Shown here: positions 1 to 64,000 of the stretch, piece after piece | Numbering within the stretch: position 1 is the stretch's first letter | Layout: each line of letters starts with the position of its first letter | Program-made: the position numbers and the translations under genes | Source: Paramoeba atlantica | Lineage: Eukaryota; Protista; Discosea | Length of the DNA stretch: 64,000 nt | NCBI GenBank assembly: GCA_977017575.1 | Contig: CDRNVI010000173.1 | Span: forward strand, 54,732 to 118,731 | Reading direction: 5' to 3' | Notes under the pieces: model-generated | Database searches by the model: none | Told to the model about the DNA's origin: nothing | What the model saw: the letters and a program-made list of their open reading frames with translations, nothing else

Positions 1-164
1 GTGAAGAAGGAAACAGAAGAGTGAGTGTGTTTGAGAAAGATGGAACATTTCTTTTTTCATTTGGTAAACATCACATGAAAGATCCTTATGGGATTGTTAT
101 TGATTCATTTGGAACAATTATTATTTCTGATTGGGAGAAGAAGTCGATTGAATTTTGGAAATAA
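1..164 (+). CDS. T1: 3' end of a TRIM-NHL family gene (last NHL blades), cut by the window edge
   Basis: The frame from base 3 reads EEGNRRVSVFEKDGTFLFSFGKHHMKDPYGIVIDSFGTIIISDWEKKSIEFWK*(TAA 162-164), matching the C-termini of T2-T8. Confidence 0.92.
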   Translation, partial: EEGNRRVSVFEKDGTFLFSFGKHHMKDPYGIVIDSFGTIIISDWEKKSIEFWK

Positions 165-800
165 CTAATTTTTGAAGAGAGGAGGAAGGTTTGTTTGTCA
201 TTTTCTTTTCTCTTGATTTCTATTCATTTAGCTGGGATTTTGTTTTTTTTTTCTCGATTTTCATTTGTTTTATTTTTTTAAATTAATTAACCATTTTTTT
301 GTTTTTTTGGTTCCTTTTTTCTGTATTTGGGAGGAAAATTAAAAAGAAAATTAACTTTTCCTCTCCCCCTTCCTCTCCTTCTCTTCCTTTTAGTCTCTGG
401 CGCGCTCTTACACATCTTCTTCAATTTCGATTCGATAATTTTCTTTGTGTGTTGTATTATGTTGTGGATGTTCTCTCTTTTTTCCTATTTTGTTTTCTCT
501 TCAAATTTTGGAGGTATTTTTTTCCTCTTTGCTTTGTTTTCTTGATTTGTTTTTATTTTTTTCTTTTTAATTTTTTTTTTGAGAATTTACTTCTGATGTT
601 GGGGTGAACAGAAAAATAGAGCTCCCAAAATGAATCTTCTCCTCTCTTTGTGTTTTGTTTTGTGTGTGTTGGATGGATCAACTTTATTGGCTCTTTTGTG
701 TTTCGTCTCTCTCTCTCCTTCCCCTCTCTTGTGTTGTGTTGTGTTGTGTTGTGTCTTTTTTTTTGTTTTTTCTTTCTGATTGAGGGGGAGGAATAAAACT
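165..800 (+). repeat. TRIM 3'-flank block duplicated at about 4911-5560, with related sequence downstream of other TRIM copies
   Basis: Shared ttttgaagagaggagga, ccttttagtctctgg, cacatcttcttcaatttcgattcgata..ttctttgtgtgttgtattatgttgtggatgttctctc and gtgaacagaaaaataga. Confidence 0.85.
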
Positions 801-1207
801 TCTTGGTTGATCAAATGAGGGTAATTAATACAATCTTTGGGAAAAAGGAAATTTTAATAATTAAAAAAATGAGAATATTACTCCCCCAAAGGAAGAACTT
901 CAACCCACCCCAAAATCGTTTCAAAGAAAGAGAAAATAGAAGAAACAACAACCTTGAAAATGAAAGAAGAAAGATGGGAAACACAAAAAAAGGTGTCAAT
1001 GGAGGAGAGAGAGAAGAGTCATCGATTGGTGTGGAGAAATCGAAAGCAGAAAAGAAGGAGAATCAAAAAAGCGAAGATTGGGAGCGAAAAGACCGTGCAG
1101 TCTCTGGAAGTTAAACACCCTAAAAAGAAGAAGAAGGGAGAGAATTATTAATCCGACAAAAAATGAGAAAAAAAAAAAAGAAAAAACAAACCTTCCTCCT
1201 CCTCTCT

Positions 1208-2763
1208 TCAAAATGATTTCCAAAATTCAATTGACTTATTCTCATAATCTGAAACAATAATTGTTCCAAATGAATCAATAACAACCCCATTAGGATCTCT
1301 CATATGATGTTGACCAAACGAAAAAAGAAATGTTCCATCTTTCTCAAACACACTCACTCTTCTATTTCCTGTATCACAAACAAAAATTCTACCTTCCCCA
1401 TCCACATCAACACTTCCCGGACAATCGAATTGAGAATCACCTGAACCTTCTGTTCCAAAACATCGAATAAAATTCCCTTCAATATCCATCACTTGAATCC
1501 GATGATTCCCCACATCAGAAATAACAATATTCCCATCTCTATCAACTACAACACCATAAGGTTGATCAAATTGACCTTCAGAAAAACCAAAAGAACCAAA
1601 AGAACGAAGAGAAGATCCATCATTATCAAACACTTGAATTCGATCATTTCCAGAGTCAGCAACAATAATTCGACCTTCTTCATCCACATCCACACCACAT
1701 GGTCGGTGAAACTGACCATCTTCAGAACCACTTGATACAAAAGATTTGATCAATTCTCCTTCTTCGTTTAAGATTACAACTCGATAACAATCTTGAGAAT
1801 GATCAAGAACAACAATTTGATCATTCAATCCAATTGAAACATCAACAGGTATCAACTGAAGTGAATCAATTGTTTTCTGAATTGTTGATTCAATCATCTC
1901 ATTTCCTTCTTTATCTCTCACTTTCAATCCACCCTCACCTTCACAAATAAAAATATTCCCATCACTGTTCACACTCACTCCATAAGGTTGATTCTTCAAA
2001 GGAAAAGAAGAAACAACACGAATCGAATCACCACCACCATCACAACAAATCACTCCTTTCTTTGGTTTTGAGAATAATCCAACAACAACTCCTTCAGAAA
2101 CAATATCAGTTGCAGTTTGAAGAAGAGTTGAAAAAAGTTGATCATCAAAAAAGAGAGAAACATCACAATCAGTTGTTGTTGTTGTTGGTGTGTTGGATAA
2201 ACGAATGATTGAATCTTTTCTGATTCTCAAATCTTCTTTCTCTAATTCTATTTCTTTCTTTTCAATTCTTTTCTTTTCTAATTTCTCTTCTAATTCTTTC
2301 ATTTCTTCTTCAATCTTTTTTCTTTTCTTTTCTATCAAAATCAATCTTTTCTCCAATTTATCTCCAATCTTTACAACTTCACTCCTTTTCTCCAAAATAC
2401 TTTCTTCAATTGATTTCACTTTCTCATTATGATCATCATGTGTTTCAAGAATACAACGAGTACAAACAAAAGAAGAACATTGAAAACAATATCCACAGAT
2501 TGTTTCAGATGGGTGTTTTGAACATTCTCTTTTCTTCAAATTCTCCAATCCCATCACTCCCACCACCCCCTCCTCCTCCAATCTTCTTCTTCTTCCACCT
2601 CTTCCCTCAACACCATCTCTTTCAGATCGTTTGTGATTTCGAGTGAAAATGTTTGAGGTGTGAGATGGATCACAAGAATCACAAATAAACATTTTACAAT
2701 CAGAACAAAACATTCGAGTTTGTTCTCCACACGTTTCGAAATTCGCACATTCTGATCCATCTC
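1208..2763 (-). CDS. T2: TRIM-NHL exon 2 only (B-box1, B-box2, coiled coil, 6 NHL); RING exon missing, so RING-less protein or pseudogene
   Basis: Open frame from the family acceptor (aacag|GAGATGGA at 2763) to the stop at 1208. Only about 13 nt of intron remain upstream before the sequence switches to the + strand T3 RING exon. First in-frame ATG is at 2713. Confidence 0.85.
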
Positions 2764-2832
2764 CTGTTGTTTTGTTACCTTCTATATTGTGGTGATGAAC
2801 AACAAAATGAAGGAGAAAGAGAAGAAGAGGTG

Positions 2833-4916
2833 ATGAAAAGAAGAAGAAAGGAAGAAGAAGAGAAAAAGAAAAGATTTGAATGTGGAATCTGTTTGGAGTT
2901 AATGAATTGGGAAAAAGAACCAAGGTTGTTACCTTGTTGTGGTCTTTCTTTTTGTACTCTTTGTCTTACCAAACTCTTTCTTCTTCAAAATCCTTCTCCT
3001 TCTTCTTCCTCTTCTTCTTCTTCTCTTTCTCCTTCTCCTTCTCCTTCTCCCTCTTCTTCTTCTTCCTCTTCTTCTTCTTCTCTTTCTCCTTCTCCCTCTC
3101 CCTCTCCTTGTTTCTCTTCTTCTTCCTCTTCTTCCTCCTCTCCTTCTTTGAAAGGAGTGAAATGTCCAGTTTGTAGAGAAATGAACGAATGTGAAAGCGT
3201 TGAAACACTTTCGATGAATTATTTGATTCCAGAAACGATTGATGTTCTTCTTTCTTCAAATTTGATCTCTTTCTCCAATCAACCAGGTTTTTTTCTCCAC
3301 TTTGGAACTCTCACTTTCTTTCCTCTTTCCTTTCTTTCTTCCTTGAAAAACATAATTTTGAAAAAGAAACAACAGGAGATGGTGGATCAAAATGTGTAAA
3401 TTTCGAAACGTGTGGAGAACGAACTCAAATGTATTGTTCTGCTTGCAACATGTTTATTTGTGATTCTTGTGATCCATCTCACACTTCAACTATTTTCACT
3501 CAAAATCACAAACGATCTGAAAGAGATGGTGTTGAGGGAGGTGGAAGAAGAAAAAGATTGGAAGAGGAGGGAGGGGTGGTGGGAGTGGGATTAGAGAATT
3601 TGAAGAAGAGAGAATGTTCAAAACACCCATCTGAAACAATTTGTGGATTTTGTTTTCAATGTTCTTCTTTTGTTTGTACTCGTTGTATTCTTGGTACACA
3701 TGATGATCACAATAAGAAAGTGAAATCAATTGAAGAAAGTATTTTAGAGAAAAGGAATGAAGTTGTAAAGATTGGAGATAAATTGGAGAAAAGATTGATT
3801 TTGATTGAAAAGAAAAGAAAAAGAATTGAAGAAGAAATGAAAGAATTAGAAGAGAAATTAGAAAAGAAAAGAATTGAAAAGAAAGAAATAGAATTAGAGA
3901 AAGAAGATTTGAGAATCAGAAAAGATTCAATCATTCGTTTATCCAACACACCAACAACAACAACAACAACTGATTGTGATGTTTCTCTCTTTTTTGATGA
4001 TCAACTTTTTTCAACTCTTCTTCAAACTGCAACTGATATTGTTTCTGAAGGAGGTGTTGTTGGATTACTCAAACCAAAGAAAGGAGTGATTTGTTGTGAT
4101 GGTGGTGGTGATTCAATTCGTTTTGTTTCTTCATTTCCTTTGACAAAAGGAACTTTGGGAGTGAGTGTGAACAGTGATGGGAATATTTTTATTTGTGAAG
4201 ATGACGGATTGAGGGTGAGAGATAAAGAAGGAAATGAGATTGGTTCAATTCAGAAAACAATTGATTCATTTGAGTTGGAACCTGTTGATGTTTCAATTGG
4301 ATTGAATGATCAAATTGTTGTTATTGATTGGTCTTCTTATCGAGTTGTAATCTTAAACAAAGAAGGAGAATTGATCAAATCTTTTGGATCAAAAGGTTCT
4401 GAAGATAGTCAGTTTGATGATCCAAATGGTGTGGATGTAGATGAAGCAGGTCGAATTATTGTTGCTGATACTGACAACCACCGAATTCAAGTGTTTGATA
4501 ATGATGGATCTTTTCTTCATTCTTTTGGTTCAAAAGGTTCTTCTGATGGTCAATTTAATCAACCAAATAGTGTTGTAGTTGATGGAGATGGGAATATTGT
4601 TGTTTGTGATTCTGGAAATGATCGGATTCAAGTGATGGATATTGAAGGGAATTTTATTCGATGTTTTGGAACAAAAGGTTCAGGTCCTTCTCAATTAAAC
4701 GAGCCACAAGGTGTTGATGTGGATGGGGAAGGTAGAATTTTTGTTTGTGATACAGGAAACAGAAGAGTGAGTGTGTTTGAGAAAGATGGAACATTTCTCT
4801 TTTCGTTTGGTAAACATCGCATGGAAGATCCTTTTGGGGTTGTTATTGATTCATTTGGAACAATTATTGTTTCTGATTGGGAGAAGAAGTCAATTGAATT
4901 GTGGAAATCGTTTTGA
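2833..4916 (+). CDS. T3: RING-B-box-B-box-coiled coil-NHL protein (TRIM-NHL-like E3 ligase) with truncated N-terminal head
   Basis: Exon 1 ends at 3286 (CCA G|gttttt) and exon 2 starts at 3376 (aacag|GAGATGGT); the phase-1 join is in frame. Motifs: RING CGIC..PCCGLSFCxxC..CPVC, B-box2 CSKHPSETICGFCFQC..C..C...H..H, six NHL repeats. The usual MSENRGKRKR head is absent, so the ATG at 2833 is the first available start. Confidence 0.88.
2991..3147 (+). repeat. TCT/TCC/CCT microsatellite encoding a poly-Ser/Pro loop inside the RING; length differs in every TRIM copy
   Basis: Directly visible between the CxxC..LQNP and KGVKCPVC segments. Confidence 0.9.
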
Positions 4917-6029
4917 AGAGAGGAGGAAGAAAGGGTTTGTTTTTTTTTCATTTTCTTTTCTCTTGATTTTTATTTTTTTTTTCACTGGGACTTTGTTTTT
5001 TCTTCTTTCTTTTTTCTTTTTCTTGATTTCATTTGTTTTTTTTTTCAATTATTTTATTCCTCTCCTCCTCTTCCTTTTAGTCTCTGGGCGCTCTTTTTGT
5101 TCCCAACACATCTTCTTCAATTTCGATTCGATACTTTTCTTTGTGTGTTGTATTATGTTGTGGATGTTCTCTCTTTTTTCCTATTTTGTTTTCTCTTCAA
5201 ATTTTGGAGGTATTTTTTTCCTCTTTGCTTTGTTTTCTTGATTTGTTTTTATTTTTTTTCTTTTTAATTTTTTTTTTGAGAATTTACTTCTGATCTTTTT
5301 TTTGTTTGTGTGAACAGAAAAATAGATCTTCCTATGAGTCTTCTCCTCTCTTTATGTTTTGTTTTGTGTGCGTTAGATGGATCAACTTTATTGGCTCTTT
5401 TGTGTAAAAAAAAGACCTCCTCTCTCTCCTTCCTTTCTCTTGTGTTGTGTTGTGTTGTGAAATTCTGTCTTCTTTCTCCTTTTCTTTTCGATGTTTTTTG
5501 TTTTTTTTTTTGTTCCAAATGCCTCTTCCCTCTCCTCACTTCACTCCTTTCTGTTTCTCTTTCTTTCATTTGTTTTGATTTTTGGGTGGATTTCTCAGTT
5601 CTTCATCCTTTTTGTGGAATAATACTTTGGTTTTTTTTGGTTGATTAAATGATTCAAATTTCTTTTCAATTCTTTCCTTTTCTTTTTCCATTTTTCTCTC
5701 ATTAAAAAAGCATTGAGGATCTTCATTCAACAAAAAGTCTACAAAAACACAAAATTTGCAAAACAGAGAAGAGAAGAAGACAGAATCTAACACAATCACA
5801 AAAGAGAGGATTTGAGGAGAAAGTCTGTTTTTTTTTCACACAAAAGAATAAAAAAAAATTCTTTGAAGTTGATCATCTCAACACAAAAGAGAAGAGAACA
5901 GAAAGAGAGGTCCCAAAGTGAGAATTCAACAACAAACAAAAAAGATCATCAGTGATTTTCTCAAAAAAAAAAACCACCAAAAAAAGCACAACAAAACCAA
6001 AAGAGAAAATAAATTCAACAAAAAACAAA

Positions 6030-8180
6030 TTAGTTGTTCCATAATTCAATGGACCAGGTATCAAAATCTAAAACAAGAATTGATCCAAATGAATCAATAA
6101 CAACCCTAGTAGGGTTCTCCATGTAACCTTTACCAAACGAAAAAAGAAATGTTCCATCTTTCTCAAACACACTCACCCTTTTGTTTACTTCTTCACAAAC
6201 AACAATTCTACCTTCTCCATCCACATCAACACTTAGTGGACCATTGATTCGAGAATCACGTGAACCTTTTCTTCCAAAACATCGAATAAAATTCCCTTCA
6301 ATATCCATCACTTGAATCCGGTCATTCCCAGAATCACAAACAACAATATTTCCATCTCTGTCAACTCCAACACCGTTTGGTTGATTGAATTGACCTTCAG
6401 AAGAACCTTTCGAACCAAAAGAACGAAGAAAAGATCCATCATTATCAAACACTTGAATTCGATCATTCAAAGTATCAGCGACAATAATTCGACCTTCTTC
6501 ATCCACATCCACACCACCTGGTTCATCAAACTGACCATCTTCATCACCATCTGATCCAAAAGATTTGATCAATTCTCCTTCTTCGTTTAAGATTACAACT
6601 CGAAAAGAATCTTGAGACCAATCAAGAACAACAATTTGATCATTCAATCCAATTGAAACATCAATAGGTTTCAACTGAAGTGAATCAATTGTTTTCTGAA
6701 TTGTTGATTCAATCATCTCATTTCCTTCTTTATCTCTCACTCTCAATCAATCACCTTCACAAACAAAAATATTCCCATCACTGTTCACACTCATTCCCCA
6801 AGGTCGATTCTTCAAAGGAAAAGAAGAAACAACACAAAAAGAATCACCACCACCATCACAACAAATCACTCCTTTCTTTCGAAACCCAACTCCTCCTTCG
6901 AAAACAATATCATTTGCAGTTTGAAGAAGAGTTGAAAAAAGTTGATCATCAAAAAAAAGAGAAACATCACAATCAGTTGTTGTTGTTGTTGTTGGTGTGT
7001 TGGATAAACGAATAATTGAATCTTTTCTGATTCTTAAATCTTCTTTCTCCAATTCTATTTCTTTCTTTTCAATTCTTTTCTTTTCTAATTTATCTTCTAA
7101 TTCTTTCATTTCTTCTTCAATCTTTTTTCTTTCTTCCTCAATCACAATCAATCTTTTTTCCAATTTATCTCCTATCTTCACAACTTCATTTCTCTTCTCT
7201 AAAATACTTTCTTCAATCGATTTCACTTTCTTTCTGTGATCATCATGCGTCCCAAGAATACAACAAACACAAACAAAAGAAGAACATTGAAAACAATATC
7301 CACTGATTGTTTCAGATGGGTGTTTTGAACATTCTCTCTTCTTCAATTTCTCTAATCCCACCACCCCCACCTCCAATCTTCTTCTTCCACCTCCCTCAAC
7401 ACCATCTCTTTCAGATCGTTTGTGATTTCGAGTGAAAATGTTTGAAGTGTGAGATGGATCACAAGAATCACAATAAACATATCACATTTGGAACAAAACA
7501 TTTGAGTTCGTTCTCCACACGTTCCAAAATTGGCACATTCCATTCCTCCATCTCCTATTTTGGTTTCTTTTTCATCAATTCAAGAGAGAAGGAAGGTTGA
7601 CAAGAAAAGAGAGAAAAATTAAGAAAAGTGAAAAAAAACTTGATTGATTGGAGAAAGAGAGCAAATTTGAAGAAAGAAGAACATCAATCGTTTCTGGAAT
7701 CAAATAATTCATCGAAAGTGTTTCAATCGTTTCACATTCGTTCATTTCTCTACACACTGGACATTTCACTCCTTTCTTCTTCTTTTCAGTTTGTAATGAA
7801 GATGAGCATGAAGAGGAAGAGGAAGAAGAAGAAGAAGGATTTTGATGATGAAAGAGATTGTTGAGACAAAGAGAGCAAAAAGAAAGACCACAACAAGGTA
7901 ACAACCTTGGTTCTTTTTCCCAACTCATTAACTCCAAACATATTCCACATTCAAATCTTTTCTTTTTCTCTTCTTCTTCTTTCTCTCTTCTTCTCTTTAT
8001 TCTCTCTCCTTCTTCTCTCTCTTTTCTTTGTTGTTCTTGATCTTCTATTTCTTGTTCTTCTCCAATATCACTTTCATCATCATCCTTAGTTTGTTCTTTT
8101 GTTTTTCGTTTATCCTTCTTCTTCTCACTTTTCACAATCTCTATTCCTCCTCTCTTTTTCTCTCCTTTTCCTTCACTCAT
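6030..8180 (-). pseudogene. T4: TRIM-NHL copy with two disabling lesions
   Basis: Exon 1 is 8180-7640 and exon 2 starts at 7554. A 1-nt deletion in B-box1 near 7472 (atgtttattgtgat vs atgtttatttgtgat in paralogues) shifts the frame. An in-frame TGA at 6747-6749 sits where paralogues have GGA. Confidence 0.8.
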
Positions 8181-8855
8181 TTGTTTTCACTTCCAACCCC
8201 CAACAACAAAAAAAAAAAGAAACAACTTTTGAAAAGAGAACAAAAACACAATAAAATAGATGAAGATCTCTGTGAACAATAAAGAATCAATAACCACACA
8301 CACAAAAACAAGAAAAAGAAGAAAATAAAAACCTTTTCTCAAAAAAACTCAAAAAAAGAAAGATCTCTCCCAACAAATCCAACAACAACAAAGAATGGTA
8401 AAAAAAAACACTCTCTCTCTCTCCAAAAAAAGAGGACAAAAAACTAGCAGTAGAAGAGAGAGAGACAAGAAAACGAAAATGTGGAGAGAGACTCCTCCTC
8501 AATCACAACTCACAACACACAAAAGAAAGCCTGAATAATTTCACAAAAAGAGAGAAAAAGAGAGAAAAAGTCTGTCAACAAAAAGAGACTACACACAAAA
8601 GAAATAAAAGAGAAAGAGAGAAAAGAGAGAGACCCAAGAAGATGGAAGAAGAGACGGAATAAGGGAAGAAACAAACAAAAACGAGAGAGAGAGAGAGGGA
8701 AGAAGACAGAAGAAGTGCAGATGAAGAAGGACAAGACTCTCCAAGAGACGGAAGAAGAAGAGGCGAAAGAAAGGAAGAAACAAACAAATCAAGAGAGCCC
8801 CAAAAAAAACTCTGTCTCAAGAAAAAAAGAAAAACAGAAAAATGAGAGAAAAAAA

Positions 8856-8902
8856 GAAAGGGTCCGAAAAGAGGATTCAAAACTTTTTAAACCTCTGAAA
8901 AA
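8856..8902. promoter_or_regulatory. Conserved about 47-bp TRIM upstream element, copy 1
   Basis: gaaagggtccgaaaagaggattcaaaactttttaaacctctgaaaaa, near-identical to the copies at 12352 and (reverse complement) 18571. Regulatory role is inferred from position. Confidence 0.5.
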
Positions 8903-9628
8903 AATATTACAAAAACTCACCAAAAACTTTTTCTTTTTCGTTTTTCCCTCTCCTCTCTTCTCTCTCTTCTCTCTCTTCTCTCTCCTTCTCACTTCACAAC
9001 TCCCTTTGTGTTTGTATCTTTCTTTCTTTATCACTCAATTTTGTGGGAGATTTTTTGTTTTGATTTTGATAAAAGATCAAAAGTTGAAGTTGAAAGTTGA
9101 TTTGAAGTTGAAAAAGTGTCAGGATTATAATGATTGAAACCAAGTTGAAATTTAATTGTCATATTAAACTTTCTTTTTAAACAAATTTCTCTCATTGATC
9201 AACAAAATATTCATTCCTCCTTTTTGAGAAATAACAAAGGAACAAAAAAAAAGAATCTTGAGCTGTATTGAAATTCATTCAACCAAAAAATAGAAGAAGC
9301 ACCCAAAAGAACAGAAAAGGAAAGAAATAACAAAAAAAAGAAAATGTCAGAAAGAGAAGAAGAAGAAGAGAAAACACAAAGATAGGAAAAGCGAAATTGA
9401 GAAAAGTTTTCACAAAAGAAGGATAAATTGAATTGAAAAATTGAAGATGTTGGGAGAGAAGAAGACCGCACCAAAGACTAAAAGGGAGGAGGAGGAGTAA
9501 AATATTAATTTCTTTTCTATTAATTTTCCTCCCAAAAAACAGAAAAAAAAGGAAACAAAATGACAACAAAAAAAATGTTGAAAAGAAAGAAAGAGAAAAG
9601 AAAATGAAAAAAAAAAAACTCTTCAAAA

Positions 9629-11843
9629 TTAGTTATTCCAAAATTCAAGTGATTTTTTCACACCATCCGAAACAATAATTGATCCAAATGAATCAATAAC
9701 AACCCCATGAGGCCCTTCCATGTGACCTTTACCAAACGAAAAAAGAAATGTTCCATCTTTCTCAAACACACTCACTCTTCTATTTTCAAAATCAGAAACA
9801 ACAATTCTACCTTCCCTATCAACATCAACACCTCTTGGATAACTCAATTGAGAATCATCTGAACCATATGTTCCAAAACATCGAATAAAATTCCCTTCAA
9901 TATCCATCACTTGAATCCGGTGATTCCAACAATCAGAAATAACAATATTCCCATCTCTATCAACTCTAATATGGTTTGGGTAATAAAAGTGACCTTTCGA
10001 AGAACCTTTTGAACCAAAAGAACGAAGAAAAGATCCATCATTATCAAACACTTGAATTCGATGATTTGCAGTATCAGCAACAATAATTCGACCTTCTTCA
10101 TCCACATCCACACCACAGGGTTCCTCAAACTGACCATCTTCAGAACCTTTTGATCCAAAAGATTTGATCAATTCTCCTTCTTTGTTTAAGATTACAACTC
10201 GATAAGAACCTTGAGAATGATCAAGAACAACAATTTGATCAACCAATCCAATTGAAACATCAACAGGATCCAAATGAAGTGAATCAATTGTTTTCTGAAT
10301 TGTTGATTCAATCATCTCATTTCCTTCTTTATCTCTCACTCTCAATCCAACCTCACCTTCACAAGCAAAAATATTTCCATCACTGTTCACACTCATTCCA
10401 AAAGATTGACTTGCTAAAGGAAAAGAAGAAACAACACGAAATGAATCACCACCACAAATCACTCCTTTCTTTGGTTTGAGGAATCCAACAACACCTCCTT
10501 CAAAAACAATATCAGTTGCAGTTTGAAGAAGAGTTGAAAAAAGTTGATCATCAAAAAGAGAGATCCCAGTTGGTGTGTTGGATAAACGAATGATGGAATC
10601 TTTTCTTATTTTCAAATCTTCTTTCTCCAATTCTATTTCTTTCTTTTCAATTCTTTTCTTTTCTAATTTCTCTTCTAATTCTTTCATTTCTTCTTCAATC
10701 CTTTTTCTTTTTTCTTCAATCAAAATCAATCTTCTCTCCAATCTATCTCCAATCCTCACAACTTCATTTCTCTTCTCCAAAATACTTTCTTCAATTGATT
10801 TCACTTTCTCATTGTGATCATCATGTGTACCAAGAATACAACGAGTACAAACAAAAGAAGAACATTGAAAACAATATCCACTGATTGTTTCAGATGGGTG
10901 TTTTGAACATTCTCTCTTCTTCAAATTCTCCAATCCCATCACTCCCACCACCCCTCCCTCCTCTTCCAATCTTCTTCTTCTTCCACCTCCCTCAACACCA
11001 TCTCTTTCAGATCGTTTGTGATTTTGAGAGAAAAGAGTTGAAGTATGAGATGGATCACAAGAATCACAAATAAACATGTCACATTTGGAACAAAACATTC
11101 GAGTTAGTTCTCCACATGTTTCGAAATTCGCACATTCTGATCCATCATCTCCTATTTTGGTTTCTTTTTCATCAATTCAAGAGAGAAGGAAAGGTTGAAA
11201 AAGAAAAGAGAGAAAAAAATGAAGAAAAACGAAAAAAATTACTTGATTGATTGGAGAAAGAGATCAAATTTGAAGAAAGAAGAACATCAATCGTTTCTGG
11301 AATCAAATAATTCATCGAAAGTGTCTCAACGCTTTCACATTCGTTCATTTCTCGACACACTGGACATTTTACTCCTTTCAAAGAAGAAAAAGAAGAGGAA
11401 GAAGAGGGAGAGGAAGAAGAAGAAGAGGAAGGATTTTGAAGAAGAAAGATTTTGTTGAGACAAGGTGAACAAAAAGAAAGACTACAACAAGGTAACAACC
11501 TTGGTTCTTTTTCCCAATTCATTAATTCTAAACAGATCCCACATTCAAATCTTTTCGTTTTCTCTTCTTCTTCCTTTCTTCTTCTTTTCATCACCACCAC
11601 TCCTTCTCTTTCTCTTTCTCCTTCTTCACTTTGTTGTTCTCTCTTTCCAAGAACATCCTCATTTCTTCTTTCTCTTTGTTCTTTTTCATCATCATTATCT
11701 TCAATCACAACAACATCAGCATCGTCACAATCTGTTGTTTGATCTTCCTCCTCTTTCTTTCCTCTTTCGATTTTTCTCTTTTTCTCAGTTTCTAATTCTG
11801 TTTCTCCTCCTCCTCTCTTTCTCTTTCCTCTATTTTCACTCAT
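9629..11843 (-). CDS. T5: intact TRIM-NHL-like E3 ligase
   Basis: ATG 11843 (MSENRGKRKR). Exon 1 ends at 11243 (TCA A|gtaatt) and exon 2 starts at 11151 (aatag|GAGATGAT). The join is in frame to the stop at 9629, with all domains present. Confidence 0.92.
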
Positions 11844-12351
11844 TTTGTCTCTCTGTGGGAAAAAACAAGAGAGAGGGGGAAGATCTCTGTGAAAGAAAAA
11901 GAAGAAATGTGAGGAAGGGGAAATTCGCACAAAAGAAATGGAAGAAAATGAAAATGAAAATGAAAAAGAAACCAAACCAAACTATCCGAGAAAACCAATT
12001 CTTCTTCTTCTTGGTCAAGACCAAAACGAATTCTCTCTAAGAAGGGAAAGATGCCAAAGAGCCACAAATATTCCAAGTACCGAAGAGAGTAGAGGAGCCC
12101 AAAACAATATCTCTGGAAAAGAGAAACAAAAGAACGAAAACAATCAAACGAAGACACAACTGAAGAGAGGAGGCGGAGACTTCGAGTAAAAGAGTCTGAA
12201 AAAAAAAGAGAAGAGAAGAGAGAATCTTCTTGGGAAAAAGGAGAGAGAGAGAGAGAGAAAGGTCCAAAACGAAGACACAGGCAACTGAAGAGGTACAAAC
12301 GAAAACGAGAGAGAGGGAAGAAAAGGAAACAGAAAAACACAAAAGAAAAAA

Positions 12352-12400
12352 GAAAGGGTCCGAAAAGACGATTCAAAACTTTTTTAACATCTGAAAAAAC
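12352..12400. promoter_or_regulatory. Conserved TRIM upstream element, copy 2, midway between divergent T5 and T6
   Basis: gaaagggtccgaaaagacgattcaaaacttttttaacatctgaaaaaacc, about 510 nt from each ATG. Confidence 0.5.
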
Positions 12401-12908
12401 CTCCTTTTTTTTGTTTTTTGTTTTCACTCTTCTCTCTTCTGTGTCTTCGTTTGGGACCTTTCCCTCTCCCTCCCCCTCTCTCTCTCTTCTCTCATCTGTG
12501 AGAGAGACCTTTTGATTGTTTTGTCCTTTTTCCTCATTTTGTTTTGGGGTTCATTGTTTCATTTCTTTCTTTGAAAGGGATTTCGTTTTTGGTGGATTGT
12601 TTGGTTTCTTTCTTTTTCATTTTCTTTCTTTTTTATTTTCATTTTTTCATTTTTTCCATTTTCCTCCTTTCTTTTTTGTGGATTTTTTATTGTTTCCCCT
12701 CCCTCACATTTCTCTTCTTTTCACAAAGATATCTTCCTCTTGTTTTTTGTTTTTTCTGACCTCAGATCCCTTCTTTCTCTCTCTCTCTCTCTTGAGTTAA
12801 CTTTTGGAGGTATTTTGTTTGTTCTTTTGTCTTTTTCTTCATTCTCACTTTTCTTCTTTCCTTTTTATTGTTGTTGATTGATCTATTTTCCCACATACAG
12901 AGACAAAA

Positions 12909-15147
12909 ATGAGTGAAAATAGAGGAAAGAGAAAGAGAGGAGAAGAAACAACTGAGAAAAAAAGAGAAACCAAAAGAGGAAAGAAAGAGGAGGAAGAACA
13001 AACAACAGATCATGGTGATGATGTTGATGTTGTTATGATTGAAGATAATGATGATGATGAAAAAGAACAAAGAGAAAGAAGAAGTGAAGATGCTCTTGGA
13101 AAGAGAGAACAACAAGGAAGAGAAAAAGAAGGAGAAGAAGAAAGAGAAGGAGAAGAGGTGATGAAGAGAAGAAGAAAGGAAGAAGAAGAGAAAAAGAAAA
13201 GATTTGAATGTGGAATATGTTTGGAGTTGATGAGTTGGGAAAAAGAACCAAGGTTGTTACCTTGTTGTGGTCTTTTTTTTTGTTCTCTTTGTCTCAACAA
13301 TCTCTTTCTTCTTCAAAATCCTTCTTCTTCTTCTTCCTCTTCATCTCCCTCTTCTTCTTCCTCTTTGAAAGGAGTAAAATGTCCAGTTTGTAGTCAACTG
13401 AACGAATGTGAAAGCGTTGAAACACTTTCGATGAATTATTTGATTCCAGTAACGATTGATATTCTTCTTTCTTTAAATTTGATCTCTTTCTCCAATCAAT
13501 CAGGTTTTTTTCTCCATTTTTGAACTTCCTCTCTTTCTTTCCTCTCTTTCTTTCCTCTCTTTTCTTTCTTCCTTTTTCAGAGAGAAAGTTGAAAACATAA
13601 GATATGTTTAACATTTTTAATATATTAAGTAGTTTTGAAAAACAGGAGATGGTGGATCAGAATGTGTGAACTTCGAAACGTGTGGAGAACGAACTCGAAT
13701 GTATTGTTCCAAATGCGATATGTTTATTTGTGATTCTTGTGATCCATCTCACACTTCTTCTATTTTCACTCGAAATCACAAACGATCTGAAAGAATTGGT
13801 GATGGTGGAAGAAGATTGGAGGTGGGGGTGGTGGGAGTGATGGGATTGGAGAATTTGAAGAAGAGAGAATGTTCAAAACACCCATCTGAAACAATTTGTG
13901 GATATTGTTTTCAATGTTCTTCTTTTGTTTGTGGTTGTTGTATTCTTGCAACACATGTTAAACACATTGAGAAAGTGAAATCAATTGAAGAAAGTATTTT
14001 GGAGAAGAGAAATGAAGTTGTGCAGATTGGAGATAGATTGGAGAGAAGATTGATTTTGATTGAAAAGAAAAGAAAAAAGATTGAAAAAGAAATGAAAGAA
14101 TTGGAAGAGAAATTAGAAAAGAAAAGAATTGAAAAGAAAGAAATAGAATTGGAGAAAGAAGATTTGAGAATCAGAAAAGATTCAATTATTCGTTTATCCA
14201 ACACACCAACCTCTGATGATCTTTCTCTCTTTTTTGATGATCAACTTTTTTCAACTCTTCTTCAAACTGCAAATGATATTGTTTCTGAAGGAGGATTTGG
14301 GAAGAAAGGAGTGATTTGTTGTGATGGTGGTGGTGATTCTTTTCGTGTTGTTTCTTCTTTTCCTTTGAATCCACCTTTTGGAGTGAGTGTGAACAGTGAT
14401 GGGAATATTTTTATTTGTGAAGGTGTGATTGGATTGAGTGTGAGAGATAAAGAAGGAAATGAGATGATTGAATCACCAATTCAGAAAACAATTGATTCAC
14501 TGGAACCCTTTGATGTTTCAATTGGATTGAATGATCAAATTGTTGTTCTTGATCATTCTCAAGATTCTTTTCGAGTTGTAATCTTAAATGAAGAAGGAGA
14601 ATTGATCAAATCTTTTGGATCAAAAGGTTATCAAGATGGTCAGTTTAATTCTCCATATGGTGTGGATGTAGATGAAGAAGGTCGAATTATTGTTGCTGAT
14701 ACTTTGAATCATCGAATTCAAGTGTTTGATAATGATGGATCTTTTCTTCATTCTTTTGGATCGAAAGGTTCTTCTGATGGTCAATTTTATGGACCAAACG
14801 GTGTTGTAGTTGATGAAGATGGGAATATTGTTATTTGTGATTCTTGGAATCATCGGATTCAAGTGATGGATATTGAAGGGAATTTTATTCGATGTTTTGG
14901 AACAAAAGGTTCAGGTGATTCTCAATTCGATTGCCCAAAAGGTGTTGATGTGGATGGGGAAGGTAGAATTGTTGTTTGTGATGCAGGAAATGGAAGAGTG
15001 AGTGTGTTTGAGAAAGATGGAACATTTCTTTTTTCTTTTGGTCAACATCACATGGAGTATCCTCGTGGGGTTGTTGTTGATTCATTTGGATCAATTATTG
15101 TTTCTGATTGTGTGAAAAGGTTAATTGAATTGTGGAAATCATTTTGA
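12909..15147 (+). CDS. T6: intact TRIM-NHL-like E3 ligase
   Basis: ATG 12909. Exon 1 ends at 13503 (TCA G|gttttt) and exon 2 starts at 13646 (aacag|GAGATGGT), in frame to TGA 15147. A probable 5'UTR intron ends at ccacatacag just before the ATG. Confidence 0.92.
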
Positions 15148-15691
15148 CTGTTTTGACTCTTCTCTCTCTCTTTGCTTATCTCCTTCTTTTTTCTTCTCTT
15201 TCTTTTTTTGTCTCTCAATTTTGTTGTGTTCTTTTTGTTTTCTTTGTTTTGATTTTGGGGTTTGGGAGGGAGTTCTTCATCCTTTGTGGAATAACATTCT
15301 CATTTTTTTTTAAAAAAATTATCAAAAAAAATTCTCATTTGATCAACCAAAATATCAAAAAAAGTGTATTGAAAAAAGAAGAAGAGAGCAAAAAGATCAA
15401 AAAGATCGAAATTTCAAAAACACAATCTTAGAAAAGACACTATTCAAAAAGAAGAGAGAATTTCACAAGACAACTAAACACAAAGAGAAGCGAAATTGAG
15501 AAAAGTTTGAAGATAAAAATCAAAGGAATGAAGAACTGGGAAGAAGAAGACCGCACCAAACACTGAGGGGGAAAGAAGGAAAGGGAGAATAAAGAATTAA
15601 TTTCTTCTTTCATTTTCCTCTAAAAACAGAAAAATGAGACAAAAAAAAAACAAAAAAAGAAAAGGAAACAAAGAACACCTCCACTTTAAAA

Positions 15692-17914
15692 TTAGTTCCA
15701 CAATTCAATCGACTTTTTCGCATAATCAGAAACAATAATTGTTCCAAATGAATCAACAACAACCCCTTGAGGTCCTTTCATATGACCTCCACCAAACGAA
15801 AAACGAAATGTTCCATCTTTCTCAAACACACTCACTCTCCCATTTCCTCCATCACAAACAACAATTCTACCTTCCTCATCCACACCAACACCTCTTGGAT
15901 AACTCAATTGAGAATCACCTGAACCTTTTGTTCCAAAACATCGAATAAAATTCCCTTCAATATCCATCACTTGAATCCGATGATTCCAAGTATCAGAAAT
16001 AACAATATTCCCATCTCCATCAACTACAACATTGTCAGGTTGATTAAATTCACCTTCAGATGTACCAAAGAAACCAAAAGAACGAAGAAAAGATCCATCA
16101 TTATCAAACACTTGAATTCGATGATTCAAAGTATCAGCAACAATAATTCGACCTTCTTCATCTACATCCACACCATTTGGATCATCAAATTGACCATCTT
16201 CATCACCAATTGATCCAAAAGATTTGATCAATTCTCCTTCTTTGTTTAAGATTACAACTCTATGAGAATCTTGAGAATGATCAAGAACAACAATTTGATC
16301 ATTCAATCCAATTGAAACATCAACAGGATTCAAATAAAGTGAATCAATTGTTTTCTGAATTATAGATTCAATAATCTCATTTCCTTCTTTATCTCTCACT
16401 CTCAACCCACCACCCTCAGATTTACAAACAAAAATATTCCCATCACTGTTCACACTCATTCCCCAAGGTGGATTCTTCAAAGGAAGAGAAGAAACAACAC
16501 AAAAAGAATCACCACCACCATCACAACAAATCACTCCTTTCTTTGGTTTGAGGAATCCAACAACACCTCCTTCAAAAACAATATCAGTTGCAGTTTGAAG
16601 AAGAGTTGAAAAAAGTTGATCATCAAAAAAGAGAGAAATATCACAATCAGTTGTTGTTGTTGTTGATGGTGTGTTGGATAAACGAATAATTGAATCTTTT
16701 CTTATTCTCAAATCTTCTTTCTCCAATTCTATTTCTTTCTTTTCAATTCTTTTCTTTTCTAATTTCTCTTCTAATTCTTTCATTTCTTTTTCAATTCTTT
16801 TTCTTTTCCTCTCAATCAAAATCAATCTTTTCTCCAATTTATCTCCAATCCTCACAACTTCATTTCTCTTCTCTAAAATACTTTCTTCAATTGATTTCAC
16901 TTTCTCATTGTGATCATCATGTGTACCAAGAATACAACGAGTACAAACAAAAGAAGAACATTGAAAACAATATCCACAAATTGTTTTAGATAGGTGTTTT
17001 GAACATTCTCTCTTCTTCAAATTCTCCAATCCCATCACTCCCACCACCCCTCCCTCCTCTTCCAATCTTCTTCTTCTTCCACCTCCCTCAACACCATCTC
17101 TTTCACATCGTTTGTGATTTCGAGAGAAAATAGTTGAAGTGTGAGATGGATCACAAGAATCACAAATAAACATGTTACAATCAGAACAATACATTTGAGT
17201 TTGTTCTCCACATGTTTCGAAATTCGCACATTCTGATTCATCTCCTGTTGTTTTGTTTTTCAAAAACTATCTCAAAAAGAAAGAAAAGAGGAAAGAAAGT
17301 GAGAGTTCAAAAAAGTGGAGAAAAAAACCTGATTGATTGGAGAAAGAGATCAAATTTGAAGAAAGAAGAACATCAATCGTTTCTGGAATCAAATAATTCA
17401 TCGAAAGTGTCTCAATGCTTTCACATTCGTTCATTTCTCGACAAACTGGACATTTTACTCCTTTTAAAGAGGGAGAAGAAGAAGAAGAAGAGGAAGGATT
17501 TTGAAGAAGAAAGAGTTTGTTGAGACAAAGAGAGCAAAAAGAAAGACCACAACAAGGTAACAACCTTGGTTCTTTTTCCCAACTCATCAATTCCAAACAT
17601 ATTCCACATTCAAATCTTTTCTTTTTCTCTTCTTCTTCCTTTCTTCTTCTTTTCATCACCTCTTCTTCTTTTTCTCTTTCTCTTTCTCTTTCTCCTTCTC
17701 CTTTTTCTTCATTTTGTTGTTCTCTCTTTCCAAGAACATCCTCACTTCTTCTTTGCTGTTCTATTTCATCATCGTCATCTTCAATCACAACAACAACATC
17801 ATCACAATCTGTTGTTTGATCTTCTTTTTCTTTCTTTTCTCTTTTGGTGTCTCTCTTTTTCTCAATTTCCAATTCTATTTTTCCTCTCTTTCTCTTTCCT
17901 CGATTTTCACCCAT
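15692..17914 (-). CDS. T7: intact TRIM-NHL-like E3 ligase
   Basis: ATG 17914 (MGENRGKRKR). Exon 1 ends at 17329 and exon 2 starts at 17244, in frame to the stop at 15692, with all domains present. Confidence 0.92.
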
Positions 17915-18570
17915 TTTTTTTCTGGAGAAAAGAAATAAATAACAAGAAAAATAAAGGAAGAGAAGTGATGAAGAAAAAGACAAAAGAACAAACAAACACC
18001 CCAAAAGTTAACTCAAGAGTGAGAAGGGGGATCTGATGTCAAAAAAACAAAAACAAGAGAGAGGGAAGATATCTCTGTGAAAGAAAAAGAAGAGAAATGT
18101 GAGGGAGGAGAGACAATATAAAATATACAAAAAAGAAATGGAGGAAAATGGAAAAATGAAAAAGAAAAAACTCAATACCAAGAGAAAAACAATACACACA
18201 AAAAGGAACAATGGAGAATACCAATTCTCAGAGAGAGAGAGATTTCTGAGAATTTTTTTTTTCAAAATGGAGAAAAGGGAATTGAAAAAAGAAGAAATAA
18301 AAATACAAACATCTCTCAAAAAGGAAAGAGAAAAGAGGATCCCCAAAACGAAAAAAATGAGAAGGAGAGCCCCAAAAACCTTCAAAAAAAGAAGAAGGAC
18401 AATCTTCGAACCCAAAAACAGAGGTCCAACAGGAGAGAGAGGGGGAGAGAGAGAGAAGGGGGTGTCCAAATAACAATGAGAGAGAAGAACCACAGCAGAG
18501 AAACCAAGGAAGAGAGAAAGAGGAAGAAGAGAGAGGGAAGAGAAGAGGAAAAACAAAAAAAAAGAGAGAA

Positions 18571-18620
18571 GGTTTTTTCAGATGTTTAAAAAGTTTTGAA
18601 TCGTCTTTTCGGACCCTTTC
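18571..18620. promoter_or_regulatory. Conserved TRIM upstream element, copy 3 (inverted), between T7 and ANK-A1
   Basis: ggttttttcagatgtttaaaaagttttgaatcgtcttttcggaccctttc is nearly the exact reverse complement of the 12352 element. Confidence 0.5.
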
Positions 18621-18806
18621 TTTTTTTCTGTATTTTTTCTCACTTTCTGTTTCCGTTTTCTCTCCCTTTTCGTTTTGTTCTTCTTGTTGTACTTTTTCTT
18701 CTTCTTTTCTTCTTCTTGTTTTGGCTCTCTTTGTCTTCTTTGGTTTTTCTTTCTTCTCTCTCTCGTAACTTTCTGGTGAAACTCAATTGAGAAAGAAAGA
18801 GAAGAA

Positions 18807-21800
18807 ATGTCATTAACAGACTGCCAATTGTTTGAATCTGTGAAAGAGGGGAATTGTAAAAAGGCCAAACAACTCCTTTTGAATCAAAAAGTGGATGTCA
18901 ATCAATCTCCAAGACACCAGGTTGTTCAGTCTCTCTCCTTTCTTTTTTGTTTTGATCTTTTGTGATTGATCATTCATCATGATTATCTGGTGATGATTCT
19001 GTGTCTCTCTGTGTGTGTTGAGTTGTGATATTGATTTGAAAGTTTTGAGAAAAGAAAGGGTTTACTCCTTTGATGAGAGCTTGTGAAAAAGGAGACTTAA
19101 AGATGATTACTTTGTTGATTGAAAATGGTGCTTCCCTCAAGAGTCTTGCTCGGGTTATTTTCTCTTTCTTTTTTTGAAAAAGTTGGTTGTTTGTCCTGGG
19201 AGGAAAAAAGTTTGGTGATTGATTGTCTGTTCTTCTAGGATGGATCAGATCCATTGATTATTGCTTGTGAACTTGGAAATCTTGAAATAGTTCAATTTCT
19301 TTTTGAGAAAGGCTCTTCTCTTCATCCAATTTCAGTAAATCATCTCTTTTTTTTCTCTAATCATATTTTTTCATTGTTGTGTGTTCAACTCAATTCTTCT
19401 TGTTTTATTTTTATTTGATTGTAGCGAACACCAAAGAAGACTGCATTATCTTCAGTTTGTGAAAAAGGATATTTTGAAATTGCCAAATTTTTGATTGAAA
19501 AAGGAGCCACAGTAGATCAAACAACGACAGTTTCTCTTTCTTTCTCTCTTTCTTTCTCTTTCTCTCTTCATATCAAATCAATTTTTAGATTCCTCTTTCC
19601 ATTTTTTTTGGAAGTTATTATTTGTTTTTTGAATGATCATTTTGTTTGAACAGGGAGGGAAAAGCCCTTTGTGGATTTGTTGTGAAAGGGGAGACATTAA
19701 AATGGCAAATCTTTTGATTGACAACAAAGCAAAAGTGGATTGGTCAACAAATGTAAAGTTTTTTTGAATGTTTTTTTGAATGTTTTCACAAAAAAAAACT
19801 AATTTTTACCAATCTCCTGATATTTGGGGGGAACAGAAAGGAGGAACTTCTTTGTGTTGTGCTTGTAAAAGAGGGGATTTTGAAATGGCACAATTTTTGA
19901 TCAACAAAGGCGCAAATATCAACTTTTCCTCACAAAATGTTATTTTTTTCTTCCACACCCCTTTTTTCTCTTTCTCAACTTTCAAAGTTTTCAGAATTGA
20001 TTTCTGAAACAAAAGAGATTTCCTTTAATTCACCTCTTTTTGGTAGAGTTGGAGTCCTTTATGTTTTGCAGTTTTGGGGAATGATATCAAAATGGTTCAT
20101 TTCCTTCTTGAAAAGGGTGGTAAGCCAAATATTCCTTCAAAAGTATGTTTTCTATTTTTTGAATGTCTTGTCTTTATATTTATGTTGGAGGTGAGGTGAG
20201 GAAGAGGAATTGATGGATTCTCTTTTGTCCTTTTGTCATTTTAGTATCGAATGTCTCCCTTTCACGTTGCTTGTCAAAAAGGGAATTTAGAGATTGTCAA
20301 AACTTTTTTGAAGATAGAAGATCTTCAGATTGATCAACAAGGAAAAAAGGTTTTTTCCTTTTCTTCTTTTCTCTTGTTTGAGATTTCTTTGATGATTTAT
20401 TGAAATCAACTTTTGTGAAACAAAAAGGGAAAGACAGCTTTGTTTGAGGCAACTCTGGGAGGTCATTTTGACATTGTTACTTTATTGGTGGAAAGAGGTG
20501 CTTCAATCAATTTTAAAGATCATGTCTGTTTTCTTTTTTTTAATTTGGGAAAAAGAAAAAGATCTTTTTAGTTTTGTCTTTTTTGGTATGTTGGTGAGGA
20601 AGAGGAATTTATGAATTTTATTTTGTCCTTTTTTGTCATTTTAGTATGGAATGTCTCCATTTCGCGTTGCTTGTCAAAAAGGGAATTTAGAGATTGTCAA
20701 AAGTTTTTTGAAGATAGAAGATCTTCAGATTGATCAACAAGGAAAAGAGGTTTTTTCTTTTTTTTCTTTTCTCTTGTTTGAGATTTCTTTGATGATTTAT
20801 TGAAATCAACTTTTGTGAAACAAAAAGGGAAAGACAGCTTTGTTTGAGGCAACTGAGGGAGGTCATTTTGACATTGTTACTTTATTGATGGAAAGAGGTG
20901 CTTCAATCAATTTTAGAGATAATGTCTGTTTTCTTTTTTTTCTTTTTTTTTCTTTTTTGAATGTCTTGTCTTTTTTTGTATGTTGGAGGTGAGGAAGAGG
21001 AATTTATGAATTCTATTTTGTCTTTTTGTCATTTTAGGGTGGAATGTCTCCATTTCACGTTGCTTGTCAAAAAGGGAATTTAGAGATTGTCAAAATTTTT
21101 TTGGAGATAAAAGATCTTGAGATTGATCAACCAGGAAACCAGGTTTTTTCTTTTTTTCTTTTCTCTCTTGTTTGAGATTTCTTTGATAATTTATTGAAAT
21201 CAACTTTTGTGAAACAAAAAGGGAAAGACAGCTTTGTGTGAGGCAATTGAGGGAGGTCATTTTGACATTATCACTTTATTGGTGGAAAGAGGTGCTTCAA
21301 TCAATTTTGAATATCATGTCTGTTTTCTCTTTTTGATTTTTTATTGTTTGAACATTTCTCTCTAAAAAAAATTGTGACAGCTCCACAAAACCCCCTTTCA
21401 CATTGCATGTAAATTAGGAGATCTTAAAATTGTTTCTTTCTTCACCAAACATGGTGCTCAACTTCAAGCTAGGTACTATGATGGTCTTGTCTTGGCATGT
21501 GAAGAGGATCACATAAATGTAATCTCTTATTTATTAGAGAATATGAAAGAGGTATTTTTTTTATTAGGAAACAATTTTTCTGTTTTCAACACAATATTCA
21601 CAATTCACAACCATTCCCCCTTTTTTCATCCCTTTTTGATCTCCACACACACCAGGAATTGAATGTTGGACCTTTATGTTTTGCAAGTCGACATGGAAAA
21701 TTTGATTTGGCTCAATTTTTGATTTCTAAAAATTGTCCAATCAATGGAATTCACAATCACTTTGTATTTTCTTTTTTTTTTTCTTTCAAAAACTTTTGAA

Positions 21801-22918
21801 ATTTCTTTTCTCTTTGTCTTATTAAAAATCTCACCACAGAAAGGTTATTCACCTCTGGCTGTTGCATGTATAAACAACAGTTTGGATATTGCAAAATTAT
21901 TATTACAAAATGGAGCACATCTCATTGTTCAAGTTTGTTGGTTTTTTTGATAACCTTCCTCAAAACAATCCTCTCTCTTCTTTCTTTCTTTCTTTTCTTT
22001 CTTTCAATTTACCATCAATTTGGTTTTGGAAAAACAGGGAATGAGTATTCTTCATCAAGTTTGCAATTCCTATTCTGCTACTTTACCGGCTGTGAAGATT
22101 TTAGTTGAAAATGGAGCAGATGTAAATGAAATCTATCAAGTATTCTATTTTGATTTTTTTTCAATGGGTGTTTTTGAGTTTTTTTAATCATTTTTTTTTG
22201 AAGGGTCGCACTCCTCTCATGACCCTTATCCAATGTCAAGAATTTCGGTCAATCAGAGATATTGTTTTATTTATGTTAAAAAATGGTGCTGAAATCAACA
22301 AAACAAATGAGGTTTTTCTCATTTCTTTGATTTTTGGGGTACTCTTTGGGAACAATTCATTCAATCCAAAATGATAGGATGGGGGTACTGCGCTCCATGT
22401 GGCTGCACATAGGGGTATGTTGGAGATGGTGAAACTTTTGTGTGAATATGGTGCTGATCCTGAAATCAAAAATAACTTTGTTCTTTTTTCTTTGATTTTT
22501 ATTGATTGACTTTTTTTTTTTAATATTTTAATATATTTTAGGGACAAACACCAGCAGACTCCACCTCCTATCAATCAGTGAGGAAGTTTTTGAAGGTTTT
22601 TCTTTTTCTTTTTCTCATTTTTTTTGAAATTCGCAAAGAATTGAAACACAATTTTTTGGATAGGAATACATTCACATGGATGGTTCAATTAAACCTGCAA
22701 AACGAGAAGGGAATGAAAAGATTGAATCAAATGGAGAAGAAGAACAAAGAGAAGGAGGAGAAGAACAAAGAGAAGGAGAAGAACAAAGAGAAGGAGAAGA
22801 AGAAAGAGAAGAGGAAAGAGAAGAAGGAGAAGAAAGAGAAAGTAAAAAGAGAAAGGTTCGAGATGAATGTGGTTTTGGTGGTGATGAAATTGAATTCAAA
22901 AAACCTCGAATGGATTAA
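18807..22918 (+). CDS. ANK-A1: ankyrin-repeat protein, 21 exons, about 770 aa and about 20 repeats, with acidic tail and basic NLS-like motifs
   Basis: Hand-spliced phase-0 exons: 18807-18920, 19055-19153, 19239-19334, 19425-19529, 19654-19752, 19837-19938, 20047-20142, 20245-20349, 20428-20523, 20645-20749, 20828-20923, 21038-21142, 21222-21317, 21381-21551, 21656-21763, 21840-21932, 22038-22139, 22204-22311, 22378-22479, 22542-22595, 22664-22918. Repeat motifs include [23 protein letters not shown] and GTALHVAA. Confidence 0.88.
20245..21317 (+). repeat. Threefold tandem repeat of a two-exon, two-intron unit (about 390-400 bp) in ANK-A1, mirrored at 31600-32679 in ANK-A2
   Basis: The MSPF(H/R)[12 protein letters not shown] exon, conserved intron and GKTALxEA..GGHFDI exon recur starting at 20245, 20645 and 21038. 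Confidence 0.92.
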
Positions 22919-23201
22919 CCTCCACAAAATTGAAAAAGGAAATCTTCTTTTTTCAAAAAGAAGTTGTTTATTTTATTTGGGTGTGGGGGGGGGGGGAGAG
23001 GGGGAAATCATAAAATAGAAAAATAAAGAATAAGGTCCCAATTTCATACCAAAGAGAGAGAAAAGGACAAGAGAAAATGAAAATGAAGAAATGAGCACCG
23101 CTAAATTTTAGTGCTCTAAAAAAGAAAGTGTTTTTCGGTGAAAGAAAGGAAAGAGAAAAGGGAAAGAGAAAAAGAGAAAAAGAGAAAGAAAGAGAGGGGA
23201 A

Positions 23202-26200
23202 ATGACAGACCGCCAATTGTTTGAAGCTGTGGAAGGGGGAGATTGTGAAAAAGTCAGACAGCTTCTTTTGAGTCGGAGAGTGGATGTCAATCAAGCTCCA
23301 AGACGCCAGGTGATCATCTTCTTTTCTTCTTTTTTTATCATCATCCTCTCTGGTGATGATTCTGTGTCTCTCTGTGTGTGTTGTGATATTGATTTGAAAG
23401 TTTTGAGAAAAGAAAGGGATTACTCCTTTGATGAGAGCATGTGAAAAAGGAGACTTAAAGACGATTACTTTGTTGATTGAAAATGGTGCTTCCCTCAAGA
23501 GCCCTGTTGCTCAGGTTTTTCTCTCTTTCTTTTTCTCCTTTTTTTGGTGATGAGTGAAAGTTTGATGATTGATTGTCTCTGTTGTTCTGGTTTTTGAAGG
23601 ATGGATCAGATCCATTGATTAGTGCTTGTGAATTTGGGAATCTTGAAATAGTTCAGTTTCTTTTTGAGAAAGGCTCTTCTCTTCTTCAGTCATCAGTAAA
23701 TCATTTTTCTCTTTTTTTTTCTGATCCCATTTTTTCATTGCTTGTTGTGGGTGTTCAACTCAACTCTTCTTCTTTTATTTTTATTTGATTGTAGCAAACA
23801 CCAAAGAAGACTGCATTATCTTCAGTTTGTGAAAAAGGATACTTTGAAATTGCCAAATTTTTGATTGAAAAAGGAGCCACAGTAGACCAAACAACAACAG
23901 TTTCTCTTTCTTTCTTCCTCTCTCTCTCTCTCTTTCTCTCCTCATATCAAAGAGATTCAAAAATTTTTAAAATTATCATTTTGTTTGAACAGGGAGGTGA
24001 AAGCCCTTTGTGGATTTGTTGTGAAAGGGGAGACATTGAAATGGCAAATCTTTTGATTGACAACAAAGCAAAAGTGGATTGGTCAACAAATGTAAACTTT
24101 CTCTTCAGTTTTTTGAATGTTTTCACAAAAAAAAACTAATCTTTACCAATCTTCTTCTTTTTGGGGTGGGGGGGAACAGGAAGGAGAAACTTCTTTTTGT
24201 TGTGCTTGTAAAAGAGGGGATTTTGAAATGGCACAATTTTTGATCAACAAAGGCGCAAATATCAACTTTTCTTTACCAAATTTTTTTCGTCCTCACACCC
24301 TCATTGTTAGTTTTTCTCTGTCTCTTTTTCAAAGTTTTCACAATTGATTTCTGAAACAAAAGAGATTTTCTTTAATTCATCTCTTTTTGATAGGGTTGGA
24401 GTCCTTTATGTGTTGCAGTTTTGGAGAATAATATCAAAATGGTTCATTTCCTTCTTGAAAAGGGTGCTAATCCAAATGTTCTTTCAAAAGTCTGTTTTTT
24501 ATTTTTTGAATGTCTTGTCTTTATATCTATGTTGGGGAGGGGAGAAAGAGGAATTGATGGATTCTATTTTGTCCTTTCGTCATTTTAGGATCAAATGTCT
24601 CCATTTCACATTGCCTGTCAAAAAGGGAATTTAGAGATTGCCAAAAGTTTTCTGAAGATAGAAGATCTTGAGATTGATCAACCAGGAAAGCAGGTTTTTT
24701 CTTTTTTTCTTTTCTCTCTTGTTTGAGATTTCTTTGATAATTTATTGAAATCAACTTTTGTGAAACAAAAAGGGAAAGACAGCTTTGTTTGAGGCAACTG
24801 AGGGAGGTCATTTTGACATTATTACTTTATTGGTGGAAAGAGGTGCTTCAATCAATTTTCTCAATCGAGTTTGTTTTCTCTCTTTTGATTTTTTTGATTG
24901 TCAAAATGAAAAAACTTTGATTTTAAAGTTATTCTCTCTAAAAATTGTGACAGCTCCACAGAACCCCCTTTCACATTGCATGTAAATTAGGAGATCTTAA
25001 AATTGTTTCTTTCTTCACCAAACATGGTGCTCAACTTCAAGTTAGGTACAGTGATGGTCTTGTCTTGGCATGTAAAGAGGGTAACATGGATGTAATCTCT
25101 TATTTATTAGAGAATATGAAAGAGGTATTTTTTTATTAGGAAACATTTTTTTCTGTTTTCAACACACTATTCACAATTCACCACCCCACCCCCCCTTTTT
25201 TACCTTTTTGATCTCCACACACACCAGGAATTGAATGTTGGACCTTTATGTTTTGCAAGTGAAAATGGGAAATTTGATTTGGCTCAATTTTTGATTTCTA
25301 AAAATTGTCCAATCAATGGAATTCACAATCAATTTGTATTTTCTTTTTTTCACAACTTTGAAATTTCTTTTCTCTTTGTCTTATTAAAAATTTTCGTCAC
25401 CACAGGAGGGTTATTCACCTCTGACTCTTGCATGTATAAACAACAATTTAGATATTGCAGAATTATTATTACAAAATGGAGCACATCTCATTGTTCAAGT
25501 TTGTTGGTTTTTTTGATAACCTTCCTCAAAACAATCCTCTCTCTCTTCTTTCTTTTTTTCTTTTCTTTCAATTTACCATCAATTTGGTTTTGGAAAAACA
25601 GGGACAGAGTTCTGTTCTTTATCAAGTTTGCAATTCCTATTCTGTTAATTTACCAGCTGTTAAGTTCTTAGTTGAAAATGGAGCAGATGTAAATGAAATC
25701 AATCAAGTATTTTCTAATTTGATTTTTTTCAATGGGTGTTTTTGAGCCAGATTAATCATTTTTTTTGAAAGGGTTCCACTCCTCTCATGGCTCTCCTTAG
25801 TCGACCTCCTGGTCAACAAAACGAGATTCTTTTATTTATGTTGAAAAATGGTGTTGAAATCAACAAAACAAATGAGGTTTTTCACATTTCTTTGTTTTGG
25901 GGTACTCTTTGGGAACAATTCATTCAACCAAAATGGTAGGATGGAAGTACTGCGCTCCATGCAGCTGCACAAAACGGTATGTTGGAGATAGTGAAACTTT
26001 TGTGTGAATATGGTGCTGATCCTGAAATCAAAAATAACTTGGTTCTTTTTTCTTTGGTTTATTTATTTATTTTTTTTGATGAATCTCTTTTTTTTGATAT
26101 TTTTAAATATTTTAGGGAGAAACACCAGCAGACTCCACCTACTATCAATCAGTGAAGAAGTTTTTGAAGGTTTTTTAAATCTTTTCATCATTATTTTTGA

Positions 26201-26451
26201 AATTCACAAAGAATTGAAACACAATTTTTGGATAGGAATACATTCACATTGATGGTTCAATTAAACCTGCAAAACGAGAAGGGAATGAAAAGATTGAATC
26301 AAATGGAAAAGAAGAACAAAGAGAAGGAGAAGAAGAACAAAGAGAAGAAAGAGAAGAAGAAGGAAAAGAAAGAGAAAGTAAAAAGAGAAAGATTGGAGAT
26401 GAATGTGGTTTTGGTGATGAAATTGAATTCAAAAAACCTCGAATCGATTAA
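23202..26451 (+). CDS. ANK-B1: ankyrin-repeat paralogue, 17-exon type with one copy of the duplicable exon pair
   Basis: ATG 23202 (MTDRQLFEAVEGG), same exon series as A1, ending KKPRID*(TAA 26449-26451). The exon-6 donor GT is absent; a phase-0 GTTAGT nine codons downstream could substitute. Confidence 0.8.
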
Positions 26452-26715
26452 CCTCCACAAAATTGAAAAAGGAAATCTTCTTTTTTCAAAAAAGAAATTG
26501 TTTATTTTATTTGGGGGTGGGAAGAGGTAATAAACCGAAAAATAGGGAATAAGATGACAATAAGATGACTATTTCAGAACAAGAAGAGAAAATGAAAATC
26601 AAAAAGAGAGAAATCATGAAAATGGCTAAATTTAGTTTTCTAAAAAGAAGGAGCAACTTGTTTTTTTTGTTTTGTTTGGGGTGAGAGGAGAAAGAGAGAG
26701 AAAAGAGAGAGGGAA

Positions 26716-29700
26716 ATGGCAGACTTCCAATTGTTTGAAGCCGTGGAAGGAGGAGATTATGAAAAGGTTCAACAACTCCTTTTGAATCAAAAAGTAGATG
26801 TCAATCAAGCTTGTGTGTTGAGTTGTGATATTGATCTGAAAGTTTTAAGAAAAGGAAGGGATTACTCCTTTGATGAGAGCATGTGAAAAAGGAGACTTAA
26901 AGATGATTACTTTGTTGATTGAAAATGGAGCTTCCCTCAAGAGTCCTCCTGCTGAGGTTTTTTTCTCTTTCTTTTTCTCCAAAAAAGATTCTCTTTTTTT
27001 GGGAGGAGAAAATTTTGATGATTGATTGTCTCTTTTGTTGTGGTTTTTGAAGGATGGATCAGATCCATTTATTATTGCTTGTGAATTTGGGAATCTTGAA
27101 ATTGTTCAATTTCTTTTTGAGAAAGGCTCTTCTCTTGAGCCAATTTCGGTAACTTGTCTCTCTTTTTTTTTCTAATCTCATTTTTTTCATATTGATTGTT
27201 GTTGTGTATTCAACTCAATTCTTCTTCTTTTATTTTTATTTGATTGTAGCAAAAACCAAAGAAGACTGCATTATCTTCAGTTTGTGAAAAAGGATATTTT
27301 GAAATTGCCAAATTTTTGATTGAAAAAGGAGCCAAAGTAGATCAAACAACGATAGTTTCTCTTTCTTTCTTTCTCTCTTTCTCTCTTTCTCTCCCCGTTT
27401 ATTCACCTTTCCATTATTTAAAGTTCCCATTTGTTTGAACAGGGAGGGAAAAGCCCTTTGTGGATTTGTTGTGAAAGGGGAGACATTAAAATGGCAAACC
27501 TTTTGATTGACAACAAAGCAAAAGTAGATTGGTCAACAAATGTAAAGTTTTTCTTCAGTTTTTTGAATGTTTTCACAAAAAAAAACTAATCTTTACCAAT
27601 CTTCTTTTTTTTGGCGAGGGAACAGGAAGGAGAAACTTCTTTGTGTCACGCTTGCAAAAGAGGGGATTTTGAAATGGCACAATTTTTGATCAACAAAGGT
27701 GCAAATATCAACTTTTCTTTACCAGTTTTTTTTAATCCTCACATCCTCATTGTTAGTTTTTTCTGTTTCTCATTTTTCAAAGTTTTCACAATCGATTTCT
27801 GAAACAAAAGAGATTTCCTTTAATTCACCTCTTTTTGGTAGGGTTGGAGTCCTTTATGTGTTGCAGTTTTGGAGAATAATATCAAAATGGTTCATTTCCT
27901 TCTTGAAAAGGGTGCTAAGCCAAATATCCGTTCAAAAGTATGTTTTTTATTTTTTGAATGTCTCTCTTTATATTTTTGTTGGGGAGGGGAGAAAGAGGAA
28001 TTGATGGATTCTATTTTGTCTTTTTGTCATTTTAGGATCAAATATCTCCCTTTCACATTGCCTGTCAAAAAGGGAATTTAGAGATTGTCAAAAGTTTTCT
28101 GAAGATAAAAGATCTTCAAATTGATCAGCCAGGAAAGCAGGTTTTTTCTTTTCTCTCTTGTTTGAGATTTCTTTGATATTTTGAAATCAACTTTTGTGAA
28201 AAAAAAAGGGAAAGACAGCTTTGTTTGAGGCAACTCTGGGAGGTCATTTTGACATTATTACTTTATTGGTGGAAAGAGGTGCTTCAATCAATTTTCTCAA
28301 TCAAGTTTGTTTTCTCTTTGATTTTTTATTGTTTGAACATTTCTCTCTAAAAATTGTTACAGCTCCACAGAACCCCTTTTTCCATTGCATGTAAATTAGG
28401 AGATCTTAAAATTGTTTCTTTCTTCACCAAACGTGGTGCTCAACTTCAAGTTAGGTACAGTGATGGTCTTGTCTTGGCATGTGAAGAGGGTCACATGGAT
28501 GTAATCTCTTATTTATTGGAGAATATGAAAGAGGTATTTTTTCAACACAATATTCGCAATTCACAACTCACTACCCTTTTTTTCATACCTTTTTTTATAT
28601 CCACACACACCAGGAATTGAATGTTGGACCTCTGTGTTTTGCAAGTCAAAAAGGGAAATTTGATTTGGCTCAATTTTTGATTTCTAAAAATTGTCCAATC
28701 AATGGAATTCACAATCAATTTGTATTTTCTTTTTTTCAAAACTTTGAAATTTCTTTTCTCTTTGTCTTATTAAAAATTTTCATCACCACAGGAGGGTTAT
28801 TCACCTCTGACTCTTGCATGTATAAACAACAATTTAGATATTGCAGAATTATTATTACAAAATGGAGCACATCTTGTTCAAGTTTGTTGGTTTTTTTTGA
28901 TTCCTCAAAAAATCCTCTCTCTTCTTTCTTTTTTTCTTTCTTTCAATTTACCATCAATTTGGTTTTGGAAAAACAGGGACAGAGTTCTGTTCTTCATCAA
29001 GTTTGTGATTCCCATTCTGTTAATTTACCAGCTGTTAAGATCTTAGTTGAAAATGGAGCAGATGTAAATGGAATCTATCAAGTATTTTCTAATTTGATTT
29101 TTTCAATAGGTATTTTTGAGCCATTTTAATCATTTTTTTTTTGAAAGGGTCGCACTCCTCTCATGGCTCTCCTTAGTCGACCTCCTGGTCGACAAAATGA
29201 GATTCTTTTATTTATGTTGAAAAATGGTGTTCAAATCAACAAAACAAATGGGGTTTTTCACATTTCTTTGTTTTTGAGGTACTCTTTGGGAACAATTCAT
29301 TCAACCAAAATTGTAGGGTGGAAGTACTGCACTCCATCTGGCTGCACATAGGGGTCTGTTGGAGCTGGTGAAACTTTGGTGTGAATATGGTGCTGATCCT
29401 GAAATCAAAAATAACTATGTTCTTTTTTCTTTGGTTTTATTGATTTATTTTTTTGATGAACCTCTGATTTTTGATATTTTTAAATATTTTAGGGACAAAC
29501 ACCAGCAGACACCACCTACTGTCAATCAGTGAAGAAGTTTTTTCAGGTTTTTCTTTTTCTTTTTCTCATTATTTTTGAAATTCGCAAAGAATTGAAACAC
29601 AATTTTTGGATAGGAATACATTCACATTGATGGTTCAATTAAACCTGCAAAACGAGAAGGGAATGAAAAGATTGAATCAAATGGAAAAGAAGAACAAAGA

Positions 29701-29808
29701 GAACAAGGAGAAGAAGGAGAAGAAAGAGAAAGTAAAAAGAGAAAGATTGGAGATGAATGTGGTTTTGGTGATGAAAAAATTGGATTCAAAAAACCTCGAA
29801 TCGATTGA
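26716..29808 (+). CDS. ANK-C: ankyrin-repeat paralogue with a deletion removing the first splice donor (possible pseudogene)
   Basis: ATG 26716 (MADFQLFEAVEGG), stop TGA 29808. At about 26811, caatcaagct joins directly to mid-intron tgtgtgttgagttgtgat. A cryptic phase-0 donor (TGT|gtgttg) is possible. Confidence 0.7.
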
Positions 29809-30101
29809 CCTCCACAAATTGAAAAGGGAAATCTTCTTTTTTCAAAAAAGAAATTGTTTATTTTATTTGGGGTGGTAGAGGAAATAATAAAAATAAAAAA
29901 TAAGGTGACAATTTCATAACAAAAGAAAGAGAGAAAATGAAAATCAAAAAGAGGAGGAAATGATGAAAATGGCTAAATGCAAATGGCTCAATTTAGCTTT
30001 CTAAAAAGAAAGGAGCAAGTTGCTTTTTCTCTTTTCGGTTTGGTGTGTCTTTGGTGAGAAGTTTGTTTTTTTGGGGTGAGAGAGAAAGAGAGAGAGAAGA
30101 A

Positions 30102-30885
30102 ATGTCATTAACAGACTGCCAATTATTTGAAGCTGTGGGAAGTGGGGATTGTGAAAAAGCCAAACAACTCCTTTTGAATCAAAAAGTGGATGTCAATCAA
30201 TCTCCAAGACACCAGGTTGTTCAGTCTCTCTCCTTTTTGTCTTTTTTTTTGTGTTGATCTTTTTTGTGATTGATCATCATCATCTTTGTGTGTATGATCA
30301 TCATGATTATCTGGTGTCTGTGGGTGTGTGTGTGTTGAGTTGTGATATTGATCTGAAAGTTTTGAGAAAAGAAAGGGTTTACTCCTTTGATGAGAGCTTG
30401 TGAAAAAGGAGACTTAAAGATGATTACTTTGTTGATTGAAAATGGTGCTTCCCTCAAGAGTCTTGCTCGGGTTATTTTCTCTTTCTTTTTTTGAAAAAGT
30501 TGGTTGTTTGTCTTGGGAGGAAAAAAGTTTGATGATTGATTGTCTCTGTTGTTATGGTTTTTAGGATGGATCAGATCCATTTATTCTCGCTTGTGAATTT
30601 GGGGATCTTGAAATAGTTCAATTTCTTTTTGAGAAAGGCTCTTCTCTTCATCCAATTTCAGTAACTCATCTCTCTTTTTTTTTTCTCTAATCATATTTTT
30701 TCATCTTGATTGTTGTTGGGTGTGTGTTCAACTCAATTCTTCTTTTTTTATTTTTATTTGATTGTAGCAAAAACCAAAGAAGACTGCATTATCTTCAGTT
30801 TGTGAAAAAGGACACTTTCAAATTGTTAAATTTTTGATTGAAAAAGGAGCCACAGTAGATCAAACAAAGACAGTTTCTCTTTCTC

Positions 30886-30916
<31 letters not shown>

Positions 30917-33900
30917 CTCCTCATATCAAATCAATTTTTAGATTCCTCTTTCCATTTTTTTTGGAAGTTATTATTTGTTTTTTGAATGATCATTTTGTTT
31001 GAACAGAGAGGGAAAAGCCCTTTGTGGATTTGTTGTGAAAGGGGAGACATTAAAATGGCAAATCTTTTGATTGACAACAAAGCAAAAGTGGATTCGTCAA
31101 CAAATGTAAAGTTTTTTTGAATGTTTTTTTGAATGTTTTCACAAAAAAAAACTAATCTTGACCAATCTTCTTATTTTTTTGGGGGGGCGGGGGAACAGAA
31201 AGGAGAAACTTCTTTTTGTTGTGCTTGTAAAAGAGGGGATTTTGAAATGGCACAATTTTTGATCAACAAAGGCGCAAATGTCAACTTTTCCTCACAAAAT
31301 GTTATTTTTTTCTTCCATACCCCTTTTTTCTCTTTCTCAACTTTCAAAGTTTTCAGAATTGATTTCTGAAACAAAAGAGATTTCCTTTAATTCACCTCTT
31401 TTTGGTAGAGTTGGAGTCCTTTATGTTTTGCAGTTTTGGGGAATGATATCAAAATGGTTCATTTCCTTCTTGAAAAGGGTGCTAATCCAAATATCCGTTC
31501 AAAAGTATGTTTTTATTTTTTGAATGTCTCTCTTTTTATTTATGTTGGAGGTGAAGAAGAGGAATTGCTGAATTTTATGTTGTCCTTTTGTCATTTTAGG
31601 ATAAAATGTCTCCCTTTCACGTTGCTTGTCAAAAAGGGAATTTAGAGATTGTCAAAACTTTTTTGAAAATAGAAGATCTTCAGATTGATCAACAAGGAAA
31701 TGGGGTTTCTTTTTTTCTTTTCTCTCTTGTTTGAGATTTCTTTGATGATTTATTGAAATCAACTTTTGTGAAACAAAAAGGGAAAGACAGCTTTGTTTGA
31801 GGCAACTCTGGGAGGTCATTTTGACATTATTACTTTATTGGTGGAAAGAGGTGCTTCAGTCAATTTTAAAGATCATGTCTGTTTTCTTTTTTTTAATTTG
31901 GAAAAAAGAAAAATATCTTTTTATTTTTTGAATGTCTTGTCTTTTTTTGTATGTTGGTGATGAAGAGGAATTTACGAAATTTTATTTTGTCCTTTTTTGT
32001 CATTTTAGTATGGAATGTCTCCATTTCGCGTTGCTTGTCAAAAAGGGAATTTAGAGATTGTCAAAAGGTTTTTGAAGATAGAAGATCTTCAGATTGATCA
32101 ACAAGGAAAAGAGGTTTTTTCTTTTTTTTCTTTTCTCTTGAGATTTCTTTGATGATTTATTAAAATCAACATTTGTGAAACAAAAAGGGAAAGACAGCTT
32201 TGTTTGAGGCAACTCTGGGAGGTCATTTTGACATTGTTACTTTATTGGTGGAAAGAGGTGCTTCAATCAATTTTAGAGATAATGTCTGTTTTCTTTTTTT
32301 TCTTTTTTTTTTTTTATTTTTTGAATGTCTTGTCTTTTTTTGTATGTTGGAGGTGAGGAAGAGGAATTTATGAATTCTATTTTGTCTTTTTGTCATTTTA
32401 GGGTGGAATGTCTCCATTTCGCGTTGCTTGTCAAAAAGGGAATTTAGAGATTGTCAAAATTTTTTTGGAGATAAAAGATCTTCAGATTGATCAACCAGGA
32501 AAGCAGGTTTTTTCTTTTTTTCTTTTCTCTTGTTTGAGATTTCTTTGATAATTTATTGAAATCAACTTTTGTGAAACAAAAAGGGAAAGACAGCTTTGTG
32601 TGAGGCAATTGAGGGAGGTCATTTTGACATTATCACTTTATTGGTGGAAAGAGGTGCTTCAATCAATTTTGAATATCATGTCTGTTTTCTCTTTTTGATG
32701 TTTTATTGTTTGAACATTTCTCTCTAAAAAAAATTGTGACAGCTTCGCAAAACCCCCTTTCACATTGCATGTGAATTAGGAGATCTTAAAATTGTTTCTT
32801 TCTTCACCAAACATGGTGCTCAACTTCAAGCTAGGTACAGTGATGGTCTTGTCTTGGCATGTAAAGAGGGTCACATGGATGTAATCTCTTATTTATTAGA
32901 GAATATGAAAGAGGTATTTTTTTTATTAGGAAACATTTTTTCTGTTTTCAACACAATATTCACAATTCACCACCCCACCCCTTTTTTTCATTTTTTTTAT
33001 CTCCACACACACCAGGAATTGAATGTTGGACCTTTATGTTTTGCAAGTGAAAAAGGGAAATTTGATTTGGCTCAATTTTTGATTTCTAAAAATTGTCCAA
33101 TCAATGGAATTCACAATCACTTTGTATTTTCTTTTCTTTTTCTTTCAAAAAGTGTTGAAATTTCTTTTCTCTTTGTCTTTACAAAGTCTCATCACCACAG
33201 AATGATTGTTCACCTCTGGCTCTTGCATGTATAAACAACAATTTGGATATTGTTGAATTATTATTACAAAATGGAGCACATCTCATTGTTCAAGTTTGTT
33301 GGTTTTTTTGATAATCTTCCTCAAAACAATCCTCTCTCTTCTTTCTTTCTTTCTTTTCTTTCTTTCAATTTACCATCAATTTGGTTTTGGGAAAACAGGG
33401 AAAGAGTATTCTTCATCAAGTTTGTGATTCTTATTCTGCTACTTTACCAGCTGTGAAGATTTTAGTTGAAAATGGAGCAGATGTAAATGAAACCTATCAA
33501 GTATTCTATTTTGATTTTTTTTCAATGGGTGTTTTTGAGTTTTTTTAATCATTTTTTTTGAAGGGTCGCACTCCTCTCATGGCTCTTATCCAATATCAAC
33601 GATTTCAGAAAATCAAAGAGGTTGTTTTATTTATGTTAAAAAATGGTGCTGAAATCAACAAAACATATGAGGTTTTTCTCATTTCTTTGATTTTTGGGGT
33701 ACTCTTGGGGAACAATTCATCAAACCAAAATGATAGGATGGGAGGACTGCGCTCCATGTGGCTGCAAGTAGGGGTATGTTGGAGATGGTGAAACTTTTGT
33801 GTGAATATGGTGCTGATCCTGAAATCAAAAATAACTTGGTTCTTTTTTCTTTGATTTTTATTGATTGACTTTTTTTTTTTAATATTTTAAAATATTTTAG

Positions 33901-34240
33901 GGACAAACACCAGCAGACACCACCTCTTCTCAACATGTGAAGAAGTTTTTGGAGGTTTTTCTTTTTCTTTTTCTCATTATTTTTGAAATTCCCAAAGAAT
34001 TGAAACACAATTTTTGGATAGGAATACATTCTCATTGATGGTTCAATTAAACCTGCAAAACGAGAAGGGAATGAAAAGATTGAATCAAATGGAAAAGAAG
34101 AACAAAGAGAAGGAGAAGAAGAACAAAGAGAAGAATAAAGAGAAGAAGGAGAAGAAAGAGAAAGTAAAAAGAGAAAGATTGGAGATGAATGTGGTTTTGG
34201 TGGTGATGAAATTGAATTCAAAAAACCTCGAATGGATTAA
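30102..34240 (+). CDS. ANK-A2: ankyrin-repeat paralogue of A1 with the triplicated exon pair
   Basis: ATG 30102 ([15 protein letters not shown]), exon series matching A1 including three MSPF/GKTAL exon pairs (31600-32679), ending KKPRMD*(TAA 34238-34240). Confidence 0.85.
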
Positions 34241-34522
34241 CCTCCACAAAATTGAAAAAGGAAATCTTCTTTTCAAAAAGAAGTTGTTTATTTTATTTGG
34301 GTGTGGGGGGGGGGAGAGGGGCAAATAATAAAATAGAAATAAAGAATAAGGTCCCAATTTCATACCAAAGAGAGAGAGAAAAGGACAAGAGAAAATGAAA
34401 ATCAAGAAATGAGCACCGCTAAATTTTGGTGCTCTAAAAAAGAAAAGTATTTTTCGGGTGCCAAAGAGGAGAAAGAGAAAGAGAAAAAGAGAGAAAGAAA
34501 GAGAAAGAGAGAGAGAGGGGAA

Positions 34523-37500
34523 ATGACAGACCGCAAATTGTTTGGAGCTGTGGAAGGGGGAGATTATGAAAAGGTTCAACAACTCCTTTTGAATCAAAAA
34601 GTAGATGTCAATCAAGCTCCAAGACGCCAGGTGATCATCTTCTTTTCTTTTTTTTATCATCATCCTCTCTGGTGATGATTCTGTGTCTCTCTGTGTGTGT
34701 TGTGATCTTGAGCTGAAAGTTTTGAGAAAAGAAAGGGATTACTCCTTTGATGAGAGCATGTGAAAAAGGAGACTTAAAGATGATCACTTTGTTGATTGAA
34801 AATGGTGCTTCACTTGAGAGTCATGTTGCTGAGGTTTTTTTCTCTTTCTTTTTTTCTTTTTTTGGTGATGAGCGAAAGTTTGATGATTGATTGTCTCTGT
34901 TGTTATGGTTTTTGAAGGATGGATCAGATCCATTTATTCTTGCTTGTGAATTTGGGAATCTTGAAATAGTTCAGTTTCTTTTTGAGAAAGGCTCTTCTCT
35001 TCTTCAATCATCAGTCAATCATCTCTCTTTTTTTTTTCTGATCCCATTTTTTCATTGCTTGTTGTGTGTATTCAACTCAATTCTTCTTCTTTTATTTTTA
35101 TTTGGTGTAGCAAAAACCAAAGAAGACTGCATTATCTTCAGTTTGTGAAAAAGGACACTTTCAAATTGCCAAATTTTTGATTGAAAAAGGAGCCAAAGTA
35201 GATCAAACAAAGACAGTTTCTCTTTCTTTCTTCCTCTCTCTCTCTCTCTTTCTCTCCTCATATCAAAGAGATTCAAAAATTTTTAAAATTATCGTTTTGT
35301 TTGAACAGGGAGGTGAAAGCCCTTTGTGGATTTGTTGTGAAAGGGGAGACATTGAAATGGCAAATCTTTTGATTGACAACAAAGCAAAGGTGGATTGGTC
35401 AACAAATGTAAACTTTCTCTTCAGGATTTTGAATGTTTTCACAAAAAAAAACTAATCTTTACCAATCTTCTTTTTTGGGGGGGAACAGGAAGGAGAAACT
35501 TCTTTTTGTTGTGCTTGTAAAAGAGGGGATTTTGAAATGGCACAATACAAAGGCGCAAATATCAACTTTTCTTTACCAAATTTTTTTCGTCCTCACACCC
35601 TCATTGTTAGTTTTTCTCTGTCTCTTTTTCAAAGTTTTCACAATTGATTTCTGAAACAAAAGAGATTTTCTTTAATTCATCTCTTTTTGATAGGGTTGGA
35701 GTCCTTTATGTGTTGCAGTTTTGGAGAATAATATCAAAATGGTTCATTTCCTTCTTGAAAAGGGTGCTCACCCAAATACCCTTTCAAAAGTCTGTTTTTT
35801 ATTTTTTGAATGTCTTGTCTTTATATCTATGTTGGGGAGGGGAGAAAGAGGAATTGATGGATTCTATTTTGTCCTTTTGTCATTTTAGGATGAAATGTCT
35901 CCATGGCATATTGCTTGTCAAAAAGGGAATTTAGAGATTGTCAAAATTTTTTTGAAAATAGAAGATCTTGAGATTGATCAACAAGGAAATCGGGTTTTCT
36001 TTTTTTCTTTTCTCTTGTTTGAGATTTCTTTGATGATTTATTGAAATCAACTTTTGTGAAACAAAAAGGGAAAGACAGCTTTCTTTGAGGCAACTGAGGG
36101 AGGTCATTTTGACATTGTTACTTTATTGGTGGAAAGGTGCTTCAATCAATTTTGAAAATCATGTCTGTTTTCTCTTTTTGATTTTTTATTGTTTGAACAT
36201 TTCTCTCTAAAAATTGTTACAGCTCCACAGAACGCCTTTTTCCATTGCATGTAAATTAGGAGATCTTAAAATTGTTTCTTTCTTCACCAAACATGGTGCT
36301 CAACTTCAAGTTAGGTACTGTGATGGTCTTGTCTGTGCATGTGAAGAGGGTAACATGGATGTAATCTCTTATTTATTAGAGAATATGAAAAAGGTATTTT
36401 TTTTTTCTGTTTTCAACACAATATTCACAATTCACCACACTCCCCCCTTTTTTTACCTTTTTTATCTCCACACACACCAGGAATTGAATGTTGGACCTTT
36501 ATGTTTTGCAAGTGAAAAAGGGAAATTTGATTTGGCTCAATTTTTGATTTCTAAAAATTGTCCAAGCAATGGAGTTCACAATCAATTTGTATTTCTTTTT
36601 TTCTTTTTCTTTTTTCAAAAACTTTGAAATTTCTTTAACTTTTCATCACCACAGGAGGGTTATTCACCTCTGACTCTTGCGTGTATAAACAACAATTTAG
36701 ATATTGCAGAATTATTATTACAAAATGGAGCACATCTCATTGTTCAAGTTTGTTGGTTTTTTGAATAACTTTCCTCAAAACAATCCTCTCTCTTCTTTCT
36801 TTCTTTTTTTTCTTTCTTTTAATTTACTATCAATTTGGTTTTGGAAAAACAGGGACGGAGTTCTGTTCTTTATCAAGTTTGCAATTCCTATTCTGTTAAT
36901 TTACCAGCTGTTAAGTTCTTAGTTGAAAATGGAGCAGATGTAAATGAAATCTATCAAGTATTTTCTAATTTGATTTTTTTCAATGGGTGTTTTTGAGTAT
37001 CATTTTAATCATTTTTTTTGAAAGGGTTCCACTCCTCTCATGGCTCTCCTTAGTCGACCTCCTGGTCGACAAAACGAGATTATTTTATTTATGTTAAAAA
37101 ATGGTGCTGAAATCAACAAAACAGATGAGGTTTTTCTCATTTCCTTGTTTTTGGGGTACTCTTTGGGAACAATTCATTCAACCAAAATGATAGGATGGGG
37201 ATACTGCGCTCCATCTGGCTGCACAAAAGGGACAGTTGGAGATAGTGAAACTTTTGTGTGAACATGGTGCTGATCCTGAAATCAAAAATAACTATGTTCA
37301 TTTTTCTTTGGTTTATTTATTTATTTTTTTGATGAATCTCTTATTTTTGATATTTTTAAATATTTTAGGGAGAAACACCAGCAGACTCCACCTACTATCA
37401 ATCAGTGAAGAAGTTCTTGAAGGTTTTTTAAATCTTTTCATCATTATTTTTGAAATTCACAAAGAATTGAAACACAATTTTTGGATAGGAATACATTCAC

Positions 37501-37730
37501 ATTGATGGTTCAATTAAACCTGCAAAACGAGAAGGGAATGAAAAGATTGAATCGGAAAAGAAGAACAAAGAGAAGAAGGAGAAGAACAAAGAGAAGAAGA
37601 AGAAGAACAAAGAGAAGGAGAAGAAGAAGGAGAAGAAGGAGAAGAAAGAGAAAGTAAAAAGAGAAAGATTGGAGATGAATGTGGTTTTGGTGATGAAAAA
37701 ATTGAATTCAAAAAACCTCGAATCGATTGA
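34523..37730 (+). pseudogene. ANK-B2: ankyrin-repeat paralogue of B1 with frameshifts
   Basis: ATG 34523. A 2-nt deletion near 36135 (gtggaaaggtgc vs gtggaaagaggtgc) gives TGA at 36153-36155. A 4-nt deletion near 37553 affects the last exon, and there is an in-frame 9-nt deletion near 35546. The ancestral stop position is 37730. Confidence 0.72.
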
Positions 37731-38027
37731 CCTCCACAAAATTGAAAAAGGAAATCTTCTTTTTTCAAAAAAGAAATTGTTTATTTTATTTGGGTGGTGG
37801 GGAGAGAGGGGAAATAATAAAATAGAAAAATAAAAAATAAGGTGACAATTTCATACCAAAGAGAGAGAGAAAATCAAAAGAAAAGGAAATGATGAAAATG
37901 GCTAAATTTAGTTTTCTAAAAAGAAGGAGCCAGTTTGTTTTTTTGGGGTGAGAGGAGAAAGAGAGAAAGAGAAAGAGAGATTTTTTTTGGAGTTCTCTCT
38001 TTGTTGGGATCGTTTCTTTTTTTGAAA

Positions 38028-40119
38028 ATGAGTGAAAAGAGAGAAAAGAGAAAGAGAGAAGTGGTGAGAAGTGAGAGTGAGGAGGGAAAAAGAGGAAAGA
38101 AAGAACAAATTCCTCATGATGTTGTTGTGATTGAAGATGATGTTGATGAAAGAGAACAAAGAAGCGAGGACGCCCTTGGAAAGAGAGAACAAGGAAGGGA
38201 AAGAGAAGGAGAAGAAGTGGTGATAAAAAGAAGAAGAAAGGAAGAAGAAGAGGTGATGAAAAGAAGAAGAAAGGAAGAAGAAGAGAAAAAGAAAAGATTT
38301 GCATGTGGAATATGTTTGGAGTTGATGAGTTGGGAAAAAGAACCAAGGTTGTTACCTTGTTGTGGTCTTTCTTTTTGCTCTCTTTGTCTTAACAAACTCT
38401 TCCTTCTTCAAAATCCTTCCTCTTCTTCTTCTTCTCCCTCTCCCTCTTCTTCTTCCTCTTCTTCTTCTTCTCCCTCTTCCTCTTCCTCTTCTTCTTCTCC
38501 CTCTCCCTCTTCTTCATCAGAACCAACTGAGGAGAAGAAAAAAGGAGTGAAATGTCCCGTTTGTCGAGAAATGAACGAATGTGAAACAATTGAAATACTT
38601 TCGATGAATTATTTGATTCCAGAAACAATTGATGTTCTTCTTTCTTCGAATCTAATCTCTTTCTCCCAGCAACCAACTTCAGGTTTTTACTTTTGTTTTT
38701 TTCTTTTCTTTTCTTTTCTTTCTCTTTGGAGGATAATTGACTGACTTCCTGTTTTAAACATAAAAAATAGAAGAGGAAGTTCAGGGAGTGATGGGATTGG
38801 AGAATTTGAAGAAGAGAGAATGTTCAAAACACCCATCTGAAACAATTTGTGGATTTTGTTTTCAATGTTCTTCTTTTGTTTGTACTCGTTGTATTCTTCA
38901 AACTCATGATGATCACAGAAAGAAAGTGAAATCAATTGAAGAAAGTATTTTGGAGAAAAGGAATGAAGTTGTAAAGATTGGAGATAGATTGGAGAGAAGG
39001 TTGATTTTGATTGAAGAAAAAAGAAAAAGAATTGAAAAAGAAATGAAAGAATTAGAAGAGAAATTAGAAAAGAAAAGAATTGAAAAGAAAGAAATAGAAT
39101 TAGAGAAAGAAGATTTGAGAATAAGAAAAGATTCAATTATTCGTTTATCCAACACACCAACAACAACAACAACAACAACTGATTGTGATGTTTCTCTCTT
39201 TTTTGATGATCAACTTTTTTCAACTCTTCTTCAAACCGCAAATGATATTGTTTTTGAAGGAGGTGTTGTTGGAAAAGGAGTGATTTGTTGTGATGGTGGT
39301 GGTGATTCACTTCGAGTTGTTTCTTCTTTTCCTTTAATTGAACCTTATGGAGTGAGTGTGAACAGTGATGGGAATATTTTTATTTGCGACTTTCTGGGTG
39401 GATTGAGAGTGAGAGATAACGAAGGAAATGAGATGATTGAATCAATAATTCAGAAAACAATTGATTCACTTGAATTGGAACCTGTTGATGTTTCAATTGG
39501 ATTGAATGATCAAATTGTTGTTCTTGATGGGTCTCAAGATTCTGATCGAGTTGTAATCTTAAACAAAGAAGGAGAATTGATCAAATTATTTGGATCTAGA
39601 GGTTCTCGAGATGGTCAGTTTGATGGTCCATGTGGTGTGGATGTGGATGAAGAAGGTCGAATTATTGTTGCTGATACTTTGAATCATCGAATTCAAGTGT
39701 TTGATAATGATGGATCTTTTCTTCGTTCTTTTGGTTCAAAAGGTTCTTCTGAAGGTCAATTTTGCTATCCTCGTGGTGTTGTAGTTGATAGAGATGGGAA
39801 TATTGTTATTTGTGATACTTGGAATCATCGGATTCAAGTGATGGATATTGAAGGGAATTTTATTCGATGTTTTGGAACAAAAGGTTCAGATGATTCTCAA
39901 TTCAATTGCCCAAGAGGTGTTGATGTGGATGGGGAAGGTAGAATTGTTATTGGTGATACAGAAAATAGAAGAGTGAGTGTGTTTGAGAAAGATGGAACAT
40001 TTCTTTTTTCGTTTGGTAAGGATCATATGGAAAATCCTTGTGGGGTTGTTGTTGATTCATTTGGAACAATTATTGTTTTAGATTGCGAGAAAAATTCAAT
40101 TGAATTGTGGAACGAATAG
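38028..40119 (+). CDS. T8: TRIM-NHL-like protein lacking B-box1 (RING-B-box2-coiled coil-NHL)
   Basis: ATG 38028. Exon 1 ends at 38682 (TCA G|gttttt). The acceptor aaaaatag|AAGAGGAAG at 38771 gives in-frame EEEVQGVMGLENLKKREC, and the gene ends at TAG 40119. Confidence 0.88.
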
Positions 40120-40533
40120 GTCTTTGGTATTCTTCGGTATTCATTTTTTTGTGTTTTTTTTTTGGGGGAGAGACAAAAAACAAAAGCCTTTTAGCGAGCT
40201 TCCTTTTTTATTTTGGCAAAAATGTCTTCTTATTATTTTGGTTCAAAGGGATCGTGGAGTTGAACGAAGGGACCTCGTCGGGTTGTTGTTGTTTCATTCC
40301 TAAAATTTCAAGAGAAAAAGTTACTCACAAAATTAAAATATTGAATTGTGAAACTTCGGTGCGGGTTGGTCTCTTCTTTTTTAATCTTTGTTTTTTTTGG
40401 CCTTTCTTGATGGTTTTTTTTCTCAGAGATCTCAACTCTGTTTCTTTTTTCATTCTTTTTGGTCTTTTGATTGAGATCGGATTCTCAGTTGCGCTTTTCT
40501 ATTTTTGAGAGACAAAAAAATAAAACCGACCTC

Positions 40534-43500
40534 TTAAAGTTCTTCAACCAATGCGTCAATTTCAGCATCACGTCCTAAGCCTTCTCGAATGATATCTCTT
40601 GCATCGACAGAACCCCCTTTTTCTAACATTCTTTCTAACACAATCCCTGCCTCTCTATTTAATGGATCTTTGGCAAAACATGTTTTCCAAACATCAGCAG
40701 CATAAACCTAAAAATGGAATTAAAAAGTGACTTTTTTCTCTTCTTCCAGAAAAAAATGTATTTCAAATTGCCCAAACCTTTGCAAAAAGATAACTATAAT
40801 ATCTGGCTCCATAAGTTGTTAAATGGGAAAAACGTGTTTGAGGATTTCCTCCAGCAAGAGAGCCAAGAGACAGAACCTTCTCCGAGATGGAATGATAAGC
40901 TTGAGAAGTTAAGTGATCACTCGTATCTCCGTTCTCTCTCTCTTTCAATAACTGCTCAGCAAAGGGAGCGGAGTGGTAGACTTGGTCAATCATGGAAAGG
41001 AAAATCTGATGTTCCATTTCCAGACCCCGAAAAGCTTTTCTTGTTTGTTTGATTTCTTGAATGAGTTCTGGGGGAGGGACTTTTCCTGAACTTTATTTTT
41101 CAATCAAGTGAAAAAAGAGAGTAGATTATGAGGAAGAAAAAAAAGACCTGTAACAGAATGACGAGCAATTCTCGTCATCACTCTTTCATCCCAAAAGAAA
41201 TATTCCATCAATTGTGAGGGAAATTCAGCAAAATCAAGCGCACATCTCGTACCTACATGAAATTGAGACACCATTTCTTCAAAATCTTTCATTTTTAAAA
41301 AATTGAACTGAGAGAAAATACCAGCGGTGTGTTGAAATTTGGTTCGAGACAACAAATTATGGCAAGCATGACCAAACTCATGAAAGAAAGTTTCTGCTTC
41401 GTGGACTGATAAGAGAGAAGAGGAGAGACTCTCGTGAGCTCCAATTTTGGGAAAATTACAGAGAACTGAGACAGTGGGAATTTGAAAATCTGTCAAGAAT
41501 AAACCACATGAGAACAAAAGAGAAAGATAGAAGAGAAAAAAAGAGAGAGAAAATAGAACAGCCATTTTGTAGTTCCTTGGGACATTTGATGAGAAAAGTT
41601 GCACATCCATCAAATTTATTACTCCTTGCAAAGAGATCAAAGTACACATACCCTAGAATTTCTCCTGTTGGTCCGTCTCTCCTGAAATTAAGTTGAAGTG
41701 ATTTTTTGTTTTTTCATTTTAGAAAACAGGAAAAAAGGAAAATTATTTCGAAAAGAAAAAAATTAAAAAGAATAAAAAGAAAAAACCATTCAGTTTTAAT
41801 AATATCTTGGCTCCATCGTTCTTTCTCAGTTGAAGTGGCAACACTCATCTCAATATCAAAAAGAACAGAAAGGATATAAGACATCCCTTTTATGCAATTC
41901 GCAACAGAGAAATAGGGGAGCATTTTCGCCTATTTTCTAAAATTAGTCATCTGCCAAACATGCCATGCTTAGGGAGTCACGCTTGAAGGAAAATTGGCTT
42001 ACGTCATTTGAATGTGATGGTTGTGTCAACAAATTTTGATAATAGGATTTATCCCAAGGGTAGAGGTTTTCTGATCCTTCTTTTTCTCGCTTTTTTGCTC
42101 TCATCAAACCGAGTTCTTCTCTTACTGTCCAAAGAGATTGAGAAAATGGACTAAGACGGAGAAAGAGAGAGAGGAAAAAGACCTCTTGGTTTGATTTTTT
42201 GCGAAAGGTTATCCAAGAATTGGTTGACTTGCTGTGGGCTCTTGAGGATTCGATCAGGGATTTCGAAATTGCCATAACATTCCATCCCAATTTTCTGAGA
42301 AAGAAGGGTTCGGGAAAATAAAAACAAAAAAAGGTGAGAAGAAAAAGATTATTTTGTGAGAAAGAAAAAAAAAGAAACTTGTGCAAGGAGATGACGAGTA
42401 AGAAGAAGATCCTCAAGGATTTTCAAATTCTCTGGACAACCAACTTGGCTCATCTGACATAATTCCTATGACAAACAAGAAAGTTGAATGAGAGAAAGAG
42501 AGAACATAAAAAGAGAAAGAAAAAAACTTTTCTGAGTTCACTATTTGCAGTATTTTTTAAATAAGAATTTGCTGTCCCTGAAATGAAAGAAAACAAAACT
42601 TTTGAGAAAAAGAGAAGAAATTGAGAGAAGAAAAGGAATTGAATCAAAGAGACCAGTTGTCATTTCAGCAATTAATTGTGAAGGGTTTGACGGGTCAGAA
42701 GAACAAAGACGAAAAAATTCAGGATTTTCTTTTGCAGAAAGAGAGAGAGAAGGAGAGAGAGTTCTTCTTGCAAGAGTGTTTTGGTTCATGTTTGTGTGGA
42801 ACTTGATTGAGAGAGTGAGGAGCTTTTGTTGGAGAGACACGATTTCTAGAAAAAAGGAAGTGAAATTTGGTCAAAAGAATTGAAGAAAGGGAATAAGAAA
42901 ATGAAAAGAAAGAGAAAAATAGAAAAAAAAAGAAAGGGAAATAACCATCTCTTTTTGGATCAGAGAGATGAATTCCATTCGTTTGAAAATCTTTGTAAAA
43001 AAGTAAACCAACTCTGCAAATGAAATATCCCATTTGAGTTTTCGAGCAAAAACAAACAAACAACAATTTTTCCTCTTTTCCTCTCTTTCTTTCTCATTCT
43101 TTCCTTCCTCTGCTCTCTCTCTCTCTCAATTCTCATTTCAAAAACCTTTGTTCTTCTTTTGTGAGTGAACCATACACAGAATCATTAACAATCTCGTCCA
43201 ATGAATCATAAAGAGAACGATGAGCGTTTAAAAGAGAGAAAAATCTCGAGATTTCGACAACTGTTTTTTCTGCTGCGTCTCTCCATTCAGGAGAAGAGTG
43301 AGAGTTTCTAAAAGAGAGAGAGGAAAGAGAGAGAGGAAAGAGAGAGGAAAGAGAGAGAGTTGAGTGTTCGTTGTTGTTCTTTTTTCTCTTTTTTTCTTTC
43401 TTTTCATTTTTTTTTCAATCTTTTTTTTTCTTTTCTTTTCTTTCTTTCTTTCTCTTTCCTCAGACCGACAAAATTCTGCAGAATCCGCAACAGTACAAAG

Positions 43501-43899
43501 CCTTTCAGAAATTCCATCAAGTTTTTGTAAATAACTTTCACTCCACTGAACAACAAAAAGAGAAAGGAAGAGATGAGAAGAGGAAAAAGAAAACAAAAAA
43601 TCTCATTTTCAAACCTCTTTTCTCTTTGAGTCATTTTCTTTCATTTTTTCTTGATGTTCACTTAAAATCTGATCTTCAAAAAAAGATCAGAAAGAGAGGA
43701 GAGAGAGAGAAGAGAAAAAAAGAAAAAAGAGAAAAAAGAAAAAGAGAAAAGAGAAGAAGAACGAGAAAGAACCTAATTCGAATTCTGTTTGTTGAATAAC
43801 TCCTTCTTGAAGAGCAAGAAAGTCATTTGGTTGTTGAAGTTCTCTCAATCCATATAACCCCCTTTCTTTGAGAAGAAACTAAGAAAGAAAGAAAGAGAA

Positions 43900-43930
<31 letters not shown>

Positions 43931-44050
43931 AAGAGAGAGAAAAAGAAAGAACGGCAAAATCGAAAGAAAAAAAGAAAGAAAGGCAAGACCCTGAACTTGA
44001 TGAGAATATCCTCTTCGAAAGAAGGTTCTTGCCAATCCCAACCCCTTCAT
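40534..44050 (-). CDS. MIPEP: Mitochondrial intermediate peptidase (M3A, MIPEP/Oct1), multi-exon
   Basis: N-terminus MKGLGLARTFFRRGYSH looks like a mitochondrial presequence. Conserved segments: [72 protein letters not shown] (HExxH plus third ligand E) and FSHLTTYGARYYSYLFAK. Stop TAA at 40534. Confidence 0.93.
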
Positions 44051-44341
44051 TCCTCTCTTTCTCTCTTCTCTTTCTCTCCTTTTCTCTTTCTCCTTTTCGT
44101 CCAAAAGAACAATGAATTTTTGAGGGCACAAAACTTCAATTTTGATTTTTTTTTCTTCTCTAAAAAATCTCTGTCTTTTTCTGTTTTTCTTCCAAAGACT
44201 TGAGACCCAGAAAGAGAAAAAAGGTTTTGGTTTGGGAGCTCAAAACTTTCACTCAAACAAAAGAAAAAGAGAAAGTTCGAAAAAAAAAATGTTTCGTTTC
44301 AAAGAGAAGAAAGGGAAGAGAGAGAAATATCTCTCTCTCTC

Positions 44342-44684
44342 TCAATCTCTGGCAGGTTTTAGATTTGTTATCTCATCTTGATTTTCAAGAATCAATCGAA
44401 TCGAATATTCAGGGCCAGTAAAACTATAGATTGGACCATAGGATGTTAAATCAATTGAATCAGACATCACCGTTGGGGTAATTCCTGTTCTTTATGTTGA
44501 AAAGAATGAAAGAGAAAGAGAGAAGAAAAAAAGAGAGAAAGAAACCACCAAAGATCATCAGTTTTTGTTGAGAAATTGGAATCCCTTCTTTCTCAAAAAT
44601 CTTTCTCTTCAAATCCTCCACTGTTGAAGTCGCTCCAATATCAACTGTTAGAATTTGGTTTCCGTTTCGAATCGTTAGCAACAT
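44342..44684 (-). CDS. Small ubiquitin-like (beta-grasp) protein of about 92 aa with no C-terminal diglycine
   Basis: MLLTIRNGNQILTVDIGATSTVEDLKRKIFEKEGIPISQQKLMIF, then a phase-1 intron, then GITPTVMSDSIDLTSYGPIYSFTGPEYSIRLILENQDEITNLKPARD*. The TVEDLKRKI..KEGIP..QQKL segment is ubiquitin-like. Confidence 0.8.
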
Positions 44685-44942
44685 GTTGTGAAAAAAGATT
44701 CTTGTTGTTCTGAAGACAAAACAGAAAAATCAAAAAAGAAATTTTTTTTGTTGTGTGGCTAAAATTTGTTGAAAAGTTTGAGTTTTGTTTCTTTCTTTCA
44801 TCATTTCCTTTTACTTTTGATCCTTGAGCTTTCCAACCTTATTTTTTCAAGGTTGGAAAACTGGAAAAACTGGAAAAACTGTGTGGGGGTGGGAAATGTT
44901 GGTTGTTGGCATTGTTTTTGTGATTTTCCTTTTGATTTTTTT

Positions 44943-46290
44943 TTATTCAACAGTAATTTCACCAATTTTCGTTATAACATTGGTGCTTGTTTGAAGTGAA
45001 GCCATATTGTATGTGATGTTGTAGTAAGTCCCATCCTCATGAACAGCTGTTTTGTAGTTGAGGAGAGGAAATTTTTCTCAAAAAGAGGAAAAAGAGGGAA
45101 AAAAAAGAAACTCAAACCAATCATTGAATTCTTTCGACCAAAAGTGCAATATTTTCGGCCAGGTGGAATTTTATGTTTGAGAACACTCCTCTCCGAGCTG
45201 ACATAAGACATCAAATAAGCAGGAAAATATGCCCCCACGTTTTGATCCCTAGAATTAAGAAGAAAAATATTGTTTTTTCAGTGTTCAAAAAAAAAGAACC
45301 AAATAAAAAACAAACGTTATTGGGTCCTGCACTTGAAAAAAATGAATTGTCTCTGAACCACTTGAAACAAGCAATAAATTCGAGTCATCACTGAATTTTA
45401 GACAGGAAATTTCAGCTGAGGTGGTTCCTCTTTGAAATTCTTTCAACTTCTTGCCCGTAGCAATTTCAAAAATTTGAATGACTCTTCCCCAATCATCTGT
45501 TGTTGCCAGAAGAGTCCCTTCTTTATTCATGGTGACGCATGCAAGTTTGCTTGTGTTGGTCGCAATATCAATAGGGACTTTATCAGAACAATCAATATGA
45601 GTTGTACCTTTTTGAGAAGATATCTGATGAATCAAAGAGAGGTGCCAAAAAAAAACATGATGCAAAAAAACAAATAGAAGGAAAAATACCCAGAACAGTT
45701 CCAGGGCAAGCAAAGATTGTCCGATTTTCTGTTGGCAATAACGAAAGTATTCCTGTTGGGTTTGGCGCGGTGTCAGCGCAATGGGTCAAGTGAAACTCTG
45801 GAAAACTGTAGACATACACTTTTGTTTCAACAGCAACCACCACTCTATTCATCAAATCAATTCATTTCCCATCAAAGAATGGTTCTATTCTCAAATTTTT
45901 TCGAACAAAAAAAAAACAAACCGATCCCTTTTTAACCGAACAGCTTTCACTTCTGTGTGGAGATCAAGTTCCGCGAAACAAGAGTTTGTAAAATCATCCC
46001 AGAACATGACCTTATGAGGGGGAAACTTTGGAGTTTGCCCACCACCAACAAGGGCAAGAACATTTGTTTTGTAGAACATTTCAACGATCCCAATCCCCCC
46101 ATTCAGATCTGCCAAGAATATATTTTAATCCCCCTCTCTCGAATCAAAAGAGTTGGATGAAAAAACAAAACCACAAACCTCTTTGAAACCGTTCCTTTAA
46201 CGGATCACAATTGTAAACAATGAAACCCGTCTCAGTCCCACAAGCAAAACACTCATCACTTTGATTGAACCCAACATACAGGAGCGACAT
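44943..46290 (-). CDS. ATG18: PROPPIN / ATG18-family WD40 protein, WIPI3/4 (WDR45B)-like
   Basis: [37 protein letters not shown]; [47 protein letters not shown]; EFQRG at the F/LRRG position; last exon ends ITVE* at 44943. Confidence 0.9.
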
Positions 46291-46604
46291 CCTTTCTTCC
46301 ATTCTTTTTTTCTTCTCTCTCTCTCTTTCTCTCTTTCTCTCTTTCTCTTCTCTTTCACAAAAGCCCAAAACAACACAAAACAAATAACCGAAAGCCAAAT
46401 TAGCGCCCTAAAAAAATTATTTTTTCGGCAAACAGAGAACTTTCTTTTGCTGTGAACTTCCCATTTTTGAATTAAACTGTCTTTCTCTCTTTCTTGATCA
46501 TCTCAAGAAGTTCGAAGATCAAAGAAAAACTTCTCAACTTTTTCGGTGAGAAGAATAATTTATGGTATCACTTTACAATTCGTCGAAATTTTCATGGGGC
46601 AGAT

Positions 46605-47175
46605 TCATTGCCGACTCAATTTCTCTTCGAAATTTTTCGACATTCTCAGACATTCGTAAACTTTCATCTGAAAAAAAAAGGAATCAAAAAGGGAGAAAGG
46701 AAACAAAAAGAAAAAAAAAGGAACCATATTTCATTTTGAGAAGAGACACCCCGTCTTTCACAAGACAGAGAAGAGGAATTGATTCTCCTCCGTATCGTTT
46801 CACAATATGTTGAAGTTCCTCTCTGATCGGGGGTTGAAATTAATTTTCAAGAGAAAGTTTTAAAATCGCAAATGAAGAAGACATAATTTTCTTATTTACC
46901 TGGTGATGTCAATCAGAGTGACTTCGATTTCAAAAATCGCTGAAAGATACTCATAAAAAGTTAGTCTTTCAGGAGAACTCAAGTCGCCAAAAATTAACAG
47001 ATGAAAATTTCCGTCCTATGCAAAAGAGTCAATTCTTTTTCTTTTTTTTTTAGAGATCGAAAAAAAAGAAAGACACCTCCAGGATGTCATGGACATTTGG
47101 TGGCCCAAGATCCAAAAAGAGATTCCACACACAAATAAGGAGACCAATAAAAAGAAAAAAAGCGATGAGTCTCAT
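46605..47175 (-). CDS. Small secreted or membrane-anchored thioredoxin-fold-like protein without CxxC (4 exons, about 117 aa)
   Basis: Hydrophobic N-terminus MRLIAFFLFIGLLICVW, then spliced exons DGNFHLLIFGDLSSPERLTFYEYLSAIFEIEVTLIDITR / EELQHIVKRYGGESIPLLCLVKDG / MKVYECLRMSKNFEEKLSRQ*. The (V/I)D..l...y....iP.l...kdG pattern is Trx-like. The fold call is inference. Confidence 0.5.
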
Positions 47176-47450
47176 TTTCAAGGGGGATTCAAGGGTGGTT
47201 GCCGTTCTTTAGGGGAAGAGTGGGCAACCAACCAACCGAACAAGAAAAACAGAAAAAATCAGAACGGCGAAATTTTTCCAAAAATCATTTTCAACAAAAA
47301 TAAAACAAAATGAGCTCATTTCCCACAGAAAAAAAAATAAAAACAGAATTTGATTTAGAAACCTAAAATAAGCTTCTTTCTTTTTTTTGTTTTGCTTTTT
47401 TGGTTTGGGAAACAAACAACCCCTCCTCTTTGCTCTTTGGTCCAAAAAGA

Positions 47451-56642
<9,192 letters not shown>

Positions 56643-56776
56643 AATGAAACTCTCTCTTCTTCAAAGAGTAAAATTGTGTAAAATGAATCAATTTTCCAAA
56701 AAGACAATCAATCACTTTTTCAAAATCAAAAAAATGATTTCTTTTTCAGAATGAAATTTTGGCCACTTTTTTAAAA

Positions 56777-57050
56777 TTAGGTCGAAAAAATTCCTTGTTT
56801 TTTTCCTTCCAAAATGGGAGGTGGTTTTTCGTCTTCCATGAACGTGACAGTCCCTGAAAGAAAGTCAGAGAGAAAAAAGCTGAGGTTGATCGAGATAAAA
56901 AAACCAAAACCTTGAGAAGAGAAGAGAATTCTCAACTTCTCAAATGGGATAGGAAAGATTGGTTGAAACCACTTCTTTTAATTCAAGGATTGTTGTTGGT
57001 TCAACTTCAATTTGAAGAATTTTACAAGAACCAACACTTCTGAGTTGCAA
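56777..57050 (-). pseudogene. Degenerate ubiquitin-like gene remnant
   Basis: LQLRSVGSCKILQIEVEPTTILELKEVVSTN, frameshift, IPFEKLRILFSSQG, GT-AG intron, TVTFMEDEK. This resembles ubiquitin LEVEPSDTI..IPPDQQRLIF..LEDG. No ATG was found, and the unshifted frame hits an in-frame stop. Confidence 0.5.
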
Positions 57051-57344
57051 CAAAACAAAAATAACAAAAAAATAACGGAAAAAAGGCCAAAAATTCGAAA
57101 AGGGGTACTACAAAATAAAAACGCACTTTAATCAATAAAAAAAAGGTGGTTTTGGATTTTTTTGATTTAACGCCCCCGTTTTTGGCTGTTCGAAAAATAA
57201 AAACCTAATTTTTTTTTTGTTTTTCTGTTGAACTGGTTTCGGAGAAAGAGAAAAAGAAAAGAGAAATCTGGATGACAAACGACAAGAAAAGAGAGAAAGG
57301 GAAAAAATAGAAAAGAGAAGATAAAGAAAAAGAGAAAGAAAAAG

Positions 57345-60300
57345 ATGGAAAATCAGCTCAAAAATGGGGCTGTTCTGAAAGGAAAATGGAAAATTGTTCC
57401 CAGAAGACACTGCTGTGGTTTTTCTTTTCTTTTTTTTGCTTTGGTGGTTTCTTTTTTTCTCAGTTTTTTCTCAGTTTTTTCTTTTCTCAGCGACATTTGA
57501 TGGCATTTGGTATGGGAGAGATATTTTTACTGGTTTTTCTTTTTTTCTTTCTTCTTTCTTTCTTTTTTTCTTTGAATCCTTTGTCCCACTTTCTTTCCTC
57601 TGAAAAATGAGATTGAATAGGAGATCCTGTTGCCATAAAAGTGGAACCCGTTGTTTCAGAAAGACAACTTCTCAAAGTTGAAGTTGCGCTTCTCAGAAAA
57701 GTCCAAAGTTTGTCTGTTTCCTTTTATTAATTGTGTTTTTGTTTTGTTTTTTTCTCTTTTCTTTTTCTTCGTTTTCCTCTCTATCTCTTTCTTTCAAAAA
57801 TGAAAAACAAAGAAACAAAATATCTAGCATGTCCTTGGGTGGTTCCCTATCTTGGTTGTGGTCGCCACGGAGAGCATAACTTTCTTGTCATGAAAAGACT
57901 TGGAACAAACATTTCAGAATTGAGACGAATCCAATCAGGGCGATTCTCTATGACAACAACTTTAAAATTGGGAATCCAAATGATCAAAGGAATAGAAGGG
58001 ATTCATGATTTGGGAATGATTCATCGAGATATAAAACCTTCCAATTTTGCAATGGGGTTGGAAGAAACTCCCAAAAGACAGACTTGTTTTTTGCTTGATT
58101 TTGGGATTGGGAGAGTACATTTGCTTCCGAATGGTGCGCCAAGACCTCCTCGCGAGGAGGGTAATGGGTTTCGGGGGACCGCTCGTTATGCTTCGATTCA
58201 TTCACACCTCAACCAGGATCTTGGAAGGTTTTTTTTTAGTTATTGTTTTAATATCTTTTTTGAAGAATCTTTATCTTTTGAAGAATCACCTCTCACCTCC
58301 TCATATCTTCTGACAGACGAGACGATCTCTGGTCCCTCTTCTATTTATTGGTTGAAGCGGCATTAGGGGAACTCCCATGGAGAAAGCTCCGCAACAAAGA
58401 CCAAATTGGAGAAATGAAAGTAAATTGGAATAATGATGATTTGGTCGCAGGATTACCAGAAGAATTTCTTCTTTTTATGAGATATTTATCATCATTGGAA
58501 TACCAATCAAGGCCGGATTATACTTACTTGATTAATATGTTTGAGAATTTGTATATGCGATTAGGGGGAGATGAGACGACCCCTTATGATTGGGAGGAGA
58601 AAGCGGATCTTCCACTTCCTGTTGTGGAAGCTCGACCAATTCCTTCTTTGGTGGATTTTTCGTTTGTTAAGGTTAAAAAGTTTTTTCATTTCTTTTTCTT
58701 TTTGTATGTTATTTCTTTTTTCAACCACCACAACAATAATGAGAAAAAGAACAGCTGATGGCAAATTTTGAGACTCTTATTGAGAGTGCTGATCAATCAC
58801 TTTTGTTGAGGATTCCTTCTGAAATCAAAAAGAGAATGATTGAATTTCTTTTACGGTTCTTGTTTGCTCAAAGGGGCTCTGCAAGAAAGAAAGAGAAAGA
58901 GAAAGAGAAAGAAGAAGAAGAAGAGTTGAGAGAAGAGAGAAAGAAGAGTGGGGAAGAGAGATCTTCAAATTTGTTCATTCTTTATTATTTATTTATTTCC
59001 AATTAGATCAAAAGAAGGAAAATTTCCCCATAAAGAGAAATTGTTAAACAATCAGATGAAAGAATTGAACCTTGTTCAGTCTCAAATGAGTGTGGAGGAG
59101 TTGGGTTCTATTGCTCAAATTTTCACTGATCTTCGATCTCTTAAACTTGGTTTTTTTTTTTTTGTGATTTTTGAGATTTTGATAGTTCGATTTTTTCATA
59201 TTTTTTCTCCAAGGACAATGCACAGATGAAGTGGTAGTCAAATTTGTCGAAAAAAATCGACATTTAGAAGAAATTGTTCTCAACTCAAGTCGAATAACAA
59301 ACCAATGTCTCAAATCATTTTCAAATTGTCCAAAATTGAGATCCATTGAAATTATCAATAATAAGAAAATTGGGGATAAAGGGGTTGAGGTGGTTTTAAA
59401 GACCTGTGAAAATCTTGCTGAGGTTTCTTTCAAGAATTGTAAAAAGATTCAGGTTTTATTTTTTTAAAATTTGTTTCTTTATGAATCATTCTTATTTTAA
59501 TCTTAATTTTTTCCGAAAGGGGGGAGGATTTAAGCTTTCTGTGGAAGAAAAGAGCTCTTTGTCCAAAATTGATGTCTCTAATTGTCCTTTGGAGAGAGGG
59601 TTTGTTGTTGTTTTTTTTAATGGTTTTGCATCCATTCATTATTCTTCTCTTTCTGTTTTCTTCTTTCTCTCTCTTCCAGAGGTTTCAAACAATTGTTGAA
59701 GATTTCGAAGAATTTGGAAGTGTTAATTTTACGTCCTCTTATTTTGGAAAGAAAAATTGCTGAAAAAGGGTTGCCTTCTTTGATTCAAAGGTTTCTCGTT
59801 TTGTTTTTGTTCTTATTTTGTTGCTTTTTTTGTTGGTCAAATTTGCCATCCCCGTGGTTATTTTCTCTTTCTCTCTTTCTTTTCAAACCATTTTTAACTT
59901 TCTTTTTCAATCTGAATGTTAGATGTCAAACAATAAAGAGATTAGAACTTTCTGCAGAGTTGTCACAGGATCAATTGAGCAAAGTTCTGGTGAATATTTC
60001 ACAAAACTGCAAACAGTTGGAGGTTCTTCATATTGGAGCTCAAGTGTTAGTTGGTTTGTTTATTTTTTATTTGATCTTTTCTTTTTGTCTTTCTTTTCTT
60101 ATCCAAATTTTCAACTCAAAGGATGACTTTACAGAACAGATGGTTGATCTTCTGGTCCATTGCAAATATCTCAAAGAAATTTCAGTTTCACAAGAAAATG
60201 ATACTGGTATTCTCTTCTCTTTTCTTTTTTTTTCTTTTTTTTCCTTTAAATATGAACAGTCAAAAAATCAAATTTAATTAAATGAAAAAAACAGGACTTG

Positions 60301-61174
60301 TCGCCACAACACTCCTCAGACAACTAATCAATTGCTCTTCAATAAAAAGAGTACACATCAAATTTGGAGAGCCATTATATAAACTATCTTCTCTTTCCAA
60401 TTCTAATTTGAAGACTTTTCTTCATTCTCATGAATGGCTGAGTGAGTTGTCTTTGGTTGGATGGTTTGCTTTTTTTCAATATTTTTCTGATTGATGATTA
60501 TTTTTAAATTCCTTGAATGATTCCTTTTCATCCATTTTCTTCTTCCCTTTACTCCTCAAAATAGCCAAATTTTGGGACAAGAGTGTTGGCCGGACAAATG
60601 TTTTTTTCGAGTCCTGAAAAAATTAGATTTGTCAGATTGCATCCAACTTGAGGATGATATGATTTCTTGCGTGACGAAATCGACTCCTTTTTTGACAACT
60701 TTGAAGATTAACTGTTTGAATGGGCTTCATTGTGCCAGGTTATTTCGTTTCTTTTGACTTCTTCTTTCAAAAAATTCAAGTTTTGTTCTCTCTTGTTCTC
60801 TTCCCCTCTTTTCTTCTCTCTCCCTACAGTTTGGATTCAATAGCGCTACATTGTCCCCTGTTACGGGAATGTGAAATGAAGGGTTGTGTTTGTTTTCTGG
60901 ATGAAGATTTACTCTCTTTTCTGCAGCATCTCCCTCTTGTGTTTTTGCTGGGTTTGTTTCTTTGTCTCTTTTTCATCTCTCTCCCCCTTTTTCTTGAACG
61001 CTTTTCAAAATGTCTTTTTAACTTGAAGCAACAGTGACGCGGTACACAAAGAGAGACATAGTTGACAAAGAAATCAATTTTTCAAATGCAGAGGAAATAT
61101 TTAGGCATTACCCAAATGACCAAGATTTGATCCAATTGAGGATGCTTGATTTTCAAAAATCAATGGCTTGTTGA
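57345..61174 (+). CDS. CK1-family (TTBK-like) protein kinase fused to a BC-box/F-box-like segment and Cys-containing LRRs
   Basis: Kinase motifs VAIKVEP, LVMKRLG, IHRDIKPSNFAMG, LLDFG, FRGTARYAS, RRDDLWSLFY and LPWR. A phase-0 splice (GTT AAG|gttaaa ... aacag|CTG ATG GCA, near 58672 to 58755) continues into PSLVDFSFVKLMANF..LLRIPSEIKKRMIEFL. LRRs follow: LRSLKLGQCTD, CPKLRSIEIINNKKIGDKGV, LKKLDLSDCIQLEDD, CPLLRECEMKGCVCFLD. Confidence 0.8.
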
Positions 61175-61501
61175 AGTTGAAATTTTTTTTGGTGAAACCG
61201 TATGAACAAAAAAGAAATCCTTTCACAAAAAAAGCTTCATTGGTGGTTGTGCTCGAGCCAACTTGTTGCTTTTCTTTTTGAAAAAGTGGAGAGAGGAAAT
61301 CAAACCACTTTTATCTAAATATAGATAAATTGTTTTTTTGTTTTGTCTGTTTTCTCTCTTCCCTTTTTTCTTTCTGTTTTGTTCTTCTCTTTTTCTACTT
61401 TTCTATTTGTCCTTTTTTGTGTCAAACCCACCTTCTTTTTTTGCCTGTTTTTCTCTTTTCTTCAACACCTTTTCTCTTTTTTTTCCGCATAAAAGAAGAA
61501 G

Positions 61502-62946
61502 ATGGACGAAGCTGCTGTCAAAAAAGAACTGGATCAAGAAAAGGTTTCAAAAAATTGTTTTCTTCTCCTTTTCCTTCTCTTTCTTTCTCTTTTCTCTTTT
61601 GTCCTTTTTTGTGGCACACCCACCTTCTTTTTTTTTGCCTGTTTTTCTTTTTCTCTCTTTCTTCAATACCTTTCTAGAAGATAAAACAGAAGAAATTTCG
61701 TGAGAAACTTTTTGATGCTGTTGTGAAAGGGGATGAAGAACTTCTCAAAGTTGTTCTTCAAACAAAAGCTCACAAATATGATATTAATCTCGGAATCGCG
61801 GTTTCAAAAAAATTCTTTTCCTCTCTCTCTCTCTCTTTTCCTCTCCTTTGATTTAAAAAAACTCTTTTGTTAAGGGTGGAAACACTGCTCTTCACCTCGC
61901 TGCTTGGAAAGGTTATGAAGAGATTGTGAAAATTCTTGTTGAACATGGAATCAATGTTCATCTTCACGAGAAAGTTTTGATTTTCTTTTTTTTTTATTAT
62001 TATTATGATTTTTGTTTGGTTTTTTCTCATTTTATTTTGTTGTTGTTCATTCTTGGTTGTTCATTGTTGTTTTGGTGGTTGGGTTATGGTTCTTTTCACA
62101 ACCAACTTCTTTTTGTGATCCATTTATTTTGTTTTGTTCTTTTTTTTTAACAATTTCTTTTTGTTAAAGTATGGCTGGACTGCTCTTCACAAAGCTGCTT
62201 GGAAAGGTTATGAACAAATTGTGAAAATTCTTCTCGAACATGGAGCCAATGTTGATCTCCAAACTAAAGTTTTTATTTTCTTTTTCTTTGTTTTTTTGAC
62301 AAATATATATTATTGTTGAGTTATTTTGATGTAGATGGAGAGGGAGAGGTGGTTTGTGTTCTGTTTCTTTTTTTAAAAAACCTTCTGTTTTTGTTAAGTT
62401 GGGAGAGGCCGCTCTTCATTATGCTGCTTGGAATGGTTTTGAAGAAATTGTGAATATTCTTCTCGAACATGGAGCCAATGTTGATCTTCAAGACAAAGTT
62501 TTGATTTTTTTCTTTCTGTTTTTTTTTTTTTTTGATTTTGATATTTTGATATTCTTTATTTTTTCTTATTTTATTTATTGTGGTTAATTCCATGTTGCAA
62601 ATGTTTGTTTTTATTATTTTTTGTTTTTTAAAACTTCTTTTTGTTTCGGATTTTGTTATCTTTGGGAGGAGAGGGAGTTGGGGGGAGTGGTTCTTTTTTT
62701 TGAACTTTTTTTTTGTTTAGAATGGTCAAACAGCGGTTGAGGTTGCCAAAGATCAGAAAATTATTGAATTGATCAACACATTTCCAGAAAGGGTTCCATT
62801 TCTTTTTTCTCCAAATTTTGTTTCATTTTTTTTTTGTTTGGTGGATGAAGAAACTGAAAAAGAAAAGAAAGTTTCTCATTTTTTTTGTTTTCTCTTTTTT
62901 TGGTTTTGTGTAGGGTAAAAATATCAAACCAGCTCAAAGAAAATGA
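61502..62946 (+). CDS. Small ankyrin-repeat protein (7 phase-0 exons, three 99-nt core repeat exons)
   Basis: Exons MDEAAVKKELDQEK / KIKQKKFREKLFDAVVKGD.. / GGNTALHLAAWKG.. / YGWTALHKAAWKG.. / LGEAALHYAAWNG.. / NGQTAVEVAKD.. / GKNIKPAQRK*(TGA 62946). Confidence 0.88.
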
Positions 62947-63088
62947 GTTGAGTTTTTCATTCTTCGCAATTCAAGAAAAGCAAATAAATATTTTTTAATT
63001 TAAAACATTGTACAACATTTTCAGTATAAAATAAACAAAACAATCCAAAAAGAGAGAATCATGGTCATGGCAAATTGTGTTAAAAATG

Positions 63089-64000
63089 TCATTTCCAATC
63101 TTTTTCTCCCTCTTTTTCGCTTCTTTTTCGCTCCTTTGTTTTGAAAATAGAGAGAGATCTTTCTTGACAAATTGACTGGGGATGGAGAAATAAGTAATAA
63201 GTAAAAGAGAGAAAAGAAGAGAAAAGAGGAAAGAAGAGAAATAAAAGAAAAGAAAAGAGAAAGGAAAAGAACCTGAGAGACTGAACGAGCTTGAATAAAT
63301 TTCGACAACATATCTTTATCCTTTTTAACTGTACGATAGTCAAAATGTTGATATTGGAGAAAAGATTTAATTGTATCTCCAATTTTCTGTGAAAAAATCA
63401 TTATTGTTAAATTTACTTTTTTTCAATTTTTTTGAAATCAATTTTCTTATTTTTGAATTAATTGTTTGATATTTTTATCAAGAGGATCACAGCAAGTTAA
63501 GAAAGGAGAAGATTTTCTTTTTTTTTTTTCAAACAAACCAGGAGGTAGGAGACGTCAACAATTTGCTTTGATTTTCTTTGATTCTCATCATACAATAACC
63601 TCAATTCGTTCAACTATTTTTGAAATAATTAAATGAAATCAAAAAATAATTAAATTAAAAGAAAACAAATAATAAAACCTTTGGAGCAAACCAAGGGAGA
63701 ATGGGTGGTTTTTCAGATTCCAACATCTTTTGATATTTTTCAACCCCAAATTTTGATGAAAACATTGCCCAAAAGATATGAAATCTCTTGTTGTACTGGA
63801 AAAGAGAAAGAAGGAGAGAGAGAGGAATGAGAAAGAGAAAGGAAAGGCGAATAAGAACAAAATTGAGCAAAAAAGAATAAAAAAGAGAAAAAAGAGAGGA
63901 GGGAGAGGAAAGAGTGAAAGAGGAAAGAGAAAGAAAGAGAAAGAAACAAAACTGAAGAACTCAAAGATTGCCATAATGGTTTCAAACGACGAATTGAAGA
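63089..64000 (-). CDS. 3' part of a RasGEF (CDC25-homology)-like gene, cut by the window edge
   Basis: SSIRRLKPLWQSL (cf. RLKKTW); YQKMLESEKPPILPWFAPKLNELRLLYDEN (cf. PPCIPFLG..L.DL..IDEGN); KIGDTIKSFLQYQ; ends ERSLSIFK..DWK* at 63089. Confidence 0.65.

What the first reader, a model, noticed from the sequence alone, without database searches (positions are those of the whole stretch)
1..40119. Interleaved TRIM-NHL E3 ligase and ankyrin-repeat supercluster: candidate protist cell-autonomous immune recognition locus
Seen: at least 8 RING-B-box-coiled coil-NHL genes and 5 large ankyrin genes fill 40 kb and end abruptly at single-copy housekeeping genes. Both families show birth-and-death (T4 and ANK-B2 disabled; T2, T3, T8 and ANK-C truncated), variation focused on binding surfaces, and exchanged upstream regions at both array ends. 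Known: in animals, expanded TRIM clusters with variable C-terminal binding domains (TRIM5 SPRY loops, fish finTRIMs) act as pathogen sensors; metazoan TRIM-NHLs (Brat, LIN-41/TRIM71, TRIM2/3/32) are low-copy. Inferred: this is a diversified sensor-plus-ligase repertoire, possibly against giant viruses or intracellular bacteria, with the ankyrin proteins as co-evolving sensors or adaptors.
Basis: partly seen in the sequence, partly recalled or inferred. Interest (0 to 1): 0.88.

Follow-up and report, generated by a model that had tools for sequence, protein, structure and literature searches.

The report
Hypervariable TRIM-NHL array with ankyrin insert
This is the end of a very large, fast-turning-over family of TRIM-NHL ubiquitin-ligase genes, probably in a marine amoeba, whose copies differ almost only on one face of their binding propeller; the block of five ankyrin genes in its midst looks like a recent local insert, not a partner system.

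Summary
The window has 8 RING/B-box/coiled-coil/NHL genes (one is only a tail at the window edge) and 5 ankyrin genes, followed by ordinary genes.

Three corrections:
- The ankyrin genes are not interleaved. They form one block (18.8-38.0 kb) inside a single TRIM head-to-head spacer, built by a 7.9 kb segmental duplication.
- The TRIM-NHL family is genome-wide: about 100 ORFs on some 56 contigs. The scan has already flagged it in at least 8 other stretches of this genome.
- Eight other TRIM loci (141 kb) hold no such ankyrin gene, and a second ankyrin array has no TRIM.

Variation in the NHL propeller falls on one face. Of 42 hypervariable sites, 32 lie in D-A or B-C loops and none in the opposite loops. 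Their nonsynonymous divergence is 3.6 times the synonymous divergence of flanking codons (CI 2.65-5.0).

This supports a diversified recognition repertoire. An immune role is inference only, and ankyrin co-evolution is not supported. Other agents' notes name the organism Paramoeba atlantica, which I did not verify. If correct, this is TRIM-NHL architecture outside animals.

The parts
3..161 (+).
   Evidence: tblastn to body residues 439-491, 70% identity
1211..2746 (-).
   Evidence: Its upstream ORF is the antisense of the next gene's RING exon, so this is an inversion junction.
2791..4916 (+).
   Evidence: RING alignment
6033..8180 (-).
   Evidence: Frameshift in B-box1 near 7472 and in-frame TGA at 6744-6746
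9629..11843 (-).
12909..15147 (+). A phase-1 intron of about 125 nt separates the RING exon from the B-box exon.
   Evidence: AlphaFold2 model m40b183b2ff3c has propeller pLDDT above 94 over most of the propeller.
15692..17914 (-).
17915..18806 (.). Divergent spacer between T7 and ANK1, carrying TRIM-type head-to-head spacer pieces
   Evidence: 17924-18168 matches 12891-12636 at 80% and 18526-18676 matches 12448-12302 at 80%
18807..22918 (+).
   Evidence: Pfam Ank on exon 21381-21551
23202..26451 (+). ANK2 (B1): 17 exons, about 617 aa; looks intact
26716..29808 (+). ANK3 (B2): a deletion removed the end of exon 1, its donor and most of intron 1; probably disabled
   Evidence: Alignment A1
30102..34138 (+). 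ANK4 (A2): premature stop in the last exon removes the conserved C-terminal motif
34523..37833 (+). ANK5 (C): 2-nt deletion in exon 9, 4-codon deletion in exon 6 and a 17-nt insertion that frameshifts the last exon
30082..37980 (+). Second copy of a 7.9 kb segmental duplication (first copy 18789-26710) that carries an ankyrin gene pair
   Evidence: One collinear blastn match, 91.6% over 8068 columns
38028..40119 (+). B-box1 is lost in frame and the upstream region is of ankyrin-spacer type.
41104..41649 (-). First ordinary gene after the array (M3 peptidase exon)
   Evidence: Pfam Peptidase_M3, 79 bits

Best explanation
The window holds the right-hand end of a long tandem array of TRIM-NHL genes. 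The array belongs to a family with about 100 ORFs in this genome.

Each gene has two exons. They encode a RING, two B-boxes, a helix of about 70 residues (coiled coil) and a six-bladed NHL propeller.

The family turns over by tandem and inverted duplication, truncation and decay. Gene conversion keeps the scaffold alike across copies. Selection keeps the copies different at about 40 positions on one face of the propeller: the D-A and B-C loops and the first residues of strand A. In animal NHL domains this is the ligand-binding top face.

The most likely working mode is as follows. Each paralog dimerises through its coiled coil and binds a different protein or RNA ligand on the propeller top. 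It then marks that ligand, or itself, with ubiquitin through the RING. The family would thus be a recognition repertoire aimed at fast-changing targets, such as viruses, bacteria, the kinetoplastid endosymbiont or mobile elements.

The five ankyrin genes are a separate young tandem family nested in one TRIM head-to-head spacer. They are not a functional partner.

Shown here: gene structures, lesions, fold, placement of variation, the excess of nonsynonymous change, and the lack of recurrent linkage to ankyrin genes.

Inferred: dimerisation, E3 activity, ligand type and immune role.

My odds: diversifying-selection repertoire about 0.75; non-self or selfish targets about 0.35; ankyrin genes unrelated about 0.8.
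For: - Architecture and fold. Closest solved NHL domains are Thin/TRIM32, TRIM71 and TRIM2/3. Closest solved RINGs are TRIM28 and TRIM32.
- Family size and spread: one search lists about 100 ORFs at 47-83% identity. All eight TRIM contigs that I looked up belong to one assembly.
- Decay: other loci carry many broken copies.
- Placement of variation (all-pairs pN/pS): D-A loops 1.32, B-C loops 1.24, A-B loops 0.29, C-D loops 0.76, coiled coil 0.32.
- Eleven disjoint closest-sequence pairs: top loops 1.21, bottom loops 0.42, N-terminal half 0.51. Top loops against all other sites: OR 2.2, p=2e-8.
- Hypervariable sites were defined on 35 other paralogs. Of the 42 in the NHL domain, 32 lie in top loops and none in bottom loops.
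- At those sites pN is 0.339, against pS 0.095 in non-hypervariable codons within 3 codons. The ratio is 3.6, bootstrap CI 2.65-5.04.
- pS falls from 0.117 next to hypervariable sites to 0.054 at 5-8 codons away. Conversion around selected diversity would give this pattern.
- Hypervariable sites hold up to 14 residue types. Tyr is enriched 45-fold and Trp 8-fold.
- Ankyrin independence.
Against: - There are no expression or infection data.
- Against synonymous change inside the same codons, hypervariable sites give only 1.26 (CI 0.90-1.77). The whole top-loop class gives 1.21 (CI 0.86-1.67). The case for dN above dS therefore rests on the flanking-codon control.
- The estimates are Nei-Gojobori counts. 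No likelihood codon model or recombination test was run.
- A local mutation hot spot would mimic the signal.
- This subfamily's RING has Leu where the fourth zinc ligand (His) normally sits, with an extra Cys beside it, and a 10-60 residue poly-Ser insert. Its Pfam RING scores are below cut-off. E3 activity is therefore not assured.
- Naming the variable face the binding face rests on strand topology plus knowledge of Brat and LIN-41, not on a superposition done here.
Confidence: 0.6

Rival explanations
1. One reading: a joint immune locus in which TRIM-NHL ligases and ankyrin proteins co-evolve as sensor plus adaptor.
For: The genes are physically adjacent. T7 and ANK1 share an 890 nt divergent spacer, and T8 has an ankyrin-type upstream region. 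Ankyrin variable sites are enriched at canonical binding positions (OR 2.8, p=3e-6). ANK1/ANK4 dN/dS is 1.28.
Against: No ankyrin exon of this family occurs in 141 kb of eight other TRIM loci. A second ankyrin array has no TRIM within 16.6 kb. Three of five ankyrin copies carry lesions. Ankyrin exons are not better conserved than introns. The B-type copies have dN/dS of about 0.5. The block is a single nested insert.
Confidence: 0.08
2. Neutral turnover: a young, conversion-homogenised family in which exposed loops simply tolerate change, with no selection for diversity.
For: Family-wide pN/pS is high, at 0.75. Pseudogenes are many. Own-codon and whole-class ratios are not significantly above 1.
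Against: Neutral sites cannot diverge 3.6 times faster than synonymous sites 1-3 codons away that share their genealogy. The equally exposed A-B and C-D loops are the most conserved parts, with pN/pS 0.29 and pN 0.013. The Tyr/Trp-rich composition points to selection for binding.
Confidence: 0.15
3. Endogenous RNA regulators: like Brat and LIN-41, the propellers bind RNA motifs, and the family diversified to control the amoeba's own mRNAs or transposon RNAs rather than pathogens.
For: TRIM71/LIN-41 and Brat NHL domains, including RNA-bound structures, are among the closest solved structures. Lys and Arg are enriched at the hypervariable sites, 3.9- and 1.7-fold.
Against: The best match is Thin/TRIM32, a protein-binding NHL. 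Glu and Asp are also common at the variable sites. Housekeeping regulators do not normally show birth-and-death turnover with about 100 copies.
Confidence: 0.15
4. Assembly artefact: the copies are collapsed or expanded haplotypes or a mis-join.
For: The public assembly of this organism is fragmented and breaks inside T6. Protein P0061 is a 291-aa piece on a 7.2 kb contig.
Against: Neighbouring copies differ by 8-17% in DNA and alternate in strand. They also differ in structure through lost RING, lost B-box1 and frameshifts. Exact proteins of this window recur on contigs of another assembly (rows with '-' as source).
Confidence: 0.02

Closest known systems
Animal TRIM-NHL proteins (TRIM32/Thin, TRIM71/LIN-41, TRIM2, TRIM3, Brat, Mei-P26)
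   Same: The domain order is the same: RING, B-box, coiled coil, six-bladed NHL. These are the closest solved NHL structures: Thin E=3e-99 by sequence and TM 0.83 by fold, then TRIM71, then TRIM2/3. The RING is closest to TRIM28 and TRIM32.
   Different: There is no filamin domain, unlike TRIM2/3/71. There are two B-boxes, unlike TRIM32. The RING lacks the canonical His and carries a poly-Ser insert. There are about 100 fast-evolving copies instead of a few conserved ones. The organism is probably not an animal, whereas Marin 2012 (PMC3503706) lists this subfamily's range as animals and Sardiello 2008 (PMC2533329) calls the TRIM structure a metazoan innovation. Orthology was not tested. NHL identity to archaeal and bacterial NHL proteins (36-38%) equals that to animal TRIM71-like proteins (38-39%).
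Vertebrate group 2 TRIMs (TRIM5alpha, TRIM22, fish finTRIMs)
   Same: Clustered, lineage-specific TRIM expansions with a conserved RBCC chassis. Change is concentrated in the loops of the C-terminal binding domain (PMC2533329; TRIM5 and finTRIM details from my own knowledge).
   Different: The variable module there is B30.2/SPRY and here it is NHL. Antiviral function is shown there and is untested here.
F-box and MATH-BTB ubiquitin-ligase adapter expansions in nematodes and plants (Thomas 2006, Genome Research; from my own knowledge, title seen cited)
   Same: Hundreds of E3 substrate-recognition genes evolving by birth-and-death. Positive selection falls on the substrate-binding domain and purifying selection on the ligase-docking part. 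They are proposed to target foreign proteins.
   Different: Those are adapters for cullin ligases. Here recognition and RING sit in one polypeptide.
Large B-box/NHL clusters of molluscs, echinoderms and brachiopods in the ESM Atlas
   Same: These are the nearest clusters by protein-language features (0.92-0.93). They carry B-box plus NHL and are large, up to 251 members.
   Different: They are animal proteins, and I found no analysis of them in my literature searches. I did not test their relationship to this family.

Membership tests
TRIM / RBCC family | N-terminal RING finger with eight zinc ligands | tested here: inconclusive
   Pfam RING models score 21-25 bits, below their cut-offs of 25-27. 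The pattern is C-x2-C...CC-G-L-x2-C-x2-C...C-P-V-C, with Leu in place of the usual His and an extra Cys beside it. A divergent paralog, P0074, keeps C-G-H. The best PDB matches are the TRIM28 RING (2e-7) and TRIM32 RING (8e-4).
TRIM / RBCC family | One or two B-boxes directly after the RING | tested here: met
   zf-B_box scores 25-41 bits against a cut-off of 24.1, with a second stretch or ANCHR-like_BBOX match for B-box1. The Cys/His columns are invariant across 68 sequences.
TRIM / RBCC family | Coiled coil after the B-boxes | tested here: met
   AlphaFold2 predicts one helix over residues 107-178, pLDDT 81-91. Dimer formation was not tested.
TRIM-NHL (Marin subfamily C / class VII) | C-terminal six-bladed NHL propeller | tested here: met
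   Pfam NHL scores 93-108 bits. The model has six four-stranded blades with pLDDT above 94 over most of the propeller. Foldseek TM is 0.81-0.85 to Thin, TRIM71 and TRIM2/3.
TRIM-NHL (Marin subfamily C / class VII) | Common descent with animal TRIM-NHL genes (orthology or nesting in that clade) | not tested
   The representative search was swamped by giant multi-NHL proteins. NHL identity to prokaryotic and to animal proteins is about equal. No tree was built.
TRIM-NHL (Marin subfamily C / class VII) | Filamin/IG domain between coiled coil and NHL (TRIM2/3/71/45 type) | tested here: not met
   There is no PF00630 hit. Residues 179-225 are a short low-confidence linker with one helix. TRIM32/Thin also lack this domain.
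TRIM / RBCC family | E3 ubiquitin-ligase activity | not testable with these tools
   This needs an in vitro auto-ubiquitination assay.
Diversified immune or recognition repertoire | Excess nonsynonymous change focused on the ligand-binding surface | tested here: met
   The ratio is 3.6 (CI 2.65-5.04) against flanking synonymous sites. Of 42 hypervariable sites, 32 lie in top loops and 0 in bottom loops. The own-codon ratio of 1.26 is not significant.
Diversified immune or recognition repertoire | Induction by, or binding to, pathogens | not testable with these tools
No challenge data are available.
Ankyrin-repeat proteins | Tandem 33-residue ankyrin repeats | tested here: met
   Pfam Ank/Ank_2/Ank_3 hits are above cut-off on exon 21381-21551. 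85 repeat exons align to the consensus.

The most novel reading that the evidence does not exclude
A non-animal, the marine amoebozoan Paramoeba that houses a kinetoplastid endosymbiont, carries the complete animal-type RING/B-box/coiled-coil/NHL architecture. It inherited this from a pre-animal ancestor, assembled it independently, or acquired it from an animal. It has expanded it to about 100 genes whose propeller top faces are kept diverse by selection. This would be a cell-autonomous recognition system of protists built on an E3 ligase, against viruses, bacteria or its own symbiont.
Probability: 0.3. Interest if true: 0.85.

Novelty: new variant of a known kind. Interest (0 to 1): 0.64.

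Why it matters
TRIM-NHL proteins are textbook low-copy, conserved animal regulators, and the TRIM architecture has been called a metazoan innovation (PMC2533329, PMC3503706). Here the same architecture behaves like TRIM5 or finTRIM genes, but with the NHL propeller as the variable module. The organism is probably an amoeba.

If the organism assignment and the selection signal hold, three things follow:
- The known range of TRIM-NHL extends beyond animals.
- The NHL top face is shown to be usable as a diversifiable binding surface.
- There is a concrete gene family for testing how free-living or symbiont-bearing protists recognise intruders, where almost nothing is known.

It also sets a limit. 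Physical clustering with ankyrin genes should not be read as a functional pairing.

Tried and rejected
- **Read mapping.** After that I kept those 37 bases out of targeted queries. By oversight, (Rfam; tRNA scan) took the whole window as source and so included them. Local BLAST in scripts also read the whole window file. Nothing was reported at those positions.
- **Ancestral states.** I ran no SLAC-type counts and used pairwise counts on disjoint pairs instead.
- **Representative search.** The top 150 hits were nearly all giant multi-NHL proteins. It was useless for tracing RBCC-NHL relatives.
- **Ankyrin tail exon search.** It returned one hit, so the ankyrin family cannot be counted this way. 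That hit did lead to the second array, L009.
- **Literature.** Searches for TRIM-NHL outside animals or in Paramoeba found nothing.
- **Organism identification.** I tried neighbouring genes (Ras-like, 14-3-3-like, kinase) and cluster names. None was usable, because the length window of the homology search excludes full-length relatives of single exons.
- **Considered and rejected.** A kinetoplastid origin of the window is ruled out by many GT-AG introns and genes on both strands. A haplotype artefact is unlikely (see rivals).

Full report
**What is there.** The window is AT-rich (about 33% G+C) and gene-dense, with short GT-AG introns.
- A tblastn scan with one complete copy finds eight TRIM-NHL genes. 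One is only a C-terminal tail at 3-161. Six lie between 1.2 and 17.9 kb on alternating strands. One lies at 38.0-40.1 kb.
- Pfam gives NHL at 93-108 bits and zf-B_box at 25-41 bits, both above cut-off. RING models score just below cut-off.
- Each gene has a RING exon and a B-box/coiled-coil/NHL exon, joined by a phase-1 intron of about 125 nt in the reference gene.
- Between 18.8 and 37.8 kb lie five ankyrin genes, all on the + strand. They have one repeat per phase-0 exon of 87-126 nt and one two-repeat exon of 171 nt. A 36-nt exon and a last exon encoding an acidic tail follow (Pfam Ank).
- From 41 kb on come M3 peptidase, PROPPIN, PI3/4-kinase, a protein kinase and LRR exons.

**Lesions.**
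- The copy at 6033-8180 has a frameshift in B-box1 and an in-frame TGA.
- The copy at 1211-2746 has no RING exon and abuts the antisense of its neighbour's RING exon. That neighbour has lost its N-terminal leader.
- The last copy lacks B-box1 but still splices in frame.
- ANK3 lost its first splice donor.
- ANK4 has a premature stop in the last exon.
- ANK5 has three lesions.
- Other loci of the family show the same mix of intact and decayed copies.

**Layout.** The ankyrin genes are not interleaved with the TRIM genes.
- They form one block. A single collinear match (18789-26710 against 30082-37980, 91.6% over 8 kb) shows that a gene pair was duplicated as a unit, with ANK3 between the two copies.
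- The block sits inside what was a TRIM head-to-head spacer. The half next to the gene at 15692-17914 still matches the spacer between the genes at 9629-11843 and 12909-15147.
- The ankyrin-type intergenic spacer runs to 48 nt before the ATG of the last TRIM gene. They are the two junctions of the nested block.

**The family is genome-wide.**
- A protein search returns about 100 ORFs at 47-83% identity on some 56 contigs of different lengths. All eight TRIM contigs that I fetched belong to one public assembly.
- A subfamily at about 55% identity has at least nine further members.
- Earlier notes of this scan describe the same family in at least eight other stretches. One of them abuts this window and reports 21 copies. 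I did not test that count.

**No recurrent link to ankyrin genes.**
- Eight other TRIM loci, 141 kb in all, hold no exon of this ankyrin family.
- A second ankyrin array on another contig (L009, at least three genes, 82-87% DNA identity) has no TRIM in its 16.6 kb.
- Ankyrin exons are no better conserved than their introns: 95.3 against 96.3%, 94.1 against 93.1%, and 95.1 against 96.0%.
- dN/dS is 1.28 for ANK1/ANK4 and about 0.5 for the other pairs.
- Variable positions are enriched at the canonical binding positions of the repeat: 23% against 10%, OR 2.8. Against other surface positions it is only 23% against 14%, p=0.01. Relaxed constraint on young duplicates, three of them damaged, explains this as well as selection does.

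**Where the TRIM copies differ.**
- An AlphaFold2 model built on 68 family members gives a confident six-bladed propeller and a 72-residue helix.
- I classed sites by the model's strands and loops, not by their variability.
- All-pairs pN/pS is 1.32 in D-A loops and 1.24 in B-C loops. It is 0.29 in A-B loops, 0.76 in C-D loops (where pN is only 0.013), 0.85 in strands and 0.32 in the coiled coil.
- With eleven disjoint closest-sequence pairs, the top-loop class gives 1.21 (CI 0.86-1.67), bottom loops 0.42 and the N-terminal half 0.51. Nonsynonymous changes are enriched in top loops (OR 2.2, p=2e-8).
- To avoid picking sites on the data being tested, I defined hypervariable sites on 35 paralogs absent from the codon set. 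Of the 42 in the propeller, 32 lie in D-A or B-C loops. The rest lie mostly in strand residues next to those loops. None lies in A-B or C-D loops.
- In the codon set these sites have pN 0.339. Synonymous divergence in the same codons is 0.269, giving a ratio of 1.26, which is not significant. That figure is inflated by multi-hit codons: 124 of 284 differing codon pairs differ at two or three bases.
- Synonymous divergence in non-hypervariable codons within three codons is 0.095. The ratio is then 3.6, bootstrap CI 2.65-5.04.
- Synonymous divergence falls from 0.117 beside hypervariable sites to 0.054 at five to eight codons away. This is what gene conversion of the scaffold around sites held diverse by selection would produce.
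- Hypervariable sites hold up to 14 residue types among 51 copies and are enriched in Tyr (45-fold), Trp, Cys, His and Lys.

**How I read it.**
- D-A and B-C loops lie on the same face of a propeller by topology. From my knowledge of Brat and LIN-41, that is the top face, where RNA binds. I did not superpose the structures here.
- The pattern fits a repertoire of ligases with one chassis and many binding specificities, kept diverse by selection.
- Whether the ligands are proteins or RNAs, and whether they come from pathogens, the endosymbiont, mobile elements or the cell itself, is open.
- E3 activity is inferred only. This subfamily's RING has Leu at the usual His position, an extra neighbouring Cys, and a poly-Ser insert of 10-60 residues.

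**Organism.**
- The window cannot be kinetoplastid, because it has many cis-introns and genes on both strands.
- Follow-up notes of this scan say the assembly also holds a Perkinsela-like kinetoplastid, and they name the host Paramoeba atlantica. I did not verify this.
- Abundant 50-150 nt introns match the host genome of P. pemaquidensis. Its G+C is 43%, against 33% here (PMC5601477).

**Comparison with the known.**
- The closest solved NHL domains are Thin/TRIM32, TRIM71, TRIM2/3 and Brat.
- The closest solved RING and B-box regions belong to TRIM28, TRIM32, TRIM72 and TRIM3.
- The literature gives TRIM-NHL an animal range (PMC3503706) and calls the TRIM structure a metazoan innovation (PMC2533329).
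- My searches found no report of TRIM-NHL in protists.
- Descent from the animal clade is untested. NHL identity to prokaryotic NHL proteins is as high as to animal TRIM71-like proteins.
- In behaviour the family resembles TRIM5/finTRIM clusters and the F-box and MATH-BTB adapter expansions of nematodes and plants.

**Verdict.** I class it as a new variant of a known kind. Interest is moderate to high, and most of it hangs on the organism not being an animal.

Noticed in passing
L009:1-7797 (-): Two abutting intronless ORFs (1050 aa, plus at least 1549 aa running off the contig) lie next to the second ankyrin array. Neither has a Pfam hit above cut-off. Together they may be a giant orphan protein.
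   Followed up: partly
window 12909-13505 and the other RING exons: This subfamily's RING reads CC-G-L where a divergent paralog has C-G-H. It also carries a poly-Ser/Pro insert of very variable length (about 10 to 60 residues) between the sixth and seventh zinc ligands.
   Followed up: partly
window 2767-2923, 11465-12040, 17566-18036, 37786-38346: The antisense strand of every RING exon stays open and gives a recurrent ORF beginning MVLFPNS.... In the RING-less gene at 1211-2746 this antisense ORF is fused in frame to the B-box exon.
   Followed up: no
window 61878-62494 (+): Exons of another ankyrin gene, only 42-58% identical to the array's repeats, lie well outside the block.
   Followed up: no
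window 57800-60300 (+): A protein-kinase exon pair is followed on the same strand by LRR exons. I confirmed only the Pfam kinase and LRR hits.
   Followed up: partly
L002:3240-4817 (-): A 525-aa ORF with a CotH kinase domain (171 bits) and a weak teneurin-type EGF match lies 5 kb from a TRIM-NHL gene.
   Followed up: no
L004:14838-20485 (-): There are four tRNA genes in two identical-scoring pairs, which suggests a local duplication.
   Followed up: no
L004:10001-12073: A 53%-identical family member is called as one 690-aa ORF. This is only because its intron happens to be open in frame, with the Phe/Leu-rich read-through typical of introns here.
   Followed up: partly

Follow-up and report, generated by a model that had tools for sequence, protein, structure and literature searches.

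A large TRIM-NHL-type gene family with a constant scaffold and one hypervariable propeller face

Many TRIM-NHL proteins described elsewhere are low-copy developmental regulators of RNA. The family represented in the 64-kb stretch of DNA analysed here (‘the window’) behaves in the opposite manner: one face of its NHL propeller rivals an antigen-binding site in variability, and the rest is constant, across more than 90 genes. An earlier note on this DNA had proposed that each copy binds a different ligand, and that the coiled coil common to all could allow mixed dimers.

Eight TRIM-NHL paralogs of two-exon structure are present in the window, five of them full length and intact (Table 1), and in every complete gene model the intron is in phase 1, bounded by GT..AG and 84–142 nt long. 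The span 1208–17914 runs from the T2 stop codon to the T7 ATG, with T1 and T8 lying outside it; an ankyrin-repeat gene region occupies the interval between T8 and the array, and an Rfam scan of window positions 18000–64000 gave no match. T2 and T3 are fused head to head at ~2764–2832, where the T2 acceptor AG is retained (2764–2765), the sequence upstream of that AG is T3 exon 1 in antisense, and T3 exon 1 has a truncated N-terminal tail. T4 is disrupted twice: its B-box1 has lost one nucleotide between 7471 and 7472, and its blade 1 contains a TGA nonsense codon (6747–6749). T8 has lost B-box1 in frame, the rest being intact. The downstream flank of T1 is nearest to that of T3 (p 0.17). There is a weak hint of transcription, in that a putative RNA run contains 15% of sampled words from the T6–T7 stretch.

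Table 1. TRIM-NHL copies in the 64-kb window, and mapped parts of the reference copy (window positions).
Feature	Position	Strand	Description	Evidence
T1	3..164	+	Paralog 3′ end, beginning in the blade 5 b-c loop and including the stop codon; truncated by window start	Translation, tblastn
T2	1208..2763	-	Exon 2 alone: B-box1, B-box2, coiled coil, NHL; lacks RING exon	
T3	2833..4916	+	Exon 1 2833-3286 (RING), intron 3287-3375, exon 2 3376-4916	
T4 pseudogene	6030..8180	-	Exon 1 7640-8180, intron 7555-7639, exon 2 6030-7554	
T5	9629..11843	-	Exon 1 11243-11843, intron 11152-11242, exon 2 9629-11151; intact	
T6	12909..15147	+	Exon 1 12909-13503, intron 13504-13645, exon 2 13646-15147; intact	
T7, reference copy	15692..17914	-	Exon 1 17329-17914 (RING-like finger), intron 17245-17328, exon 2 15692-17244; intact	
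T7 coiled-coil helix	16676..16891	-	Exon-2 residues 125-196	AlphaFold2
T7 NHL propeller	15695..16543	-	Six-bladed, 283 aa; 36 rule-defined hypervariable codons in d-a and b-c loops	
T8	38028..40119	+	Exon 1 38028-38682, intron 38683-38770, exon 2 38771-40119	

These copies belong to a large, lineage-specific multigene family of TRIM-NHL type. At least 90 paralogs were found, extending beyond the window to other contigs: ~95 proteins fell at 46–85% identity, followed by a gap, the next protein being TRIM71 at 36%. Further arrays lie on five other contigs (one ENA assembly), and paralogs within arrays mostly alternate in orientation. The family shows gene birth and death; within 159 kb there were 36 NHL loci, 26 of them uninterrupted and ~10 broken or partial, some because locus edges cut them. 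Assembly artefact was ruled out, as no two of the 23 intact copies are less than 5% apart in nucleotide sequence. T7 was found, identical, on contig P0001 of an ENA collection, which possibly derives from the same underlying data.

The encoded proteins have the domain order RING-like finger, B-box1, B-box2, coiled coil, linker helix and six-bladed NHL propeller. In Pfam searches with T7, NHL scored 108.4 bits and zf-B_box 35.2 bits (cut-off 24.1), the latter over two stretches, with B-box1 also a weak ANCHR-like_BBOX match; the RING fell below the cut-offs (zf-RING_2, 25.2 against 27.3 bits; zf-RING_UBOX, 21.9 against 25.2). This finger keeps seven Cys ligands but has Leu at the His position (CGLSFC, where TRIMs have CGHSFC), an additional Cys immediately before it, and, between ligands 6 and 7, an inserted poly-Ser run whose length varies; the finger's dN/dS of 0.24–0.27 shows that it is constrained. 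AlphaFold2 modelled the T7 coiled coil as one 72-residue helix (residues 125–196, mostly at pLDDT 90–97), beyond which lies a short second helix (residues 215–233), and the propeller, at pLDDT 95.1, as 23 strands in six blades plus an N-terminal closing strand. No filamin domain (PF00630) and no SPRY match was found in T7 by Pfam, the C-terminal domain being NHL rather than B30.2/PRY-SPRY, and the linker from coiled coil to propeller is only ~45 residues long, with one short helix, which fits the TRIM32/Thin subtype.

Comparison with known structures placed the T7 NHL model at TM 0.83–0.86 to the NHL domains of Thin, TRIM71 and TRIM2 (Foldseek), and PDB sequence matches were to TRIM71 (the best), Thin, TRIM2/3 and Brat. 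TRIM71/LIN-41, with a RING where the family has its RING-like finger, shares with the family two B-boxes, coiled coil and six-bladed NHL (TM ~0.84), with ligand contacts at the same loop positions, but the family lacks the filamin domain, does not conserve the basic RNA pocket, and has a RING without the His ligand and with the poly-Ser insert; moreover, TRIM71/LIN-41 is a single conserved developmental gene, as opposed to more than 90 fast-diverging ones. The best structural match was the NHL domain of Thin/Abba, the Drosophila TRIM32 (6d69 and 6xg7, TM 0.83–0.85, 32% identity), which is likewise not known to have a filamin domain, but is a single-copy conserved gene for which a hypervariable face is not reported. 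Brat and Mei-P26 have the fold in common with the family (TM 0.75–0.82) at an identity of only 19–25%, and differ from it in being single genes whose RNA surface is basic or mixed.

Thirty-six sites were defined by rule, three per blade around the conserved Pro of the d-a loop and three in the D-x-x-N-x-R motif of the b-c loop (codons 16472–16474 and 16463–16465 are examples in T7), the ‘top face’ being assigned from loop order and from the mapping of LIN-41. The blade 3–6 loop motifs that the earlier note had called hypervariable were all present exactly as written, as were the D-x-x-N-x-R variants and the invariant scaffold stretch IQVMDIEGNFIRCFG, although DEPG, NQPNG, NGPLS, ENPTR and EEVNKR belong to T4, a pseudogene. 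The accompanying description of RING, B-box2 and coiled coil as near-invariant is apt for the coiled coil (94% mean identity, dN/dS 0.13), which does have a variable L/E/W position, and generous for RING (89%) and B-box2 (88%). Among 23 intact paralogs, pairwise amino acid difference was 0.71 at the 24 sites of blades 3–6 and 0.56 at the 12 sites of blades 1–2; for the remaining propeller residues it was 0.13, and for B-box2 and coiled coil taken together 0.11. Across 77 paralogs, entropy exceeded 2 bits at 42 propeller sites, 34 of which lay in top-face loops and eight at strand ends, with 0/56 in bottom loops, and was higher in top than in bottom loops (Mann-Whitney p 6e-12). A constant scaffold and bottom face, with about 30–36 hypervariable residues on one propeller face, is confirmed.

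Every one of the 77 signatures over the 36 sites was unique (77/77), each pair differing at at least 14/36 sites, and blade 3–6 loop lengths were conserved in ~95% of the same paralogs. W, G, E and H were enriched at hypervariable sites, and I, P, M, L, V and A depleted; relative to mutational expectation W was up 4.7-fold and G 3.3-fold, with I at 0.12-fold and P at 0.15-fold. Residue composition at hypervariable sites is not neutral.

Codon models favour positive selection at these sites. Over the whole alignment M2a improved on M1a by 2ΔlnL 454, with 8.2% of codons at ω 5.7, and on segment-specific trees by 152 and 129 for the propeller halves (about 8–13% of codons at ω 4–6) and by 31 for the part of the gene that precedes the propeller, bearing in mind that pervasive recombination inflates site-model tests of this kind, and that part of the M2a signal could be local rate heterogeneity, since synonymous change is raised near variable sites. 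Sites with M2a posterior >0.95 comprised 24 in top loops, four strand starts at P+1, 0/56 in bottom loops and two in the coiled coil; the variable sites thus cluster on one face (Fisher p 8e-10) rather than scattering over the structure, the outcome that the earlier note had named as contrary to its reading. Nei-Gojobori estimates by structural class gave dN/dS near 1 in top loops and scaffold alike; these were judged uninformative because conserved and variable residues are pooled in the top-loop class, and because path averaging, in codons differing at two or three positions, counts some change as silent, and they were replaced by likelihood models and by counts limited to same-residue codons.

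The choice of synonymous reference determines how strong the signal appears. At the 36 sites ω came to 3.55 (p 2e-50) with dS taken from the propeller as a whole and to 1.70 (p 3e-7) when dS was shared with codons 1–2 positions away, whereas with dS fitted on the hypervariable codons alone, which are near saturation, it was 1.1–1.4, not significantly above 1. In the ten youngest pairs, pN was 0.37 at hypervariable sites, against a pS of 0.05 elsewhere. Amino acid change at top-face sites therefore exceeds gene-wide and neighbouring synonymous change. The equality of synonymous and non-synonymous divergence that the earlier note had set against its own reading is not seen when ω is referred to neighbouring or gene-wide dS, where it is above 1; with dS from the same codons, ω is not above 1.

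Synonymous divergence is itself patterned around the variable sites. At a distance of no more than two codons from a variable site, synonymous change ran at 2.6–3.4 times the level found further away, with tree dS of 3.8 near variable sites against 1.1–1.4 further off, and synonymous third-position differences in conserved codons were 0.03–0.16 within two codons of a variable site and 0.006–0.03 at five or more codons. The three gene segments each reject the trees of the others (ΔlnL >100, AU p <=1e-4), showing that paralogs exchange sequence. Detected conversion tracts measured 60–380 nt, and the longest identical tract, of 380 nt between inverted neighbours, exceeded 300/300 permutations. 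Neither this mosaic exchange nor the islands of synonymous divergence had been described in the earlier note. Such islands around selected codons, in otherwise homogenised genes, offer a clean setting in which to study the opposition of selection and gene conversion.

It might be argued that the loops are simply unconstrained, the family being old and neutrally diverged to saturation, with conversion and purifying selection keeping the scaffold alike as loop residues drift. In most window copies the 3′ flanks, and the introns compared (those other than that of T6), have indeed diverged far beyond exon synonymous sites (p 0.4–0.55), gene conversion is demonstrable, and ω on the hypervariable codons alone is indistinguishable from 1. 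Tracts of 60–380 nt, however, would replace loop codons, were these neutral, just as easily as synonymous sites 3–5 codons away, yet loop codons differ at ~45% per non-synonymous position and those synonymous sites at 1–5%. The excess over immediately adjacent codons, the departure of composition from mutational expectation, the retention of loop length, and the minimum separation of every pair among the 77 paralogs all point the same way, and we consider neutral drift of the loops highly unlikely.

Equally, local mutational input could be raised, by clustered multi-nucleotide mutations, error-prone repair or very short conversions of loop codons, with little or no selection for novelty. The elevated synonymous change near variable sites would fit this, as would the differences of two or three nucleotides in about half of differing hypervariable codons, the youngest pairs included, and the occurrence of the same loop codon strings in non-sister copies (T3/T7 in blade 3, T5/T7 in blade 5). 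But strictly conserved Pro, Gly, Asn and Arg codons are interleaved with the variable ones, so the effect is residue-specific at the protein level; non-synonymous change still stands above the local synonymous rate; and a rise in linked synonymous divergence is to be expected wherever selection opposes conversion. We know of no mechanism that would act on 12 short patches in each of ~100 germline genes, and mutation of this kind is, in our estimation, a very improbable cause. A mechanism resembling diversity-generating retroelements was also considered and dropped: every codon position and base varies, and the diversity lies between ~100 separate genes, not inside one.

What the variable face might contact can be judged from known ligand-bound relatives. 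Fourteen residues of LIN-41 contact RNA, and the same propeller face binds ligand in Brat and Mei-P26 (PMC5908797). All 14 (14/14) lie at motif positions that are variable in this family, namely P-2, P-1 and P+1 of the d-a loop and D+1 and D+2 of the b-c loop; 12 of them align to T7, and 11/12 fall within the rule-defined set. The proposal that the variable positions form the ligand face is borne out accordingly. Such coincidence is also what would be expected if the paralogs were sequence- or shape-specific RNA-binding regulators in the manner of Brat and LIN-41, each with its own RNA motif; the NHL RNA surface has been described as evolutionarily plastic (PMC5908797), and in some members of the family the 36 sites carry a net positive charge, as high as +7. 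Set against this, net charge at the hypervariable sites was -8 (T3, the most acidic face) to 0 in the window copies, compared with +4 in TRIM71, and at the 12 LIN-41-contact-equivalent positions the window copies have 0–1 Lys/Arg and TRIM71 has seven; across 77 paralogs the count was 0–4, mostly 0–1. With faces neutral to acidic and so few basic residues at contact positions, a basic RNA pocket of LIN-41 type is absent, in line with the suggestion in the earlier note that acidic faces argue against RNA for some copies. The closest structural match, Thin/TRIM32, is moreover a protein binder. A repertoire of RNA-binding regulators is thus unlikely, and the ligands are more likely to be proteins than RNA hairpins of LIN-41 type.

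The most probable explanation, and one that we hold with reasonable confidence, is that a constant RBCC joined to a diversifying NHL recognition face constitutes a germline repertoire of binding specificities. The constant N-terminal part would serve as common effector and oligomerisation module, probably a ubiquitin ligase, and the top face as recognition surface, with diversifying selection keeping paralogs different and gene conversion homogenising everything around it; targets of such a repertoire would be fast-changing or very diverse ligands. The interpretation first offered is supported in part: the ligand face, the clustering on one face and the lack of a LIN-41-type pocket stand, and each copy may bind a separate ligand and the shared coiled coil could permit mixed dimers, as the earlier note suggested. 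More tentatively, the propeller may be the variable module of ~100 germline-encoded intracellular ubiquitin-ligase receptors engaged in defence or genetic conflict (against viruses, transposons or non-self), with conversion between inverted neighbours shuffling blades. Were the recognition repertoire real, it would amount to an independent invention, in a different fold, of the ‘constant ligase, variable sensor’ design, with NHL as counterpart of the B30.2 loops of TRIM5 and finTRIMs or of the leucine-rich repeats of NLRs, and would offer a natural library of ~100 NHL binding surfaces on one scaffold.

Constant ligase or adaptor parts with variable recognition domains are known elsewhere. The F-box and MATH-BTB adaptor genes of nematodes have expanded in tandem into large families specific to their lineages; their substrate-binding part is reportedly positively selected and their ligase-docking part conserved, but these have other folds and are adaptors, not RING-bearing ligases. 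Fish finTRIM/btr/hltr genes and primate TRIM5alpha join a constant RBCC to a C-terminal recognition domain with hypervariable surface loops, and such genes are positive in M1a/M2a comparisons, lie in tandem clusters, recombine between paralogs, and gain and lose domains (PMC3137616, PMC2533329). The present family resembles them in its tandem clusters with gene gain and loss and in positive selection on C-terminal loops (ω from same-codon dS not being above 1); the variable module, however, is B30.2/SPRY in theirs and NHL here. A classification based on vertebrates places the NHL class among the non-SPRY TRIMs of group 1, which are slow and conserved, and it is the B30.2 class that diversifies rapidly (PMC2533329). 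TRIM-NHL architecture has been described as confined to animals (Marin 2012, PMC3503706), so that, if the host is not an animal, the family would place the full architecture outside them. Literature searches turned up neither an NHL domain described as having a hypervariable face nor a TRIM-NHL expansion described as being under selection. Expansion alone does not set the family apart: in the ESM Atlas, B-box/NHL proteins of molluscs, brachiopods, echinoderms and arthropods also form large clusters.

The window carries eight TRIM-NHL paralogs (T1–T8). Mean pairwise identity among the window copies was 94% in the coiled coil, 89% in the RING, 88% in B-box2, 83% in B-box1 and 80% in the NHL domain, so that 'near-invariant', the earlier note's term for RING, B-box2 and coiled coil, suits the last of these and is somewhat generous for the other two. 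The loop motifs quoted in that note are all present in the sequence exactly as given, as is the invariant scaffold stretch. Hypervariable codons were defined by rule, three around the conserved Pro of each d-a loop and three in each D-x-x-N-x-R b-c loop, giving 36 sites. Site classes were set from the strand order of an AlphaFold2 model of the propeller of T7, the reference copy (89 aligned sequences; pLDDT 95.1; TM 0.83–0.86 to solved TRIM NHL domains), before variability was inspected: top loops (d-to-a, b-to-c), bottom loops (a-to-b, c-to-d) and strands. Among 77 paralogs, 42 positions exceeded 2 bits of entropy, 34 in top loops and 8 in strands, the latter mostly the residue following the conserved Pro, compared with 0/56 bottom-loop positions (top versus bottom, p = 6e-12). 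Variable sites therefore cluster on one face rather than being scattered.

That this face binds ligand, as the earlier note had stated, is borne out for LIN-41, in which 14 residues on the 'upper' surface contact an RNA hairpin (Kumari et al., PMC5908797). In the TRIM71 sequences of our alignment all 14 lie at P-2, P-1 or P+1 relative to the conserved Pro, or at D+1 or D+2 relative to the b-c loop Asp, and 11 of the 12 contacts alignable to T7 fall within the 36 sites. Brat is reported to use the same NHL face, with different residues (PMC5908797).

Selection was assessed on 23 intact paralogs aligned by codon (6 from the window, 17 from ENA loci; 433 codons, B-box2 to the end) using our own implementation of the Goldman-Yang likelihood, whose M0 value was identical to that of IQ-TREE; site models were run on fixed trees with branch lengths scaled only globally. 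Comparison of M2a with M1a gave 2ΔlnL 454, placing 8.2% of codons in the class with ω 5.7 and 68% in that with ω 0.07, although these, like all tree-based estimates here, are affected by recombination and saturation. Because the family recombines, the test was repeated on three segments, each on its own tree: the propeller halves gave 2ΔlnL 152 and 129 (11–13% of codons at ω 4.1–5.4), and the pre-propeller segment 31 (2.5% of codons). Posterior probability exceeded 0.95 at 30 sites: 24 in top loops, four on the opening residue of strand a, two in the coiled coil and none in bottom loops.

Synonymous change was not uniform along the gene, and ω at the 36 sites consequently depends on the dS to which it is referred: 3.55 for propeller-wide dS (p = 2e-50), 1.70 for dS shared with adjacent conserved codons (p = 3e-7) and 1.20, not significant, for dS of the same codons, where tree dN (~8 per site) is saturated. 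The earlier note's expectation that nonsynonymous would outstrip synonymous divergence at these codons thus holds against the first two references but not significantly against the third. In the ten youngest pairs pN was 0.37 at the 36 sites and pS 0.05 elsewhere, and codons with a single-nucleotide difference comprised 112 replacement versus 13 silent changes. Third-position differences in same-residue codons were 0.03–0.16 at ≤2 codons from a variable site, compared with 0.006–0.03 at ≥5 codons, and fitted tree dS was 6.4 in variable codons, 3.8 in codons 1–2 away, 1.1–1.4 farther off and 2.3 ahead of the propeller. Such raised silent divergence at linked codons is what selection against conversion would be expected to leave.

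Mosaic evolution was evident, with nearest neighbours switching between gene segments: the T2–T3 difference is 2% in the coiled coil and 10–16% in the blades, and that of T4–T7 is 4% in blade 1 compared with 27% in blade 6. For any of three segments, the trees of the remaining two are rejected (ΔlnL 101–161, AU p ≤1e-4). An identical-run permutation test identified tracts of 60–380 nt, the longest (380 nt, above all 300 permutations), a gene-conversion tract, shared by inverted neighbours, the genes at 6270+ and 11034- of L002, a related array outside the window. Between most window copies, divergence of introns and 3′ flanks is 40–55%, well above that of exon silent sites, with exceptions in the introns of T3-T7 (23%) and T4-T5 (15%) and the 3′ flank of T1-T3 (17%). 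Some non-sister copies carry identical loop codon strings.

Neutral drift does not fit the loop differences. Were scaffold similarity due to recent ancestry, loop codons would have evolved 7–10 times faster than silent sites; if conversion produced it, exchanges as long as those detected should have wiped out neutral loop differences as readily as silent ones a few codons off. On either reading, an active process generates the loop differences or shields them from loss. Also against drift, residue use at the 36 sites departs from mutational expectation (W, G, E, H, D, N, K, C and Y enriched; I, P, M, L, V and A depleted), loop lengths in blades 3–6 are held in ~95% of paralogs, and all 77 signatures are unique, every pair differing at at least 14 of the 36 sites. 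A local mutational process at loop codons is possible as a minor alternative to selection.

Exposure and electrostatics were judged by loop order, together with residue counts and the mapping of LIN-41 contacts. At the 36 sites, net charge was -8 to 0 in window copies, -7 to +7 in the family and +4 in TRIM71, and Lys/Arg occupied seven of the 12 LIN-41-contact-equivalent positions in TRIM71, 0–1 in window copies and 0–4 in the family. Judged from these residues, there is no RNA pocket of the LIN-41 type; basic-faced members may bind RNA in some other way. For the coiled coil, which is under strong purifying selection, prediction gives a single 72-residue helix and then a short one; mixed dimers would be plausible. 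One of its two positions with M2a posterior >0.95 alternates between L, E and W, with E/K/R switches nearby across paralogs; these sites could tune the choice of dimer partner, and the L/E/W switch might restrict it rather than permit mixed pairing.

Protein search recovered ~95 more paralogs (46–85% identity), all on ENA contigs, followed after a gap by TRIM71 (36%, propeller alone). Similar arrays lie on five contigs of assembly ERZ24900291; these and the window hold 36 NHL-bearing loci in 159 kb, 26 of them uninterrupted. Orientation alternates nearly throughout the arrays (window 1–18000; L001–L005), so neighbours stand head-to-head or tail-to-tail. One L001 paralog ORF extends ~85 residues beyond the usual C-terminus into low-complexity sequence, suggesting loss of the normal stop codon.

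As large B-box/NHL clusters occur in molluscs and other invertebrates (ESM Atlas), family expansion by itself is not new; literature searches turned up no description of hypervariability on an NHL face. Fish finTRIM/btr/hltr and primate TRIM5 likewise combine a constant RBCC with a hypervariable recognition domain, and they too form tandem clusters, recombine and lose domains (PMC3137616); there the variable domain is B30.2, here NHL. A TRIM scheme based on vertebrates places the NHL class in its conserved group (PMC2533329). The TRIM-NHL subfamily has been regarded as animal-specific (Marin 2012, PMC3503706), and a host outside animals would make the finding more interesting.

The eight genes were delimited by six-frame ORFs, tblastn and splice-site inspection. 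Every complete copy has two exons and one phase-1 GT..AG intron (84–142 nt), exon 1 encoding a tail of charged, low-complexity sequence and a RING-like finger interrupted by a poly-Ser insert, and exon 2, in order, B-box1, B-box2, coiled coil, short linker and NHL domain. Pfam scores were 35 bits (zf-B_box) and 108 bits (NHL), with RING slightly below threshold; in PDB the sequences that matched best were NHL domains from TRIM71, Thin, TRIM2/3 and Brat. T3, T5, T6, T7 and T8 are intact, T8 having lost B-box1 in frame and T3 lacking the N-terminal charged tail of other copies. T1 is truncated by the window start, T4 is a pseudogene, and T2 is reduced to exon 2, its 5′ sequence being the antisense of T3's shortened exon 1, indicating head-to-head fusion. 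Instead of the C-x-H-S-F-C of TRIM RINGs, the finger has CCGLSFC, with Leu in place of the His ligand and an additional Cys just ahead of the site; the poly-Ser tract, between the sixth and seventh ligands, ranges from ~7 to 60 residues. The N-terminal tails, whose dS (0.47) is the highest of the gene, carry KRKR and KRRRKEEEEKKKR clusters with acidic runs between, and these clusters look like nuclear localisation signals.

Coordinates of features in the window and, for one paralog, in L001
Feature	Position	Strand	Remark
T2/T3 head-to-head junction	2764-2832		T2 with intron acceptor, without entire RING exon
T4 TGA	6747-6749		
T4 1-nt deletion	between 7471 and 7472		
Introns	3287-3375, 7555-7639, 11152-11242, 17245-17328, 38683-38770		begin GTTTTT or GTAATT, not GTAAGT-like; 5′ part T/C-rich, A-rich directly ahead of AG
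Exon 1 starts, basic clusters	12909-13100, 17700-17914, others		
RING-like finger, T7 exon 1	17329-17914		also in other exon 1s
Coiled-coil switches, T7 exon-2 residues 146-161	~16781-16828	-	
Extended paralog ORF	L001 ~19151-20740	-	
M3-type zinc peptidase exon, HEFGH motif	41104-41649	-	array flank, housekeeping-type
WD-repeat PROPPIN/Atg18-like exon	45285-45713	-	array flank, housekeeping-type
TTBK/CK1-like kinase exon	57731-58758	+	array flank, housekeeping-type
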